Shown: positions 1 to 64,000, counted from the first letter of the stretch. The stretch: 64,000 bases of DNA from a virus (IMGVR_UViG_3300025099_003636:1-64000), one strand, 5' to 3'. Made by a program: numbers and translations. The notes: a model not told the origin generated them from the letters alone.

Positions 1-266
1 AAATTAGTGAATTAGACTTTGATGTTGCTTTATTAGGTTGTGGTGGTTATGGAATGCCTTTAATGTCTCACATAAAAAATACGTTAAATAAATCCGCTAT
101 ATATGTAGGGGGTGGTTTACAAATATTATTTGGGGTTAAAGGACGGAGATGGGATGCTCACCCAGAAATAAGTAGTTTTTACAATGAACATTGGGTTAGG
201 CCTAATGATAATGAAAAACCAAAAGGGATGTCTCTTATGAATAACGAGCCTTCCACTTATTGGTAA
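1..266 (+). CDS. Glycosyltransferase-associated protein (GT-D-like), 5' truncated by window
   Basis: Frame is open from the window edge (ISELDFDVALLGCGGYGMPL...AIYVGGGLQILFG..RW), a motif typical of proteins in polysaccharide loci. Confidence 0.55.
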   Translation, partial: ISELDFDVALLGCGGYGMPLMSHIKNTLNKSAIYVGGGLQILFGVKGRRWDAHPEISSFYNEHWVRPNDNEKPKGMSLMNNEPSTYW

Positions 267-283
267 ATAATTTAATAGTTTTT

Positions 284-1096
284 ATGATACCAGTAATTTT
301 AATACATAAAGGATACCAAGACTATCTTGGTTGTGCGATTAATCAAGCACTTAAAAATAATCCGGTACATCTAATAGGTGATACTATCCCACCTATAACA
401 CACGAAAACTTTAAGTTTGAAAACTTAAATGAGTATTGTTTAGAATGCGATGAATTTAGGTCTATTTACGAACATTTAAATACCACTCCTGTTGAGTATG
501 AGATTTTTTGTTATCAAAGATGGTTTATATTAAAAAATTACATGGAAAAACAAAATTTAGATAAAATATTTTATATTGACTCTGACGTTTTGCTTTTTGT
601 AAATATAACAGAAGAGTGGAAACATTTTGACCAATATATTTTAACTTTAGCACATAGAAGTGCTGGGACAAATTCATTTATCACACTAGAAGGGGTTACT
701 AGTTTTTGTAATTTTTTAATGGACACTTATAAAAATAAAAACTCTTATAATTACAAAAAAATTGCTTCACACTATAATATAAGAAGGGAATTTGGTTTAC
801 CTGGTGGTGTGTGTGATATGACATTTCTAGAATTTTTCCATTATTGTGCTGATTGTGGTGGTGGACCTGGTAGGGTAGGTGAAATGATGCAAATAGTTAA
901 TGGTTCAACCTACGACCATAATATTAATACTCCTGACCAAGGATTTTCTTTTAAAAATGGGAAAAAAGATTTTATATTAAAAGAGGGTATTCCTTATATT
1001 TTTAATAATACTTTAAATAAAGAAATAAAATTTAACTCATTACACTTCCAAGGAGGAGCCAAAAATTTAATAAGAAGTGTGTATGATAGATGTTAA
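284..1096 (+). CDS. Putative GT-A fold glycosyltransferase
   Basis: CYQRWFIL and FYIDSDVLL (DxD) motifs; ATG at 284 preferred over the 260 start. Confidence 0.6.
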   Translation: MIPVILIHKGYQDYLGCAINQALKNNPVHLIGDTIPPITHENFKFENLNEYCLECDEFRSIYEHLNTTPVEYEIFCYQRWFILKNYMEKQNLDKIFYIDSDVLLFVNITEEWKHFDQYILTLAHRSAGTNSFITLEGVTSFCNFLMDTYKNKNSYNYKKIASHYNIRREFGLPGGVCDMTFLEFFHYCADCGGGPGRVGEMMQIVNGSTYDHNINTPDQGFSFKNGKKDFILKEGIPYIFNNTLNKEIKFNSLHFQGGAKNLIRSVYDRC

Positions 1097-1682
1097 CGAA
1101 TCTTGGAAAAATGAAGTTGTTTTTAAAAAACAATTAGAGTTAAACTTAAAAGAATTATCTTCTAAATCTAGTTATCCTAGTCATTGGATTGATTTTATTA
1201 ATTTAATAAATCTTTTTAATCCAAAATCTGTTTTGGATGTGGGTTGTGGTTGTGGTGCTATATATGAATTATGTAGAAAAGAACTACCTGACTTATCTTA
1301 TTTTGGTATAGACTACGCTCCTGAAGCAATAAATGTAGCCAAAGAAAAATGGGGAGACTCTTACTTTGATGTGCTTGATTACAAACAATTAACTAATTCT
1401 TATCTATCTAATTTTGACCTTATACATATGGGAGCTTTACTTGATGTGTTGGATAATGGTGATGAGGCATTGGAGTATATTTTATCTTTATCACCTAAAA
1501 ATATATTAGTAGGTAGGATGAAAATAACAAATGAAGAGAGTTATTACACAACTTATAAAGCTTATGATGAAATAACTACCTGTGCCTATTACCATAGTAA
1601 AAATAATTTCTTACATTTATGTGAAAAGTATGATTATGGTATACATAACATAAATGATAATTTTTATTTAGTAAAAAAATGA
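1083..1682 (+). CDS. Class I SAM-dependent methyltransferase
   Basis: VLDVGCGCG motif I and GIDY motif II. Confidence 0.85.
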   Translation: MIDVNESWKNEVVFKKQLELNLKELSSKSSYPSHWIDFINLINLFNPKSVLDVGCGCGAIYELCRKELPDLSYFGIDYAPEAINVAKEKWGDSYFDVLDYKQLTNSYLSNFDLIHMGALLDVLDNGDEALEYILSLSPKNILVGRMKITNEESYYTTYKAYDEITTCAYYHSKNNFLHLCEKYDYGIHNINDNFYLVKK

Positions 1683-2338
1683 GTGACATAAAACAATTAA
1701 GTGAGTCTTTAGTACAACCTATATTAACTATAGGTAGAAAAGTTGCTATAGTGGGTTCCAGTGCAGTATTGTTAAAAAAAGAATACGGTGATATAATAGA
1801 TAGTTATGATACTGTAATTAGATTTAATAGAGCTCCTGTTGTTGGTTACGAAAACTTTGTTGGTTCTAAAACTGATATAAGGGTGGTTAACGCTCACGTA
1901 TTTACTAACACTTCTTGTGAGGGTGATGAAAGATTTAAAACAGCAAAACTAACACAACCTAAGAATTTTATTAAAGAATTAGAAAATACCACTATATTAC
2001 ACGTAGGTACTGCTGGGGCAGGTTCTGTTGACCCAGATGAAATGGGTTGGTCCGATAGGTCTACCCACATTCACCCAACATCAAAAGCTTTTATTATGAA
2101 TTACAATGGAATTCCGATTAGTGACCTAGGTAAGGCTCCTACGGTAGGTATTAAAACAATTAAATTAATGATACTAAATAATTTAACCCCCCACTTATTT
2201 GGTTTTGGCTTAGACGAGTCTGGTGTATCTCACTACTGGGAGGATAGGGACCCAGTTAGTCAGTGTCATGCTTATAGTGATGAAAGAAATAAATTAAAAC
2301 AGTGGGAAAAACAAGTACAAATTAAAATCTTTAGATAA
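1679..2338 (+). CDS. GT29 (sialyltransferase-like) glycosyltransferase
   Basis: Sialylmotif L-like VAIVGSS..L....G..IDSYDTVIRFNRAP..GY...VGSKT; motif S-like PTVG...LFGF; HYWE (motif III); H....E (VS). Confidence 0.8.
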   Translation: MSDIKQLSESLVQPILTIGRKVAIVGSSAVLLKKEYGDIIDSYDTVIRFNRAPVVGYENFVGSKTDIRVVNAHVFTNTSCEGDERFKTAKLTQPKNFIKELENTTILHVGTAGAGSVDPDEMGWSDRSTHIHPTSKAFIMNYNGIPISDLGKAPTVGIKTIKLMILNNLTPHLFGFGLDESGVSHYWEDRDPVSQCHAYSDERNKLKQWEKQVQIKIFR

Positions 2339-2649
2339 TGAAAATTTTTATAGATATAGACAATACTATAGCTTACGAAACTGAAGACTTAGACTATTCC
2401 AAAGCTAAACCTATAATGGCTAACATAGAGAGGGCTAATAAATTATATGACGAAGGAAATTATATTGTTTATTGGACGGCAAGAGGAGCTGAAAGTGGTA
2501 TAGATTGGAGAGAAGTAACACAATTACAATTAAATTCGTGGGGTGTTAAACATCACGAATTAAGATTAGATAAACCGTCATTTGATGTTTTTATCGATGA
2601 CAAAAATTTAAATAGTAGAGAATGGGAACAAGAAAAATGGATAGTGTAG
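2338..2649 (+). CDS. Small HAD-superfamily phosphatase (capsule-locus type)
   Basis: DIDNT motif I, WTARG motif II, KP..D.FIDDK motifs III/IV. Confidence 0.85.
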   Translation: MKIFIDIDNTIAYETEDLDYSKAKPIMANIERANKLYDEGNYIVYWTARGAESGIDWREVTQLQLNSWGVKHHELRLDKPSFDVFIDDKNLNSREWEQEKWIV

Positions 2650-3554
2650 TTATGCCACCGGTATTTCCAATACCACCGGCTTATGATAAAGATGGTAATT
2701 TAGATTTAAATGCTATAAGAAAATATATTAAATATCTAGAAAAAAATGGAGTAGAGGTTATTATGACTACAGCTGGTACTTCACAATTTAATTTATTAAC
2801 ACTAAATGATATAATTTTATTAAATAAAGTTTGTGCTGAATTTAATGGAAAATCAATATTAGGTATTCCAGCTTTATCAAAAGATGAAGCTTATGAATTT
2901 ATAATAGAAATGAATAAATTAGAACTTAAAAATAGTTCTTTAATGTTGTTATACCCAGATAGATATTATGATGATGAATCTATAGTTGATTATTTTAATT
3001 TTTTAGCTGATGTATCAAATTATACCTGTTTTATTCATGGTATGTTTATGAGAAAAGGTACTGGTGGAACTTATAACTTCACGGCTGAATTAATAAATAA
3101 AATCTCACAACATAGTAATATAGTTGGTATGAAAGAAGAGACTAACGACTTTGGTTTGGCTTACAATACTTGTAAAGATATTAACAAGAATGATTTTATT
3201 GTTATTGTGGCTGGAGGAAGTATGAAAAGATTCTTATCTTTACATTCAACAGGTGTACAAACTTTTTTAACTGGGATAGGTAATATACTACCTGAGGTAG
3301 ATATAGAGTTCCATAATAAGTTAACAAATGGTGATTTATATGAAGCATACAAAATTGTAAATGAGTTTGAGAATTTATTCTTTGATGTTTTTATGAAGTA
3401 TGGTTGGCATTTAAGTTTAAGGGAAGGTCTTTATTGTGAAAATCACTATGAACCAAATACTAAGCATCCTTTTCCAAGAGCAACTAAAGAAGTTGTAAAA
3501 GATATAAAAAAGATAATAGAAGAAATGAAATTAAAATTAAGTAATAATGAGTAA
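2637..3554 (+). CDS. DHDPS/N-acetylneuraminate lyase family aldolase
   Basis: TIM-barrel class I aldolase pattern: PAYDKDGNLD, TTAGTSQF, NIVGMKEE (Schiff-base Lys). Confidence 0.75.
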   Translation: MDSVVMPPVFPIPPAYDKDGNLDLNAIRKYIKYLEKNGVEVIMTTAGTSQFNLLTLNDIILLNKVCAEFNGKSILGIPALSKDEAYEFIIEMNKLELKNSSLMLLYPDRYYDDESIVDYFNFLADVSNYTCFIHGMFMRKGTGGTYNFTAELINKISQHSNIVGMKEETNDFGLAYNTCKDINKNDFIVIVAGGSMKRFLSLHSTGVQTFLTGIGNILPEVDIEFHNKLTNGDLYEAYKIVNEFENLFFDVFMKYGWHLSLREGLYCENHYEPNTKHPFPRATKEVVKDIKKIIEEMKLKLSNNE

Positions 3555-4296
3555 AACATATATTTTAGGTCCTTGTTCGATAGAAACAGAAGGGTTGTAC
3601 GATGAGATAGGGTCATCATTAGTTCCTGTTATGGAAGGTAAAGACTGGATTTATAAGGCCTCGTTTGATAAGGCTAATAGAAGTTCTATAGATGGTAAGA
3701 GAGGGCCTGGTATAGATGAATCTATTGCGATGTTTAAAAACTTTAAAAAGAAGTACCCTAATATTAGGTTAACTACCGACGTTCACGAGGTATGGCAAGT
3801 AGAACGTCTATCGGAAGTGATAGACATTATTCAAATACCAGCATTTTTGTGTAGGCAAACAGATTTAGTAGTTGAGTGTGCTAAATACTTTCCTGTGGTT
3901 AATATTAAAAAGGGTCAATGGATGAGTCCTCAAAATATGTCCAAAGGGGTGGATAAAATAAAAAACGTCAATCCTGATTGTGAAGCTTGGGTAACTGAAA
4001 GAGGCACACAATTTGGTTATGGCCAATTAATTGTAGACTTTGCTGCTGTTGATATACTAAACAAGGTGTACGATAAAGTAATCTTGGATTGTACTCATTC
4101 TACACAAAGACTTAAACCAAATGGAAGAACTGGGGGTAGTGGAGAAATGGCTGTTAAGTATTTTAAAGTGGCAGACACTTTTGGGTATGATGGAGTTTTT
4201 GCTGAATGTCATCCAAACCCACCTATGGCATATTCAGATGCTGATTGTCAAATACAGTTAGATGACATGATAAATTTATTAAAAGAAGAAAAATGA
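3547..4296 (+). CDS. kdsA: KDO-8-phosphate synthase (metal-dependent type)
   Basis: GPCSIE, KASFDKANRSS, QIPAFLCRQTDL, NIKKGQ, DCTHS, ECHP, SD motifs. Confidence 0.92.
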   Translation: MSKTYILGPCSIETEGLYDEIGSSLVPVMEGKDWIYKASFDKANRSSIDGKRGPGIDESIAMFKNFKKKYPNIRLTTDVHEVWQVERLSEVIDIIQIPAFLCRQTDLVVECAKYFPVVNIKKGQWMSPQNMSKGVDKIKNVNPDCEAWVTERGTQFGYGQLIVDFAAVDILNKVYDKVILDCTHSTQRLKPNGRTGGSGEMAVKYFKVADTFGYDGVFAECHPNPPMAYSDADCQIQLDDMINLLKEEK

Positions 4297-5000
4297 ATAT
4301 AAAATATGATTTTGATTTTGCGAACATACGTAAAACACTAGACATTGTTAACACTGTTAAAGAATATGGTATTTGTAGAGTACCTAATTATTTAAATGAT
4401 GATACAGTGTCAAAATTAAAAAATGAGGCTTTAGAATTAGTTACAAATGAACCTAGTGATGATTATGAGTTTGGTAAGGCTACTAGGTTACAAAGATTAT
4501 TTCATGACCAAAACGGTAGTCTAATTCCAAATCCAAATTTAAAACCAACAATAGGTGAGGTTTTTTCTAATGTAGAAATGTCTAAAATATCTGAATTATA
4601 TATGGGTAACCACACACTAAATTCCGATATTTTTATAACTCATGACTATAAACATGATAATGGTTTAGCTAGAAATGGTTTTTTGCATTTTGATAGAATT
4701 TATACGTTTAAGTTTTTTATATACTTAACTGATGTAAATGAAAATTGTGGTCCTTTTTCTGTAGTACCTAAAAGTCATATTAAAGGTAAAGAATTAAGAT
4801 TGCAAACTAGGGGTGAATATGAAGAACTTAAAAATAGAATTTTATTAGATTATCCTGACTTAGGCTATACCTCAGATGAGGTAGTACAAGTATTAGGTAA
4901 TGCAGGTGATTTAATAATTTTTGACACTGATTTATTCCATTTAGGTGGTGTGGTAAAAGAAAATAATGAAAGATTAATAATTAGAGGACATACAAGATGA
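4293..5000 (+). CDS. PhyH-like Fe(II)/2-oxoglutarate dioxygenase
   Basis: LHFD (HxD), FIYLTDV..NCGP..VVPKSH, GDLIIFDTDLFH.G, R. Confidence 0.85.
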   Translation: MNIKYDFDFANIRKTLDIVNTVKEYGICRVPNYLNDDTVSKLKNEALELVTNEPSDDYEFGKATRLQRLFHDQNGSLIPNPNLKPTIGEVFSNVEMSKISELYMGNHTLNSDIFITHDYKHDNGLARNGFLHFDRIYTFKFFIYLTDVNENCGPFSVVPKSHIKGKELRLQTRGEYEELKNRILLDYPDLGYTSDEVVQVLGNAGDLIIFDTDLFHLGGVVKENNERLIIRGHTR

Positions 5001-5713
5001 AAAATAAAATAAAAAAATTATGTATTATACCAGCTAGAGGTGGGTCAAAAAGACTTCTAGGAAAAAATGTAAAAGTACTGGGGGATAAACCATTAATATA
5101 TCACACTATAGACACAGCATTAGGTTTATTTGATAAGGTTATTGTAACTTCAGATTCAGAAAATATTTTACAAGTGGTTAAAAATGGGTATAAAAACTAT
5201 AGTTATGAAAATAATACTATATTAGAAATATCTAAAAGACCTAATGAATTAGCAACAGACACATCAAAGGTTATTGATACTGTTGTTTACTATCAACAAC
5301 AAAATAAAGATTTTGAACAGGTTTGGTTATTTTTACCTACCTGCCCTTTAAGAAATAAAAAGGACGTTATAAACGCTCAGAATTTATTATCAAATGATGT
5401 CGATTCTGTAATATCAATAACAGATTATGATTTCCCACCTAGTTTAGGTTTATTAAAAGGAACTCAAGGTTACTTAGTAGCTTATGACCATTCAGACCCT
5501 TGGAGAAGTGGTAATTCTAGAAGTCAGGACCACCCTATTGTTAATAGACCTAATGGTGCTATATATGGTAGTTGGGTGAGTTCTTTTGAGGTGAATAAGA
5601 ATTTCTATAAGGGTAAGGTTTTAGGTTCTTATATGGAAAGGGAACGTTCCATAGACATAGACACGGAATTAGATTTTCAGTTAGCTGAATTAATTTATAA
5701 AAATAATAAATAA
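4997..5713 (+). CDS. neuA: CMP-ulosonic acid synthetase (NeuA/KdsB-type cytidylyltransferase)
   Basis: IIPARGGSKRLLGKN, PTCPLR, NGAIY, SIDIDTELD motifs. Confidence 0.88.
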   Translation: MKNKIKKLCIIPARGGSKRLLGKNVKVLGDKPLIYHTIDTALGLFDKVIVTSDSENILQVVKNGYKNYSYENNTILEISKRPNELATDTSKVIDTVVYYQQQNKDFEQVWLFLPTCPLRNKKDVINAQNLLSNDVDSVISITDYDFPPSLGLLKGTQGYLVAYDHSDPWRSGNSRSQDHPIVNRPNGAIYGSWVSSFEVNKNFYKGKVLGSYMERERSIDIDTELDFQLAELIYKNNK

Positions 5714-6897
5714 TGTTAAAGAAATTTTTAGATTTAGGTAGACAACCTATAGCAAATGGTTTCTTATACCAGGACCAGATAAAAGATGAGTACTTTTTTA
5801 ATTTAGGTGTTGCTTTTGATGAAGAGACTAAATTAGTTACTCAAACAGAGTATGTGGACCCACCATTAATGTTTAATGATGAATATGTCTATAGAGGTTC
5901 AATGTCTCAAACAATGAGGGAACATTTTGCAGAATTTAGTGACATTTTAGTGGGTGGTGCTTTTGATAGTCCAATACCTAAGATGTTAGAGATTGGTAGT
6001 AATGATGGTGTGTTTCTTAAAAATTGGCCTACTGATTCTACTGTAGCTGTAGAGCCTTGTGGGAACTTTGCTAAAGAGACTACTGATATGGGATACAAAA
6101 CATATAACAAATTTTGGGATGTTAAATTAGCTGAACAAATTATGATGGTTGACGGTAAAAGAGATATAATTTTTGCTGCTAACTGTATTTGTCATATCCC
6201 TGATTTGGATGAGGCCTTTAAAGCTGTAAATTTATTGTTAAATGATAATGGTGTCTTTATCTTTGAGGACCCTTCATTAGCTGAGGTTATAAATAATAAT
6301 TCTTATGACCAAATATATGATGAACATCCTCATGTATTTTCTGTTATAGCTTTAGATAACTTACTTAATAAACAAGGTTTAGAGATAGTGAAAGTAGATA
6401 ATTTGCCTGTTCACGGTGGTTCTAATAGAATATATGCTATGAAAAAAGGTGTAGCTTTAATTGACCAATCTGTAGAAGAAAATAAATCTTATGAAAGAGT
6501 TTTGGGGTTAGACGATTTTCAGACTTTTTTAAGATTTGCTAAAAGAGTTGAACAATCTAAAGAAGATTTGGTTAAATTATTAACTAAATGTAAAGAGCAA
6601 GGTAAAAAAGTAATATCTTATGGTGCTAGTTCTAAGTCTACAACAATTTTTAATTATTGTGGTATAGGACCAGAACTATTAAGTTATATAACTGATACCA
6701 CCCCAGAAAAACAGGGTAAATTATCACCTGGTGTTCACATACCAGTTATATCCCCAGAACAGGGATTTAATGAAACAGTAAATTTTGCTTACCTAGGTGC
6801 GTGGAATTTTATAAAAGAAATAAAAAATAAAGAAAAAGAATTTGTATTAAATGGTGGTAAGTTTATAACTCACGTACCAACAATACAAGTAGTTTAA
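5713..6897 (+). CDS. NDP-keto-sugar C-methyltransferase (NovU/TcaB9-like)
   Basis: LDLGRQPIAN, LEIGSNDG, ANCICHIPD, DQIYDEH, HGGS, YGASSK, KQGKLSPG. Confidence 0.85.
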   Translation: MLKKFLDLGRQPIANGFLYQDQIKDEYFFNLGVAFDEETKLVTQTEYVDPPLMFNDEYVYRGSMSQTMREHFAEFSDILVGGAFDSPIPKMLEIGSNDGVFLKNWPTDSTVAVEPCGNFAKETTDMGYKTYNKFWDVKLAEQIMMVDGKRDIIFAANCICHIPDLDEAFKAVNLLLNDNGVFIFEDPSLAEVINNNSYDQIYDEHPHVFSVIALDNLLNKQGLEIVKVDNLPVHGGSNRIYAMKKGVALIDQSVEENKSYERVLGLDDFQTFLRFAKRVEQSKEDLVKLLTKCKEQGKKVISYGASSKSTTIFNYCGIGPELLSYITDTTPEKQGKLSPGVHIPVISPEQGFNETVNFAYLGAWNFIKEIKNKEKEFVLNGGKFITHVPTIQVV

Positions 6898-6913
6898 TAA
6901 ATAAAATTTAAAT

Positions 6914-7321
6914 ATGGATTATTCATTTAAAAATATACAATATCATGAAGATGATAGAGCTCAAAGATACTTAAATGTTTTTGAGGAGTTAGGTCCTGGA
7001 CAACTTAATGTTTCTTATGTTAACTCTACAGAACATATAGTAGCTTGGCATAAACACAATATACAAACGGATTACTGGGTATGTGTTAAAGGTTCATTCA
7101 AGGTTGGTTTGGCCACTGAAGATGAGGGCACTGAATTTGTCTACCTATCTGATAGAAACCCACAAGTATTAAAGATACCACCTGGCATATATCATGGTTA
7201 TAAAGCTATAGAACCTGGTTCAATATTAATGTACTACTTAACTGAAAAATATAACCCAAAAGATGAGTTTAGAGCTAAGGTTGGTGATTTTGGGGATATT
7301 TGGGAGGCTGAAAATAAATAA
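6914..7321 (+). CDS. RmlC-like cupin (dTDP-4-keto-sugar 3,5-epimerase family)
   Basis: AWHKH..QTDYW, IPPGIYHGY motifs. Confidence 0.75.
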   Translation: MDYSFKNIQYHEDDRAQRYLNVFEELGPGQLNVSYVNSTEHIVAWHKHNIQTDYWVCVKGSFKVGLATEDEGTEFVYLSDRNPQVLKIPPGIYHGYKAIEPGSILMYYLTEKYNPKDEFRAKVGDFGDIWEAENK

Positions 7322-7324
7322 CTT

Positions 7325-7741
7325 ATGAAGACAGTCGCTGACGATGTAATTTCTATAAACCTTAGGTCCTTTAATGAGGACAAAGGTAGTTTAATACCAA
7401 TAGAATCTGGTATTGATTGTTTAATTGATATAGAAAGAATTTTTTATGTGTACAAGGTACCTAAAGGTGAAATTAGAGGTAAGCACGCTCATATAGAAAC
7501 AGTACAAGTTTTAATTTGTTTAAAAGGTGTATGTGAAGTAACTTGTGATGATGGAAAAGATAGGAGAACTTTCACACTTGATGACCCATCAAAAGCCTTG
7601 TACTTACCGAAAGGAATATGGGGAGAACAAAAATACGTTACTGACGACACTCTTTTAATGGTGATGTGTAATACAAAATATGACTATGAAGATTATATTT
7701 TTAACTATGATAAATTTTTAAAATTTAGGGACGTTGAGTAA
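7325..7741 (+). CDS. FdtA/QdtA sugar 3,4-ketoisomerase cupin
   Basis: GSLIPIE, RIFYVY, RGKHAH motifs. Confidence 0.85.
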   Translation: MKTVADDVISINLRSFNEDKGSLIPIESGIDCLIDIERIFYVYKVPKGEIRGKHAHIETVQVLICLKGVCEVTCDDGKDRRTFTLDDPSKALYLPKGIWGEQKYVTDDTLLMVMCNTKYDYEDYIFNYDKFLKFRDVE

Positions 7742-8639
7742 GAGTGTGTTAATAACTGGTGGTCTAGGCCATATAGGTTCTAAACTTATAAAAGAGTTAC
7801 CTTTAGAATACGACCTTATTGTGGTAGATAATTTACTAACCCAGAGATTTTGTTCTTTGTTTGACATCGGTAGACCTATTAAATTTATGGATAAGTGTAT
7901 AAGTGATTTGACCTTTGATGACTTAGATTCGGTGGACATTGTTATTCACTTAGCTGCTATAACTGATGCTGCTAATAGTTTTAATAACGTTAAACAAACG
8001 GAAAACATTAATTTCACTCTAACAAGCACTTTTATTGATTTGTGTGATGAAGCTAAATGTAAATTTATTTTCCCATCATCTACAAGTGTTTATGGTGCAG
8101 CTGTAGATGTTGTTCATGAAGATAATGATGATTTTCTTAACCCTCAAAGTCCTTATGCTACAACGAAAATAGGCATAGAAAAAAAATTAAAAAAATATAA
8201 AAATAATTACCTAATATTAAGATTTGGTACTATATTTGGGCTAAGTGTTGGTATGCGATTTCACACAGCAATAAATAGATTCTGTTACGATGCCTCTTTG
8301 GGTAAACCGTTAAAAGTGTGGAAAGAAAATTATAATCAATATAGACCTTATTTAGGGTTAAATGATGCGATAAATAGTATTTTATTTTTTATTGAGGATG
8401 ACCATTGGAACGCAACATACAATATTTTAAGTGGGAATTATATGTTATCTGACATTGTCGATAATATAAGTTCTTTAGTGGACATTGACATTTCTATGGT
8501 CACTACACCACTTTTAAATCAATTTTCTTATGAGGTAAGTGATGATAAAATAAGGTCTTTAGGTTGGAAACCTAAGGATGACTTGGTGTTTGAAATAACT
8601 AATACATTAAAACAATTTAAAGATTTATATAATGAATAG
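7734..8639 (+). CDS. NAD-dependent epimerase/dehydratase (SDR)
   Basis: ITGGLGHIG, HLAA, SSTSVYG, YATTK. Confidence 0.88.
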   Translation: MSKSVLITGGLGHIGSKLIKELPLEYDLIVVDNLLTQRFCSLFDIGRPIKFMDKCISDLTFDDLDSVDIVIHLAAITDAANSFNNVKQTENINFTLTSTFIDLCDEAKCKFIFPSSTSVYGAAVDVVHEDNDDFLNPQSPYATTKIGIEKKLKKYKNNYLILRFGTIFGLSVGMRFHTAINRFCYDASLGKPLKVWKENYNQYRPYLGLNDAINSILFFIEDDHWNATYNILSGNYMLSDIVDNISSLVDIDISMVTTPLLNQFSYEVSDDKIRSLGWKPKDDLVFEITNTLKQFKDLYNE

Positions 8640-9348
8640 AAGAATATTGATATCTGGTGGGGAAGGTAATTTAAATAAACAATTACGTAATTATAATCAA
8701 ACTGATATACTCCATATACCAACCCAATTAGAAATGGATATAACCAAAATAGATGAGGTTGAGCGAGTTATAAAAGAGTTTTCACCAACTCATATTATCC
8801 ATACAGCTGCTATAACAAGACCTATGTCAATACATGAACAAAATCCAACTATAAGCATACAAACTAATATAGTGGGTACCGCTAATATAGCTTTAATGTG
8901 TTTAAAATATAAAATTAAGTTAATTTACACTTCTACTGATTATGTTTATAATGGTGTTAAAGGTGATTATAAAGAAACTGATGGTGTTAACCCATTTACT
9001 AGTTATGGGTGGTCTAAGTTGGGTGGTGAGTGTTCTGTTAAAATGTGTCCAAATCATTTAATACTTAGATTGGCTATGTGTGAAAGACCCTTTCCACACC
9101 CAAAAGCTTTAGTAGATATGGTTAAAAGTCCTATATATGTAGACCAAGTAGCTAATATAATATTAAAACTTATTGATGAAGTAGGTGTGATAAATATAGG
9201 GGGTAAAGCTCAATCAGTTTTTGATTTTGTTAAAAAAGATAACCCTAATATAGATAAAATAACATTGAGCGAAATCGGTGATGTCAGTATGGCCACAAAT
9301 TGTTCAATGAATATAGATAAATTAAAAACTTTGATGACTAATGATTAA
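8632..9348 (+). CDS. RmlD-like NDP-4-keto-sugar reductase
   Basis: SGGEGNL, HTAA, STDYVY, YGWSKLGGE. Confidence 0.82.
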   Translation: MNRRILISGGEGNLNKQLRNYNQTDILHIPTQLEMDITKIDEVERVIKEFSPTHIIHTAAITRPMSIHEQNPTISIQTNIVGTANIALMCLKYKIKLIYTSTDYVYNGVKGDYKETDGVNPFTSYGWSKLGGECSVKMCPNHLILRLAMCERPFPHPKALVDMVKSPIYVDQVANIILKLIDEVGVINIGGKAQSVFDFVKKDNPNIDKITLSEIGDVSMATNCSMNIDKLKTLMTND

Positions 9349-9952
9349 AATTAATTTAGGTTGTGGTAATAATCCTTTAAAAGATTATATAAATGTGGAT
9401 ATGGACACCATAGAAGATTTAAGAGAAAGGTATCCAGATAAAGAGTTTCCTGACACTACTATTATAAAAAACTGGGACATTTTTAATTTACCTGTTCCAG
9501 ATAATTCTGTGGATGAAGTTAGAGCTGATTGTTTATTTGAACATTTGACGTTTAAAGAAGAGAAGAGGGCTTTTCATGAAGTTAAAAGAGTTTTAAAACC
9601 TGGGGGTACATTTAACTTATCTGTACCGGATTTAGAGCACATAATCAAATCTTGGTTAGAGGCTGAAGATGACTGGAAGGATTGGTATAGGGATGATGAT
9701 GAAGCTATATCACAAAAACACTGGTTTGGAACTTATGAGTATTCCTATAAAAATAGGTGGGGTTATGCTATGGCTGTATTATACGGTAGTCAAAATGGTG
9801 ATGGTCAACATCATAAAAATGGGTATACTATTGGTAAATTAAAGAATATCGCTAAGGTTATGTCTTTTGATGTTGTTTCTTATGAAATATATCCGTGGCA
9901 TAATGATAATGGTGTGTCAAAAATAATAAGATTTATAAGTAAAAAACAATAG
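9341..9952 (+). CDS. SAM-dependent methyltransferase
   Basis: INLGCG, INVD, FEHL, RVLKPGG...VPD. Confidence 0.85.
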   Translation: MIKINLGCGNNPLKDYINVDMDTIEDLRERYPDKEFPDTTIIKNWDIFNLPVPDNSVDEVRADCLFEHLTFKEEKRAFHEVKRVLKPGGTFNLSVPDLEHIIKSWLEAEDDWKDWYRDDDEAISQKHWFGTYEYSYKNRWGYAMAVLYGSQNGDGQHHKNGYTIGKLKNIAKVMSFDVVSYEIYPWHNDNGVSKIIRFISKKQ

Positions 9953-9954
9953 AT

Positions 9955-10851
9955 ATGAAAATACCAGATTATTCAGATGTGTGGGAAAATTTTATAAAAG
10001 ATAATTATTTTCCAACAAGCCTAAGAAATCCAAGAACTTTAGATTTTAAAGAATTTAAAGATATGGTTTACAATAAACCGGAAAAAACAAAACAATTAAT
10101 TTTAGATATGTTATCCGGTGATGTACTAGTTTTAAAAAATGCGTTAAGTAGAGAAGAAGCCATCAAAATAAAAAAAGAATTATATGATTATGGTAATGAT
10201 ACACCAGAACAAGATTTAAGAGAAGATAGTAAAATACCAAATTATCACATAAAAAATCAATTAAGGTATAAAATTAAAGATGGTTATAATGAATTAGCTC
10301 ATTCATATTATTTTTATCGTTGGAATGAAGATACACTTAAATTATTTAGTCGTATTGATGAGGTGTGGGACACTGTTAAAATTTTTAATGGTTTAGACAT
10401 TAACGAATATAAAAATAATCTTCCTGAAGATAAAATAATAGATAGGGTACAAGTACTTCATTATCCACTAAATAGTGGAGAAATAACATGTCATTGTGAT
10501 AAAGCGAGATGGCAAAAAACAAATATAGGTTTTAATCTAACTGAGATTGGTGAGGATTATGATGTGGGTGGTGCGTATTTTTTAAACTCTGATGATGATG
10601 AAGTTCATATGGAACCTTATATAGAAATTGGAGATGCTCCTATATTTCTACCTAGCATATTTCATGGTGTTAGAACCCCTAAATCTGATAATCACGATAT
10701 TGATTGGGGTGCATCAAGAGGTAGGTGGTTATTATTGGCTCAAACAGTACAATCACAATGTTTAGAGAATAGAGAAAAATCTGTGAGTTTAGAAAATTAC
10801 AAAAAAGACCCTACAAAAATTTTAGAAAATTTTAAAAAAGATTATAAATAA
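9955..10851 (+). CDS. Putative 2OG-Fe(II) oxygenase
   Basis: HYP..GEITCHCD (HxD), GG..F, FHGV, R. Confidence 0.65.
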   Translation: MKIPDYSDVWENFIKDNYFPTSLRNPRTLDFKEFKDMVYNKPEKTKQLILDMLSGDVLVLKNALSREEAIKIKKELYDYGNDTPEQDLREDSKIPNYHIKNQLRYKIKDGYNELAHSYYFYRWNEDTLKLFSRIDEVWDTVKIFNGLDINEYKNNLPEDKIIDRVQVLHYPLNSGEITCHCDKARWQKTNIGFNLTEIGEDYDVGGAYFLNSDDDEVHMEPYIEIGDAPIFLPSIFHGVRTPKSDNHDIDWGASRGRWLLLAQTVQSQCLENREKSVSLENYKKDPTKILENFKKDYK

Positions 10852-10852
10852 T

Positions 10853-11887
10853 ATGGATTATAAAGATAGTTTAACCATATTAGTACCTTTATGGGGGAGA
10901 TTTCCTGAAACACTTAGAATGCTTAAACATATGTCAGATGTTAAAATGCCTTTTAAAATTTTACTTGCTGATGGTGGTGGGAATGACCATAAAGAAAAAT
11001 TTAATAAAAAAAATTACCCTGATTTAAATTTAGAATATATTTCTTTTGGTCGTGATAATAATATTCATGATTTTATGGTTAAAATGAATAAATCCTGCCA
11101 AAAAATAGATACACCATTAACTATTATGGTAGATAATGATGATTTATTGTCTGTAGATGGGTTAATAAAAGGAATTAAATTTTTAAATAATAACCACGAC
11201 TACACCAGCTATAGAGGTGATGTACATTGTGTTTTCGGTGAAAAATCTATATACAAACAACCAACTAGAAGCGCTTCAACAGCTTTAGATAGATTTATAT
11301 TTCCTAAAGATGGGATAAACTCAGGTTGGCATGATATTGTTAGGACCTATACCCTCAAAACTTTTTTTGAAATTATGGATAACACTAAAACTAATGACTT
11401 ACAGTTAGTTTTTTCTATTAATAGGTATTGGCATACATTATATGGTAAATCCTACAAAGATAATACTAGTCCTTTTTATTATCACATAGCTGGTAATAGT
11501 TTAGTTTGGGATAAGGGTCTTTATTCACCAACCAGAAAATGGTTTGTTGATGGGGCTTTTGTAGACTCTATGGGTATTAATATTAGTATGGTTTACAATT
11601 TATTAAATAAGAAAAATGAATTGTCTGGTTTAGATGGTAGAGTTATCATAGCTAAAAGAATTTTGAGTCATTTGGCTGAATTAAATGGTATAGAATCAAA
11701 GGATTTTAATATTGTAGATAAAAAAATTGTCGAGTCCCTTGTGTCTTCGTATAATTATGATGAATTAGTTTTATCAACACTAGATAAACCAAATAAAAAT
11801 ACTACCTTTGTATTAAGTGGAACATTACCAGAAATTTCATTAGATTATGGTAGAGATAAAATAAAAATATTAGAACTATTAGGGTGA
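10853..11887 (+). CDS. GT2-like glycosyltransferase (TIGR00180-like)
   Basis: LTILVP..GR, ILLADGG, VDNDD. Confidence 0.65.
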   Translation: MDYKDSLTILVPLWGRFPETLRMLKHMSDVKMPFKILLADGGGNDHKEKFNKKNYPDLNLEYISFGRDNNIHDFMVKMNKSCQKIDTPLTIMVDNDDLLSVDGLIKGIKFLNNNHDYTSYRGDVHCVFGEKSIYKQPTRSASTALDRFIFPKDGINSGWHDIVRTYTLKTFFEIMDNTKTNDLQLVFSINRYWHTLYGKSYKDNTSPFYYHIAGNSLVWDKGLYSPTRKWFVDGAFVDSMGINISMVYNLLNKKNELSGLDGRVIIAKRILSHLAELNGIESKDFNIVDKKIVESLVSSYNYDELVLSTLDKPNKNTTFVLSGTLPEISLDYGRDKIKILELLG

Positions 11888-12831
11888 TAAATTTATTTAA
11901 TATAGAAAATTATAATATAGATACCTCAAAATTTAGTCACTATTTACATGGCTCAATAGTTAGTGAATTTGAGTCTAACTTTTGTGAGTATGTTGGGGCA
12001 AAATATGCGTGTTCTGTTAATAGTGCTACGAACGCAATATTTTTAGCTTTATTAAATAAAAATCAACACGTAATAGTTCCTAGTATGATACCCCCAGTAG
12101 TGTGTAATGCTATATTAACTTCTGGAAATAAGTTAGATTTTAATGATAATACTGATTGGGTCGGTGATTCTTACATTCTTCATGAATTTGATGATTACAA
12201 GATTATTGATTCTGCACAAAAAGTAGATTGTAATCAATTTAAAAACGAAGCAAATGACGAAGATTTAATGATATTTAGTTTTTACCCTACTAAACCTATA
12301 GGTAGTTCTGATGGGGGTATAATTGTATCAAATGATTATGATAAGATACGGTGGTTTAAAGAAGCTACTATGAATGGTATGACATATGCACATAATAACT
12401 GGGATAGGACTATCAAATTTCCAGGTTATAAAATGTACATGAATTCTATTCAATGTCATATAGCAAATGAAAATTTAAAATTATTGGATTTTAAAAAAAT
12501 GAAACTTAGTTCTATTAGAAAAAAATATAATAAGGCTTTTGGTTATGATAATACTTCTGACCATTTATATAGGATTGAGGTGGATAATCGTGATGAGTTT
12601 ATTGATAACATGAAATCTAGTGGTATTATTTGTGGTGTACACTATGACGCTTTACACGAGGTAAAAGCCTACCGTGAATCTACTAGTAGGCCGTATAATG
12701 TTACAGATAAAATATGTAAAAATACTTCAACTGTAGCTAAAAAAACAGTTAGTATACCTTTTCATGAAAAATTAGATTATGATGATAGTGTGAATTACAT
12801 TATAGAAAAGGTAAATAGATATAGGAAATGA
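11884..12831 (+). CDS. DegT/DnrJ/EryC1/StrS PLP sugar aminotransferase
   Basis: VNSATNA, IDSAQ, FSFYPTKPIGSSDGG, GVHY. Confidence 0.88.
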   Translation: MINLFNIENYNIDTSKFSHYLHGSIVSEFESNFCEYVGAKYACSVNSATNAIFLALLNKNQHVIVPSMIPPVVCNAILTSGNKLDFNDNTDWVGDSYILHEFDDYKIIDSAQKVDCNQFKNEANDEDLMIFSFYPTKPIGSSDGGIIVSNDYDKIRWFKEATMNGMTYAHNNWDRTIKFPGYKMYMNSIQCHIANENLKLLDFKKMKLSSIRKKYNKAFGYDNTSDHLYRIEVDNRDEFIDNMKSSGIICGVHYDALHEVKAYRESTSRPYNVTDKICKNTSTVAKKTVSIPFHEKLDYDDSVNYIIEKVNRYRK

Positions 12832-13802
12832 AAACAGCTTTAATTACGGGAATTAACGGGCAAGATGGCTCTTATTTAGCTGAATTACTACTAGATAAAG
12901 GGTATGAGGTTTGGGGTATACTAAAGCGTAATTCTGTTTCTGAAAATCAAACAGCTAGAATTCCTGACAACGTATTTAAAAGATTAAACTTGGTTTATGG
13001 TGACTTACTAGATATGTCATCTTTATTACAAGTCTTACAAAAATCTAATCCTGATGAGGTATATAATTTAGCTGCTCAGTCTCATGTTAGAATTAGTTTT
13101 GACCAACCGGTTTACACGTCACAAGTTACTGGGTTAGGAACTCTTAACCTATTAGAAGCTATTAGATTAACCAACCAAAACATAAAAGTTTATCAAGCAA
13201 GTAGTTCAGAGATGTTTGGAAATAATGTAGATAGTGATGGTTACCAGAGAGAAACCACATCTATGAATCCAGTGTCCCCGTATGGGTGTGCAAAAGTATT
13301 TTCCTACAACATATGTAGAAATTATAGAAATTCTTATGGTATGTTTATTTCTAATGGCATATTATTTAATCACGAATCTCCTAGAAGAGGTACTAATTTT
13401 GTTACCAATAAAGTGGCAAAAGAAGCTGTTAAAATAAAATTAGGTTTATCGAATGAATTAAAACTTGGTAATTTAAATGCTAGTAGGGATTGGGGTCATG
13501 CAAAAGACTATGTTGAGGCTATGTGGTTAATTTTACAACATAACAAATCTGATGATTTTGTATGTTCTACAGGTGTATCACATACAGTTAAGGATTTAGT
13601 AGAGTACGTATTTCAATCCTTGGAGTTGGACTGGAAAGATTATGTCGTTCAAGATAAAAAATATTTAAGACCTGAGGAACTTGAGCATCTTAAAGGTGAC
13701 TGTTCAAAAATAAAAACTGAATTAGGTTGGTCACATAATTATAATTTTCAGTCTATGATGGATGAAATGATTGAGTATTGGTTAGAATATTATGAACAAT
13801 AA
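12828..13802 (+). CDS. gmd: GDP-mannose 4,6-dehydratase
   Basis: ITGINGQDGSYLAE, NLAAQSHV, YQASSSEMFG, NHESPRRG, RDWGHAKDYV. Confidence 0.97.
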   Translation: MKTALITGINGQDGSYLAELLLDKGYEVWGILKRNSVSENQTARIPDNVFKRLNLVYGDLLDMSSLLQVLQKSNPDEVYNLAAQSHVRISFDQPVYTSQVTGLGTLNLLEAIRLTNQNIKVYQASSSEMFGNNVDSDGYQRETTSMNPVSPYGCAKVFSYNICRNYRNSYGMFISNGILFNHESPRRGTNFVTNKVAKEAVKIKLGLSNELKLGNLNASRDWGHAKDYVEAMWLILQHNKSDDFVCSTGVSHTVKDLVEYVFQSLELDWKDYVVQDKKYLRPEELEHLKGDCSKIKTELGWSHNYNFQSMMDEMIEYWLEYYEQ

Positions 13803-14706
13803 ACCTAAAACTTTAATTACTGGGGGTAGTGGTTTAGTTGGGTCCGCTATTGGTGGTGTGAAAATGAAAGTTAGTAGTAACTTTGATTTACGAAATTCGA
13901 CTATTACTGATAAATTATTTAAAGATATTGAGCCTAAAAATGTTATTCATTGTGCGGCTAAAGTAGGTGGATTAGGAGGGAACATGAATATGAAAGGTGA
14001 ATTTTTTTATGATAACATAATGATTAATACAAATGTTATAGAATCTTGTAGAAAATACAACATAGAAAAACTAGTGTGTTTTTTATCTACTTGTGTATTT
14101 CCCGACAATGTCGAATACCCATTAACTGAAAAAAAGATTCATTTGGGTGAACCCCACCATTCTAATTATCCGTATGCTTACGCTAAAAGAATGGCGGAAA
14201 TACAAATTAGAGCTTATAGAGAACAATATGACTTAAATTACGTATGTGTTATTCCAACTAATATATATGGACCAAATGACAATTTTAATTTAGATAATGG
14301 GCATGTTATACCTTCACTTATCCATAAATGTTATTTAGCAAAACAAAGTAACAAACCATTTAACGTTTGGGGTAGTGGGAAACCTTTAAGAGAATTTATA
14401 TATTCTAAAGATGTTGCTAAATTAACTGAGTGGGTATTAGATAATTATGATGAAAAAGAACCTATAATTTTATCTACCTCAGAAGAAGTTTCAATTAAGG
14501 AAGTGGTTAATATGATTGTAAAACATATGTCTTTCGAAGGGGATGTTATATGGGAAGATGATAAACCAGATGGTCAATTTAGAAAACCTAGTGACAATAG
14601 TAAATTATTATCTTATTTACCAGATTTTAAATTTACTAGTTTAGATGATGGTCTAAAAGAAACTATAGAGTGGTTTGTTGATAATTATGAAAGCTGTAGA
14701 AAATAA
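13792..14706 (+). CDS. fcl: GDP-L-fucose synthase
   Basis: TGGSGLVG, AAKVGG, LSTCVFP, YAYAKR, PTNIYGP.DNF, HVIP, WGSGKPLREF. Confidence 0.95.
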   Translation: MNNKPKTLITGGSGLVGSAIGGVKMKVSSNFDLRNSTITDKLFKDIEPKNVIHCAAKVGGLGGNMNMKGEFFYDNIMINTNVIESCRKYNIEKLVCFLSTCVFPDNVEYPLTEKKIHLGEPHHSNYPYAYAKRMAEIQIRAYREQYDLNYVCVIPTNIYGPNDNFNLDNGHVIPSLIHKCYLAKQSNKPFNVWGSGKPLREFIYSKDVAKLTEWVLDNYDEKEPIILSTSEEVSIKEVVNMIVKHMSFEGDVIWEDDKPDGQFRKPSDNSKLLSYLPDFKFTSLDDGLKETIEWFVDNYESCRK

Positions 14707-14724
14707 AGATTTTAAATATTAATA

Positions 14725-15468
14725 ATGGGAAGAAGAAGTAAAAAATTAAGTAGGGAAGAACAAATGGAGGTAGAAGAATGGATTTACCAAAATAATACCG
14801 AAGAAAAAAGACTTTCGGACACTATGACTATTAGTGTTAAGTGTAAAACTGAAAATCAAAAAGCCCTAGTCAATGCTATAAAAGAAAAAGAAGTTGTTAT
14901 TTGTTCTGGTCCGGCTGGTACAGGTAAAACTTATTTAGCGTGTGCGGAAGCACTAAAACTAATCAAACGTTATGCTAAATATAAAAAAATTGTAATTGTA
15001 AAATCTGTAACCACATTAAAGAATGAGGAAATTGGGTTTCTTAAAGGTGGTTTAAGAGAAAAAATGGAACCCTTTATGTTTTCATTTGTACATAATTTTG
15101 AGAAGTTGGTGGGACAAACTATCACCTCTAGACTTAGGGAATTAAAAACTATAGAAGAATTACCTATTGCTTATATGAGAGGTATTAATTTAGATAGGTC
15201 TATTATTATTATTGATGAAGCTCAAAATATATCACAAGAAAATATAAGGACTATTATGACAAGATTAGGTAAAGATTCAAAAATGATATTCTTAGGTGAT
15301 GAGAGACAACAAGATTCTAAAGGTGGTAATGGTTTAACCTTTTTAATGGACCATTTTCAACATATCGAAGAAATTGGGTGTGTCCAATTTAATAAATCTG
15401 ACGTTGTTAGAAATCCTTTAATAGCAAAAATAGAAAGGGTTTTTGATTCTTTACAAAAGAATAAATAA
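14725..15468 (+). CDS. phoH: PhoH-like ATPase
   Basis: GPAGTGKT, AYMRG, IIDEAQN, TRLG, GD..Q.D, VRNPLI. Confidence 0.93.
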   Translation: MGRRSKKLSREEQMEVEEWIYQNNTEEKRLSDTMTISVKCKTENQKALVNAIKEKEVVICSGPAGTGKTYLACAEALKLIKRYAKYKKIVIVKSVTTLKNEEIGFLKGGLREKMEPFMFSFVHNFEKLVGQTITSRLRELKTIEELPIAYMRGINLDRSIIIIDEAQNISQENIRTIMTRLGKDSKMIFLGDERQQDSKGGNGLTFLMDHFQHIEEIGCVQFNKSDVVRNPLIAKIERVFDSLQKNK

Positions 15469-15483
15469 TAGTTAGTTTTGAGT

Positions 15484-16062
15484 ATGATAATTAGTGTTAC
15501 TATAAATGATGTTTTAAGAGATATTTTATCTAGGTTTGAGGATGTTTACAACAAATATCACGAAGAAGGGGTAAAATCTAGTGTTTTAACACCGGATTTA
15601 TTAGAGTACACACATTTTAAAACTTCTGATGAATTATATGAATTTATGTATGAAGAATCACCTATGGAAATATTTGGTCAGGCTAAGGAGGTAGCTAGTA
15701 ATGTTATGACTCACTTGAAGTCCTTGTATAAGGAGATGCCTAAAAACTATAAATTAAGAATTGTGGGGGATGATTTAGGTAGAGCTAAGTCTTCTACTTT
15801 GTGGTTTTTAGCTAAATATGGGTGTTCTTGTGATGAGATATCTTTTTACAATACAGAAACAGTAGAAGAAATGTGGGTAAAAACAGATTTATTTATAACT
15901 GCTGATGTTGACTTAATAGAGTCTAAACCGGAAAATAAAGAATTAATAATCGTAGATAAAGTTTACAATAAAGATTTAGTTTGTAATCTACGTATAAAAA
16001 CAATAAAAGAAATTGAGTCGTTTGAAAACATATATGGAGAACATAAGCAAATTGAGGCTTAG
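15484..16062 (+). CDS. HAD/5'-nucleotidase-like protein, degenerate motif I
   Basis: N-terminal ISVTINDVLRD resembles IGIDxDGVLRD of NT5C-like phage HADs. Confidence 0.45.
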   Translation: MIISVTINDVLRDILSRFEDVYNKYHEEGVKSSVLTPDLLEYTHFKTSDELYEFMYEESPMEIFGQAKEVASNVMTHLKSLYKEMPKNYKLRIVGDDLGRAKSSTLWFLAKYGCSCDEISFYNTETVEEMWVKTDLFITADVDLIESKPENKELIIVDKVYNKDLVCNLRIKTIKEIESFENIYGEHKQIEA

Positions 16063-16348
16063 AGTTGGTGACGAAGTTTTATACTATGATGTGGATGAAT
16101 TCATGTCTAATATAACTTACACACCAATAGAAAAGATGACCGGTGACACCTCAATAGAATATCAAAATACCGATATAATGTTGCCTAAGTTTGAATTTTT
16201 TAAGGTTATGATTGACACCACTTGTAATGTTATAGAGGATGTCGATGATAATCTGGGGGTATTGTCATTAAATAAGATGTCGGTATCCTATAAGTTGGCC
16301 TTAAACACTTTAATAAAATATAAAATAATTAAAAAAAACAATAAATAA
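16034..16348 (+). CDS. Hypothetical protein
   Basis: ORF in operon, translationally coupled to the next gene. Confidence 0.65.
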   Translation: MENISKLRLRVGDEVLYYDVDEFMSNITYTPIEKMTGDTSIEYQNTDIMLPKFEFFKVMIDTTCNVIEDVDDNLGVLSLNKMSVSYKLALNTLIKYKIIKKNNK

Positions 16349-17406
16349 TGGAACAATTACAACAATTAGAAAATGCCTTGACCAAGCTAAAGAATAAAGA
16401 GTCAAAAATCTATTTTTTAACACAAGATACCAATGGTAATGCTGCAGCATCAGTCAATACGAATTATCAATATGTTAAACATCTTAATGAAGCTGGGTAT
16501 AACGCTTACATATTACATGAAAAAAGTGACTATAAAGGTGTTAGTTCTTGGTTAGATGAAGAGTATGTGAATTTACCTCACGCAAATATAGAGGGTGGTG
16601 AATTAAAAGTAGGTCCACAAGATTTTGTGGTTATACCTGAAATCTTTGGTCATGTGTTAGAACAATTAATGAACATGCCTTGTACGAAAATAATTTTATC
16701 ACAATGTTATGACTACACACTAGAAACTCTAAATCCTGGTTTTGGTTGGGCTAACTATAATGTAACTAAATGCATAACAACAAGTGAGACTCAGGCTGAA
16801 TACCTTAAAAAGTTATTCCCTTCTGTTGAGTATAGTGTGATTACACCAACTATTCCAGAATATTTTAAAGACTCTGAAAAACCTAAACGACCTGTTATAG
16901 GTGTCCATACTAGGGACCAACGAGAAACAATGAAACTAATTAAAGGATTTTATTTAGCACACCCACAATTTAAATGGGTAACCTTTAAAGATTTAAGGGG
17001 ATTATCTAGAAAAGATTTTGCTGTGGCTTTAAGTGAATGTTGTGTTAGTGTGTGGGTAGATAGAATTAGTAGTTATGGTACCTTCCCTCTTGAGTCTATG
17101 ATGTGTAAAACCCCTGTTATTGGTGTACTCCCTATGATGAAACCAGAGTGGTTAACCAATGATAATGGTATTTGGGCTTTTGATGAGTCTAAGTTGATTG
17201 AGGTGTTAAGTACTTATATGAAAAACTGGTTGGAGGATTCTCTCCCTAATACCTTATATGAAAAAATGGAAGAAACAGTTAAATCATTACCTAAAAATTC
17301 TGAACGTGATGGGATTGTTAGTTACTTTGATAAATTACTTGCTGATAAAGCAGTTGAGTTGGAGACTTCCCTAAATAAAGTTAAACCTGTAGAGGCAAAT
17401 ATTTAA
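16348..17406 (+). CDS. GT-B (GT4-like) glycosyltransferase
   Basis: VVIPEI, SYGTFPLESMMCKTPVIG (E-x-M-x-C-x-x-PVIG GT4 signature). Confidence 0.7.
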   Translation: MEQLQQLENALTKLKNKESKIYFLTQDTNGNAAASVNTNYQYVKHLNEAGYNAYILHEKSDYKGVSSWLDEEYVNLPHANIEGGELKVGPQDFVVIPEIFGHVLEQLMNMPCTKIILSQCYDYTLETLNPGFGWANYNVTKCITTSETQAEYLKKLFPSVEYSVITPTIPEYFKDSEKPKRPVIGVHTRDQRETMKLIKGFYLAHPQFKWVTFKDLRGLSRKDFAVALSECCVSVWVDRISSYGTFPLESMMCKTPVIGVLPMMKPEWLTNDNGIWAFDESKLIEVLSTYMKNWLEDSLPNTLYEKMEETVKSLPKNSERDGIVSYFDKLLADKAVELETSLNKVKPVEANI

Positions 17407-17410
17407 TATT

Positions 17411-18208
17411 ATGAAAAATGAAAATGTAAGTGTAATTTTACCAGTACATGACGTATCTGGTGATTTTGATATGTGGTTCAAAAAAGCCATAAGAAGTGTA
17501 GAACAATCTGTAGTTAAACCAACTACTTTACTTGTTGTTTGTGCGGATAATAAAGATGTTAAAAGTTATATGGAATCTTGGGAAAGGCCAACAGATTTAG
17601 ATGTATCTATAATTTATAATACTGATAAGACTGATTATTGTGGTCAAGTAAATTATGGTGTAGAGAATTGTGAGACTGAATATTTTTCTATTTTAGAGTT
17701 TGACGACGAGTATTCTAATATTTGGTTTAAAAACTTTCAAGAATATGTTAATCATTATCCTGATGTTGATATTTTCCTTCCTTTGGTAGTTGATACTGAC
17801 CAACAAGGGCAGTTTTTAGGGTTTACAAATGAAGCTTTATGGGCTATGGGATTCTCTGAAGAACAAGGATATCTTGATAATAATACGTTATTAAGATTCC
17901 AAAATTTTCAAGTTAGTGGGTTTATTATGAGAAAAGAAAAGTTCGATGAGATTGGTGGTATGAAACCTTCTATGAAATTAACGTTTAACTACGAATTTTT
18001 ACTTAGAGCAACATATAATGACACCACTATAATGACCATCCCTAAAGTAGGTTATAAACATACTAATCAAAGGGACAACTCTTTATTTTGGGGGTATAAA
18101 AACTCACAGGATTCCCTTTTGAGTCCTGAGGAAGCTAAATTTTGGGTGGATACAGCTAAAAAAGAATATTTCTTTACCACCGATAGAGAGGTTTCTTTTA
18201 ACTCATAA
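17411..18208 (+). CDS. GT2 family glycosyltransferase
   Basis: VSVILPVH, NYGV, ILEFDD, FDEIGG. Confidence 0.78.
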   Translation: MKNENVSVILPVHDVSGDFDMWFKKAIRSVEQSVVKPTTLLVVCADNKDVKSYMESWERPTDLDVSIIYNTDKTDYCGQVNYGVENCETEYFSILEFDDEYSNIWFKNFQEYVNHYPDVDIFLPLVVDTDQQGQFLGFTNEALWAMGFSEEQGYLDNNTLLRFQNFQVSGFIMRKEKFDEIGGMKPSMKLTFNYEFLLRATYNDTTIMTIPKVGYKHTNQRDNSLFWGYKNSQDSLLSPEEAKFWVDTAKKEYFFTTDREVSFNS

Positions 18209-18214
18209 AGTATA

Positions 18215-18916
18215 ATGGGACGAAAACCTTTAACTAAACAATATTTTGGACCACCTCAAGAGCAAGCTGTTAGAATATTTTTAACAGCTACTACTTGGGA
18301 TGAAAAGAATATGGTTTATAATGAATTCCTTAGGGACCCACTTATTAAAATGATAGATAGTATTATACGTAGGTATAAACTCTATAGACCTAATATGGAA
18401 TTTAGTGATATACACACCGATACACTATCCTTTTTGGTGACTAAAATGGAAAAATTTAAACCGGCTAAAGGAAAAAAAGCTTATTCTTATTTTGGTACTA
18501 TTTGTAAAAATTATTTGATGGGTCAAATAATGAAAGATAATCGAGATAAAAATAGAAAAATATCATATGAAGATATATCCTATAGTTTAGAACAAAAAGA
18601 AGAATATTCATACACAATTTTTGACGGTGACCTTGAGATAGATACGGTTATGAAAGCTTTAATAAGGGAATTGAAGACTTTTACTACTGAAAATAGATTA
18701 AATGTTAATGAAGAAAAAATAGGTTATTGTTTAATTGATGTTTTTGAGAATTATGAGACCATTTTTATTGCCGGAAAAGGAAATAAGTTTAACAAGAACA
18801 TAATACTTTACCAATTAAGAGAAATGAGCGGTTTAACTACTAAAGAGATTCGTTCCGCTCTAAAACCATTTAAAGCTTTATATAAAGAAATAGTTGAGAA
18901 GTTGGTGAACATATAA
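18215..18916 (+). CDS. Phage sigma factor, T4 gp55-like (late transcription)
   Basis: KFKPAKGKKAYSYFGTICKNYL resembles the sigma region 2 motif of gp55 (FDP....AFAYFT.I..NAF); lies just before structural genes. Confidence 0.65.
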   Translation: MGRKPLTKQYFGPPQEQAVRIFLTATTWDEKNMVYNEFLRDPLIKMIDSIIRRYKLYRPNMEFSDIHTDTLSFLVTKMEKFKPAKGKKAYSYFGTICKNYLMGQIMKDNRDKNRKISYEDISYSLEQKEEYSYTIFDGDLEIDTVMKALIRELKTFTTENRLNVNEEKIGYCLIDVFENYETIFIAGKGNKFNKNIILYQLREMSGLTTKEIRSALKPFKALYKEIVEKLVNI

Positions 18917-18929
18917 ATAGATAATTAGA

Positions 18930-18936
18930 TATTTAT
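18930..18936 (+). promoter_or_regulatory. Putative late promoter TATTTAT (representative of about 16 copies)
   Basis: Same motif in sense orientation shortly upstream of many structural gene starts (see findings). Confidence 0.65.
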
Positions 18937-18940
18937 TATT

Positions 18941-19324
18941 ATGCCAAGACCTAAAAGAAAACAAATAAATTTAACCAACGAAAGTGCTTTAAGTTTAATG
19001 CAAGAAATTTATAATGAATGTGTTGAGCAACGTAGTACCGCGATACGTATTCAAAATAAGATGATTGGGTTTATGAAAGAAGCTGGTGATATGGCTTTGA
19101 TTGGACCCGTATTAAAAGAACAACAAAAGATTATAGATTCTGCTATAGACAAAAAATTACAATTATCTAAACTAATGGCAACTATTATGAGTAAGAATAA
19201 TGAAGGTAAAAATATAAATTCTGTTCTTGATGGTGATGTTAGAGAAACTCTAACTGAATTACTTAGTGATATAAATAAAGACACTAAGAATGATGGCGAT
19301 AATAGTTTAGAATATAAAATGTAA
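18941..19324 (+). CDS. Hypothetical coiled-coil late protein
   Basis: ORF behind a TATTTAT motif. Confidence 0.75.
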   Translation: MPRPKRKQINLTNESALSLMQEIYNECVEQRSTAIRIQNKMIGFMKEAGDMALIGPVLKEQQKIIDSAIDKKLQLSKLMATIMSKNNEGKNINSVLDGDVRETLTELLSDINKDTKNDGDNSLEYKM

Positions 19325-21471
19325 TGCCAGATACTCAAGATACCCAAAAAGACATATTTGCAAAAGTAGAAGGTCTAATAGCTTTTTTGGATACTACGGA
19401 CGAAAAAAAAGTTCGTGAAAATGCTCAAGAATGGCAAGACACACTTGAGGCTTTAAGAGATGCAACAAACAATCCACTAGCATTTTTACTAAACTTATTA
19501 AAGGTTCTTAAAGAAACAAAAAAGGGACAAGAAATAACTCAGGCGATAAAACTTAAATTTAGAGCTGCTAAGGAAAAAAATAGAAAAAGTAAAAAGGGGG
19601 ACGCGGACTTCAAACCAACTAAAAAATCATTTAAAGAAAAACATTTAACTAACTCTTATGCTAATGTATGGTTAGCCACATTAAACAAACTAATTAGACA
19701 GTCTGTAATGAAGGTTATGCCTAGGGTTAAAGATATATTGTTAGAAGAAATAATAAAAGCTTTTAATTGTGACTTAACAACTTTAGTGCCTGTGGTTGGT
19801 GATGGTTTAAGTGGTCCGGTAGTTATCGAAATGGGTGAAGTAGACCTACTTAAACAATTATTTAACGACCCAAATACACAGGTAGGTCAATACATGTATG
19901 AACAAGATGGTCTTAACCCTGGAGCTTATCCTGTCGGTGTTAGTCCTTACCCTGTTAATCGTTTTTTAAGGGATATGATGTTTAATAATTCTGCTGGTAT
20001 TGGTAATGGTATTCCTGCCGCCCCAAATAACATTAGAACAATATATGGTAAAAGTGGTAGAGCTTTGTTCGATATTGAAATGATTTCTGTTTTAGGTAAT
20101 CCAACAATAATGAATATTTACCCTTATTATAAAACCGAGTCTGGTAATCCACAATTTGCTAGTGCTCCCGGATGTCCGGCGATACCTACAGCTCCTGCTG
20201 CTCCAGGACAAGGAGCTAAATTTACTTTTATAGATTTCTTAAAAGATTATTTTGGGAATATTAGATTAATAGAATTACAAAATTTAATAGGTAACTTATT
20301 AGAAATTTTAACTGGATTCATAAGTGTTCGAAATCAGACTTTTTCTGTCCAAGATTTAAAACAACTACAATGGTTTGTCAATTTCATGGAAAATGTATTA
20401 AAAGCTTGTGATGGGGATGACCTAATAGGTCCTGATAGTGAGTCTATAGCTCATCACGCAGAACTAACAGATGAAGACAATTATTTTAATTTTACTGTAG
20501 AAGAAGAACGTGCAATGATGTTGGAGGTAACTAGAAAGTTAAATAATGTATTAACTTTGGAGAGTTGTGGTTCTTTGGATATTCCTATAGATAATTCTAT
20601 GGTGGATGAGGCGGTTGGTGAAATTCTTGCTACAGAGGTAACTGAGGAAAAATTACAGATTTTTGATTTATTACTGCAAAAACTGGCTAAGTCATCCGCT
20701 AAAAAAGCCGGGTATGATTTAGGTTTAGGAAATATTACTCTACCGGTAGAAATAGACTTTAAAGAAAATTTAATTAAAAAATTGCCACAAGTACTAATGT
20801 ACAGTATTATGAACCCTAAGGGTATACTACCAATAGTTTTAACCGGTAAAATGTTAAACCAAAACGGTCAATTATGTACTTCCATAGAACTGTTTGCAAA
20901 AATATTTAGAAGAGTTATTATTCGTGTTATTAAAGAAATACTACAAGAAGTTACTAAAGAGATTATGAAAATGGTTAAACAATACTTATTACAAAAAATA
21001 AGAGAATTAATCAGGAGAAAATTAAGTGAACAAGCTAAGAAAAAAATTAGAATGATTCGTAATTTATTAGACTTATTATTACCTTTAATAGCTGCTTTAA
21101 ATAATGCTAAAAATTGTCAAGAAATATATAACATCTTGTTAGGTTTATTAATGGCTAATATGCCTGATATACCATTTAAAGTACCACCATTCTTAGTTGC
21201 TGTAGCAGACATTAGACCTGGAACAACAGCTTTAGGTACTTTCGAAAGATTTCTAACCAAATGTCAACAAGATGGTGTCCCTATTGGTGATTTACCTGAT
21301 GGTAGTTCTAATCAATTTATACCGATATTTTTTAGGGCTATGCAAGCTAAGGAAGAAGAGGACGGTCAAAATAAAAAAATTCTAGGTACTATACCTGGAG
21401 GACAAGTAATTACCCCTATGGGACCTGGACAAATAGTTCCATTTACAAAGGTGAGTGGTACTGTAGCTTAA
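19324..21471 (+). CDS. Hypothetical structural (probably baseplate-associated) protein
   Basis: 715-aa ORF in late operon ahead of the spike-like gene. Confidence 0.55.
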   Translation: MPDTQDTQKDIFAKVEGLIAFLDTTDEKKVRENAQEWQDTLEALRDATNNPLAFLLNLLKVLKETKKGQEITQAIKLKFRAAKEKNRKSKKGDADFKPTKKSFKEKHLTNSYANVWLATLNKLIRQSVMKVMPRVKDILLEEIIKAFNCDLTTLVPVVGDGLSGPVVIEMGEVDLLKQLFNDPNTQVGQYMYEQDGLNPGAYPVGVSPYPVNRFLRDMMFNNSAGIGNGIPAAPNNIRTIYGKSGRALFDIEMISVLGNPTIMNIYPYYKTESGNPQFASAPGCPAIPTAPAAPGQGAKFTFIDFLKDYFGNIRLIELQNLIGNLLEILTGFISVRNQTFSVQDLKQLQWFVNFMENVLKACDGDDLIGPDSESIAHHAELTDEDNYFNFTVEEERAMMLEVTRKLNNVLTLESCGSLDIPIDNSMVDEAVGEILATEVTEEKLQIFDLLLQKLAKSSAKKAGYDLGLGNITLPVEIDFKENLIKKLPQVLMYSIMNPKGILPIVLTGKMLNQNGQLCTSIELFAKIFRRVIIRVIKEILQEVTKEIMKMVKQYLLQKIRELIRRKLSEQAKKKIRMIRNLLDLLLPLIAALNNAKNCQEIYNILLGLLMANMPDIPFKVPPFLVAVADIRPGTTALGTFERFLTKCQQDGVPIGDLPDGSSNQFIPIFFRAMQAKEEEDGQNKKILGTIPGGQVITPMGPGQIVPFTKVSGTVA

Positions 21472-21482
21472 AATAAAAAAAT

Positions 21483-21665
21483 ATGGAATTTTTTAAAACA
21501 TATAAAGATAAACCGAATAAAGAGCTTTTTGAGATGATGTCTAATTTAAAAACTGAATTCGATAAGACTAAATCTTTGTTGATTGGTTTGACCCATCACT
21601 TAGATGATATAGAAAAAAAATTTAAACTTATAGAGTCTGAATTAAAAAAACGTAAAGTTACTTAA
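21483..21665 (+). CDS. Small coiled-coil hypothetical protein
   Basis: 60-aa ORF with heptad pattern and A-rich start. Confidence 0.65.
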   Translation: MEFFKTYKDKPNKELFEMMSNLKTEFDKTKSLLIGLTHHLDDIEKKFKLIESELKKRKVT

Positions 21666-21667
21666 TT

Positions 21668-23464
21668 ATGAAATATTATTTTCAAAAATCTGATGACAGT
21701 ATGTTCTCTAAAGGTCAAAATAGAGGAGCTTATGATGTAAGTCATAAATCTTTTGGTTTTATTGTTTGTGTAGATAATGCTGACCCTTTACGACTAGGTA
21801 GAATTAGGGGTGTATCCCCTTTTGGTGGTGGTACTACTGGTAGTAAAAAGAATGACCCGACTATAGAGGATGCTTCTAGAGATGAAAATGGAAATAAGGT
21901 ATCTCCTTGGTCTAAAGATGACCCTTATTTATATAATTCTTTATTACCTTATAATGTTAACGTAGTTCCTATGAAAAAAGAACTTTTTACAGCGTTTTCA
22001 CAACAATCCCCAAAAGATAGTTTAAATAAATTTTATATAGGTCCATTAATATCACACCCTTCTAATGTTAAAATGGATAGATGGACTAATGCGTTAAGTG
22101 TTACTGCAGCACAAAAACAAAATAGTTCATTAGGTGAACCTTATTTACAAGGAACTCCTAGTGCTTCAGGTGACACTACTTTACTACCACAAATTAGTAA
22201 AAAAGGTGTTTTTCCTAATCCAGAAGATGTGTCTATTATTGGTAGATATAATACTGATTTAGTTTTAGGTATGAGAGAATATTCATTACCTGACGATAAT
22301 GAAGATTCTGAAGTCCAAAGCTGGTATCCTCAAATACTTATTCGTTCTGGTAAATTTAAACAGGTCACCGGTAGTCAAGTTCCTGACACAAATCCAAAAT
22401 CAACATTTATACAATTAAATACATTTCCAACAACTCTGGAAAGGGTGGAAATTGAAAAACCTATACCTACTAGTAATGACGATTATCTGAGAACAATGAT
22501 TGTATATCATCTGGATACACCAAATCTAGTTGATGGTACTGGTGCTGAACATAAGAACATAAGTGGGTGGGTTGCAGCATATAACATGATAAATAGTGTT
22601 AGTGGTACAAGTACAGGTTATAATACAGCATCTGTTAAATCATATATGGCTGGGACCTATGACTTATCTAATGATGTACCTGGCATTACATTACCCCCTG
22701 TAGTACCTAATACAGATAACTACTGGGTAAAGTATTCTTTTAATTCTATGAATAAGAAAAAAGTTGCTAAACAAATTACTAAATTTATATCATATATAGA
22801 TGAAGGTGATTGGGATAAGTTAAGAAAAATGTTGGATGGTGCTACTATTCCACCTGAAAAGATAATGACCCCAATACCAAAAATATTCCCAATGTATTTT
22901 AGGCCTGATAGAACTACATTAGATATTATGGATAAAAATGACTCAACTATTCCCACACCATTTTTTCAACAAAAAAAAGATGTAGCTAATTTTATAAAAT
23001 CTAAAATAGAATTAGATGGGGTTACTACTGAAGGTTATGGTTTGGCTATGACTGAAAATGCTGGTAAAAGAGATGTTGCGGTTGAGGATGTTATGACAAA
23101 GGTTAGTTCTATTAATACTATGGAAGGTCAACAAGGAATAGTTTCGGTTGGTTCTGAAAAAATATATTTATTATCTCATGAAATTAATTATCTGGGTACT
23201 CTTAACCTTAAGGATAATCACTATGGTATAACACAAAAAACCTATATAGACAATATAGACCCACATACCAACTCTCTTGTTAGGGGTGAAGAATTACTAA
23301 AGTTGTTAGAAAAGATGGCAGATTTTATGCAAAATCATTGTCATGCCTTACCTGGTCTAGCTCCTGTACCTCAAGCTCATGGTGGTACTAGGACTGAGGA
23401 TATTGGTAGATTATTGGCTGATGCTCATAAAACCATCCTAAATAAAAATATTAGGATTAACTAG
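21668..23464 (+). CDS. Baseplate hub/central spike (gp5/Gp138-like)
   Basis: N-terminal OB-fold motif DNADPLRLGRIR; C-terminal LVRGEEL...NHCH (HxH spike-tip metal motif). Confidence 0.65.
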   Translation: MKYYFQKSDDSMFSKGQNRGAYDVSHKSFGFIVCVDNADPLRLGRIRGVSPFGGGTTGSKKNDPTIEDASRDENGNKVSPWSKDDPYLYNSLLPYNVNVVPMKKELFTAFSQQSPKDSLNKFYIGPLISHPSNVKMDRWTNALSVTAAQKQNSSLGEPYLQGTPSASGDTTLLPQISKKGVFPNPEDVSIIGRYNTDLVLGMREYSLPDDNEDSEVQSWYPQILIRSGKFKQVTGSQVPDTNPKSTFIQLNTFPTTLERVEIEKPIPTSNDDYLRTMIVYHLDTPNLVDGTGAEHKNISGWVAAYNMINSVSGTSTGYNTASVKSYMAGTYDLSNDVPGITLPPVVPNTDNYWVKYSFNSMNKKKVAKQITKFISYIDEGDWDKLRKMLDGATIPPEKIMTPIPKIFPMYFRPDRTTLDIMDKNDSTIPTPFFQQKKDVANFIKSKIELDGVTTEGYGLAMTENAGKRDVAVEDVMTKVSSINTMEGQQGIVSVGSEKIYLLSHEINYLGTLNLKDNHYGITQKTYIDNIDPHTNSLVRGEELLKLLEKMADFMQNHCHALPGLAPVPQAHGGTRTEDIGRLLADAHKTILNKNIRIN

Positions 23465-23488
23465 ATATTTATATATAAAGATAATTTA

Positions 23489-25492
23489 ATGTCAACACAC
23501 AGGTCATATTTTAGTAAAAATAATACAATAATAGCTGACAGCAGCACCAACACAGGTAGAAATCCCGTAACACAACTATTTTATGGTAGAAATAGTACTA
23601 GATGTAAATTTACCGGTTTAACTGGTGATACTTGTAATGATAAAACTGGATTCACACCAACCGCCGCACACGGTTATAGTAGGTTTATTTTTGACCTGGA
23701 TTTAACAGACTTAAGAGAAAAATATAACAACTGTTGTATGCCTTTAACATCTTGTACTTACACAGGTCTGTATGATGTTGCTGCAACTTTTAGTTTTGAC
23801 TTTACGTCATCAGGTTCTCAATTTACGTTTATGACTATAGAAAACTCAGCTGGTTCAGCTGTTACGTATATAAACATGCTTACTAATACGTTTCCTGGTG
23901 ATAATGGGTCAGTTATAACTGATGGTACTAATTTTTACACCCAATTTCTATATACTAGTGCTAGTACTGTAGAAACACAAGCACAAAATTTTTGTTTAGC
24001 TGTAAATGGTGTTAGTGGACATAATGGTACTATTTTATGTACTTCAAGTGGGGCTACTGTAACATTAACACAGGTTGGTCTTGGTTCTTCTGGAAATACA
24101 CTGGTGGGGCCTGGTACTGTAATTGCTCCAACAGTTAATATTGGTGGGTTTGATACTATCAGTAATATTGTGTTTAGTGGTGGACCAGTATCTTTTAGTG
24201 GTGGAGGTCAATCTTATGATACTTGTGATGGACAAACTGGTTACACTATAACTTACAACCCAGATGTTAAACACACATTACGTATGACGAATACTTCTAG
24301 TTTTGATGACCGATTAATTAATCAAAAAGTTTTAATTAACGACACTAGAAGAGCCACTTCATTTACTCTTATGTTGTATAAAGTTCCTAGTTCCAAAGCG
24401 TCTTTATGGGATGAGGGTGTTGGGTATGATTATGAAGTTCCTAGTGTAGCTTTAGAACCTGAGTATAATAGGTCTCAATCTAATAGACCCAGTAACTGGA
24501 TTAATTCTACAACATTAACTACGTGGCCTAATCAAGGAACATACAATAATTTAATTCCATCTTCATATACTGTTTTAGATACACAAAGTTTTGACGCTGG
24601 AAATGAAGATATAGCGTTTAATAGTGTAGCTTTAAATAATGAAATTGGTAGTCAATTAGTATCACCACAAACTGGTGTTACATATGGAATAGCTTTTCTA
24701 CCACAGTTTGAATTATTAACTGGTTTAACAGAGGCTTATTCAGTTGGTTTCTTTTCTCGTCACACACAAACATTTTTTGAACCTTTCTTAGAAACTTCTT
24801 TTGATGATTATATAAATGATAGTAGAAATCATTTTGAACTTAATTGTGAAAATAGATTATTTTTATACGCTTATGATTGTAATGGTGAACCTATGTGTTT
24901 TGATATGGCTCCTGTGGTAAAGATTAGGGACTGTAACGATTTAGTTACTACCACAATAACCGCTACCACATTAACTTGTGGGGCTTACTACATCGATTAT
25001 ACCATACTACCACCTTTACCACAAACACCACCGGTACAATATACTGATGAATGGACTAATCTTTTTGTGGGTGGAATATCTCAACCAAATATAACCAACG
25101 AATTTATAATACATACTAATGGTTATAGTATTGGGACTACTGTTATGAAACCAAAAATATATGGTTATTCTGTTTCAGGAATTAAAGATGATGAAAAGAT
25201 TAAAGCTGGTGATACAAGAAAAATATTTGTTTCTGCTAGGGTACCTTACACTGTAAGTCAAGAAGCTTTAGTAGACAACATACAATACAGGTTATACGTT
25301 AGACAAGGTAACACTCAAGTAGGGGTTATTCCTTGGACTAAAATAAATAAAACTTTTACTGATAATTATTTCTTATTGGATACCTCTTGGATGATACCTA
25401 ACGAGTATTACCTGGATATAAAAGCAACTTCTAACCAACAAGTAGATACTTATAGTAAAGTAATAAAGTTTCAAATAACTAACCAATTATGA
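23489..25492 (+). CDS. Virion structural protein (beta-rich, Thr/Gly/Cys-rich)
   Basis: TATTTATA at 23466; Ig-like composition; late operon. Confidence 0.55.
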   Translation: MSTHRSYFSKNNTIIADSSTNTGRNPVTQLFYGRNSTRCKFTGLTGDTCNDKTGFTPTAAHGYSRFIFDLDLTDLREKYNNCCMPLTSCTYTGLYDVAATFSFDFTSSGSQFTFMTIENSAGSAVTYINMLTNTFPGDNGSVITDGTNFYTQFLYTSASTVETQAQNFCLAVNGVSGHNGTILCTSSGATVTLTQVGLGSSGNTLVGPGTVIAPTVNIGGFDTISNIVFSGGPVSFSGGGQSYDTCDGQTGYTITYNPDVKHTLRMTNTSSFDDRLINQKVLINDTRRATSFTLMLYKVPSSKASLWDEGVGYDYEVPSVALEPEYNRSQSNRPSNWINSTTLTTWPNQGTYNNLIPSSYTVLDTQSFDAGNEDIAFNSVALNNEIGSQLVSPQTGVTYGIAFLPQFELLTGLTEAYSVGFFSRHTQTFFEPFLETSFDDYINDSRNHFELNCENRLFLYAYDCNGEPMCFDMAPVVKIRDCNDLVTTTITATTLTCGAYYIDYTILPPLPQTPPVQYTDEWTNLFVGGISQPNITNEFIIHTNGYSIGTTVMKPKIYGYSVSGIKDDEKIKAGDTRKIFVSARVPYTVSQEALVDNIQYRLYVRQGNTQVGVIPWTKINKTFTDNYFLLDTSWMIPNEYYLDIKATSNQQVDTYSKVIKFQITNQL

Positions 25493-26043
25493 AAAAAATA
25501 AGAATTTCAGAAAGTGAATTAATTTCTCTTATAGAGAAAGCTGTTAATGAGAATTTAGGTGCTACACCATCATTAACTGCTCATGGAGGTGGTTTCTCAA
25601 ACTTAGGTATGGGAAAACCAACTGATAAATATAAAGACCTATATGAGGATGATGATATAGAAGAAGAGATGGTGGAGGACCAGGACCCTGGAATTGAAAA
25701 ATCAAGTGCCGTTGCTATAGACCAAGAAAAAGATGTTGAGGATGACTGGACCGGTGGTTCAGGTAGAAATCCAAGTATGAATATAGAAAGTATTGTTGAG
25801 AGGTTGAAACGAAAGTTAAACGAGGCTGATACCATTCCTGAAATTACTCCTGATGTAAAAATTCCAGAAGGTTTATTTACGAAAAAGGCTTCGGAGATAG
25901 TTGCTGGATTAAAAAAATTAAAAGATGGGGCAAAGGAAGCTTTAACAAGAATTACTTATTACATAAATAGAGCTGGTAAAAACTTATCTAACAAAACTGA
26001 AGTTTTAAAAGCTAAAGAAATATTAAAAAAAGAAAATAAATAA
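25489..26043 (+). CDS. Putative internal head protein with type-1 leader
   Basis: MKKIRISESEL...VNE leader; internal LNE site. Confidence 0.6.
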   Translation: MKKIRISESELISLIEKAVNENLGATPSLTAHGGGFSNLGMGKPTDKYKDLYEDDDIEEEMVEDQDPGIEKSSAVAIDQEKDVEDDWTGGSGRNPSMNIESIVERLKRKLNEADTIPEITPDVKIPEGLFTKKASEIVAGLKKLKDGAKEALTRITYYINRAGKNLSNKTEVLKAKEILKKENK

Positions 26044-26067
26044 ATAAAACCTAAAAAATTAAAAATT

Positions 26068-26133
26068 ATGAAATGTGATTGTCAAGTATGTAAATGTGGT
26101 ACAAAATGTGAATGTACCTGTTGTGACTGTTAG
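26068..26133 (+). CDS. Metallothionein-like Cys-rich micropeptide MKCDCQVCKCGTKCECTCCDC
   Basis: 21 codons, 9 Cys in CxC/CxxC/CC motifs, A-rich AAAAATT-ATG start like neighbouring genes, followed by a terminator; too short for the supplied ORF track. Confidence 0.75.
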   Translation: MKCDCQVCKCGTKCECTCCDC

Positions 26134-26161
26134 ATAACAGTTAATAAAAAAAATAAAGATA

Positions 26162-26197
26162 TAAAAAAACCACTCAAAAGAGTGGTTTTTGTTTTTT
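26162..26197. terminator. Bidirectional intrinsic terminator
   Basis: AAAAAAACCACTC-AAAA-GAGTGGTTTTTGTTTTTT between convergent genes. Confidence 0.85.
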
Positions 26198-26486
26198 AGA
26201 TATCTTCCTCATCATAATCATATTCATGAGTTACAACTGTTCTACTAGGTTCCGGTTCTTCTTCTACAATAACCTCATCTTTCGGTGAGAAATTCTCTGC
26301 AGCTGTAAAACCAAGTCCTGCCATTACAATCCATTGTAAAGACTCGAATAAATTATTGTCAATTGTGAAATCCCAAAAAAGATTTGCTGTGTAACCAATT
26401 AACATAAATAGAAGACATACGAAAGTAACAAATCTCTTACTAGAAACTTTACCTTCACTACTTAACATGTTTTTAAAGAAGTTCAT
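26196..26486 (-). CDS. Two-TM membrane protein, holin-like
   Basis: SSKR followed by two hydrophobic helices and an acidic tail; TATTTATA upstream. Confidence 0.5.
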   Translation of the reverse strand: MNFFKNMLSSEGKVSSKRFVTFVCLLFMLIGYTANLFWDFTIDNNLFESLQWIVMAGLGFTAAENFSPKDEVIVEEEPEPSRTVVTHEYDYDEEDI

Positions 26487-26516
26487 AAGCTTTTTTTATT
26501 ATAAATATCCCGACAT

Positions 26517-26548
26517 AAAAAAAAGCCCTCATAAAGAGGGCTTCTTTT
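26517..26548 (-). terminator. Intrinsic terminator after the MCP gene
   Basis: On minus strand AAGCCCTC-TTTAT-GAGGGCTT followed by a T-run. Confidence 0.85.
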
Positions 26549-26566
26549 CATATATTAGATTATTAA

Positions 26567-28369
26567 TTATCTAAGTTCTCTAACATCAAATGTTCTAACA
26601 CCGTCAACAGTGATTCTTCCGTAGAATCTATTGTTCACCATTTTCTTAGCGTATCTAGTCATGATACCTTTGATTGGTGTAAAGTTGAATGGGTTATACA
26701 TTGTAGGAGTTAACTGTAATGGTACATATGGTGCGTAAACGTACCCAGTATCCAATAAAGATGTTCCTTTATGTCCAATTAACACTTGGTTAGCTGGGAA
26801 GTAAGGGTCTCTATATACAGTAAATCTTCCTGATAATGTTCCAATTTTCTCAATACCCATATTGTATTGGTCTTGGTCAGCTGCTGCGTTTGATACGTGG
26901 AAGTACTCCAAGTCATCAAATATAGCAGAAACTTCAGAAGAACAAACAATCCAGTTAGCCCCACCTCTTAAAGTAGACTTGTGGATTTGAGCTGAAATTT
27001 GGTTAATCGCTGTGATTAAAGTTTGGTTCCAGTCTTTTTGAGTATATGGAGCTTGACCAGCTGAGAATCTCTTCCAACCGTTGTAGTCCCATCTTAAATC
27101 CCAAGCTGCACCTTTTCTAAGGTCTCTTAAGATTTCTCTATCAATCTCTGCTGCAACTTCTTCAGATAATAAAGCTGTTAATTCAGCTTCAGCATCGATG
27201 TTGTGGAATGCAGAAACGTCTTGTGCAAGTTCTGGTGACCATTGAGCTCTTAATTTTCTTTCACTTACAGAAACTGTAACACCTTGAAGGTCGAAAGAAA
27301 CTTCTCCCATATCCTCTTCAAATTCTAGTGTAGCGTATTGTCTCCATTCTGCACGGAAATCATATTTTGTCTCTGCACCCGTACCACTCATACCAACGTA
27401 ACCATCAACTGATGTACAAGATATACAAGCTGGACAAGATAAATCTACTTCAATGTAGATATCACCGTTAGCGTCACAAGTGTCAGCTCTATCAACAATA
27501 CCAAAACCATATTTCTGTGTAACAACACGGAATAAGATTGGTGTTTGTGTTCCAAGCCCTACTGTTGAAGTTGCGATATTATTACCCGTAGTTGCAGTAA
27601 CACTGTCACAACAAGCTAAAGGTACTGAAGTAGTCATTTGTAATGAAGATAAGAAAGTTTCTGAGTCTTGCTCATTTCCATCAGGACCAGTTAAAGTACC
27701 AACTCCAGTTTGTGAGAAACCAGATAACTTAACAATAACCCCTCTAGTACAAACTGATGTATCTCTTTGACCGTCAGTTAATGCTGGTGGTAAAGCTCCA
27801 TTCCAAGTAACCTCAACAGTACCCGCCGTAACGTTAGTGTACTTACCTCTAGAATAGTCATACGTACCATCACTCATTAACTGTGGTGAATTAGAAGCGT
27901 AGTAGTCGTCATATAAGTTACCAGTTGCAGCTGATACTGGATTAGCGTTAGCTGGATTTCCTGGTGCTCCCATTGGTGCGTAGTGACTACCTGAACCAGC
28001 TCCATTGACAGCAGAACCAGCTACTAAACTTCTAGGTGTAATTTTAGGTACGAAGTAGAACAATTTACCAATTGGTAAGTTCATAGCTTGTACAGAAACG
28101 ATATCGTTAGCTAATAATTTCGAGAATACTCTTCTAATGATTGGAAATACAACCGTTTCGAAGGACCCTGAATCACCAGCAGTCGTTGCTTCGTTTATTA
28201 AATTTGTTGCTTGGTTTTCATATAACTGTGCAACATTTTCTTTGATGTGTCCCTTAAGTCCGTCTAAGAACCCAAGACCATCCCATTTTTTCAAGGTATC
28301 TTCTTTGATAACTTTAAGGTGTTTTAACCCTATGTTACCAACCATACCTGATTCTAATAATGCTCCCAT
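26567..28369 (-). CDS. gp23: Major capsid protein, T4 gp23-like, with large insertion
   Basis: IVSVQAMNLP.G, RKLRAQWSPELAQD...H.IDAEAEL, EIDREI, YAPYVPL, P..F.P..GIMTRY. Confidence 0.96.
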   Translation of the reverse strand: MGALLESGMVGNIGLKHLKVIKEDTLKKWDGLGFLDGLKGHIKENVAQLYENQATNLINEATTAGDSGSFETVVFPIIRRVFSKLLANDIVSVQAMNLPIGKLFYFVPKITPRSLVAGSAVNGAGSGSHYAPMGAPGNPANANPVSAATGNLYDDYYASNSPQLMSDGTYDYSRGKYTNVTAGTVEVTWNGALPPALTDGQRDTSVCTRGVIVKLSGFSQTGVGTLTGPDGNEQDSETFLSSLQMTTSVPLACCDSVTATTGNNIATSTVGLGTQTPILFRVVTQKYGFGIVDRADTCDANGDIYIEVDLSCPACISCTSVDGYVGMSGTGAETKYDFRAEWRQYATLEFEEDMGEVSFDLQGVTVSVSERKLRAQWSPELAQDVSAFHNIDAEAELTALLSEEVAAEIDREILRDLRKGAAWDLRWDYNGWKRFSAGQAPYTQKDWNQTLITAINQISAQIHKSTLRGGANWIVCSSEVSAIFDDLEYFHVSNAAADQDQYNMGIEKIGTLSGRFTVYRDPYFPANQVLIGHKGTSLLDTGYVYAPYVPLQLTPTMYNPFNFTPIKGIMTRYAKKMVNNRFYGRITVDGVRTFDVRELR

Positions 28370-28403
28370 AATTTTTTTATTTTTTTTAAGCGTTTATTTA
28401 TTA

Positions 28404-29867
28404 TTATAATTTAGACATTAAGTCTTTCATTCTACTAAATTGAGGGTTTTCATATACTTTTGATTCCAAAAGTTTTCCACCACTCCCACTAGTAGATGAT
28501 TTAGTAATTTTTCTTTCAACAGCTTCCGAAATAGTTTTAGATTTATCTTCAACGTCTTGCGAAAACTCTTCTTTGATTACCTTATACAACACTTTAGATT
28601 CCTTTAATGTTTTAACATTATCGAAACGTTTTAATATGTTGATTTTTTCCTGTTTAGTAGTTGAATGTTCAGTGAATAGTCTAGTAACGTAAGCAAGATT
28701 AGAATTAAATACACCCACTTCATTCAATTTATCTTTAAAAGTAACTAATGCAGTTTTATACTCTTCATTCTTTGTTTTTAAAGATTCTACTTCTTCTTTA
28801 AGAAGATTATAGGACTTTCTTATACGACTTTCTCCTAAATTAGCTTTTCTTGGTCTACGAGATTCTTTATTTTTCCCCCAGATTTTTTGTCCAGCCATTC
28901 TAGAAAATGAACTATTTGGACCGGCTTTCAGTCTACTAGTTTCATCCACTTCTTCTTTATTCTCAACATCTTCAGCATCATTTATATGCCCCCAATCCTT
29001 TTCATGGTCTTTTTTTCTATTACCCCATTTACCATAAGAGTCACCTTGAGTGTCATGCCCTTTACCTAGTCTCATTCCCATAGATTCATGTTCTCTATCG
29101 TAAATTCCTTGGTCTTCGTGCATTTCTTCTTCCATGTCGTCTTCATGCATTTCTTCGTGCATTTCTTCTTCCACTTCAGAATCATCTTTCTCCTCAATAT
29201 TGGTACGGTCTAAATATGAATCGTAACTTTTTTGAGCTCTTTTAGATTCAGGAGCGTAAACTCCTTCAACATCACCTTCATACATTTCTTCATCAAGTTC
29301 GATTTCATAAACTACCTCGTCCATTTCTTTGTTATCAGTAGTTTCTTCTACTTCGTCATTTTTCATGGATTTCTCTTCTTTCATAGTTTTTGATTTTTTA
29401 GATTGCTCCAATTTAATTAGGTATTCAGTATCCGTATTGGTATCGGTTAATTCAATTTCCTCATCATCCTGTTGAATGATAATTCCATCTTCATCTCCCA
29501 TAGCTTTGAATACTTTCAGTACTTCAGCATCTGATGCTAATGTTAAGTCTAGAGGTGGCAACTCTAGTGATACTTCGTCGTCTTCAGTATCGTCCTCCAT
29601 GCCAAGTTCTAAATCGATATCCATTTCAGGTTCTTCTGAATCCACTTCATCAGCTTCATCTTCTAAATCTTCAACATCTAAATCGACAGCAACTTCTTCT
29701 TCGTCTTCTTGCTCTTCCAGGTAATCATTTTCACTTAATGACTCTTTTACTAACTCATGAATTTCTTCCTTCATAGTTGAAGAAAGTATTTCTTTTGCAT
29801 TAGACTTCATAGTTTCTTCTAACTGTTCAGCCTCGAGCAACGCTTTTTCTAAGATTGTTTTACTCAC
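28404..29867 (-). CDS. Prohead core/scaffolding protein (gp22-like)
   Basis: Lies between protease and MCP; very acidic and coiled-coil with many (L/I)xE sites. Confidence 0.75.
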   Translation of the reverse strand: MSKTILEKALLEAEQLEETMKSNAKEILSSTMKEEIHELVKESLSENDYLEEQEDEEEVAVDLDVEDLEDEADEVDSEEPEMDIDLELGMEDDTEDDEVSLELPPLDLTLASDAEVLKVFKAMGDEDGIIIQQDDEEIELTDTNTDTEYLIKLEQSKKSKTMKEEKSMKNDEVEETTDNKEMDEVVYEIELDEEMYEGDVEGVYAPESKRAQKSYDSYLDRTNIEEKDDSEVEEEMHEEMHEDDMEEEMHEDQGIYDREHESMGMRLGKGHDTQGDSYGKWGNRKKDHEKDWGHINDAEDVENKEEVDETSRLKAGPNSSFSRMAGQKIWGKNKESRRPRKANLGESRIRKSYNLLKEEVESLKTKNEEYKTALVTFKDKLNEVGVFNSNLAYVTRLFTEHSTTKQEKINILKRFDNVKTLKESKVLYKVIKEEFSQDVEDKSKTISEAVERKITKSSTSGSGGKLLESKVYENPQFSRMKDLMSKL

Positions 29868-29976
29868 GTTTTTTTATTTTAAAGTATTATTATGCGCATA
29901 CATAATATATGCACGGTTTTATTAATAAATATAAGATTATTGTAAAAAATCCTTGTTATACGTTAATTAACGTAAA

Positions 29977-30678
29977 TTACTTACTTAGAAAATTGTTTAA
30001 TCGGTTCATTAGATTAACCGACTTATCTACATTTATGGATTTTGTTGATTTTTTTGTTTCTACTACCGGTAATTCTTCATCTACACTATCAGCGTTTTCA
30101 CCTTCTTTAAATAGGTATGACCCTGGTGTTGATGGTGATGAAACTAAGTCAAAACATACTAATTCGAAGTCTTCTTGGACTTCGTTGTATTCACCGTTTT
30201 TTGCTAGTGACCCAACACCTCTAGAAGAAATTCCTAATGTAACACCTTGTCTTAATAAATTTGCGGCCATATCACCAACACAAGAAATCACACCTTCTTT
30301 AAGATACCCAGGTGATGTTAGTAATTTTAACTTACCTATTAATCTATTACCGTCCCACCAAGTTTCTGTTATTATATGTGAAGCTCTATCTAAATCAATT
30401 AAAGAAGATTCTGGATGATTTAATTCTGAAATAGCACCCCCCTTTTTAATAACTTCTTGATATCTATCATTTTCTCTTTTAAGAATATTTTCTGGATATA
30501 CTCTTCCGTTTCTATTTGGTACACCATATTTTTGTAATATAGCGTTCATATATATTTCGCCATCAAAATTATCTTTTGTCATTTCTTTGATTATGTTTTT
30601 ATTATCTTTTGGTGAAATGTACCCGTCACTTTCGACTAATATACCGTGACCAACCTCTCTAGCTTCTAAAATTTTCAT
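29977..30678 (-). CDS. gp21: Prohead protease, T4 gp21-like
   Basis: NRNGRVYP, ELNHP, SH, LGISSRGVGS, FDLVSSPS. Confidence 0.95.
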   Translation of the reverse strand: MKILEAREVGHGILVESDGYISPKDNKNIIKEMTKDNFDGEIYMNAILQKYGVPNRNGRVYPENILKRENDRYQEVIKKGGAISELNHPESSLIDLDRASHIITETWWDGNRLIGKLKLLTSPGYLKEGVISCVGDMAANLLRQGVTLGISSRGVGSLAKNGEYNEVQEDFELVCFDLVSSPSTPGSYLFKEGENADSVDEELPVVETKKSTKSINVDKSVNLMNRLNNFLSK

Positions 30679-30744
30679 ATATATCTTTTTCTATAAATAT
30701 TAAATTAGATAAAAAAAACTGCTTTTTTGGGTGTATTATGGTTT

Positions 30745-31182
30745 TTACTTTTTCTTTTGATGGAATTTAAATATTTTTGTGGTTGATAGTGGACCATTTA
30801 TTATTTTTCTTGTGATGTCATTAATGGATTCTGAGAGTATTCTAGATTTAATATTGTATTTATTTCTATTATTTAAAAACATTGTTATTTCACACCTCAT
30901 AAAACTACGTTTCCCTAGTTTCATACCACTAGCTCTAAGGTCTAAATCTACTATAGCAATACTTTTAAATTCTGTATTTTTAAGTTCTCTATGCACTAAA
31001 TTATCAATATTAAATTTAAACTTTTTAATGGGTCTATCCCAGTTTTCTACCTCTTCTAAAGGTTCTACCCAAGTGCTTAAATTTAAATATAGTGATTTTA
31101 ATGCACTAGAATCTACTGTACCATATGATGTTCTAAATACATCTGAAATTTTAGTTGTAACTTCTCTACCTTGTTTTGCCAT
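30745..31182 (-). CDS. Hypothetical protein (head module)
   Basis: ORF co-oriented within the head cluster. Confidence 0.7.
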   Translation of the reverse strand: MAKQGREVTTKISDVFRTSYGTVDSSALKSLYLNLSTWVEPLEEVENWDRPIKKFKFNIDNLVHRELKNTEFKSIAIVDLDLRASGMKLGKRSFMRCEITMFLNNRNKYNIKSRILSESINDITRKIINGPLSTTKIFKFHQKKK

Positions 31183-31225
31183 AATATTAACTTCTTCTTA
31201 AGTTAATTATAACAATTGTTGAGTT

Positions 31226-31972
31226 TTAGTTCAAGTCCTCTAGTAGGCCCCTAACCCTAATATAACTGTGTTTGGAGCTTTTTAATGTGTTAATTTCATT
31301 CTTTACTTCCACTAGTTTAGCAGAAATATTCTCGTCGTTTGATTCGGATAGTAGTTTATTTAATGTTGTTAAAGCAACATTTTTTACATTATTAAATTCT
31401 TTTGTGACTGTGTCCTCAGTCATAAGTAAGGTATTTTGTAATATATCTTTCTCTGATTCAGTTAGTTTAGTGCCAAATTCTTTCTCGTAGTTTTTAGACA
31501 TTACGTGGGATAATACTTTAGGGTTAATAGGTTTATCTATACTTTTTTTAGTTTTTTTATTAACCATAGATTCCACTAAAACTTTATTTGATTGTATTTT
31601 ACTATCTATTGTTTTTATATTTGTATTAAAAACTATATTATCTATTTCTTCATATATCCTATTTGGTTCATTGGAACATGCGTCTTTCCTATCGTTTATA
31701 ATTTTATCTAATATATTTTTAACTTTATTTAATTCTTTTTTATTTTTTTTAAGGTATTGTGTAGCCTCAGTTATATAAAGTTTGCTATCTTCTAGTGAGT
31801 CAAATTTTTTGCTTTCTATTTCATTGTATAGTGTAAAAAATTCTTTAAGTGTCTTAGAAAATTTCATGGCCCCCATTATTACAGATAGATTTTTTTTAAA
31901 ATCTTTTTTATTTCCATAAGAATTTTCTAGAATAGTGTCTAAGTTTTGTTTGTATTTAGCGAATCCGTTCAT
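31226..31972 (-). CDS. Hypothetical head-associated protein
   Basis: Late motif upstream; several (L/I)xE sites. Confidence 0.7.
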   Translation of the reverse strand: MNGFAKYKQNLDTILENSYGNKKDFKKNLSVIMGAMKFSKTLKEFFTLYNEIESKKFDSLEDSKLYITEATQYLKKNKKELNKVKNILDKIINDRKDACSNEPNRIYEEIDNIVFNTNIKTIDSKIQSNKVLVESMVNKKTKKSIDKPINPKVLSHVMSKNYEKEFGTKLTESEKDILQNTLLMTEDTVTKEFNNVKNVALTTLNKLLSESNDENISAKLVEVKNEINTLKSSKHSYIRVRGLLEDLN

Positions 31973-31997
31973 AAGTATATTTTATATATAAATATAA

Positions 31998-33833
31998 CTA
32001 ATCTTTTAATAAGGAGTCTACTTTGTTGTTAATAGTGTCTATGTTCTTACTAGTTTTATTTACTGCTTCCCTTAGACCTTTTAAATTCATACCCTTTCTT
32101 TCCATCAATAATGGTAAATCAGATTCTCTGTTATAACTTTCTGCTGCCGGTTCTGGTTCCTCTGTTCCAGTATCTTCTGTTCCTGTATCACCACCTGTGT
32201 CACCACCCATATCCATACCAAAATCCATACCAGTATCGTCACCAGCATCATCACCACCTTCTCCTTCTCCTTCTTCCCCATCTTTTTTAGGTGTTCCGTA
32301 TAAATTATCGATATTTGCAAAAATACCAGTTTTTTGTATAACTTCAGAAGTTTTTTCTAATTCACCAGCTAAAGCTTTTTCAAATCTTTGTTGTTGTAGG
32401 TCTAATTTAATTTCTTCATCACTCATACCTAAAATTTCTTTTTTAGCCCATGTTGTTGATACTGCTTGTAACCCATTTCCTGGGTCAGTAACAGCGTCTC
32501 TATATAAAGCAATCCTTTCTTTCCACTGTTCAATTTTTAGTAGGTCTGTTTGTGTTGATGGGTTTGATAAGGCTAATTTAAAGTTACTTAATTCGTCTTC
32601 AAAACCTAACACATATAAATGTATTATGGCTATTTTATTAAGTTCAGCAACTATCGCTTTTTGTATTCTATTTATTGTTCTTGCAAATCTAATGTCTAGT
32701 AAAGCTAAATTTTTACCTTCACCCACCACTTCTTCAAAACCTAAAAACGCTTTAGGTATTCTTAATGAAGCTAGTAACTTTTTTTGAATATATTCTATGT
32801 CTGCTATTTCACTTAAGTTTGTGGCTCCTGGTAAAGTATCTATAGGACTAGCCGCTGCTGGGTCCCTAACAGGAATAAAATAGTCTTGGTCTACAGCCAT
32901 TTGATTCATTCTTAAATCTACATTACCATTACTAGGGTCTACTACGGCATCTCTTTTAAATTTATTTGCCACTTTTTGTATATAAGCTTCGACATCTTTA
33001 TCATCCATATTACCAACAAAGACCTTGAATACTCTTCTTTCTGGTGCTCTAGACGTTCTATAAACTAACATAGCGTCTTCAGCTAATAATAATTGTTTCC
33101 AAATTCTTCTAGCTTTTTCTAACATAGAAGTTCCATATGGTAATCTTCGGTCATCACCTAAGATTCTAAAGTGAGCGATTTCCCAAGTATTGAATTCTAA
33201 TTCTTTTTCTCTCCATTTAAACTCAACTTTAGCTTCTTTATCGTCTTGTTTTTCACCATGTAATGTAAAGTAATTAAACTGGTCACCACGTTCCATTTCT
33301 ATGTTTGGTAATTGGTTACATCCCACTATACCTTTTTCTGGGTCTATTTTTAGATAAACAAAGTTATCACCGTATTTACAAGTATTTCTAATCCACATAG
33401 GTAGATTAGTATTTACATCTAAAATATTATTAAATAAATCTGCTAATATAGATTTTATTCTTGTGGATTCTGAATATATTGTCAATACATGACCTTTTTC
33501 GGATGGTGTTGTACATTCTTCAGCATATATATCCAATGCTGCTGATATTTCCGGCGTAAACTCCATTGATTCATAATCATAGTATGAAGCTAATCGTGTT
33601 GGTTCGTAATATATAGATTTAGTATATAATTCATTATCTACTTTTTGCCATTGATTGGCTAGGTATGCAGCTTGTTGAAATTCTAACTTTTTTTCTTCAA
33701 AATCTTTCTTATTTGTTGTTTTAAGAATTTCTTGTGAACCAACAGTAAATTGTTGGAATGTTGTTTTTGGTGCTGTTGGTCCTCCAGCTCCAAAAAGTTT
33801 TCCTAGTCTTTGATATATTGTGAATTTTGCCAT
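31998..33833 (-). CDS. gp20: Portal protein, T4 gp20-like
   Basis: LLAEDAMLVYRTSRAPERRVF...VGN, DYFIPVR, IDTLPG..NL..I.DIEY..KKL...L.IP. Confidence 0.95.
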   Translation of the reverse strand: MAKFTIYQRLGKLFGAGGPTAPKTTFQQFTVGSQEILKTTNKKDFEEKKLEFQQAAYLANQWQKVDNELYTKSIYYEPTRLASYYDYESMEFTPEISAALDIYAEECTTPSEKGHVLTIYSESTRIKSILADLFNNILDVNTNLPMWIRNTCKYGDNFVYLKIDPEKGIVGCNQLPNIEMERGDQFNYFTLHGEKQDDKEAKVEFKWREKELEFNTWEIAHFRILGDDRRLPYGTSMLEKARRIWKQLLLAEDAMLVYRTSRAPERRVFKVFVGNMDDKDVEAYIQKVANKFKRDAVVDPSNGNVDLRMNQMAVDQDYFIPVRDPAAASPIDTLPGATNLSEIADIEYIQKKLLASLRIPKAFLGFEEVVGEGKNLALLDIRFARTINRIQKAIVAELNKIAIIHLYVLGFEDELSNFKLALSNPSTQTDLLKIEQWKERIALYRDAVTDPGNGLQAVSTTWAKKEILGMSDEEIKLDLQQQRFEKALAGELEKTSEVIQKTGIFANIDNLYGTPKKDGEEGEGEGGDDAGDDTGMDFGMDMGGDTGGDTGTEDTGTEEPEPAAESYNRESDLPLLMERKGMNLKGLREAVNKTSKNIDTINNKVDSLLKD

Positions 33834-33877
33834 TACTTGTAATAATACATATTATAATATAAATAGTATACCTTTCC

Positions 33878-35599
33878 CTAACGTCTTTTAGTGAATAACC
33901 AACTATTTTCCATATATTGTTTTTTTATCTCAGTATTACTACCACCCATAACGCCAAATACAGGTTCTGAGGAAGGTATGATGGTATTTTCATTAGATTC
34001 TGCTATCCACCCATTTAACATTGCCTTTGTTAAATCGTCAGCTTTTTTTAACTGAGAAAATGAACTTTCACCAACATATAAAGCCATAGCTAAAGCCATT
34101 ATTAAATCATCGTGTTTGCCTTTCATGTGATTTGGTTTTCCATTTATGTAGACAAAAGTATATAACTCGTTTAACAACCTTTTTGACCTGACAATAAATT
34201 TATGTCTTAAAGCCTCTTCAAATGAAGAAACTATTTGTGTCCTTTTATTGTTGAAGGCTAGTCCTGGTGTTTTTGTTCCTTGGTTTGGATTGTACTTCCA
34301 CTTATCCGCTGTATTCATACCTTCAACATATAAATCCTTATAACCCAATTCTTGTAGTTTTCTAGATGTAGCTACACCCATCCCACCAGTTATATCAATG
34401 ACAACATAAGCGTTATACATGGTACCCCATTTGTACACTATATCTGCAGCTAAATCTGGTGGTATTTTACCTAAATATTCTGCTACCTGACATCTTTCAT
34501 CAAAATCTATTATTACTATAGATGTGAAATCCTCGGAATCTCCACGACTTACATCACAACCCAAAATATATTTATGGTCTTTTTTTGGTTTTTCCCAAAC
34601 CCACATTTGGTTACCTACAAACATTTCTTTTGGTTCCATTATGTATATATCTTTTATTTGTTCTATAGTTTCTACTGGAATGACATTATCACCAGAACCT
34701 AAAAAAGCACTTTCTAATTCTTGTGATACTTTTCTTTTGTCATACTTAAGTTTTTTTACCATACTTTCAAACCAACTAGAACATGGTTTGTACCCTTTTT
34801 TAATTATTTCATCAAACTTATCTAATTCTTTTTCATATAAAAATTCATCTTCATTATAGTCTTCTCTATTTAATAGAAAATGTACAATATCTTTTGTTTT
34901 TACCCAAAATAAATCTTTTGTAAATCTAGGGTCATTTTCCCAATGAAGTTCGGATATGTGAAAACTATTTAAACCTTTTATAGATTGTTCATATATTTCA
35001 TAATATATCTTATCGTAGCCATTTGGTGTTGATATTACTATTACTTTACCACCTGTGGATAGGGATGCCATACAAGCCGCCCAAAAATCATCTCCCGCTT
35101 CAATATACGCCGCCTCATCAAATATAAGGGTTGTTGGTGTATAACCTCTTAACGCATCTACTGATGTTGCGACCGCTTTAACCTCACAACCATTATTTAA
35201 TTTAAAATGTTTTTGTGAATCTTTTTCTTTAGAGAAACCAACATTAATCCAGTCTGGCCATTGATTTAAAAATCCTCTAACTTTATTTGCAAATTCTGAA
35301 GCTGTATCCAGTTTATTTGCTATAATTAATATTTTTTCTGGTTTATTTTTAGATGCAAATTGTATTTGTTTAGAGACCCAAGCTGCTGTTGCGGTGGATA
35401 CACCTGCTTGACGGTATTTTTTTGTTATGTTGTCATTATAGGTGTCGAAATTCCTTAACATCATTTCCTGTTCTGGAAATAATATAAATGGTACGTATCT
35501 AGATTGAGTGTTGTCGTATGTTTCTAAATAAGTCTTTATCGCATAAGGTGTGTCCTTATAACATTTAGCATATTCTTGTATTAATTCTTCTTGAGTCAT
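33878..35599 (-). CDS. terL: Terminase large subunit (gp17-like)
   Basis: KYRQAGVST Walker A, LIFDEAA Walker B, ISTPNG, GCDVSRG, HDDLIMA nuclease motifs. Confidence 0.95.
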   Translation of the reverse strand: MTQEELIQEYAKCYKDTPYAIKTYLETYDNTQSRYVPFILFPEQEMMLRNFDTYNDNITKKYRQAGVSTATAAWVSKQIQFASKNKPEKILIIANKLDTASEFANKVRGFLNQWPDWINVGFSKEKDSQKHFKLNNGCEVKAVATSVDALRGYTPTTLIFDEAAYIEAGDDFWAACMASLSTGGKVIVISTPNGYDKIYYEIYEQSIKGLNSFHISELHWENDPRFTKDLFWVKTKDIVHFLLNREDYNEDEFLYEKELDKFDEIIKKGYKPCSSWFESMVKKLKYDKRKVSQELESAFLGSGDNVIPVETIEQIKDIYIMEPKEMFVGNQMWVWEKPKKDHKYILGCDVSRGDSEDFTSIVIIDFDERCQVAEYLGKIPPDLAADIVYKWGTMYNAYVVIDITGGMGVATSRKLQELGYKDLYVEGMNTADKWKYNPNQGTKTPGLAFNNKRTQIVSSFEEALRHKFIVRSKRLLNELYTFVYINGKPNHMKGKHDDLIMALAMALYVGESSFSQLKKADDLTKAMLNGWIAESNENTIIPSSEPVFGVMGGSNTEIKKQYMENSWLFTKRR

Positions 35600-35656
35600 A
35601 TTATATAAATATAATGTGAGAGTTAATAATAGAAAGGGGGTTAGTTAGTTGAAAGA

Positions 35657-36970
35657 CTATAGGTTATATAAAAAGTCTTTTTCTTCTTGTGACAATGAGT
35701 CCATACCACTTTTATTTATTTTATCTAGAATTGTGTCCATGTCAAATGACGTTTCATCTGTAGGTGGTAAATCTGGAGATGGTTCTACAATTTCACCTGT
35801 CGCATCTTCATAATCCTCATCTTTTAATTGTTTTTTTATATCCCCAACTATTTTTGCTACCATATCTTTACCTCTTTGTGAGCCAGATAAAATTTCTTTT
35901 GCCAAACCAATAAATGGTTCTGGTTCCAAAGAAACTATATTATAATATAGGTAGTTTTTTATCCTACCATAATCTTCACTAGTTAATAACTCTTCTGGAT
36001 AAGACTCTAAAAATTTTTCCCAAATAACCGGACCTAATCTTAAATCCCATACTTCTGCTGGTAAAGTATCTTCAGAACCAATAACCTCTTCTGCAAACTC
36101 TGGGTCAGAAGGAAGTCCATGCATTGATACGTATTCCATAACACCTTTCCATAGTTCATGCACTAGGATTGGAAACATAATTCCTTTGGCTCTAATTGTT
36201 GGTGGGTCGGTTTGTAAGTCAACCTCCTCTCTTCCTCCAGCCATTGAATCTGCCCCACTTCCAACAAGACCTTCCATATCCGGCATAATCCAATACATTA
36301 AATCGTTTACGGACATAATTAAAGAATATAGATTAACTAAATCCGGGTCAATTTCATTTAAAGTTTCATTAACTAAATGATACATATAGTGAGCTTTTTT
36401 AGCGGACCCCTGTATTAAAGAATTAATTAACCTTCTTTTTTGTTTTTCTAAATCTAACTTTGCTAACCTCTCAGCTGCTTCCTTATCCTCGACATCTGGT
36501 TGGTCGAATTTTAATTCTTTCTTTTTCTTTTCTTGTGGTTTTTTTTGCATCCCTTCTAGAGTTGGTTTTTCTAGTTTTGCATCAAATTGTAAATCACCCT
36601 CTGGTATTGCCATTTGGTCAACTACTAATGAAACCGCTAAATCCTCTAGTTTTTGTTTATTTTGTGCCTCTATTGCCATTGTTCTTTGTACTGCACTCAT
36701 TAACATGGGTTGTAAAGACATGGCTGTTTGTGGATTTATCTCTTCCAAACCAGTAGCTTCTTTAACTTTATCTATAACATCTTTAAATCTTTTAGATGCT
36801 ATTATTTCTTCAAAATTGTTTTGGTCATTTTCTTTTCCTGGGAAAGACTGGTGTGCACCTAATGGGTGTTTTCTAGACCTTAATTTACTTTCAATGTCAG
36901 GTGACATTCTTTCCGGTCTACCACTATAATCAATCGGTGGTGCTTCATTTAATTTAGTTTTTTTAGACAT
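35657..36970 (-). CDS. Hypothetical head-region protein with C-terminal DUF6576-like motif
   Basis: N-terminal KLNE/A site; ILVHELWKG; C-terminal MDTILDKINKSGMDSLSQEEKDFL. Confidence 0.6.
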   Translation of the reverse strand: MSKKTKLNEAPPIDYSGRPERMSPDIESKLRSRKHPLGAHQSFPGKENDQNNFEEIIASKRFKDVIDKVKEATGLEEINPQTAMSLQPMLMSAVQRTMAIEAQNKQKLEDLAVSLVVDQMAIPEGDLQFDAKLEKPTLEGMQKKPQEKKKKELKFDQPDVEDKEAAERLAKLDLEKQKRRLINSLIQGSAKKAHYMYHLVNETLNEIDPDLVNLYSLIMSVNDLMYWIMPDMEGLVGSGADSMAGGREEVDLQTDPPTIRAKGIMFPILVHELWKGVMEYVSMHGLPSDPEFAEEVIGSEDTLPAEVWDLRLGPVIWEKFLESYPEELLTSEDYGRIKNYLYYNIVSLEPEPFIGLAKEILSGSQRGKDMVAKIVGDIKKQLKDEDYEDATGEIVEPSPDLPPTDETSFDMDTILDKINKSGMDSLSQEEKDFLYNL

Positions 36971-36973
36971 ACC

Positions 36974-38035
36974 TTATTCTTCTGTTATGTTATCAAAAGT
37001 TAACCAATCAGGTAATTTGTTTTTTCTTGCCTTAGGTTTTGGTTTAGTGCTTGGATTAGGTACTTTGAAGGGTCCTCTTCTCTTTTTTTCACCTGGTTTT
37101 GTTGTTGGAGGTGCAATTGTTGGTGCTTCTAATGGTGAATTTTCATCCAAGTTTTCCTCACCAACGATATTCCCATCTAACTGCACTTCACCAGATTCTT
37201 TTATAATAAGTTCTATTACTTTATTTGGTGATTTTAAATACCCTTTGATGTCTCCTTTGATGTTTTCTACAACAATCTTCATCGGTGGGTTCATTTCCTT
37301 GGTTAATTCGTTAACCATATTAAAAGCCTTTTTCTGTTTGTCTAACTTATTTTTAGATGTTTTATTTTGTGTTTCTTTTACTGTTTTAATAAAATTAGCT
37401 TTTGTTATCTCCGCTGGTTGATTATTCTCAACTAGGGATATAATCCAATTTTCTAGAATTTCACCTTCAGTTAGTTTATTAGGTAAATCATCAACATTTT
37501 TTGTTGTTGTGTAATCCTCTATTTGTTTAAGTGTCATTTCTTTTGCGGCTTTTAGAACAGCGTTATCGTCTCTACCGTCACCACAATCTTTATAGTTACT
37601 TTTTTTACAAGCGTGAACTAATTTATAAAAATTGTATTGGGATTGGGATACCGCTTCTTCACTCATCTCCGTATCATCACCAGAATTTATTAAAGTTTTT
37701 TCTTCACCATCAGAATATTTAAATTTTGTTATAGGTTCGCCATCTTTTGTAACTTCTACCTCATCAGGTTTTTCTTCTTCATTAGTAGTTACGGTCACTG
37801 AACCATCGTCATTAGGTGTAACAGTACCATCAACAGTTAAACCACCAGATTCCTGTTTCATTTTATCTACTTCTGATTTGGTGTAGGTGGTCTTTTTTAC
37901 TGTGGCTGTTTCAGCTTCCTTTAATATTTTTTTACTTAATACTTGTAATTGTTTGTCTGAAAATAAAGATAGGGTTCTATGTGTGAACCCTTCGTTGATT
38001 AATTTTGTAATTAATTTTTTTCTATTTTTTGGCAT
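36974..38035 (-). CDS. Hypothetical internal head protein
   Basis: Repeated LINE/ILKE/LTE/LVE/LDE sites; ATG at 38035 preferred. Confidence 0.6.
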   Translation of the reverse strand: MPKNRKKLITKLINEGFTHRTLSLFSDKQLQVLSKKILKEAETATVKKTTYTKSEVDKMKQESGGLTVDGTVTPNDDGSVTVTTNEEEKPDEVEVTKDGEPITKFKYSDGEEKTLINSGDDTEMSEEAVSQSQYNFYKLVHACKKSNYKDCGDGRDDNAVLKAAKEMTLKQIEDYTTTKNVDDLPNKLTEGEILENWIISLVENNQPAEITKANFIKTVKETQNKTSKNKLDKQKKAFNMVNELTKEMNPPMKIVVENIKGDIKGYLKSPNKVIELIIKESGEVQLDGNIVGEENLDENSPLEAPTIAPPTTKPGEKKRRGPFKVPNPSTKPKPKARKNKLPDWLTFDNITEE

Positions 38036-38429
38036 GTTCAAAAAGTTTATCAAATTTTAATATTATATCTCTTGAATATAATTTATCTTTTACATTTTCT
38101 AGACTATCTCCATAATGAAAGACGAGTCTTTCTTCGTCGTCATCATACTCATCATCATAACTTTCCCAGCCTAAAGCTATTACGTTGTCTAAAGCATGCT
38201 CCATTCCAAAGTAGTCAGAGTTCTGAACCAAGTCTAATTTTACACTAGTTCCTTCTAAAATCCCAACTTTTTTTATATACTCCATTTCTGGGGGTCCTGG
38301 TTTTCCATGAGCTGGCGTAGAATCCCAATCCTCACCCCATAATTCGTCTGAGTCTTGACCAAATATAAATTCGTAAATATTTTCTTGTTTATAGTTAGGT
38401 CCTAATTCGTTAACGAATATAAGTTTCAT
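38022..38429 (-). CDS. Hypothetical protein
   Basis: Translationally coupled ORF in head operon. Confidence 0.7.
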   Translation of the reverse strand: MKLIFVNELGPNYKQENIYEFIFGQDSDELWGEDWDSTPAHGKPGPPEMEYIKKVGILEGTSVKLDLVQNSDYFGMEHALDNVIALGWESYDDEYDDDEERLVFHYGDSLENVKDKLYSRDIILKFDKLFEHAKK

Positions 38430-39550
38430 TATTTTATACTACCGTCTTTATTAATAAAAATATTTCTATCGTCTGATAATATAACTATTTCACCTTTTTT
38501 TGTTAAACCTTTAAGTTTAGAATATTTATTTTCATTCAAATATTTTTTAACACTTAATTCCTGTTCAATACTTCTAGATAATTTTTTTATACTTCCATTG
38601 ATTTTATTTTTACTAATCTTTTCTTGTATATATTCTTTTGGTGTTTGTTTTTTAACATAGGATTCTAATATTTGTGATACTCTACCTTTAAGTGATTCCA
38701 TAGCTAATTCTTCCTCTCCCTCCATTTCATCTTCATCAAAATCTAAATCTTCTGTACCCATATCAAGTTCCTCATCATCCATAGCTAATTCTTCATCACC
38801 AATTTCTTCATCACCATATACAGCTTCATCTTCCTCAAATCTAGATAGTACATCATCTCTATCTTCACCATCTAAATTATCTAAATCAACTGCTGAAATG
38901 ACTGAATTCAAAACATATTTTATATCTGCACTACCCAATTCTTCTCCAGCATCTCTTAATTTCTGACCTAATTTACCAGTTAACTTTTGGATTGGCTTCA
39001 TGAATCCTTCCATTTCCTCTTCAGTTTCTTCATCACCCATTTCAACTTCTTCGTCATCAAGGGCTAATTCCTCATCATCCATAGCTAATTCTTCATCTTC
39101 ACCGAAATCTAAATCTTCTTCATCACCCAGTTCATCAGCTGTAACATCAACTTCAGCTTCAGGTGTTTTTAAAACAAATTTATTTTCTGTATCAGCTTGT
39201 TCATATAGTGGTGTAGCTTCACCATTATTAAATTCTTCATTTAATGGTTTAAAAATTAGATTCATTCTTTTTAAAGCTGCTCCATAACTTTTAAACCTAT
39301 TTCTTTTTTTGTTGTGAATACCATCAATATAATCTAACTCTGATTCATTGATTCCTCTTTTTAAGTAATAACCGTCTTTTTCTTGTATTATAGCGTACGT
39401 ATTACCATCACTAGCTTTTTTACTAAATGATAATGTCTGGGTATGGTAAGCAGTGTTTTTTTCTGTTTCACCGTAAGTCGCGATTTCCATGATTCTATTA
39501 ATCTTGTCTTGACCTGTTAATTTTTCACTTCCGATTGGTTTTAATGCCAT
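38429..39550 (-). CDS. Acidic prohead-core-like protein
   Basis: EELAMDDEEL repeats, (L/I)xE sites, KINRIMEI N-terminal helix. Confidence 0.6.
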   Translation of the reverse strand: MALKPIGSEKLTGQDKINRIMEIATYGETEKNTAYHTQTLSFSKKASDGNTYAIIQEKDGYYLKRGINESELDYIDGIHNKKRNRFKSYGAALKRMNLIFKPLNEEFNNGEATPLYEQADTENKFVLKTPEAEVDVTADELGDEEDLDFGEDEELAMDDEELALDDEEVEMGDEETEEEMEGFMKPIQKLTGKLGQKLRDAGEELGSADIKYVLNSVISAVDLDNLDGEDRDDVLSRFEEDEAVYGDEEIGDEELAMDDEELDMGTEDLDFDEDEMEGEEELAMESLKGRVSQILESYVKKQTPKEYIQEKISKNKINGSIKKLSRSIEQELSVKKYLNENKYSKLKGLTKKGEIVILSDDRNIFINKDGSIK

Positions 39551-39578
39551 TTTAATTATTTTTTATAATTTATTATTT

Positions 39579-39938
39579 TTAACTATTTAATCCTTCACCT
39601 CCTATTATTGTCGGAGCGTACATTGGAGCTCCTTGGTATGTCTGTACTGATGGTGCGGTTGTACCTGTCATATGTGTGGAACAAGAACAATCGTAACATA
39701 AAAAATATACCCCAACAGGTAAAGCTGATATGTGTCTAGGTTCTATAACTAAATCAAGTTTTGCTCCTATAGCACCTAAAGTATATACCACACCTTTGTA
39801 CGTAAAATTACTAGTAGCCGCACTTGCGAATATAGCACTGCATTTATAGTTTACGTATGTGGTGTCTTTACCATTCCATAATGTATCTGCCCCTATAGGT
39901 GTCGTTGGTATCGAGTTTCCTCCGTAGTTTCCAGCCAT
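39579..39938 (-). CDS. Hypothetical late protein
   Basis: TATTTATA upstream; small, Gly/Thr/Cys-rich. Confidence 0.6.
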   Translation of the reverse strand: MAGNYGGNSIPTTPIGADTLWNGKDTTYVNYKCSAIFASAATSNFTYKGVVYTLGAIGAKLDLVIEPRHISALPVGVYFLCYDCSCSTHMTGTTAPSVQTYQGAPMYAPTIIGGEGLNS

Positions 39939-39967
39939 AACTAAATATTCTTTTTTTATAAATAGTC

Positions 39968-40714
39968 CTAAGTATCAGAAACGGAAGTTTCTAATGTAAG
40001 ACTTTTATCTATTAATTTATTTTTTATATCGTTTAATTTCCCTAAGTAACCATTTCTTCTTAAAAATTTAAAACTTAGGTTCTCATATGAGTATTCTCCT
40101 TTATCTTTCAGTCCAGCTCCTCTATACTTTTTTAGTTTCTTTTTTATCTCATCAATCGCTGTTAATAATGATTCTTCTTCTGCTCTTTCTACGTTATCTT
40201 CTATGTGGTCTATAGTATCCATCCATTGTTTAGATTTACTTAAAATTTTATGAGAATCTAAAACAACTTCTTCTAACTCAGGTTCTACAATCCACTCATC
40301 AAACATAACTGAATAAACTCCACTAGCAAAATGTGGTTCATCTTTATCTTGCACATAAATTTCTACCTCAAACCCTTTAACTTCTATATCCCTTAAAGAA
40401 TTCCAAATAATTCTACGACTATCCAAATACTTTTTTAAGAGTGATTCTTTGTCACCACCAAAATCTAATAGTAAGTGTAAATCAACATCAGAAAACTCTG
40501 ACCAGTTAAAATTGGATAAGGAACCGGTTAAAGTTATATCTTCTATGTCCATGTCAACATCAACAAAATTACTAAAGTCTTCTACTATAGCTAATAAAGA
40601 ATCTCTAATTTCAGGTTTCATTTTGTAGGTATTTCCATCCCAAAACCAAATCTGCGAATTTAATTCGTCATTGACTTGAAAACTTTTAAGAATATTTTTT
40701 TGGTTGTTTGCCAT
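39968..40714 (-). CDS. Pol-beta superfamily nucleotidyltransferase
   Basis: LTGS..N.NWS..SDVDLH (GS...DxD) and EVEIYVQD third acidic motif. Confidence 0.8.
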   Translation of the reverse strand: MANNQKNILKSFQVNDELNSQIWFWDGNTYKMKPEIRDSLLAIVEDFSNFVDVDMDIEDITLTGSLSNFNWSEFSDVDLHLLLDFGGDKESLLKKYLDSRRIIWNSLRDIEVKGFEVEIYVQDKDEPHFASGVYSVMFDEWIVEPELEEVVLDSHKILSKSKQWMDTIDHIEDNVERAEEESLLTAIDEIKKKLKKYRGAGLKDKGEYSYENLSFKFLRRNGYLGKLNDIKNKLIDKSLTLETSVSDT

Positions 40715-40739
40715 ACTAATAAATATATGGACTTTATTA

Positions 40740-40985
40740 CTATGACAATTTTTTATATTTATAACTTCTAGATATATTTTTAGAAAAATAACTGCCTTGA
40801 CTTTCAGACATTCTCATTTTTGTAAAAATCTTAATCGGTACTTTTTCATATGAATATGCCCCACCTTTTGCAAACTCAACAATCAGTTCATTAGTTTCTG
40901 TATTGTATTTTGTTTTTCCTAGATTAGTGGAGTCATACTCATTTATGATAAACTTACCTTCTATTTTTTCAGATTTTATTGCCAT
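40740..40985 (-). CDS. KTSC domain protein
   Basis: STN....YN.....L.VEF..G..YSY..VP...F......S.GSYF..NI. Confidence 0.85.
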   Translation of the reverse strand: MAIKSEKIEGKFIINEYDSTNLGKTKYNTETNELIVEFAKGGAYSYEKVPIKIFTKMRMSESQGSYFSKNISRSYKYKKLS

Positions 40986-41428
40986 TATTGTTGTGGTACT
41001 GGTGCTGGTGTAGGTCTTGGGTGAGGAGGAGGTGTAACATTAGGTGTCGCTACACTATCTACTTTTTGTTGTAATGTCTGTAATGTTTGATTTGTTTGAT
41101 TAAGTAGTAATGTTATATTTTTAACAGCATTATTTACTTGTTCTATTTTTTCATCAATAGACAATCTTTTCATTGGGTTTTCCTTAAAGTGATTAATTCT
41201 AGCGATTAACTCTTCTGAAGTTCTAAAATCTCTGTTAGGTAACCAAGTCTCTTCTTGACACACGATTGTTGGTGTCATTCCAATCCCTGTAACTCTAATT
41301 ATTTCATTCCAGTCCCCGATATTTTCTGAAGTAATTATTTCTTCAAAACTAATCTCTGCTTTTTTTAAGTCATCTTTAATTTTATTACAATAATGACATG
41401 TTGGGTTTGTATATATTTTAATTTTCAT
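40985..41428 (-). CDS. Glutaredoxin (NrdH-like) with C-terminal coiled coil
   Basis: IYTNPTCHYC, TP motif. Confidence 0.8.
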   Translation of the reverse strand: MKIKIYTNPTCHYCNKIKDDLKKAEISFEEIITSENIGDWNEIIRVTGIGMTPTIVCQEETWLPNRDFRTSEELIARINHFKENPMKRLSIDEKIEQVNNAVKNITLLLNQTNQTLQTLQQKVDSVATPNVTPPPHPRPTPAPVPQQ

Positions 41429-41460
41429 ATTATATTTTTTTTTAATACTAATAATTTATA

Positions 41461-41496
41461 TTGTGATTGGGAAGTATATTTTCCTCCCAATCACAA
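41461..41496 (-). terminator. Hairpin downstream of dnaK
   Basis: 12-bp inverted repeat TTGTGATTGGGA/TCCCAATCACAA with a weak U-tract. Confidence 0.55.
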
Positions 41497-41502
41497 ATTA
41501 TT

Positions 41503-43368
41503 TTACTTAACTTCTTCGAATTCAACGTCTGTGGCATCAGCTTTTGTTGTGTTATCAGTTTCTGGTACTTCAGTTTCTTGGTAAAGTTTAGTGCTTATCT
41601 CTTGCCAAGTACTATTAAGTTTTTCTGTTAAATCCTCAACTCCTTCCATATCTTCAGACTCAATAACTTCTTTAAGTTCTTTAATATTATTTTCTAGTCT
41701 AGATTTGTCCGTATCATCTAATTTATCTCCAAACTCTTCTATTTGTTTTTCTGTTTGGAATATTAGTGCGTCGGCTTCATTTAACTTATTAATTTTTTCT
41801 AACTTTTCGTTATCATCTTTGGCGTTAAGTTCAGCTTCTTTTTTCATTCTATCAATTTCATCTTCGGATAAACTACTTCCAGACTCAATTTTAATATTTT
41901 GTTGTTTACCAGTTCCTTTGTCCACAGCTTTAACATCGATTATACCATTAGCATCAATGTCAAATGTAACCTCAATTTGTGGTATACCTCTTTGAGCTGG
42001 TGGGATATCTGTTAGTTGAAATCTACCTAGTGTTCTATTGTCGTTGGACATAGGTCTTTCGCCTTGTAGTACATGTATGTCAACAGCTGGTTGATTATTT
42101 ACCGCGGTTGAGAATACTTGACTTTTTGATGTTGGGATTGTTGTGTTGGCGTCTATTAATTTTGTCATAACTTGGCCCATGGTTTCAATACCTAAAGAAA
42201 GTGGTGTTACATCTAACAATAAAACGTCATTTACATCACCAGCTAAAACACCACCTTGTATTGCTGCACCCATCGCTACAACTTCATCTGGATTCACCCC
42301 TTTAGATGGTTTTTTATTAAATAATTTTTCTACAGCCTCTTGTACCGCTGGGATTCTAGTAGAACCACCTACTAATAAAATTTCATCAATATCAGATGCT
42401 TTTAATTTTGCGTCTTTTAAAGCTTTTCTACATGGTGTTAAACTTTTTTTAACTAAATCACTAACCATAGATTCAAATTTTGCTCTAGATAAATTACGTA
42501 CTAGATGTTTTGGTCCTGTATTGTCTGCGGTAATATAAGGTAGATTAATTTCTGTTGTATTTGAGTTTGATAGTTCTACTTTTGCTTTTTCTGCGGCCTC
42601 TCTTAGTCTTTGTAATGCTGCAGCATCTTTAGATAAATCCATATTATTTTCAGTTTTAAATTCGTCTACCAACCAATCTATAATTTTTTCATCAAAATTG
42701 TCACCACCTAAATGTGTGTCACCATTCGTAGATTTTACTTCAAATACCCCGTCACCAAGTTCTAATATAGAAACATCAAATGTACCACCACCAAGGTCGT
42801 ATACCGCAACAGTCATATCCTTATTTTGTTTATCCATACCGTAAGCAAGTGCTGCAGCTGTAGGTTCATTAATAATCCTTAACACATTTAATCCAGATAT
42901 TTCTCCAGCTTCTTTTGTTGCATTTCTTTGTTCATCATTAAAATAAGCTGGTACAGTAATTACCGCATCTGTAACTTTTTCCCCAAGATAGTCTTCCGCT
43001 GTTTTTTTCAAATTCTGTAATACTACAGCTGAAATTTCTTGTGGTACATATTTTTTATCATTTACAGTTATGTTTACTGTGTCTTTTACACCTTTAACTA
43101 CTGAATAAGGCATCTTTTTTGCCTCTTTACTAATTTCACTAAACTTACTACCAATAAATCTTTTTACTGAATAGATAGTATTTTCAGGATTTGTAACTGC
43201 TTGTCTTTTTGCGGGGTCACCTACACTTCTGTCCCCCTCTTTAAACGATACAATAGAAGGTGTGGTTCTTTTTCCTTCTGCATTTACAATTATTTCTGGG
43301 TTTCCACCCTCAACCACGGAAACACACGAATTTGTTGTTCCTAAATCGATTCCAATTACTTTTGCCAT
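41503..43368 (-). CDS. dnaK: Chaperone DnaK (Hsp70)
   Basis: [49 protein letters not shown]; diderm-type N-terminal insert. Confidence 0.98.
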
Positions 43369-43456
43369 TTTTAATTTTGTTTTTAATTTATTGTCTTTTT
43401 AATTATAAGACATTTATTATTATTTGTCACCCCCAAAAAAGATTTTTTTATATTGT

Positions 43457-43487
43457 TTTGGTTGTTTATTTATTTTTATTACTTTTG
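43457..43487 (+). promoter_or_regulatory. Bacteroidota sigma-A-type promoter toward clpC
   Basis: TTTG (43457) + 19 nt + TACTTTTG (43480). Confidence 0.55.
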
Positions 43488-43490
43488 TAG

Positions 43491-43506
43491 TACAAATACT
43501 ATACCA
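43491..43506 (-). promoter_or_regulatory. Putative sigma-54 (-24/-12) promoter for dnaK
   Basis: Minus strand TGGTATAGTATTTGTA matches TGG-A-N6-TTG-W spacing; TGACA/TGTCA repeats upstream. Confidence 0.5.
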
Positions 43507-43609
43507 TTAGTATGTTTTTAAATAATTTATGTCATAATGTCAATACCTACTGACATACTGTCAGTTATTGATATTTATGACTTTTTATATTAACTTTAAA
43601 TAAAAAAAT

Positions 43610-45652
43610 ATGATAGAATTTAGAGATTCAGATGCAGTTGAAGATGATTTCGGTGGTCCTAACCAACCGAATAAAGATATTCCTAATAGTAGTACCCCTA
43701 TATTAGATAACTTTTCTAGAGATTTAACCACTTTAGCTTCTGAAGGGAAGTTGGACCCGGTTATCGGTAGAACAGATGAAGTAAAACGTTTAGTACAAAT
43801 ATTATCTAGGAGAAAGAAAAATAACCCCGTGCTTATTGGGGAACCTGGAGTAGGTAAAACTTCGGTAGTTGAGATGTTAGCTACCATGATTAATTCTGGT
43901 AATTGTCCCCGTACTTTGGTGGGTAAAAGAATTGTGTTACTAGAATTGTCGTCTTTGGTGGCTGGAACTAAGTATCGTGGTCAGTTTGAGGAAAGGATGA
44001 AAGCCATAATAGATGAATTACGAGAAAATAAAGATGTTATTATTTTTATAGATGAAATACATACTGTTATAGGTACTGGTAATTCTTCTGGTAATTTGGA
44101 CGCTGCGAACATTTTTAAACCACCATTGGCTAGAGGAGAAGTTCAGTGTATTGGTGCTACAACACTAGATGAGTATAGAGAAAAAATAGAAAAAGACGGT
44201 GCACTAGAAAGAAGATTCCAAAAAGTTATAATAGAACCACCATCTGTTGCTGATACTGTAGAAATTTTAAATAACATAAAACATGTCTATGAAAATCACC
44301 ACAATGTACTTTATGATGATGAAATTGTTGATTTATGTGTTAAGTTAGCTGACAGGTATATAAGTGATAGGGCATTTCCAGATAAAGCTATAGACATTAT
44401 GGATGAAGTGGGTGCTACTGTACAGATTGATGTTAAAACACCTAAGTCAATCACTAAACTTAAATTAGATATAGAAGAAGTTAAGTTGGAAAAGATTAAT
44501 GTGGTAAAATCTCAAATGTACGAAAAAGCTGCTGACCTTAGGGACGTGGAACGTAAATTAAAAACTAAATTAGATACGGTAACAAATAAGTGGGAAGAAA
44601 AACAATCTAGTAATAAAATAACTATAACTAGTTCTGATGTTATGTCGGTAGTTTCTAGAATAACCAGAATACCTTTAAGTAGGATGAATCAAAACCAAAA
44701 AAAGAATTTATTAAATCTAGATAAACAACTCAAAAAATATGTTATTGGTCAGGATAAAGCAATAGAAACAATAGTTAAATCTATTAGAAGAAATTCTGTT
44801 GGTATTAAGGAGTTGAATAAGCCTGTTGGTTCTTTTATTTGTTTAGGTCCTACTGGTGTTGGTAAAACTCATATAGCCAAAAAATTAGCTGAACTAATGT
44901 TTGGGTCTGAAGAATCTTTAATTCGTGTGGATATGTCTGAATTCCAAGAAAAACATTCTTTATCTAGACTGATAGGTTCTCCTCCAGGTTATGTGGGGTA
45001 CAATGAAGGTGGCCAATTTACAGAAAAAGTAAGACAGAAACCTTATTCTTTAATTCTATTTGATGAAATAGAAAAAGGTCATAAAGACATTTTCAATGTA
45101 TTATTGCAGATATTAGATGATGGTTACGTTACAGACGCTTCTGGTAGAAAGATTAATTTTAGAAATACTTTAATAATGATGACTTCCAATATTGGAGTTA
45201 AGCAATCTCAGGACTTTGGTGGTGGTTTAGGTTTTGTTACCAAAGCAACCCAACAAACTGATAAAGAACGAGTTAGGAGTATTATATCTAAAACATTAAA
45301 AGACACTTTTAATCCAGAATTTTTAAATAGATTAGATGATATTATATTTTTTGAGTCTTTAGAGGGTGAGAGCATTAAAAAGATTGTACGACTGGAGCTG
45401 GCTCTTTTATTAGAAAGATTAAAAGAAAAAAAATACTTAGTTAAGTTTGGTCGTAGTGTTGTAGAACATATTAGTGAAATTGGTTATGATAGTAAGTTTG
45501 GTGCTAGACCATTAAAAAGAGCTATACAATCAGAGGTGGAAGATTATATATCAGAAGAAATTCTAAAAGGTTCAATACTAGAAGATATACCATATAGTAT
45601 TGCTTATAATAAAGTTACTGAGAAGTTTAAATTAACAGAAAAAGATAAATAG
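43610..45652 (+). CDS. clpC: ClpC-like AAA+ unfoldase lacking the N-terminal Clp-repeat domain
   Basis: LDPVIGR, GEPGVGKT, KYRGQFEER, UVR-like YEKAADLRD, GPTGVGKT, GSPPGYVGY, GLGF ClpP-binding loop, GARPL. Confidence 0.9.
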   Translation: MIEFRDSDAVEDDFGGPNQPNKDIPNSSTPILDNFSRDLTTLASEGKLDPVIGRTDEVKRLVQILSRRKKNNPVLIGEPGVGKTSVVEMLATMINSGNCPRTLVGKRIVLLELSSLVAGTKYRGQFEERMKAIIDELRENKDVIIFIDEIHTVIGTGNSSGNLDAANIFKPPLARGEVQCIGATTLDEYREKIEKDGALERRFQKVIIEPPSVADTVEILNNIKHVYENHHNVLYDDEIVDLCVKLADRYISDRAFPDKAIDIMDEVGATVQIDVKTPKSITKLKLDIEEVKLEKINVVKSQMYEKAADLRDVERKLKTKLDTVTNKWEEKQSSNKITITSSDVMSVVSRITRIPLSRMNQNQKKNLLNLDKQLKKYVIGQDKAIETIVKSIRRNSVGIKELNKPVGSFICLGPTGVGKTHIAKKLAELMFGSEESLIRVDMSEFQEKHSLSRLIGSPPGYVGYNEGGQFTEKVRQKPYSLILFDEIEKGHKDIFNVLLQILDDGYVTDASGRKINFRNTLIMMTSNIGVKQSQDFGGGLGFVTKATQQTDKERVRSIISKTLKDTFNPEFLNRLDDIIFFESLEGESIKKIVRLELALLLERLKEKKYLVKFGRSVVEHISEIGYDSKFGARPLKRAIQSEVEDYISEEILKGSILEDIPYSIAYNKVTEKFKLTEKDK

Positions 45653-45669
45653 TATGATATTTATTAACA

Positions 45670-46770
45670 ATGAAACTAATAATAACACAAAGACAATCTA
45701 ATCTTCTTATTAAAGAAGCCATGGGGGTACCCAAACCTATAGAGTTTTGGGTTGACTCTATGTCTTCCTTGGTTAGAGATGGTTTATTAATGTTAGTTTC
45801 TTCTGACGACACATCTATTGATTTTACCGGGGATGAGGTTCAAGAAAAAGTTACTTCTTTAGGGTGGAACACTTCTAATGAAAGTTTTACTAAGTTTCCA
45901 TTAGCTGAACCTAATTTAAAGTTAGACTTAGTTATTGTTCCTGATGAAGATGTTAAAATAGGTGATGACTATATAAATAACGCTTCTTTTGATACTGCTG
46001 ATATGGATATCAAAGAAGCTACTTTTGATGATGGTGTTACAAGACCTTTATTAGTTGGTGGTACTATTACTCTAGAACTAACTATACCGCAATCTTCATA
46101 TGATAATGTAAGTTTTGTTGAATTATTTGATTCAGAAATAAAACCTTATGTTGAGGCTGTTCTATTCCATGAATTAACTCATGTTTATGAATTTTATAAC
46201 AGATTACTGAATTCTTCCCTAGACCCTAGTTTCGAGAATATGAGTAGTACAACATCTATGTTAAATAAAATGGGGTTAGTTGATGATTGGGATGAATTAA
46301 TGTTTTTAGTTTACTTGCATTTATCTTTTGAATTAAATGCTCGTGTTTCTGAGGTTTATGGTTTAATTAGAAATAAAAATATAAAGTCTAAAGAAGAGTT
46401 TATAGAATTTTTAAAGACTTCCAGAGCTTTTTCTTACGCTAAAAGATTAAGAAATTTCAAAGCTGATAACTATTATAGTGATTTTGAAGTCCCTCAAGAA
46501 ACCATAGATAGAGTTAGAGAGTATGATGGAAAAGAAACACCAATAGATGAAATTAAAGAAATCGTTTTACAACAATTAATTGATAACTGGGTTGTATCTT
46601 ATAAGAATTTATTAAATGATTTTTCAGACGATGAAAATCTATCTATACCCACTTTACCACCAAAGGTAACTTCTTCACCTCAAAAATTTCTTAAGTTCTG
46701 GGAGAAAAGATTTAATTCAGCTGGTGAAGATTCTATCAGAAAAATATCCAAACTTTATTCCTTAATTTAA
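45670..46770 (+). CDS. HExxH putative zinc-metallopeptidase with type-1 leader
   Basis: LFHELTHVYE...ELNAR; MKLIITQRQ..LIKE leader; TATTTAT at 45658. Confidence 0.55.
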   Translation: MKLIITQRQSNLLIKEAMGVPKPIEFWVDSMSSLVRDGLLMLVSSDDTSIDFTGDEVQEKVTSLGWNTSNESFTKFPLAEPNLKLDLVIVPDEDVKIGDDYINNASFDTADMDIKEATFDDGVTRPLLVGGTITLELTIPQSSYDNVSFVELFDSEIKPYVEAVLFHELTHVYEFYNRLLNSSLDPSFENMSSTTSMLNKMGLVDDWDELMFLVYLHLSFELNARVSEVYGLIRNKNIKSKEEFIEFLKTSRAFSYAKRLRNFKADNYYSDFEVPQETIDRVREYDGKETPIDEIKEIVLQQLIDNWVVSYKNLLNDFSDDENLSIPTLPPKVTSSPQKFLKFWEKRFNSAGEDSIRKISKLYSLI

Positions 46771-46779
46771 TCACTTTCG

Positions 46780-46811
46780 TTTGGTTGCGTAATATTTTTT
46801 TCTTATCTTTG
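46780..46811 (+). promoter_or_regulatory. Bacteroidota-type promoter, leaderless transcript
   Basis: TTTG + 20 nt + TATCTTTG, with ATG 4 nt downstream. Confidence 0.7.
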
Positions 46812-46815
46812 TAGT

Positions 46816-47316
46816 ATGAAATTAGAAAAAGCAAGAAATATAGCCCTTAGATTGATGAGAAAACACGGCCTCAATGATTACACTTTTAAGTGGGACAGAG
46901 CAGTTCGTAGATTTGGTTGTCATAATGGTAGATTAAAAACCCTCTCACTTTCTAGACCTATGACTCAACATGAAACTAACGAAAAAAGAGTAATCAATAC
47001 CATTCTTCATGAAATTGCACATGGATTAGATTATAAAAACAGAGGATATTCAAATCATGATGCCGAGTGGAAAAGAGTAGCTAGGTCTATAGGTTGTAGT
47101 GGTGAAAGATGTAGTAGTGGTTCTGGAGTAGACAAATCTCAATTTATGAAGTGGGTGGCTAGTTGTCCTAGTTGTGAAAAAGACGTTTATTACGCAAGAA
47201 AAACAAAAGTAGATAAAGCATGTGGTAGTTGTTGTAAAAAACATAACAACAACAAATACACATCAAAGTATAAATTTAACTGGGAATTAAATCCTAAAGT
47301 TGTAAAATATAGATAA
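46816..47316 (+). CDS. SprT-like zinc metalloprotease
   Basis: RRFGCH, TILHEIAH, H...WK.....GC, C-terminal CxxC...CxxC. Confidence 0.85.
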   Translation: MKLEKARNIALRLMRKHGLNDYTFKWDRAVRRFGCHNGRLKTLSLSRPMTQHETNEKRVINTILHEIAHGLDYKNRGYSNHDAEWKRVARSIGCSGERCSSGSGVDKSQFMKWVASCPSCEKDVYYARKTKVDKACGSCCKKHNNNKYTSKYKFNWELNPKVVKYR

Positions 47317-47846
47317 TGGAAAAATTAAAATACAAAATAAAAAATGGACCAAGGGTAGAATCGGTAAATGAGTTTACCCTTAGTGATAACACTAAAGTAG
47401 CCATGTTTCAGGGATTTAGAGGTTCTTACCCTGACTTAGACTTTATTGTAAAATATAAAGAACCAACAAATAGGTTAAGGACCCCTTCCCACACACATTG
47501 GATTGTAGACTTATTAGTTAAAGCAGAATTTAACAAAGAACTGGTTAGAGACTTCGTTCAGAAGTATTTGGACTTATACGATGTAATGACTCCTTTTGAA
47601 ACCCAGGAAAGTCGTAACAACTACGAACTACAGTATGTGGGAGAGTCTCTAACGGACTTTCAAGGCATAGATGGTTGTGGGTATCTAAGTGTGGAGTTTC
47701 TATCTAGTATCTTAGAGTTATTCATTTTATGTGAAAAAAGGTCGGACGATGCATTTATGTTTAAAGGTTTATTACAATTAGTAATTGACTTCTGTGATGG
47801 TAAAAGAGATTACTATCAAGTAGTAGGTTACTCTAAAAGAGTTTAA
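47316..47846 (+). CDS. Hypothetical protein
   Basis: 176-aa ORF translationally coupled to SprT. Confidence 0.7.
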   Translation: MEKLKYKIKNGPRVESVNEFTLSDNTKVAMFQGFRGSYPDLDFIVKYKEPTNRLRTPSHTHWIVDLLVKAEFNKELVRDFVQKYLDLYDVMTPFETQESRNNYELQYVGESLTDFQGIDGCGYLSVEFLSSILELFILCEKRSDDAFMFKGLLQLVIDFCDGKRDYYQVVGYSKRV

Positions 47847-47847
47847 T

Positions 47848-48654
47848 ATGAAAGAAAAATTAAAAGAATTATTATCAATACCAACTAAGACTTGGGAGGA
47901 GGAAAGATTAATCAAATATCTTATAGGTCATTTCGAAGAAAAGGGTTATAAATATGAAAAAGATGATTTAGGTAATCTGTATGTAACAAAAGGTATTTCC
48001 GATTATTTTCCTTTAGTTCTTGCACACACTGACAGTGTACACGACATTGAGGAGATGGAAGTCAGGGAAGAGTATTTGCCTAACTCACAAGGTGAAAGTA
48101 AATTAGCTCTTAAGGCTTACACAAAAGAAGATGGTTTACCTACAGGGATAGGTGGTGATGATAAAGCTGGAGTTTTTATATGTTTACAATTACTGGAAAA
48201 GTTTGATGTGATTAAAGCTTTTTTTCCAGTTGCTGAAGAGACTGGATGTCATGGAAGTAGAGGTGCTAATGAAGAGTTTTTTAAGGATGTTGGTTACGCG
48301 ATACAATTTGACTCTACTGAAAATGATACCATGTCTCTTTCCTTAATGGGCGTTAAATTATTCGAAGAGAAATCTGAATTTTTTAATAAAACTCGTAACG
48401 TAATTTTAGAGCATGGTTTTACTGAGTGGAGACATCACCCATATACTGACACTATGATTTTAAAAGAAAAGTTTAATTTTGCTTGTTTAAATTTTGCTGC
48501 GGGTTATTATAATTACCACACAAGTAATGAATATGTGGTTGTAGAAGACGTAATAAACTCTATAAAATTAGGAGAAAATGTCATAAAAAAATTAGGTAAT
48601 TATTTTTATGAATTTAAACCGGTTCAAGAAAAGTCTAGTTCTTGGTGGGGGTAA
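47848..48654 (+). CDS. M28/M20/M42-like zinc peptidase
   Basis: AHTDSVH, GGDDKAG, AEETGCHGS, QFD, GYYNYHT..E. Confidence 0.85.
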   Translation: MKEKLKELLSIPTKTWEEERLIKYLIGHFEEKGYKYEKDDLGNLYVTKGISDYFPLVLAHTDSVHDIEEMEVREEYLPNSQGESKLALKAYTKEDGLPTGIGGDDKAGVFICLQLLEKFDVIKAFFPVAEETGCHGSRGANEEFFKDVGYAIQFDSTENDTMSLSLMGVKLFEEKSEFFNKTRNVILEHGFTEWRHHPYTDTMILKEKFNFACLNFAAGYYNYHTSNEYVVVEDVINSIKLGENVIKKLGNYFYEFKPVQEKSSSWWG

Positions 48655-49207
48655 TAAGTGACTCCAACCAATCCGCAACAGGATTATAAATAAAAGTTTC
48701 TGAATTGTTAAATATTTGCCTAAAGTCTTCATACTCAGCATGATTCCTTCTTGGGTTTGATTTATACTCTATCGTAGGATATAAACCTATTTTTTCCACT
48801 TCCATAACCATATTTCTAATAGTATCTTCTAGTTGTCTTACTTGTAATTTTTTCCAAATACCATCATAATTAAGTTCTGGAGATGTTCTATGTATTTGGT
48901 CTAGTATTATTGTTTTCCAATTATTATCTAAATAATTTATTAAATAAAAATCTTTTTTTTCTTTTATTTTTTCTAAACTCAAAGTTAACTCTTGTTCTTT
49001 TATAGGTAATTTAATACTTATATTTTCTAACACATTTAGTGTTTTTGGGTTCCAACTGGAGTCTTTATTAACAAAATGTAACATTGTAGCTGTTTTCTTA
49101 TCAACCTCTAATATATTACTTATATTTGTTATTTGAATTAAAGTATCATCACTAGAATTTTCTATTATTCTATCTACCCTATCTAATATTTTAGTTAATT
49201 CACTCAC
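48635..49207 (-). CDS. Hypothetical late protein
   Basis: TATTTATA upstream (49221-49228); N-terminal IIE site. Confidence 0.6.
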   Translation of the reverse strand: MSELTKILDRVDRIIENSSDDTLIQITNISNILEVDKKTATMLHFVNKDSSWNPKTLNVLENISIKLPIKEQELTLSLEKIKEKKDFYLINYLDNNWKTIILDQIHRTSPELNYDGIWKKLQVRQLEDTIRNMVMEVEKIGLYPTIEYKSNPRRNHAEYEDFRQIFNNSETFIYNPVADWLESLITPTKN

Positions 49208-49229
49208 TTTATCTTTTTATTATAAATAT

Positions 49230-49260
49230 TTTGTTTTGTACAATAATTTACATATATTTG
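49230..49260 (+). promoter_or_regulatory. Bacteroidota-type promoter for small ORF and tmRNA
   Basis: TTTG + 19 nt + TATATTTG. Confidence 0.65.
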
Positions 49261-49285
49261 TACTATATATAAATAAATAAATATT

Positions 49286-49474
49286 ATGCCAAAATCGAGA
49301 AATAGAAAAAACCACAGTAAGAAAGTTGCTGCTAGAAATCAAAGACTTAAACAAGAACAAAATGCTCTTAGTAAACAAATGGAATTAATGAAAGAAGAGT
49401 ATATCAAAAAAATGGCTGAAGAAGCTAAAGAAAAAGAAGTCGATGCGGGTGAAGTACCTTTAACATTGGGTTAA
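49286..49474 (+). CDS. Small basic hypothetical protein
   Basis: MPKSRNRKNH... helical; A-rich start; directly upstream of tmRNA. Confidence 0.7.
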   Translation: MPKSRNRKNHSKKVAARNQRLKQEQNALSKQMELMKEEYIKKMAEEAKEKEVDAGEVPLTLG

Positions 49475-49479
49475 CATAT

Positions 49480-49890
49480 GGGGGTGACTGGAATTGATTG
49501 GCATCAGTCGATTAGTGTCAGCACGTCAAGCCTGAATTAAGCTTGTAAAACTGATTCATTTTTTTAACTGGCAAAACAATTGCTAAGTTGGTGACTTTAG
49601 GACTTGTCCGTGAGGAGTCAACAGTGGCTGTAGCGTAACTAAGTTACGACATAGCTCCATCTCTTCTAAAGAATTTAAGATTTGTGTCTTTAGTTTTTGG
49701 GGTGTCAAATAGACAAATCGAACCCGGTAACGTTTTCCACCGGTATGATGTATAGGGGGACTTGGGACTGATTTGAAGGTTGTTTATTCTATAGAATTAA
49801 GTCCGACAACAAAAGAATAAACTAAACGTGTAGGATAGACGTTAGTAGAAGATGAACAAGACGTGGGTTCGAAACCCACCACCTCCACCA
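49480..49890 (+). ncRNA. ssrA: tmRNA (ssrA)
   Basis: 5' GGGGGTG pairs with 3' CACCTCC-ACCA including G3.U; T-arm GTGGG-TTCGAAA-CCCAC; tag ORF 49570-49638 after TTTAACT. Confidence 0.93.
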
Positions 49891-49920
49891 AAAAGAAAAG
49901 GACCATTAGGTCCTTTTTTT
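49891..49920. terminator. Bidirectional terminator after tmRNA
   Basis: AAAAGGACC-ATTA-GGTCCTTTTTTT. Confidence 0.85.
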
Positions 49921-51130
49921 ATTTTAATAATTTTGCTAACCCTATTGGTTCTTTTCTTAATACACTTATTAAACCTTCATTAATTGTATTAACTATTGTA
50001 CCTTCAGAATCAATATCAAAAGGTATGTTATTTATATATTTTTTGATACCATTTATATATTTTTTAGGTATACTACCTCCTAGGTTAGTTGAAATTCTCT
50101 TTCTTATGACGTTTGGACTAAATTGTATGTTGAAGTCGTCGAATAAAGGTGCTGACATTGATGCTCCACTAAAAAATCCTAAGTACTCACCACCTGGACT
50201 TTTCATTAACATATCACTTTTTTTCCTGTCACCTTTAGATGCGGAACTTAAAGAATAACCTCTATATTCTAATATTGTTAATGCTTTTGCTAAATCTTCA
50301 ATATAACTAGAATCAACGTCTTCACCATAAAAACCTTTTTCTGTACTTATTCTAAAATCTGGATATGTTTGGTTTAAACTGGCTATAACTTCTAAAGCTC
50401 TTTCGTATATTGCATCATATGTCCTATCAAATTTAGCTTTACTTGTAGCATACCCTTTTATTATCTGTGTACCTTTTATACATCTACCAATATCACCACA
50501 ATCGTCAGTCACACAAAAACAAAATTCATTTTCTAGTTCAACTTCTTTTTCAAATTCACATCTAGACTTTACTGTAGCTTCTGAATTATAGTTAACAGCA
50601 TCTGGGTCCATACAACCCTTTATTTCTTCAATTGGTGCGACAACACCTTTATCATCAGCAACACAACCACAGTTACTATCACTCCACCTTACAAGTTCAC
50701 CCCCACTTTTTCTTTCAGAACACTTTTTAACCTCATCATCATAATCTGAACCTAACTTTTTTTTACATTTTTCTTTAGCTGATTTTGGTTTTACTACGTT
50801 ATTATCACAAGCTGTTTTTAATTTTTCAACATAAGAACTAATGTCAGTATCGAACCAAACAGATTTTTTTATAATATCGACTAAAGTGTTGTAAATTTCA
50901 CATAGGTCTTCAGCTACTTTAGGTCCCTTAGAAGCTTCACCAATTTTTTTTATTGCCTTATTAATAGTATCTCCCTTAGAAAAATGATTACCTTTCTCAT
51001 TAAGTTTTAAATGTTTACCAATATTATTATATGGGGCATTTTTATTTACTCCCGCAATGTTTTCGGTTTTGGTTAATAAAAAATCTTTATTACCTTTACA
51101 ACATTCTAAATTTCCTAACTTTTCAGCCAT
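49919..51130 (-). CDS. Cys-rich hypothetical virion-associated protein
   Basis: 403 aa; GCMDPDAVNYN motif; C-terminal INEGLI motif shared with upstream gene. Confidence 0.65.
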   Translation of the reverse strand: MAEKLGNLECCKGNKDFLLTKTENIAGVNKNAPYNNIGKHLKLNEKGNHFSKGDTINKAIKKIGEASKGPKVAEDLCEIYNTLVDIIKKSVWFDTDISSYVEKLKTACDNNVVKPKSAKEKCKKKLGSDYDDEVKKCSERKSGGELVRWSDSNCGCVADDKGVVAPIEEIKGCMDPDAVNYNSEATVKSRCEFEKEVELENEFCFCVTDDCGDIGRCIKGTQIIKGYATSKAKFDRTYDAIYERALEVIASLNQTYPDFRISTEKGFYGEDVDSSYIEDLAKALTILEYRGYSLSSASKGDRKKSDMLMKSPGGEYLGFFSGASMSAPLFDDFNIQFSPNVIRKRISTNLGGSIPKKYINGIKKYINNIPFDIDSEGTIVNTINEGLISVLRKEPIGLAKLLK

Positions 51131-51131
51131 T

Positions 51132-53417
51132 TTATTTGTTCTTTAAAATATTTATTAACCCTTCTGTTATATTTGGTAATGGATTTCTGCTAGTGTCACT
51201 TTCTTTATTCATTCCTTTTATTTTATTTTTTACACCTTCTATACCACCGTCTTGGAATGCTTCATATAATTCATTTACTATGTTTGTGAAGTCGTCTTTT
51301 AACTCTTGTACTTTTGCTCCACTTCTTTTACCTATATCTGGATTATTTTCATCTGTGGTAAAATAAGGTTTTTCACATTTATTAGAAGGAATCCCATAAC
51401 ATTGTCCTTTATTAAACTCTTCTGATGATAGACCATCTAACCAGGTTTGAAAATCCTCAGCAGCCCAGTCATTATCTTCGGTTCCGTATGGTGAATATGT
51501 TTTGTACTTAGTAATTCTTTCTAGATTATCAGCACTAATTAACGCGTTAGGTTTATATCTAGAGTAAACCAATTCTTCATTTTCATTATATCTTTTTGGT
51601 GCGTATTGTGGCCAAAATTCTACTAACGCATCTGTAACATCAAGTAAATCATCATCAGCTGCTTCAGAACCAATTAACCATTCTTTATCAGCAACAACAT
51701 CAAACACATCTTGTCTGGTGGTAAACACCCAATTAAGGAGTGTTGAAACACCTGGGAGAACTTTAGCGTTCATTAAACTTAAATTATCCATTAATTTTTC
51801 GTCACCAAGTCTATTATAAAAATAAGTTACTTGTGACATAGCAAGTACAGAAGGTACTTTTTTTATCACAGCTATAATAGAATTATCAGCTACACCTGTA
51901 AAAAGTTTTAATGCACCTACATCAGGTACGTTATCATAAGACATATCATCTATGACGGTTTGTAAAAATTCCTCTCGTTTATTATTTGGGATTTCGTCTA
52001 TACTTGTTGCTGCTTGACCGGACCCGTCTTTATTGTTGTACTTTCCAATGTAATCATTAAGGTTATTTAACTCATTTAAATCTCTAAATAACATCCACCC
52101 TTGTAGGTATCCATATAGTTTTTTTGCAAAAGCTTCTGCTTCCGTATCTGATAAACCACCTCTATCAAAAACAATTTGTTTATTTCCTTTAAATTTTTGA
52201 TAAAATTTTTCAGTTAAACCAGCTATAGATTTTTGACTAGCTGTTAGTTCTTGGAATTTTTGTACTATAAAATCTAATAGTAAACCTAAACTAACTGCAC
52301 CAATTGTATAATACCACCCTTTTGCGGTTTTTGGTATTATTTTAAGTAGTGTACCACCTACAGTTACAGATTTTAATTTTTGTCTCAACGCAGTAACTAA
52401 CTCATCCGTGGCATTTCTTTCTCCCCCTAACAAAAATTTAAGTTCCTTATCTGTTATTGTACCATTTTTAACTTGTCTACGTAATTGTCCTGTAGAATGC
52501 TTCTGGAGTAGTTCTATTATCTCCTTTTGTTGGTCTGACCTTAATAATATACCAATAATGTCATCCATCACTTGAGGCGGAATCACTCTTTGTCTTGCAA
52601 TTGACTGTGCTACTTGTGCTACCAAATCCTCCACACTCATCGGTAACCTGACTTGTGTTTGTTGGCTCGCTAATATTTTTAATTCATCTAATAATTTAGA
52701 TAATGAAGGGTTATCTAAATTATTCATCCAATCTCTTAGTGCTTTTTGTTTTACACCATTACTACCAGTAAAGGCTTTTTTAAATAAAAGGTCTTTTATT
52801 CCTTTTGTCCACTGCATTACTAATGTATCGTCGGTTATGCCTTGTAATGCATTAGTAGGTGTGGTTGGTCCAGTATCAGTTTTTGTTTTTACGTCATCAG
52901 TTTTTACATTTACGTCATCAGTTTTTACTTTTGTCTTCTCTGATGTTTCTTTTGCAACCTTTTTTTCCAGAGCTTTAAGTTCAGCTCCAAGTGATACTCT
53001 GAAAGATGAACCATCTGCTAATCTTTCCGGTAGTTTAGCTATAAGTTCGTCTAGTTTAGCACCTTTTAACTTACCCGAAGTAACACTCTCCAGTATTCTT
53101 TTTAATATGCTCGCATTAAAACTGACACCACTATCAGCTACAATCTTTTGAGTTCCTTTAATTGTTTGTGTGTTAACATCTTTAGCTAATCTTCTAAATA
53201 TGTTGTCTATTTTTTTACTGGATGTCCTACTCAATAATTGTGATATTCTATTAGATAGTTGTTCGGCCGCTTCTTTTGATAGGTTTTTACCAAAAATTTT
53301 GCTTAGATATTCGGTGAACTCTCTTGATAATTGTTCATTTAGTGGTGTGTCTATTCTTGGTTTAAGCCCCATTATTTGACGAGCTCTATCTATTTCTGTT
53401 ATAAGTGTATTAATCAT
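51132..53417 (-). CDS. Large putative head-cargo protein with type-2 leader and one TM segment
   Basis: LITEIDRARQIMG...LNEQ leader; GWYYTIGAVSLGLLLDFIV; KTDDV repeats. Confidence 0.65.
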   Translation of the reverse strand: MINTLITEIDRARQIMGLKPRIDTPLNEQLSREFTEYLSKIFGKNLSKEAAEQLSNRISQLLSRTSSKKIDNIFRRLAKDVNTQTIKGTQKIVADSGVSFNASILKRILESVTSGKLKGAKLDELIAKLPERLADGSSFRVSLGAELKALEKKVAKETSEKTKVKTDDVNVKTDDVKTKTDTGPTTPTNALQGITDDTLVMQWTKGIKDLLFKKAFTGSNGVKQKALRDWMNNLDNPSLSKLLDELKILASQQTQVRLPMSVEDLVAQVAQSIARQRVIPPQVMDDIIGILLRSDQQKEIIELLQKHSTGQLRRQVKNGTITDKELKFLLGGERNATDELVTALRQKLKSVTVGGTLLKIIPKTAKGWYYTIGAVSLGLLLDFIVQKFQELTASQKSIAGLTEKFYQKFKGNKQIVFDRGGLSDTEAEAFAKKLYGYLQGWMLFRDLNELNNLNDYIGKYNNKDGSGQAATSIDEIPNNKREEFLQTVIDDMSYDNVPDVGALKLFTGVADNSIIAVIKKVPSVLAMSQVTYFYNRLGDEKLMDNLSLMNAKVLPGVSTLLNWVFTTRQDVFDVVADKEWLIGSEAADDDLLDVTDALVEFWPQYAPKRYNENEELVYSRYKPNALISADNLERITKYKTYSPYGTEDNDWAAEDFQTWLDGLSSEEFNKGQCYGIPSNKCEKPYFTTDENNPDIGKRSGAKVQELKDDFTNIVNELYEAFQDGGIEGVKNKIKGMNKESDTSRNPLPNITEGLINILKNK

Positions 53418-53427
53418 AATTATTTTT

Positions 53428-53880
53428 TTACCACAAAGGGTTAGCTTTCCCTCTACTTGTTTGGTAGGAGTCTGCCCATTTACTATTTATTATTTGGTTT
53501 GCCATTCCTCTAGTTATTCCTGTTTCCCATACTCCAAGTGATGCTGTACCAGCTCCTGCACCATCATCTGATTCTCCAGACTCTGTTCCCGCATCTTGTT
53601 CCATAAATTCACCTGGTGCATAACTATCTTCTGGTCCGTCACTATAAAAGTCATACGCTGAATTTTCTTTAGAGTAGTTGGTTTCTGGTTCAGTAAATCC
53701 TTCCCCCTCTAATTCTGGTTCAGAACCTAAAGCTCCTTTACTTGTAAAACTATACTCACTTGCACCATCTGTATCGGCATAACCACCTTGTAGACCGGAC
53801 ATAATATCTTCATTTAATGGGTTACCATCAAACATTATTTCCTTAACTCTATCTATATTTTCTTGTAACGAATCACACAT
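53428..53880 (-). CDS. Acidic protein with type-2 leader
   Basis: LQENIDRVKEIM...LNED; tandem TATTTATA upstream. Confidence 0.65.
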   Translation of the reverse strand: MCDSLQENIDRVKEIMFDGNPLNEDIMSGLQGGYADTDGASEYSFTSKGALGSEPELEGEGFTEPETNYSKENSAYDFYSDGPEDSYAPGEFMEQDAGTESGESDDGAGAGTASLGVWETGITRGMANQIINSKWADSYQTSRGKANPLW

Positions 53881-53907
53881 ATGTATACTATATAAATATA
53901 AATACCG

Positions 53908-53931
53908 AAAAAGGTGGAATAATCCACCTTT
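53908..53931 (-). terminator. Intrinsic terminator
   Basis: Minus strand AAAGGTGGA-TTAT-TCCACCTTTTT. Confidence 0.75.
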
Positions 53932-53934
53932 AAA

Positions 53935-54216
53935 TCAATAATTCAACACCTGTCTATTTTGGTTTACATATATAGATAAACCTTCTTTAAGTTGTGATTC
54001 ATCTATGTCGTTTTTTAATGTGATAATTTCCATTCCTTCATCACCCTCATCAAACCATTCTCTTTCGTTAAAAAGGTCACACACCACTTCTAACTCTTCC
54101 ATAGGTATTTCTAATTCATGTTCACCACACATGTCATCTTCACATAGTGTGAATTCCACAAATATTGTTGCTCTATCATTATATATAAAGTGGGAGTGTA
54201 TTTCTTCAATAACCAT
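53935..54216 (-). CDS. Acidic hypothetical protein
   Basis: 93-aa ORF followed by a terminator. Confidence 0.65.
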   Translation of the reverse strand: MVIEEIHSHFIYNDRATIFVEFTLCEDDMCGEHELEIPMEELEVVCDLFNEREWFDEGDEGMEIITLKNDIDESQLKEGLSIYVNQNRQVLNY

Positions 54217-54258
54217 AATATCTTTTTTAGATTAAATATATGGTATTAAAGAAAAGTC

Positions 54259-54672
54259 TTACAGTCTACGTGATTTTAACCAAAATATTTCTCTACCTGC
54301 TCTAGTTTCTAAGGCTCTTAATTTTTGTTTAGATTTTTTTAAATCTAATTCTGGGGATTTTTCTAAATCACCCATCAAAAATGATGTAAACTCTAAAACA
54401 TCAGCATTTAACTCTTCTACGTATTGTACTCTATCTTGTAATTGTTCTATTTGGTCTTGTTGTAAAGCAACAATTTCTTCAGGTGATAAAAGTTTTTCTA
54501 ACTCATCTTCAATGCCTTCAATATCATCTTCAGCATCATAAATGTCATTATCAGTATTAATCATATTAGCTTGGTCCAAAACTCTAAGAACCTCATCATC
54601 AGCAGTTTCTTGTTCAAGTATATTTTTAAGTACTTTGGTTAACTGTTCTTCAGAAATTTTAATTTTTTTCAT
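54259..54672 (-). CDS. Coiled-coil protein with type-1 leader
   Basis: MKKIKISEEQL...ILEQ; TATTTATA upstream. Confidence 0.7.
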   Translation of the reverse strand: MKKIKISEEQLTKVLKNILEQETADDEVLRVLDQANMINTDNDIYDAEDDIEGIEDELEKLLSPEEIVALQQDQIEQLQDRVQYVEELNADVLEFTSFLMGDLEKSPELDLKKSKQKLRALETRAGREIFWLKSRRL

Positions 54673-54743
54673 TTTTTGTTTTTATTATAAATATATCCTA
54701 ATATTTATTTGGTTGAGTGGTAAAAATTTTTTATTTTTGTTGT

Positions 54744-54905
54744 GTGAAAGAAAAACTTAAAAAATACAAGTTAGTTGGTGTTAGTCTGTCGGACCACGAA
54801 AAATCTGTTAAAGTAGGCAAACTTAAACAGAAGGGTTTAGCAGAAGACGCTTACTGGAGTATGGGAAAATCATATTACTGGATAAAAAGAGGTAATAAAA
54901 TATAA
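54744..54905 (+). CDS. Small hypothetical protein, leaderless GTG start
   Basis: TTTG (54708) + 20 nt + TATTTTTG (54732), in-frame GTG 4 nt downstream, the same geometry as at 46816. Confidence 0.55.
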   Translation: MKEKLKKYKLVGVSLSDHEKSVKVGKLKQKGLAEDAYWSMGKSYYWIKRGNKI

Positions 54906-54918
54906 AATAAATACTATT

Positions 54919-55113
54919 ATGGGACATTGGGAAGACTTTTGGTGGGAAACCAGCCAATCTATAAAAGAAAAAGGTTTAGAAAAAGAATTTGATGCTCAAT
55001 TAAAGAAAATGAGTAGTCAAGATAAACATAAATATAAAGATACACGTTCTAGGTGGTCTTATGCTTTAAATAAAGTACTTCAAAATAACGATAAAAAAAT
55101 AAAATCTAGTTAA
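54919..55113 (+). CDS. Small hypothetical protein
   Basis: 64-aa ORF followed by a terminator. Confidence 0.65.
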   Translation: MGHWEDFWWETSQSIKEKGLEKEFDAQLKKMSSQDKHKYKDTRSRWSYALNKVLQNNDKKIKSS

Positions 55114-55114
55114 T

Positions 55115-55144
55115 AAAAAAACCCTGACCGTCGTCAGGGTTTTT
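55115..55144. terminator. Bidirectional terminator
   Basis: AAAAAAACCCTGAC-CGTC-GTCAGGGTTTTT. Confidence 0.85.
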
Positions 55145-55250
55145 GCAACTCTTAAATAATTTAAACTCCGTAATTAGTTTCCATCTTTTGGTTGCGGGAA
55201 AAAACTTTCACTAATTTGCAACCGGTTTAATTATTTAACCTTTTGTCTTG

Positions 55251-55676
55251 TTAGAATTTGTACGATAAACCAAGATTGAAAGTGCCCTCTCTTTCTCCGT
55301 TTTCATCTTCTTTTAATCCCATACTATAGTTTGGTTCAACATTAAGACCTTTCCATACATTATAAGAATAACCAACACCAACAGTTAAGTTGTCCATTGT
55401 TTCTTCTGTAGGAGCTTGAACAGACACGTATGTGTTTGCGTTCCAGTTGTATCTCCCCCAAAGGTCATAGTTATCGTCACCTTCTGCATCTACACCATTT
55501 TTTAGTAAACCTACTGTCCAAGTATCATTTAACGCATAACCAAAACCAATGTTTTGTGTTATTTTGTCCATAGTTTCCTCTTGGTCACCATCGTAAGTTG
55601 TTACTACCATAAAATTTTGTGCTGAAGCAAGTAATGTTGATAATGCTATAGCGGATGTTAAAAATATTTTTTTCAT
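55251..55676 (-). CDS. Small outer-membrane beta-barrel protein
   Basis: Sec signal MKKIFLTSAIALSTLLASAQ, alternating aromatic strands, C-terminal LGLSYKF BAM signal. Confidence 0.8.
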   Translation of the reverse strand: MKKIFLTSAIALSTLLASAQNFMVVTTYDGDQEETMDKITQNIGFGYALNDTWTVGLLKNGVDAEGDDNYDLWGRYNWNANTYVSVQAPTEETMDNLTVGVGYSYNVWKGLNVEPNYSMGLKEDENGEREGTFNLGLSYKF

Positions 55677-55757
55677 TTTTTAATTTTCTTTTTTAACTTT
55701 TATATTTTCGAATTGTTTATATAGATGCTCAAAAATACACATCCTTATTTTTACTTT

Positions 55758-55982
55758 TTATTTCTTAGTAAAAAATGATGCTAGTAATACCAATACTACT
55801 AAACCAACGAACCCACCATTTCCTAAAGAATTGATAAGGCTAGTCAAGTTAGCTACAACATCCATGTTGAAAATAGCACCACCTGTCAATACAAACCAAA
55901 GAATTGATACTGGAATAACGGCCATTAATATTGAGCCTAATCCACCAAAAAATCCTGTGATATATTTGATTACTGAATCCAT
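55758..55982 (-). CDS. Small inner-membrane protein
   Basis: 74 aa, almost entirely hydrophobic, 2-3 TM helices. Confidence 0.7.
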   Translation of the reverse strand: MDSVIKYITGFFGGLGSILMAVIPVSILWFVLTGGAIFNMDVVANLTSLINSLGNGGFVGLVVLVLLASFFTKK

Positions 55983-56236
55983 AATTTTTTTGTTTTTTTT
56001 TAAATGTTTATATCACATAAGTTCCGGTTAACTTAGTGATGATTATACCTTCTTTAACATATGTTTTTAAAGGTTCTTACAATACATACGTCTTTTAATT
56101 AAAAAGTCAATAAAAGTTATAAAATCCTGGTTTTTGGTGTAAAAATGGGTATTATTGGTGTCATTAGGTACACATCTTACGATATATCGTACTTGATTTT
56201 TAAGGGTATTTAACATATTTTTATTAAAAATAGCTT

Positions 56237-57220
56237 ATGAAACTAAAAATATTAAAGGAACAGAATAAAAATTATAACTTAAGTGTCTTAGATTTTATAA
56301 GACTTTTAGACCCTAGTAAGACTGGCAAATTTCTCCAAATTTTATTAAACGAATTAAAGTCTTATGATAATTCTATTGCTGTTTCACAAGGTAATGTTTG
56401 GGAATTAAGTAATCAGGTTGAGGTGTCTACTGGTGTTAATGAGGAAATAATAAACTTATTGATTGAGTGTCTGGGTGGTGTGGATATTATTAATGACTTA
56501 GAAAAATTTGAGGTGTTGTGTGAGGAAAATTTAATCACTATTAAAGATATACAAGAATATAAATCTTTAGGTGAGATATCTTTGGCTGTAATAGATGCTG
56601 AAGAAAAAAGAAAGGGAACTTTGCCAAAAAAAAATATTATTTTAGATAATTCTGAATACCTAGTACTTAAACCTTTAAACATATTTGCTTCTAGAAAATA
56701 TGGTGCATCCACTAAATGGTGTACTTCCAGTAAAGAACCTAAAACTTTTTATGATTACTCTAATAAAGGGATACTACTTTATATATTATCAAAAGAAAAT
56801 AATAAAAAATGGGCTGTATATTATGATTTAAAAGATAAAGAACTGTCTTGGTGGAACTCTAGAGATATCTTAACTGATGGTTATCTGGTGGATTTACCTG
56901 AAAAACTAAAAAAGGATGTGTTAAATTACATTTTAAATGAATCCAACCCAAACAGTCATTATTTCGATAAAGAGACTAAATTACTGTCTGAACAAATTTT
57001 AATTGGTGTTGTGGATGAGGATGGTCAATATAATGAAGTTTTAGCTACCCCAGAACCATTTACTGGTATATGGCGTAATGGTGTTAATGGTCCTACCTGG
57101 AATCCAGGTGAATATGCGACCACAAGTACTGAAGATAGAATAGATGGTTTGGTTAATAAAACATTAGAGTGTCACTACACCATAAAAGCTTTAAATGAGG
57201 GTGGTAAAATTATTAACTAA
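56237..57220 (+). CDS. Hypothetical phage protein (YGxxTKWC motif)
   Basis: ASRKYGASTKWCTS...F..Y...G.LLYI motif, recurrent in large phages. Confidence 0.65.
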   Translation: MKLKILKEQNKNYNLSVLDFIRLLDPSKTGKFLQILLNELKSYDNSIAVSQGNVWELSNQVEVSTGVNEEIINLLIECLGGVDIINDLEKFEVLCEENLITIKDIQEYKSLGEISLAVIDAEEKRKGTLPKKNIILDNSEYLVLKPLNIFASRKYGASTKWCTSSKEPKTFYDYSNKGILLYILSKENNKKWAVYYDLKDKELSWWNSRDILTDGYLVDLPEKLKKDVLNYILNESNPNSHYFDKETKLLSEQILIGVVDEDGQYNEVLATPEPFTGIWRNGVNGPTWNPGEYATTSTEDRIDGLVNKTLECHYTIKALNEGGKIIN

Positions 57221-57521
57221 TATAATACTTTAACTTTTCTTCGTATATATATCCTGGTTGAACTCCTTGCATAGATTCTTGTACTTCTCCGTTTTTAATA
57301 ATTGTTACGTTTGGTATCCCTCTAACTCCATATCTCGCAGCTAAAGATTTCATTTGGTCAACATTAACTTTTAATATATTATTAGGGTATTGCTCTTTTA
57401 ATTTATCAATCGTTGGTGTTAACATTCTACACGGTCCACACCACGGAGCCCAAAAATCCACCAAAATAACTTCTTCATTTTTTAGTTTTTCATTAAAAAC
57501 TTCTTCATTAATTATATCCAT
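57213..57521 (-). CDS. trxA: Thioredoxin
   Basis: VDFWAPWCGPC, KVNVD, GIP. Confidence 0.95.
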   Translation of the reverse strand: MDIINEEVFNEKLKNEEVILVDFWAPWCGPCRMLTPTIDKLKEQYPNNILKVNVDQMKSLAARYGVRGIPNVTIIKNGEVQESMQGVQPGYIYEEKLKYYIS

Positions 57522-57715
57522 TTGTTTTATTTTATATTAAGTATACTAGATTTATTCACATAATAAATAGTCAATAGGTTTTGTTATGTCAATAACTTTT
57601 ATTATCTTTGTAGTATGAAAAAACAATAAATAATTCACTTAATTTGTAACTACAAAGATAAATTTTACGTATATAATAATACCAACCAAAAGTTTAACCT
57701 ACTAAATAAAATAAA

Positions 57716-58243
57716 ATGAAAAATCTACTAACAACACTACTTTTAATACTAACCATAACATCATATGGACAAACTAAATTAGATTCTCTTATATTTGATA
57801 TGGTGAACGAATATCGTGTTTCTAACGGATTAACTGCTTGGGTTTGGGACGATAATACTTTTTTAATCGCAGAAAAACACAATGAGTATCAAGTAAAAAT
57901 ATCTGATATTTCACATAAAGAATTGCAGGATGTTGAAAACCATAAAGAAGTTAGTAGGTTAGCTCATCGTTTTGATTATGTTTTTACAGATTGGATGCGT
58001 TGTGGTGAAAATATAGCTGTTGTTAATACATTAGATTTATCAGTAGAAGAAATTGCGACTACTACATTAGAAATGTGGATTGCTTCACCACCACATAACA
58101 GAACACTTTTACAACCAACTAAATATGAATATGGTGCTATTAGTTCACATAGTAGTACAAAATGGTCACGTTCTAAGTACTCTCACAGTAATAGTTGGGT
58201 TTATGTTACCTTAAATGTTTATGGGGGGTCTTTACCTAATTAG
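57716..58243 (+). CDS. Secreted CAP (SCP-like) domain protein
   Basis: Signal peptide; VNEYR..NGL, SH, GENIA, W..SPPH...LL. Confidence 0.85.
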   Translation: MKNLLTTLLLILTITSYGQTKLDSLIFDMVNEYRVSNGLTAWVWDDNTFLIAEKHNEYQVKISDISHKELQDVENHKEVSRLAHRFDYVFTDWMRCGENIAVVNTLDLSVEEIATTTLEMWIASPPHNRTLLQPTKYEYGAISSHSSTKWSRSKYSHSNSWVYVTLNVYGGSLPN

Positions 58244-60083
58244 ACATCCAGTTTGTATTGTAACTTGCCATATTATTGTTTACTACATCGTCAATAAGTG
58301 GTCCAGTTGCAATACCTACAGCCCATCTTCCACCACCTCCACCACCAGAAAAGTCAGGACACTCCATACCCCCTAGTTTTTTCTTCTTTGGACTTTTATT
58401 AATCCGTCTAGTTGTAAATTTAAATGGGAATTTTAATCTTGTGGTATATTTCTTACTATATTTTTCTTTAGGTACAAACTTTATTTCCCATTGACGTGTA
58501 GGTGAAACAATTTTTACATCTTCGAAAGTTCCTGGTTCACCTGGCTTCTCATCAGAGTCACCTTCAGGTGGATAAACCTCAATTCCTAAATCTACCATAC
58601 AATATTTATACTTATCGTAGTTTGGACAGTTAAATCTACCTTCATCATCTGGTTTACAGTTTTCTAATGGGTCACCGTAATTATCTCTATCATCTTCATT
58701 TGTTGTTGCTGAAGGTCCACTTCCTTTTGCCATAGTAAAAGGTGATGGTGGGTTTGGTCCACTTGAACCGTCATTATTATAACCACTACTGTCTATCTGT
58801 GGTTCTGGTAATGTTACCCCTATTTTTGCAAATGCGTTATCAATATAAGTTTCTACTGATTTAGCTCTTGCGTCGGATAGTTTCTGGAATGACCAACTTT
58901 TAACCGCTCCTCCATTTCTAGCCCTACTTGCTGATGTCCAAATTTTGTATGATGTTATTTTATATTCGACTCCAGGATTTTCTTTTAAAGATTTTGCAAG
59001 AGTGGCAACCGCACCATTAATTTCATTTTTTAAGTCTTGGTGTAATTCTGTACTATTATTAACGAATGGTGTGAACTCTTTATCTTGTACACCCATTAAT
59101 TGTAACCCTAAATCTATAGAACAAGATTCGGTAGGTTCTTCTCCTTCTGTCTCTATAGGGTCTAGATTTATAATTTCATCTGGACCTTTAACATTTCTTA
59201 AGTTTATTTCAGAAAAGAATTTTTTAAGTAATTTAAGGTCTGATAATTTTGCTGCACGTTTTTTATTTCTTTTCATTTCTCTCCATTTCTGAAAATACTC
59301 TTTAAACAACAGAAATAAACCTCGTTTGTCCTCTTCTGTCATAACCCAACCTTTTTCATTATAAGCTTTATCTTCGTTTTTCCACCTTTTTTTAGATTTC
59401 CTATCTAACTTTTTATAAAAAGCTTTCATAAGTTTAGATGTGGAAGCTCTTAAATCATCAAAATCCTCATCTCTTTGTTCTGTATTTTTTAGTCTGTCAT
59501 TTTTCCATTTTTCCTCATATCTTTTATCACTAGCTATTTTTTGTACAGTCCACTTTTCTAAAGCTGTATCATATTCTTCTTTATTTCTTGCAAACATAAC
59601 TCGTTCACGCAAGTCTAAAGCTTCAAATTCCGCTACACCCAAGTCTAATATCCTTAACGCTTCACCCAACAAACTTTTATAATTACTCAAAGCACCATAA
59701 CCTCTTTGTTCAGGGTCTGCATTTACTTTTTCTTCAAATTTAGGAATGTAATCTTGTAATAACTTTATATAATCTTCTAGATACGGATTTTGTAATTCTT
59801 TTACTCCTGGCAAACCACGGTATTTATTTTTAATAGAAGGTGCTTGGTCAATACCATAACCATCTTTTAATTTTTGTAACAACTCACTGTCCTCTTTAGA
59901 CCACTCATCACAACAACCTGGTGCTGTACTACCGTCAGGCATACCGTTATCGTCTATACAAGGACATTCCTTTTCTCTTTCTATACCCATTACAAAATCG
60001 GACTCTTTTTGTTCGAATATTAAATGGTTTAGTCCCATTATTTCTCTGTTTCTATTTAATTCTTCTAAAAGCTGTTTTTCCAT
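58236..60083 (-). CDS. Putative head-cargo protein with type-2 leader and OmpA-C-like motif
   Basis: LLEELNRNREIMG..IFEQ leader; SAS...LSDARAKSVETYI. Confidence 0.6.
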   Translation of the reverse strand: MEKQLLEELNRNREIMGLNHLIFEQKESDFVMGIEREKECPCIDDNGMPDGSTAPGCCDEWSKEDSELLQKLKDGYGIDQAPSIKNKYRGLPGVKELQNPYLEDYIKLLQDYIPKFEEKVNADPEQRGYGALSNYKSLLGEALRILDLGVAEFEALDLRERVMFARNKEEYDTALEKWTVQKIASDKRYEEKWKNDRLKNTEQRDEDFDDLRASTSKLMKAFYKKLDRKSKKRWKNEDKAYNEKGWVMTEEDKRGLFLLFKEYFQKWREMKRNKKRAAKLSDLKLLKKFFSEINLRNVKGPDEIINLDPIETEGEEPTESCSIDLGLQLMGVQDKEFTPFVNNSTELHQDLKNEINGAVATLAKSLKENPGVEYKITSYKIWTSASRARNGGAVKSWSFQKLSDARAKSVETYIDNAFAKIGVTLPEPQIDSSGYNNDGSSGPNPPSPFTMAKGSGPSATTNEDDRDNYGDPLENCKPDDEGRFNCPNYDKYKYCMVDLGIEVYPPEGDSDEKPGEPGTFEDVKIVSPTRQWEIKFVPKEKYSKKYTTRLKFPFKFTTRRINKSPKKKKLGGMECPDFSGGGGGGRWAVGIATGPLIDDVVNNNMASYNTNWMSN

Positions 60084-60094
60084 TTTTTATTTTT

Positions 60095-60586
60095 TTAATT
60101 CCAAAGTATTATTATATCTTTATCTGTTAGGTCTATTTGTACTGATGTAGGTAATATCGTGTGATACCTCATTTTGTCATCTTTTTCATCCATATAATAC
60201 CATTTATCTGGGTCATCACTCTTAAATCCACCCATATCATCCACTATTATTTCTATACGTTTCTCAGTTTCAACTTTTGTGTAGTCTTCATCGAAAATTT
60301 CAATAACCACTTCAAGTTTTACACTTGTTGTGTATATACTAATATCTTTGATACCCCAACTTCTAATATCCATATCATATCTCCAATTTACTTCACAGTC
60401 CATATATGATATATCAAAATCTCTACCTTTATATTCAGGGAAATAATCACCCACACCAAATAAGTCTACATCATCTATTTTGGTCGTAAATGAGTTTGGG
60501 TCATCAGAAAAATTTCTTTGTTCTTTTACAATGCTTTCGACAACTTGTGTAAGTTGTGATTCCGATAATTTTATTTTTTTAATCAT
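60095..60586 (-). CDS. Protein with type-1 leader
   Basis: MIKKIKLSESQL...IVKEQ; TATTTAT upstream. Confidence 0.7.
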   Translation of the reverse strand: MIKKIKLSESQLTQVVESIVKEQRNFSDDPNSFTTKIDDVDLFGVGDYFPEYKGRDFDISYMDCEVNWRYDMDIRSWGIKDISIYTTSVKLEVVIEIFDEDYTKVETEKRIEIIVDDMGGFKSDDPDKWYYMDEKDDKMRYHTILPTSVQIDLTDKDIIILWN

Positions 60587-60680
60587 ATAATATATTTTAT
60601 TAGCTGCTAGCAGCTTTGCTATATAATAAATATAAGCTATATGACTATAATTTATTATAATTTATTATTATAATTAATTT

Positions 60681-61022
60681 ATGAAAAATTTAATTACTTG
60701 CCTAATAATCTTTGTTATTGCTCAGACAATGGTTTGGTTACAATTAAATGGGCAATTTGTGTGGGATTCTTTTAGGAAATATGAGTGGGTCCTTATATTA
60801 TTTGGTTTACCGATTAGTTGGTTATTTTTGGAAGCTACTCGTTATGGGGTGGCTGCTTTTGACGGATTATTATGGCCTCAGAGATTCTTAGCCTTCGCGT
60901 GTGGGATTGTGATATTTAGTTTATGTACTTGGTTATTAAAAGGTGAAGGTATTAATACAAAAACACTCATCTCATTGTGTCTTGCGACATCTTTAGTTTT
61001 AATACAAATCTTCTGGAAATAA
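60681..61022 (+). CDS. Four-TM small membrane protein (DMT/SMR-like size)
   Basis: Four hydrophobic segments in 113 aa. Confidence 0.65.
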   Translation: MKNLITCLIIFVIAQTMVWLQLNGQFVWDSFRKYEWVLILFGLPISWLFLEATRYGVAAFDGLLWPQRFLAFACGIVIFSLCTWLLKGEGINTKTLISLCLATSLVLIQIFWK

Positions 61023-61050
61023 ACTGTAAGTTACTCACTATTTATATATT

Positions 61051-62244
61051 ATGGATACTAACTTTAAAGACATTATTTTAAGTGAAGGTTATGTAGGTAA
61101 TATGTTAACTAAAGAACTACCTAAAGAACTCGATAATACTTTATTTACACTAATGCATATGTTAGGAGGATTCAGTAGTTCAGATGTTATTTCTTTTGCA
61201 AGAAATGCAAACTATAGGGAACGTAGACTACTAAATAAGATGGTTAATGACCTTAATCTTTATGAAAAACCTTTTGATAAAGAAAAAATTAAAAACTCTT
61301 CTAGATATCGTGCTCTAACAGTATTTCTTAAGGTAATAGGTGATTCTTCTAATATTAATGAACAACACACTATTAGTCACGAATTACCCGAAGATTTAGA
61401 CAACCAATTATATTTTCTATCGTACTACATTGGTGGTTTTACAACCTCTGATGTTGGTCGTTTTGTTAAATCCTCTACTGATAAACAAATTAGAAAGTTA
61501 AGACGTTTACTTAACAGGATTCCTTCAGACCAATATGAATTAGTTTCATTAGCTGGTATGCACGACTCCATATATGAAAGTCCGGATTATCAAAAACTAA
61601 TATCTTTAATCTTGGGTAGATTAACTGAAGATGTACAGTATGACTGGGAGGGGTATCCCACTACAGACACTAACCCATATTTTACTAGATATGTGACACC
61701 TACCCTAAAAAAACAAATATTTACTTACTGGGACAAACATGGTATTTGTTATGATTGTTTAAAATATTTTGGTATTGACGTGGAAGACCCTGGTCCTTTT
61801 GACGATATTGCTGACATAATATACCCTGTGTTGTACATAGAGTATTTGGGTGGTGTGGAAAATACTGAATTTGGGAAACTGGGTTATTCTAGAACTAATG
61901 AAGGTGGTTGGGCATACTTAAAATTTAAAATAGAACCTATTAGATATGATTACCTGTTTGACGAAAGTGAAAGTTTTGGTGAACAAGGTTACTCTTGTTG
62001 GGACATTAGAATTCTTATAGATAAAGATAGTGACTTGGATTTGCCTGTTAACCCTGAATTTATTGACAACGACTATTCACCTTTTATACAAGACTTATTT
62101 CCAGAAAGTTCAAGAAATAAATTATCTTCTTTTAGGAATTACAATGAGGACCAACAGGAAACTATAGAACTATTATGGGAACATTATGTGGATAGTGTTG
62201 ATTTTACACATACATTCTGTCAGGTTGAGGTTATTTTAGTTTAA
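61051..62244 (+). CDS. Late protein with two tandem helical repeats
   Basis: ELP..LDN.L..L....GGF..SDV..F occurs twice; TATTTATA at 61039. Confidence 0.7.
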   Translation: MDTNFKDIILSEGYVGNMLTKELPKELDNTLFTLMHMLGGFSSSDVISFARNANYRERRLLNKMVNDLNLYEKPFDKEKIKNSSRYRALTVFLKVIGDSSNINEQHTISHELPEDLDNQLYFLSYYIGGFTTSDVGRFVKSSTDKQIRKLRRLLNRIPSDQYELVSLAGMHDSIYESPDYQKLISLILGRLTEDVQYDWEGYPTTDTNPYFTRYVTPTLKKQIFTYWDKHGICYDCLKYFGIDVEDPGPFDDIADIIYPVLYIEYLGGVENTEFGKLGYSRTNEGGWAYLKFKIEPIRYDYLFDESESFGEQGYSCWDIRILIDKDSDLDLPVNPEFIDNDYSPFIQDLFPESSRNKLSSFRNYNEDQQETIELLWEHYVDSVDFTHTFCQVEVILV

Positions 62245-62483
62245 CGACCTACTTTAGAAAACATTCCTTGAAAAATTTCTTCGATAGCCCCTATTACGGC
62301 ATATTGGTCTTCACCCCAGTTAGATTTATGTTTATCTATAATTTTATCTACAACAAATCTTAAATCTTTTTCTAGTAAATCCCATTTATCTGGGCCTTCA
62401 TTTTGCCACCAGTTATCATCTTCGTTAATTTTATTAACAATTTTTTTTAACTGTTCTTCTGATATGATTATTTTTTTTGCCAT
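62241..62483 (-). CDS. Small protein with type-1 leader
   Basis: MAKKIIISEEQL...INED. Confidence 0.7.
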   Translation of the reverse strand: MAKKIIISEEQLKKIVNKINEDDNWWQNEGPDKWDLLEKDLRFVVDKIIDKHKSNWGEDQYAVIGAIEEIFQGMFSKVGR

Positions 62484-62740
62484 TTTTTATAAGGTCTAAT
62501 ATAGTAATGTTTAAAAAAGGTGTCTATCTTTTCCCACCCTAATTTTTTTCTTAATTTATTTTCCCATATTGTTAAGGGACAAACCAATACTGGTGAAAAT
62601 ATTAAATGTAGAATCCAAGTATTAACCGGTAACCATACCCAGAAAGGTTCCTTTAATATTAATAAAGGAGCTGAAACTAAAAATCCTATAATACCTAAAT
62701 GGTGGAATAGGACCAAAAAGTATAGCATAATTTTTAACAT
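62468..62740 (-). CDS. DUF2784-like membrane protein
   Basis: Two TM helices, H...CPLT.WEN.LR...F..HY. Confidence 0.6.
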   Translation of the reverse strand: MLKIMLYFLVLFHHLGIIGFLVSAPLLILKEPFWVWLPVNTWILHLIFSPVLVCPLTIWENKLRKKLGWEKIDTFFKHYYIRPYKKWQKK

Positions 62741-62853
62741 TATACCAATACTTTTTGTTTTTTACTCTTTTCTTTTTCCTTAGATAGAGATTTTACGGTT
62801 TTAATTAATTTTTCTAACCTATCATTAATTTCACTGTATGTCATCTTTTTCAT
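62740..62853 (-). CDS. 37-aa basic peptide MKKMTYSEINDRLEKLIKTVKSLSKEKEKSKKQKVLV
   Basis: Fills the gap, A-rich start, TAATG overlap with the next gene; not in the ORF track. Confidence 0.55.
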   Translation of the reverse strand: MKKMTYSEINDRLEKLIKTVKSLSKEKEKSKKQKVLV

Positions 62854-62865
62854 ATTTTATTTTAT

Positions 62866-64000
62866 TTAGTAAGGATTTTTCTTAGTATATCCTAATCTCG
62901 TAAATGATGTATTAGTTCTTTCTGTAGTACATTGACCTACATTAACTTGTAATAACAATTCTCTAGTTAAATAAGCTAATGGACTATCCTTATATACGTT
63001 AGTTCCTGTAATATTATATAATGGATACCAAATTTCGTCAGCTGAACAATCTTGTTTACACACTTCTACAGTTAATGGTCCTGAAGTAGTGTACTCATAA
63101 GACCACTCACCTTTTTGTTTTGTTGTTATTACACTAGAACAACACATCGGTATTGGTGAATATTCTCTTCCTTCACCTTCAAACACAACACCATTTACTT
63201 GTTGTCCTGGTTCACACCACATAAATCCTGCACAACCACTATTTAAACAACCTTCTAAACTATCGTAGAATACTCCACTTGATGGTTTGGTGTCTTGTGG
63301 TATACAAGCTTGTTGAGTTGAACCGTCCACTGGGTTAACTGATGATGCACATGCATAATAAGTTATTTTACTATCTACATTACAATTCGAACTTGTGTAT
63401 ATACAATCATTAGCCGTGTAAAAATCTTCACTTTGTCCAGTTTCACATTGTACACAACCCGAATCACTTAATTTATATCTTATACTTTTGTCAACTGATT
63501 CACCAACCCCACGAGGTTTAGTAACCTCTTTTACAATCTCCTCCGATTTTTCAAATAAAGTTTTTGTGGTAGTTATAGCACTAGCTTCAACATCAAAATC
63601 ACCTCTTGCTAATGTTAGGTCTTCACCTTTTTTATCTATAAAATCTTCTGATGCTATATGAGCAACCATATGGTTAGGTGAACAATTACAATTTACTTCA
63701 TCCCAATGCCATCCCCAAGGACATGGTTGTGTATCACATACACATCTACATGCGGTATAACTCCAGTGATACCCTGGAATACATGATACGTTTGGTTGAC
63801 ATGGTCCATGTGGATTACATATAATTTCCGCCCATCCAAGTGGACATTTACATGGATTTGCTGTTGGTGACATTTGTATTTGATGTCCTTGTTTATTAAC
63901 ACAACATTTTTTACATGGACCTGGAGGGCAACAAATTGGGTCACAAGCTGCTTCTGTAGGATATTGACCGCTAGAACCTAATACTGGATAACAATGACAC
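62866..64000 (-). CDS. Cys-rich protein, N-terminus beyond window edge
   Basis: Frame stays open upstream of 63873 to the edge (CHCYPVLG...ACDPICCPPGPCKKCC...QIQMSPT); C-P-x-G-W/Y-H-W...C-x-C modules. Confidence 0.75.
   Translation of the reverse strand, partial: CHCYPVLGSSGQYPTEAACDPICCPPGPCKKCCVNKQGHQIQMSPTANPCKCPLGWAEIICNPHGPCQPNVSCIPGYHWSYTACRCVCDTQPCPWGWHWDEVNCNCSPNHMVAHIASEDFIDKKGEDLTLARGDFDVEASAITTTKTLFEKSEEIVKEVTKPRGVGESVDKSIRYKLSDSGCVQCETGQSEDFYTANDCIYTSSNCNVDSKITYYACASSVNPVDGSTQQACIPQDTKPSSGVFYDSLEGCLNSGCAGFMWCEPGQQVNGVVFEGEGREYSPIPMCCSSVITTKQKGEWSYEYTTSGPLTVEVCKQDCSADEIWYPLYNITGTNVYKDSPLAYLTRELLLQVNVGQCTTERTNTSFTRLGYTKKNPY

Follow-up and report, generated by a model that had tools for sequence, protein, structure and literature searches.

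Introduction

In phage T4, the capsid-targeting sequences (CTS) of IPI, IPII, IPIII and Alt reportedly bind to the core of the prohead before gp21 removes them (PMC7411985, PMC9026906). The principle, a conserved CTS on diverse internal proteins, is known from this phage (PMC3012670, PMC9026906), and the CTS has already been suggested as an evolutionary route to load diverse proteins (PMC7411985, PMC9026906, PMC3012670). C-terminal propeptides occur in T4 Alt, T4 gp21 and SPN3US gp245 (PMC9026906, PMC7411985). In phiKZ, 201phi2-1 and SPN3US, dozens of head proteins are cut after Glu by the gp21-related gp175/gp245, and the propeptides of phiKZ-like phages have been suggested to direct proteins into the prohead; C-terminal propeptides occur there too (PMC7411985, PMC9026906). 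These phiKZ-like propeptides are about 110-130 aa long with the motif A/S/G-x-E and have not been reported to form short sequence families on unrelated proteins. In encapsulins, a short terminal peptide docks diverse cargo inside an HK97-fold shell; it is usually C-terminal and uncleaved and binds the shell protein, with no protease or scaffold, and encapsulins belong to cells, not to viruses.

Here we analyzed a stretch of 64,000 nucleotides (the window) that belongs to an uncultured jumbo phage with a genome of about 300-400 kb; its contig of 99.6 kb has 119 ORFs. At least four classes of short N-terminal leaders are carried by 19-20 of these ORFs (17%, about one gene in six). Judging from their sequences, we find it fairly likely that the leaders act as N-terminal propeptides for capsid targeting in the manner of the T4 CTS, used on a far larger scale: the system would cover 19-20 genes on a 100-kb fragment and hundreds of cargo families across an uncultured clade of 300-400 kb phages whose heads are T4-type.

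The leaders share several properties with the T4 CTS. They are short N-terminal peptides on otherwise unrelated proteins and end in (L/I)-x-E, the head module has the T4 order and includes a gene for a gp21-family protease, and the cargo sets vary between related phages. As judged from the upstream motif TATTTATA, expression of the leader genes may be late. By inspection, however, the leaders have no sequence similarity to the T4 CTS MKTYQEFIAE beyond the xE ending and helical character; the two are analogous and not demonstrably homologous. The leaders are about 13-28 aa long as compared to 10 in T4, belong to four or more classes in one genome and eight or more across the clade, and are carried by 19-20 genes per 100 kb as compared to four proteins in T4. 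Many of their cargo proteins are acidic, and some exceed 700 aa, as opposed to the small, basic internal proteins of T4. V is frequent at P3 of the leader sites, leader repeats occur inside some proteins, and the present system is known from sequence alone. Like the phiKZ-like giant phages, this is a jumbo phage with a gp21-related head protease, but its leaders are short with [LIV]-x-E and its head genes are T4-type, not phiKZ-type. The encapsulin peptides offer an analogy for the rare C-terminal leader copies.

A T4-type head module

The head genes match T4 Pfam families, and they are arranged like T4 genes 20-67-68-21-22-23 (portal, small core genes, protease, scaffold, MCP). They are located in the window as follows.

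31998-33833, minus strand: T4-type portal (Portal_T4, 1e-78)
31226-31972 and 30745-31182, minus strand: two small putative prohead-core genes
29977-30678, minus strand: prohead protease, Peptidase_S77 (PF03420, 9e-26), T4 gp21 family
28404-29867, minus strand: putative scaffold/core protein, 487 aa, very acidic in the middle, assigned by its [LIV]xE sites and position
26567-28369, minus strand: major capsid protein (MCP; Gp23, 2e-73)

The S77 protease is the proposed leader-removing enzyme. The MCP contains LINE/ATTAGD, with a predicted maturation cut after LINE (residues 58-61, nt 28187-28198). At this propeptide boundary [LIV]-x-E-A is kept in relatives down to 44% identity, and (L/I)(I/V)(N/S)E/A is still conserved in Flavobacterium phage immuto and in Microcystis phage Mel-JY01. 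The putative scaffold, whose position between protease and MCP matches T4 gp22, has 21 [LIV]xE sites in 487 aa as compared to 1.8 per 100 aa in the proteome. A preliminary description of this DNA had pointed out both the LINE/A of the MCP and the richness of the scaffold in such sites, and both are borne out.

Leader families

Nine N-termini were quoted in the preliminary description, and all nine were found at the positions it gave. A 24-residue HMM of the type-1 leader was run on the six-frame translation of the 99.6-kb contig. Seven ORFs scored 37-44 bits, all from residue 1 or 2, and the next best match had 6.6 bits. Four of the seven are inside the window (25489+, 54672-, 60586- and 62483-) and three are outside it (genome 80980-, 82463- and 84303-). 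The type-1 leader has about 21 aa, with the consensus MKKIxL(T/S)ExxLxxI(I/V)xx(V/I)(I/V)(K/N)E. A type-2 profile found four ORFs (53417-, 53880-, 60083- and genome 88092-). Both leaders form clean profile families here, in N-terminal position only, from residue 1 or 2. The leaders and two doubtful candidates are listed below; the slash marks the proposed cut.

25489-25554, plus strand: type-1 leader MKKIRISESELISLIEKAVNE/N of a 184-aa acidic protein (gene 25489-26043), by HMM
54613-54672, minus strand: type-1 leader MKKIKISEEQLTKVLKNILE/Q of a 137-aa acidic protein (gene 54259-54672), by HMM
60521-60586, minus strand: type-1 leader MIKKIKLSESQLTQVVESIVKE/Q of a 163-aa protein (gene 60095-60586), by HMM
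62421-62483, minus strand: type-1 leader MAKKIIISEEQLKKIVNKINE/D of an 80-aa protein (gene 62241-62483), by HMM
53334-53417, minus strand: type-2 leader MINTLITEIDRARQIMGLKPRIDTPLNE/Q of a 761-aa protein (gene 51132-53417), by profile
53809-53880, minus strand: type-2 leader MCDSLQENIDRVKEIMFDGNPLNE/D of a 150-aa acidic protein (gene 53428-53880), by profile
60012-60083, minus strand: type-2 leader MEKQLLEELNRNREIMGLNHLIFE/Q of a 615-aa Cys-rich protein (gene 58236-60083), by profile
45670-45717, plus strand: doubtful member MKLIITQRQSNLLIKE/A of a 366-aa protein (gene 45670-46770), by short-BLAST clustering
38429-39550, minus strand: gene with DKINRIMEIA at residues 15-24, the weaker match to type 2, outside the profile family

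Gene 25489-26043 is translationally coupled to gene 23489-25492 and converges on the MCP operon; its orthologues adjoin the MCP in genomes G001 and G003. Gene 60095-60586 heads an operon that includes the type-2 gene 58236-60083, and gene 51132-53417 begins 10 nt behind gene 53428-53880. The 62483 leader also weakly matches the sister class MKIIITESQ.

Five type-1 members had been named at the outset, and the HMM recovered all of them except 45670. This N-terminus failed both the type-1 and the MKIIITESQ HMMs and was linked only by short-BLAST clustering; it is conserved among orthologues and is at best a divergent type-1 member. Similarly, the three main type-2 members stood, whereas the weaker match at 39550 fell short of E 1e-3, its N-terminus being nonetheless conserved in orthologues. 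The count of two classes, read as two addresses, was too low: this genome has at least four and the clade at least eight, and the classes grade into one another under single-linkage clustering.

Spread among viruses

Type 1 was found in 384 protein clusters of public data. The string KKIIRLTESDL is present in at least 120 IMG/VR viral stretches and in none of 185,579 prokaryote genomes. No type-1 leader was found in 50,697 cultured-phage records, and the leaders are absent from the nearest cultured relatives. The position was N-terminal in 144 of the 150 best public type-1 matches. Outside the N-terminus, type 1 has about 30 genuine copies in the interior of proteins of other phages and a few at C-termini; such copies are not predicted by a pure N-terminal leader model.

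The S77 protease was present in 18 of the 18 tested leader-bearing contigs that carry an S77 protease or a T4-type head gene. Three leader contigs had no S77 protease, and these also had no T4-type MCP, portal or homologue of the TerL of this phage. The co-occurrence is partly trivial because the whole clade has the S77 protease.

The proposed cut motif at leader ends

All leader classes end in [LIV]-x-E, the tripeptide at the conserved MCP propeptide boundary. The information content of type 1 exceeds 1.5 bits per column and is about 0.3 right after (V/I)(I/V)(K/N)E(Q/D/N). The terminal E is found in 133 of 150 type-1 sequences and I, V or L two residues earlier in 144 of them. Over eight classes, [LIVM]xE lies at or just past the motif end in 306 of 310 motifs as compared to about 30% of random 20-aa windows, the many copies not being independent events because the tripeptide belongs to the inherited motif. 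The sequence [LIV]xEQ has 30 copies in this genome, 13 of them, from several classes, at residues 8-32 (1.8 expected, p = 5e-8). In type 2 the site is kept behind a linker that varies; for example, gene 51132 has GLKPRIDTPLNE/Q here and GLKQPTNNLITE/Q in G001. AlphaFold predicts a helix at type-1 residues 8-22 and a disordered linker from residue 23. Two points count against a cleavage site: P1' is Q, D or N in the leaders but A in the MCP, and [LIV]xE, with 1.8 copies per 100 aa, is a frequent tripeptide of charged helices, so its specificity is weak.

If the leaders are capsid-targeting propeptides, we infer core binding, cleavage, virion residence and ejection of the cargo. During prohead assembly, the leader helix would attach the new protein to the scaffolding core; cleavage by the gp21-family (S77) serine protease would follow, after the terminal [LIV]-x-E of each class. 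The cargo would be released inside the head, remain with the DNA and probably be ejected into the next host, as are IPI, IPII, IPIII and Alt in T4.

Alternatively, the leaders may be docking helices that stay uncut and bind some other shared partner, such as a phage assembly factor, a chaperone or unfoldase, a compartment or a membrane; [LIV]xE would then be the end of an amphipathic helix. The motif does resemble a generic element, a strand leading into an N-capped amphipathic basic helix, and its best PDB matches are of this kind with E about 0.1. The internal and C-terminal copies also fit docking. The phage encodes DnaK, as well as a Clp-type ATPase adjoining one candidate gene, and KK-hydrophobic-basic peptides resemble DnaK-binding motifs. 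However, a phage HSP70 was found in only 6 of 11 leader-bearing genomes and is absent from G007, a 296-kb genome rated complete by CheckV that has nine type-1 genes. No recurrent neighbor family accompanies the type-1 genes in 136 loci. Uncut docking also leaves unexplained why eight sequence-unrelated classes share one terminal tripeptide with the MCP boundary, why type 2 keeps its xE across the variable linker and why swap junctions (below) fall at the xE site. We regard it as unlikely.

Cargo and leader swapping

The sequences behind the leaders had been called unrelated, in agreement with our BLAST searches, in which the only similarity was one paralogue pair outside that claim. Type 1 alone is found on 146 cargo clusters. 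The cargo is 72-945 aa long. Among the cargo domains of relatives are Endonuclease_NS, Peptidase_M23, Tae4, lysozyme, LysM, GNAT and HD, and the cargo of this genome includes a Zeta-toxin/AAA_33 kinase; such domains would fit, indirectly, an ejection of the mature cargo into the host. Two features of the cargo weigh against propeptides of the CTS kind. The head load would be large, with 17% of ORFs and some proteins of 615-945 aa, and the cell-wall hydrolases could instead be lysis enzymes.

Homologous cargo in relatives bears different leader classes, joined at the xE site. One pair with different leaders is 95% identical from RVIKEQ/GVRTLV on, a second is 73% identical from KIILEQ/DRD on, and a third, 55% identical, has type 1 in one member and the ITEEERSRILGMH class in the other. 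As these junctions indicate, the leaders are modular. The classes might even be distinct addresses, each for a different core partner or assembly stage, that sort the effectors, but we consider this quite improbable. If true, hundreds of interchangeable effectors (nucleases, cell-wall hydrolases, kinases and proteins of unknown function) would be sorted by place, copy number or ejection order, and recombination at the xE joint would let a cargo switch its address, which would amount to a combinatorial protein-sorting code within a virus capsid.

The swaps also bear on whether the leader-bearing genes are one old multigene family of which the N-terminal segment alone is still recognizable, so that the cargo would in fact be related and a sorting function need not be invoked. 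Many members are small proteins, acidic or of low complexity, that evolve fast, small type-1 genes form tandem clusters in complete genomes, and the grading of the classes would suit a common origin. On the other hand, near-identical cargo bears different leaders, the leader is no more conserved than the cargo between orthologues, and the range in length, the number of type-1 cargo clusters and the unrelated Pfam folds (nuclease, M23, Tae4, lysozyme, GNAT, HD and P-loop kinase) are hard to derive from a single family. We give such a descent little credence.

The upstream motif

The motif TATTTATA lies 4-24 nt before the start codon. Its copies include:

54686-54693, minus strand: example copy, 13 nt upstream of the type-1 gene 54259-54672
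53898 and 53904 (first positions), minus strand: two overlapping copies upstream of the type-2 gene 53428-53880
23466 (first position), plus strand: further copy
30699, 31994, 33865, 35611 and 39964 (first positions), minus strand: further copies

The portable promoter-plus-leader cassette of the preliminary description finds no support in the DNA, since leader-coding DNA is 61% identical, third codon positions are 48% identical and the upstream regions share little past the 8-mer. Every type-1 gene starts with ATG AAA AAA A.. behind this AT-rich motif, and an A-rich, unstructured 5' coding region with a promoter might have been copied along with late genes because it is translated strongly in a host that relies little on Shine-Dalgarno sequences, the peptide having no role; but these identities and the synonymous codons that vary at invariant residues point to conservation of the protein, which reaches 21 residues, internal copies are far from any start and the classes differ in nucleotide sequence, so that this explanation has hardly any likelihood.

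An exact TATTTATA was found within 45 nt upstream of 17 genes, of which eight are leader genes (Fisher p = 0.001); the other nine include the protease, portal, TerL and a core protein. From this distribution, TATTTATA may be a late promoter, and the leader genes would then be expressed late with the head genes. In agreement with the earlier statement that most leader genes are behind the late motif or in an operon behind one, 16 of 19 are at or just behind a TATTTATA start.

Leader classes and their members

The shared N-terminal leaders are real and lie far beyond chance. Every N-terminus quoted in the preliminary description was present where it had been placed, and the only occurrences of a core pattern for type 1, [LIV][ST]E[SEAT][EQT]L, on the contig are at residue 6 or 7 of seven proteins. 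A 24-residue type-1 HMM recovered seven ORFs at 37-44 bits, four of them within the window; the next six-frame stretch scored 6.6 bits. The gene at 45670, which had been assigned to type 1, fell below both the type-1 profile and the profile of the sister class MKIIITESQ, and it is tied to the other leaders only through single linkage of short-BLAST matches. Type 2 kept its three members in the window and gained one more beyond it, and the gene at 39550, first offered as a weaker match, did not qualify. Because two further leader classes, MKxLIKKILxE and (E)EEKNRIRGLH...[LIV]xE, were found on the contig, the original count of two leaders was too low. When N-termini were clustered without supervision and homologous cargo pairs were left out, 20 of the 119 ORFs (one of which looks spurious) fell into a leader super-class; signal peptides were set apart as their own class, an internal control of the clustering. 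After removal of the first 28 residues, no BLAST similarity was found among the leader proteins except for one paralogue pair, which upholds the claim that their cargo (the part after the leader) is unrelated.

A pair of proteins of 486 and 542 aa (genome 77461-79089 and 82508-83968, loci L001/L002), 42-45% identical to each other, may represent a further leader class. Both start with M(A/T)KK(T/S)KISL... and carry [LIV]xEQ at residues 17-26. A type-1 subclass, MKKIIRLTESDLHNIVKESVNRVLxE, has an extended helix with the xE site about five residues later, and was seen in the following related loci:

L135: 6373-7062
L117: 2176-2799
L125: 373-1122
L170: 7042-7896

Anatomy of the type-1 leader

The consensus of 150 type-1 matches anchored on the capping box was M-K-K-(I/V)-(I)-(K/R)-L-T-E-S-(D/E)-L-x-(R/K)-(I/L)-(I/V)-x-(R/K)-(V/I)-(I/V)-(K/N)-E-(Q/D/N). 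Information exceeds 1.5 bits per column through the final (K/N)-E-(Q/D/N) and is about 0.3 bits directly after it, and D, E, G and P are abundant in the residues downstream. AlphaFold, run with a five-sequence alignment on the product of genome 83971-84303, gave with low to moderate confidence a helix at residues 8-22, disorder at 23-72 and then a helical hairpin. A profile search of the PDB with the leader returned generic strand-helix matches only. The leader-coding DNA of seven paralogues is 61% identical (48% at third codon positions), and synonymous codons are freely used for the invariant residues. The peptide is thus what selection acts on, and the DNA-level cassette that had been proposed found no recently copied example.

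Type-1 copies also occur within the chain of about 30 public proteins, as a second or third copy that almost always accompanies an N-terminal one, and at the C-terminus of a few. In some proteins with internal copies the inner copy starts at a Met, which suggests an in-frame fusion between adjacent leader genes; a protease would convert the products of such fusions into polyproteins. The internal and C-terminal copies do not fit simply into the leader model. C-terminal propeptides are known from T4 Alt, T4 gp21 and SPN3US gp245 (PMC9026906, PMC7411985). The idea that C-terminal copies lose their Glu was dropped, as four of six keep it and the cases are too few.

A putative cleavage site at the end of each leader

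The T4 protease gp21 cleaves after (L/I)-x-E, and the T4 capsid targeting sequence (CTS) ends in such a site (PMC9026906). Profiles for eight leader classes, drawn from this genome and from related loci, were run as a set of seven plus a separate eighth, and their matches are nearly always N-terminal. In the seven-class run, 306 of 310 motifs carried [LIVM]xE at the motif end or a few residues past it; the background is 30-32% of random or non-leader 20-residue windows. Within this genome, 13 of the 30 occurrences of [LIV]xEQ fall at residues 8-32, where 1.8 were expected (p = 5e-8), and these 13 are distributed over several classes. Type 2 has a linker of varying length and sequence between its conserved helix (LxExxRxxEIMG) and the xE site, and the site is kept in orthologues (e.g. 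PRIDTPLNE/Q vs. QPTNNLITE/Q). The sequences argue that the terminal tripeptide is probably selected in its own right, its occurrences not being strictly independent events because each class inherits its ending. The major capsid protein (MCP) reads ...QATNLINE/ATTAGD at its predicted propeptide boundary, and (L/I)(I/V)(N/S)E-A is kept at this position in all relatives examined, including the cultured phages immuto and Mel-JY01. The P1' residue differs, being Q, D or N in the leaders and A in the MCP.

Leader swapping and cargo

Orthologues in the three closest relatives have the same leader class, and homologous cargo with different leaders was found in the wider clade. In the first pair, proteins of 164 and 180 aa match at 95% identity from RVIKEQ/GVRTLV to the end, with a type-1 leader on one and a leader of the MNKSYSKLRHIQEAN class on the other. 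A second pair is 73% identical from KIILEQ/DRD onwards (type 1 vs. the MNNKSLLLEKILLNM class), and a third is 55% identical (type 1 vs. the ITEEERSRILGMH...FLTE class). The joints lie at the xE site or just before it. These swapped pairs are the best evidence that leader and cargo are separable modules.

Most cargo has no known domain. The leader proteins of the window gave no real match in Pfam or PHROGs, and in the ESM Atlas the 615-aa and 761-aa type-2 proteins had poor models, with no lead beyond a weak OmpA-like one. On this contig a clear domain was found in one leader cargo alone, a Zeta-toxin/AAA_33 P-loop kinase at genome 97959-98612 (L002:18960-19613); it has an MKxLIKQVLxE leader (MKGLIKQVLSEE), and its gene follows a TATTTATA start. 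In a set of 80 large leader-bearing proteins chosen to represent relatives, whose N-termini were checked by eye, Pfam found one each of Endonuclease_NS, Peptidase_M23, Tae4 amidase, LysM, PG_binding_1, phage lysozyme, GNAT and HD. This mix of predicted domains fits proteins that would act on the host at entry; lysis enzymes would fit it also.

The upstream motif

The contig has 38 copies of TATTTATA. Twenty of them precede a start codon on their own strand by no more than 60 nt, in windows that make up only 2.7% of positions. Seventeen genes have a copy within 45 nt of the start, and eight of these are leader genes (Fisher p = 0.001). The protease, a core gene, the portal and TerL are among the remaining nine, as is the opening gene of a structural operon whose last gene is the type-1 gene at 25489. 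Most leader genes do lie behind the motif, as had been described, with 16 of 19 at or directly behind a TATTTATA start. We infer that TATTTATA is a late promoter. Copies in the window are at:

23466, 26507, 30699, 31994, 33865, 35611, 39964, 49228, 53898, 54693 and 61039

These copies lie only 4-24 nt before the start codons of head, packaging and leader genes, a spacing at which 5' leaders would be very short. TATTTATA is the reverse complement of the T4 late TATAAATA.

Head module and candidate partners

The window is the first 64 kb of one 99,619-bp viral contig with a GC content of about 31%. A family search of the contig found T4-type head genes in T4 order:

31998-33833, portal (Portal_T4, 1e-78), adjoined by TerL
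between portal and protease, two small genes
29977-30678, protease (Peptidase_S77, gp21 family, 9e-26)
between protease and MCP, an acidic scaffold-like gene of 487 aa
26567-28369, MCP (Gp23, 2e-73)

The MCP is 93% identical to that on the 210,568-bp IMG/VR contig G001, which CheckV estimates to be 66% complete. Contigs with relatives of the leader proteins reach 424 kb, and leader-bearing contigs rated complete measure 257-412 kb. By these sequence comparisons, the 99.6-kb contig is a fragment of a jumbo phage; the clade likely infects Bacteroidota. Judged by MCP, Microcystis phage Mel-JY01 and Flavobacterium phage immuto are the closest cultured phages, with 41-45% identity over half the protein, and megablast against 50,697 phage records found no near-identical DNA for the head region.

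The S77 protease is present in 5/5 and 13/13 leader-bearing contigs that carry S77 or a T4-type head gene. This co-occurrence is weak support, because leaders restricted to a single clade would show it anyway. Three leader-bearing contigs (G016, G017 and G019) lack the S77 protease; they are uninformative as counter-examples, since a T4-type MCP, the portal and, with the window's TerL as query, a TerL homologue are also absent. Phage DnaK is rejected as an obligate partner, being present in only 6 of 11 leader-bearing genomes, and no other gene family recurs beside type-1 genes in 136 loci.

Spread of the leaders

The type-1 profile matched 384 of 1.84 billion representative proteins at E up to 1e-3, and in 144 of the best 150 of these the match lies within the first five residues. 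KKIIRLTESDL, back-translated to a DNA pattern, gave no match in 185,579 prokaryote species (one genome each) and was found in at least 120 IMG/VR stretches, many on contigs of 250-412 kb; gene context was read from IMG/VR loci. In complete genomes of about 300 kb, type-1 matches number 7-10 per genome and often form tandem clusters of small genes. Cultured phages gave no tblastn match to a type-1 protein, to the public match P0004 or to the 23-aa consensus, and immuto and Mel-JY01 had no type-1 match. For type 2, a word-index search returned nothing beyond orthologues.

Comparison with T4 capsid targeting

In T4, a CTS of 10-20 residues on the internal proteins and Alt attaches to the prohead core and is cut off by gp21; the diverse internal proteins of T-even phages have only the CTS in common, and the CTS packages foreign proteins (PMC3012670, PMC7411985, PMC9026906). 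The principle of such loading is already known, and a CTS-like mechanism for the leaders is, on balance, probable. Unlike the T4 CTS, the tags of this clade are longer and unrelated to it in sequence, come in several classes per genome, serve a much larger and more varied cargo set, extend clade-wide in uncultured jumbo phages, and show swapping at the putative cleavage joint. A literature search with the leader motif strings found no relevant paper.

If CTS-like loading holds, each virion of this clade of environmental jumbo phages would deliver dozens of proteins, drawn from hundreds of gene families, the majority of them without known function. Ejected effectors and anti-defence proteins could then be picked out of metagenomes by the leader as a simple sequence flag. 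The T4 principle, so far a four-protein curiosity, would become a general and evolvable means of loading cargo, with several kinds of tag and recombination at a defined joint. Phage-based tools for protein packaging would gain new, longer tags. If the leaders bind another partner instead, they would mark a large interaction network, as yet unknown, in giant phages.

Other genes in and beyond the window

Further genes were noted, the first entry being judged from N-terminal sequences:

window 1-15468, plus strand, a long block of sugar and nucleotide-sugar genes (aldolase-, KdsA-, cytidylyltransferase-, epimerase/dehydratase- and glycosyltransferase-like)
window 41503-43368, minus strand, Hsp70/DnaK, back to back with the next
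window 43610-45652, Clp-type AAA+ ATPase (phrog_4871, 'ATP-dependent protease')
window 47848-48654, a peptidase
window 55251-55676, a small protein with a Bacteroidota-style signal peptide, amid leader genes
window 57213-57521, a thioredoxin-like gene with a WCGPC motif, also amid leader genes
genome 62866-67647, minus strand, a giant ORF of 1,593 aa
genome 67683-76550, minus strand, a giant ORF of 2,955 aa

The two giant ORFs are without a leader and have a repeat region in common.
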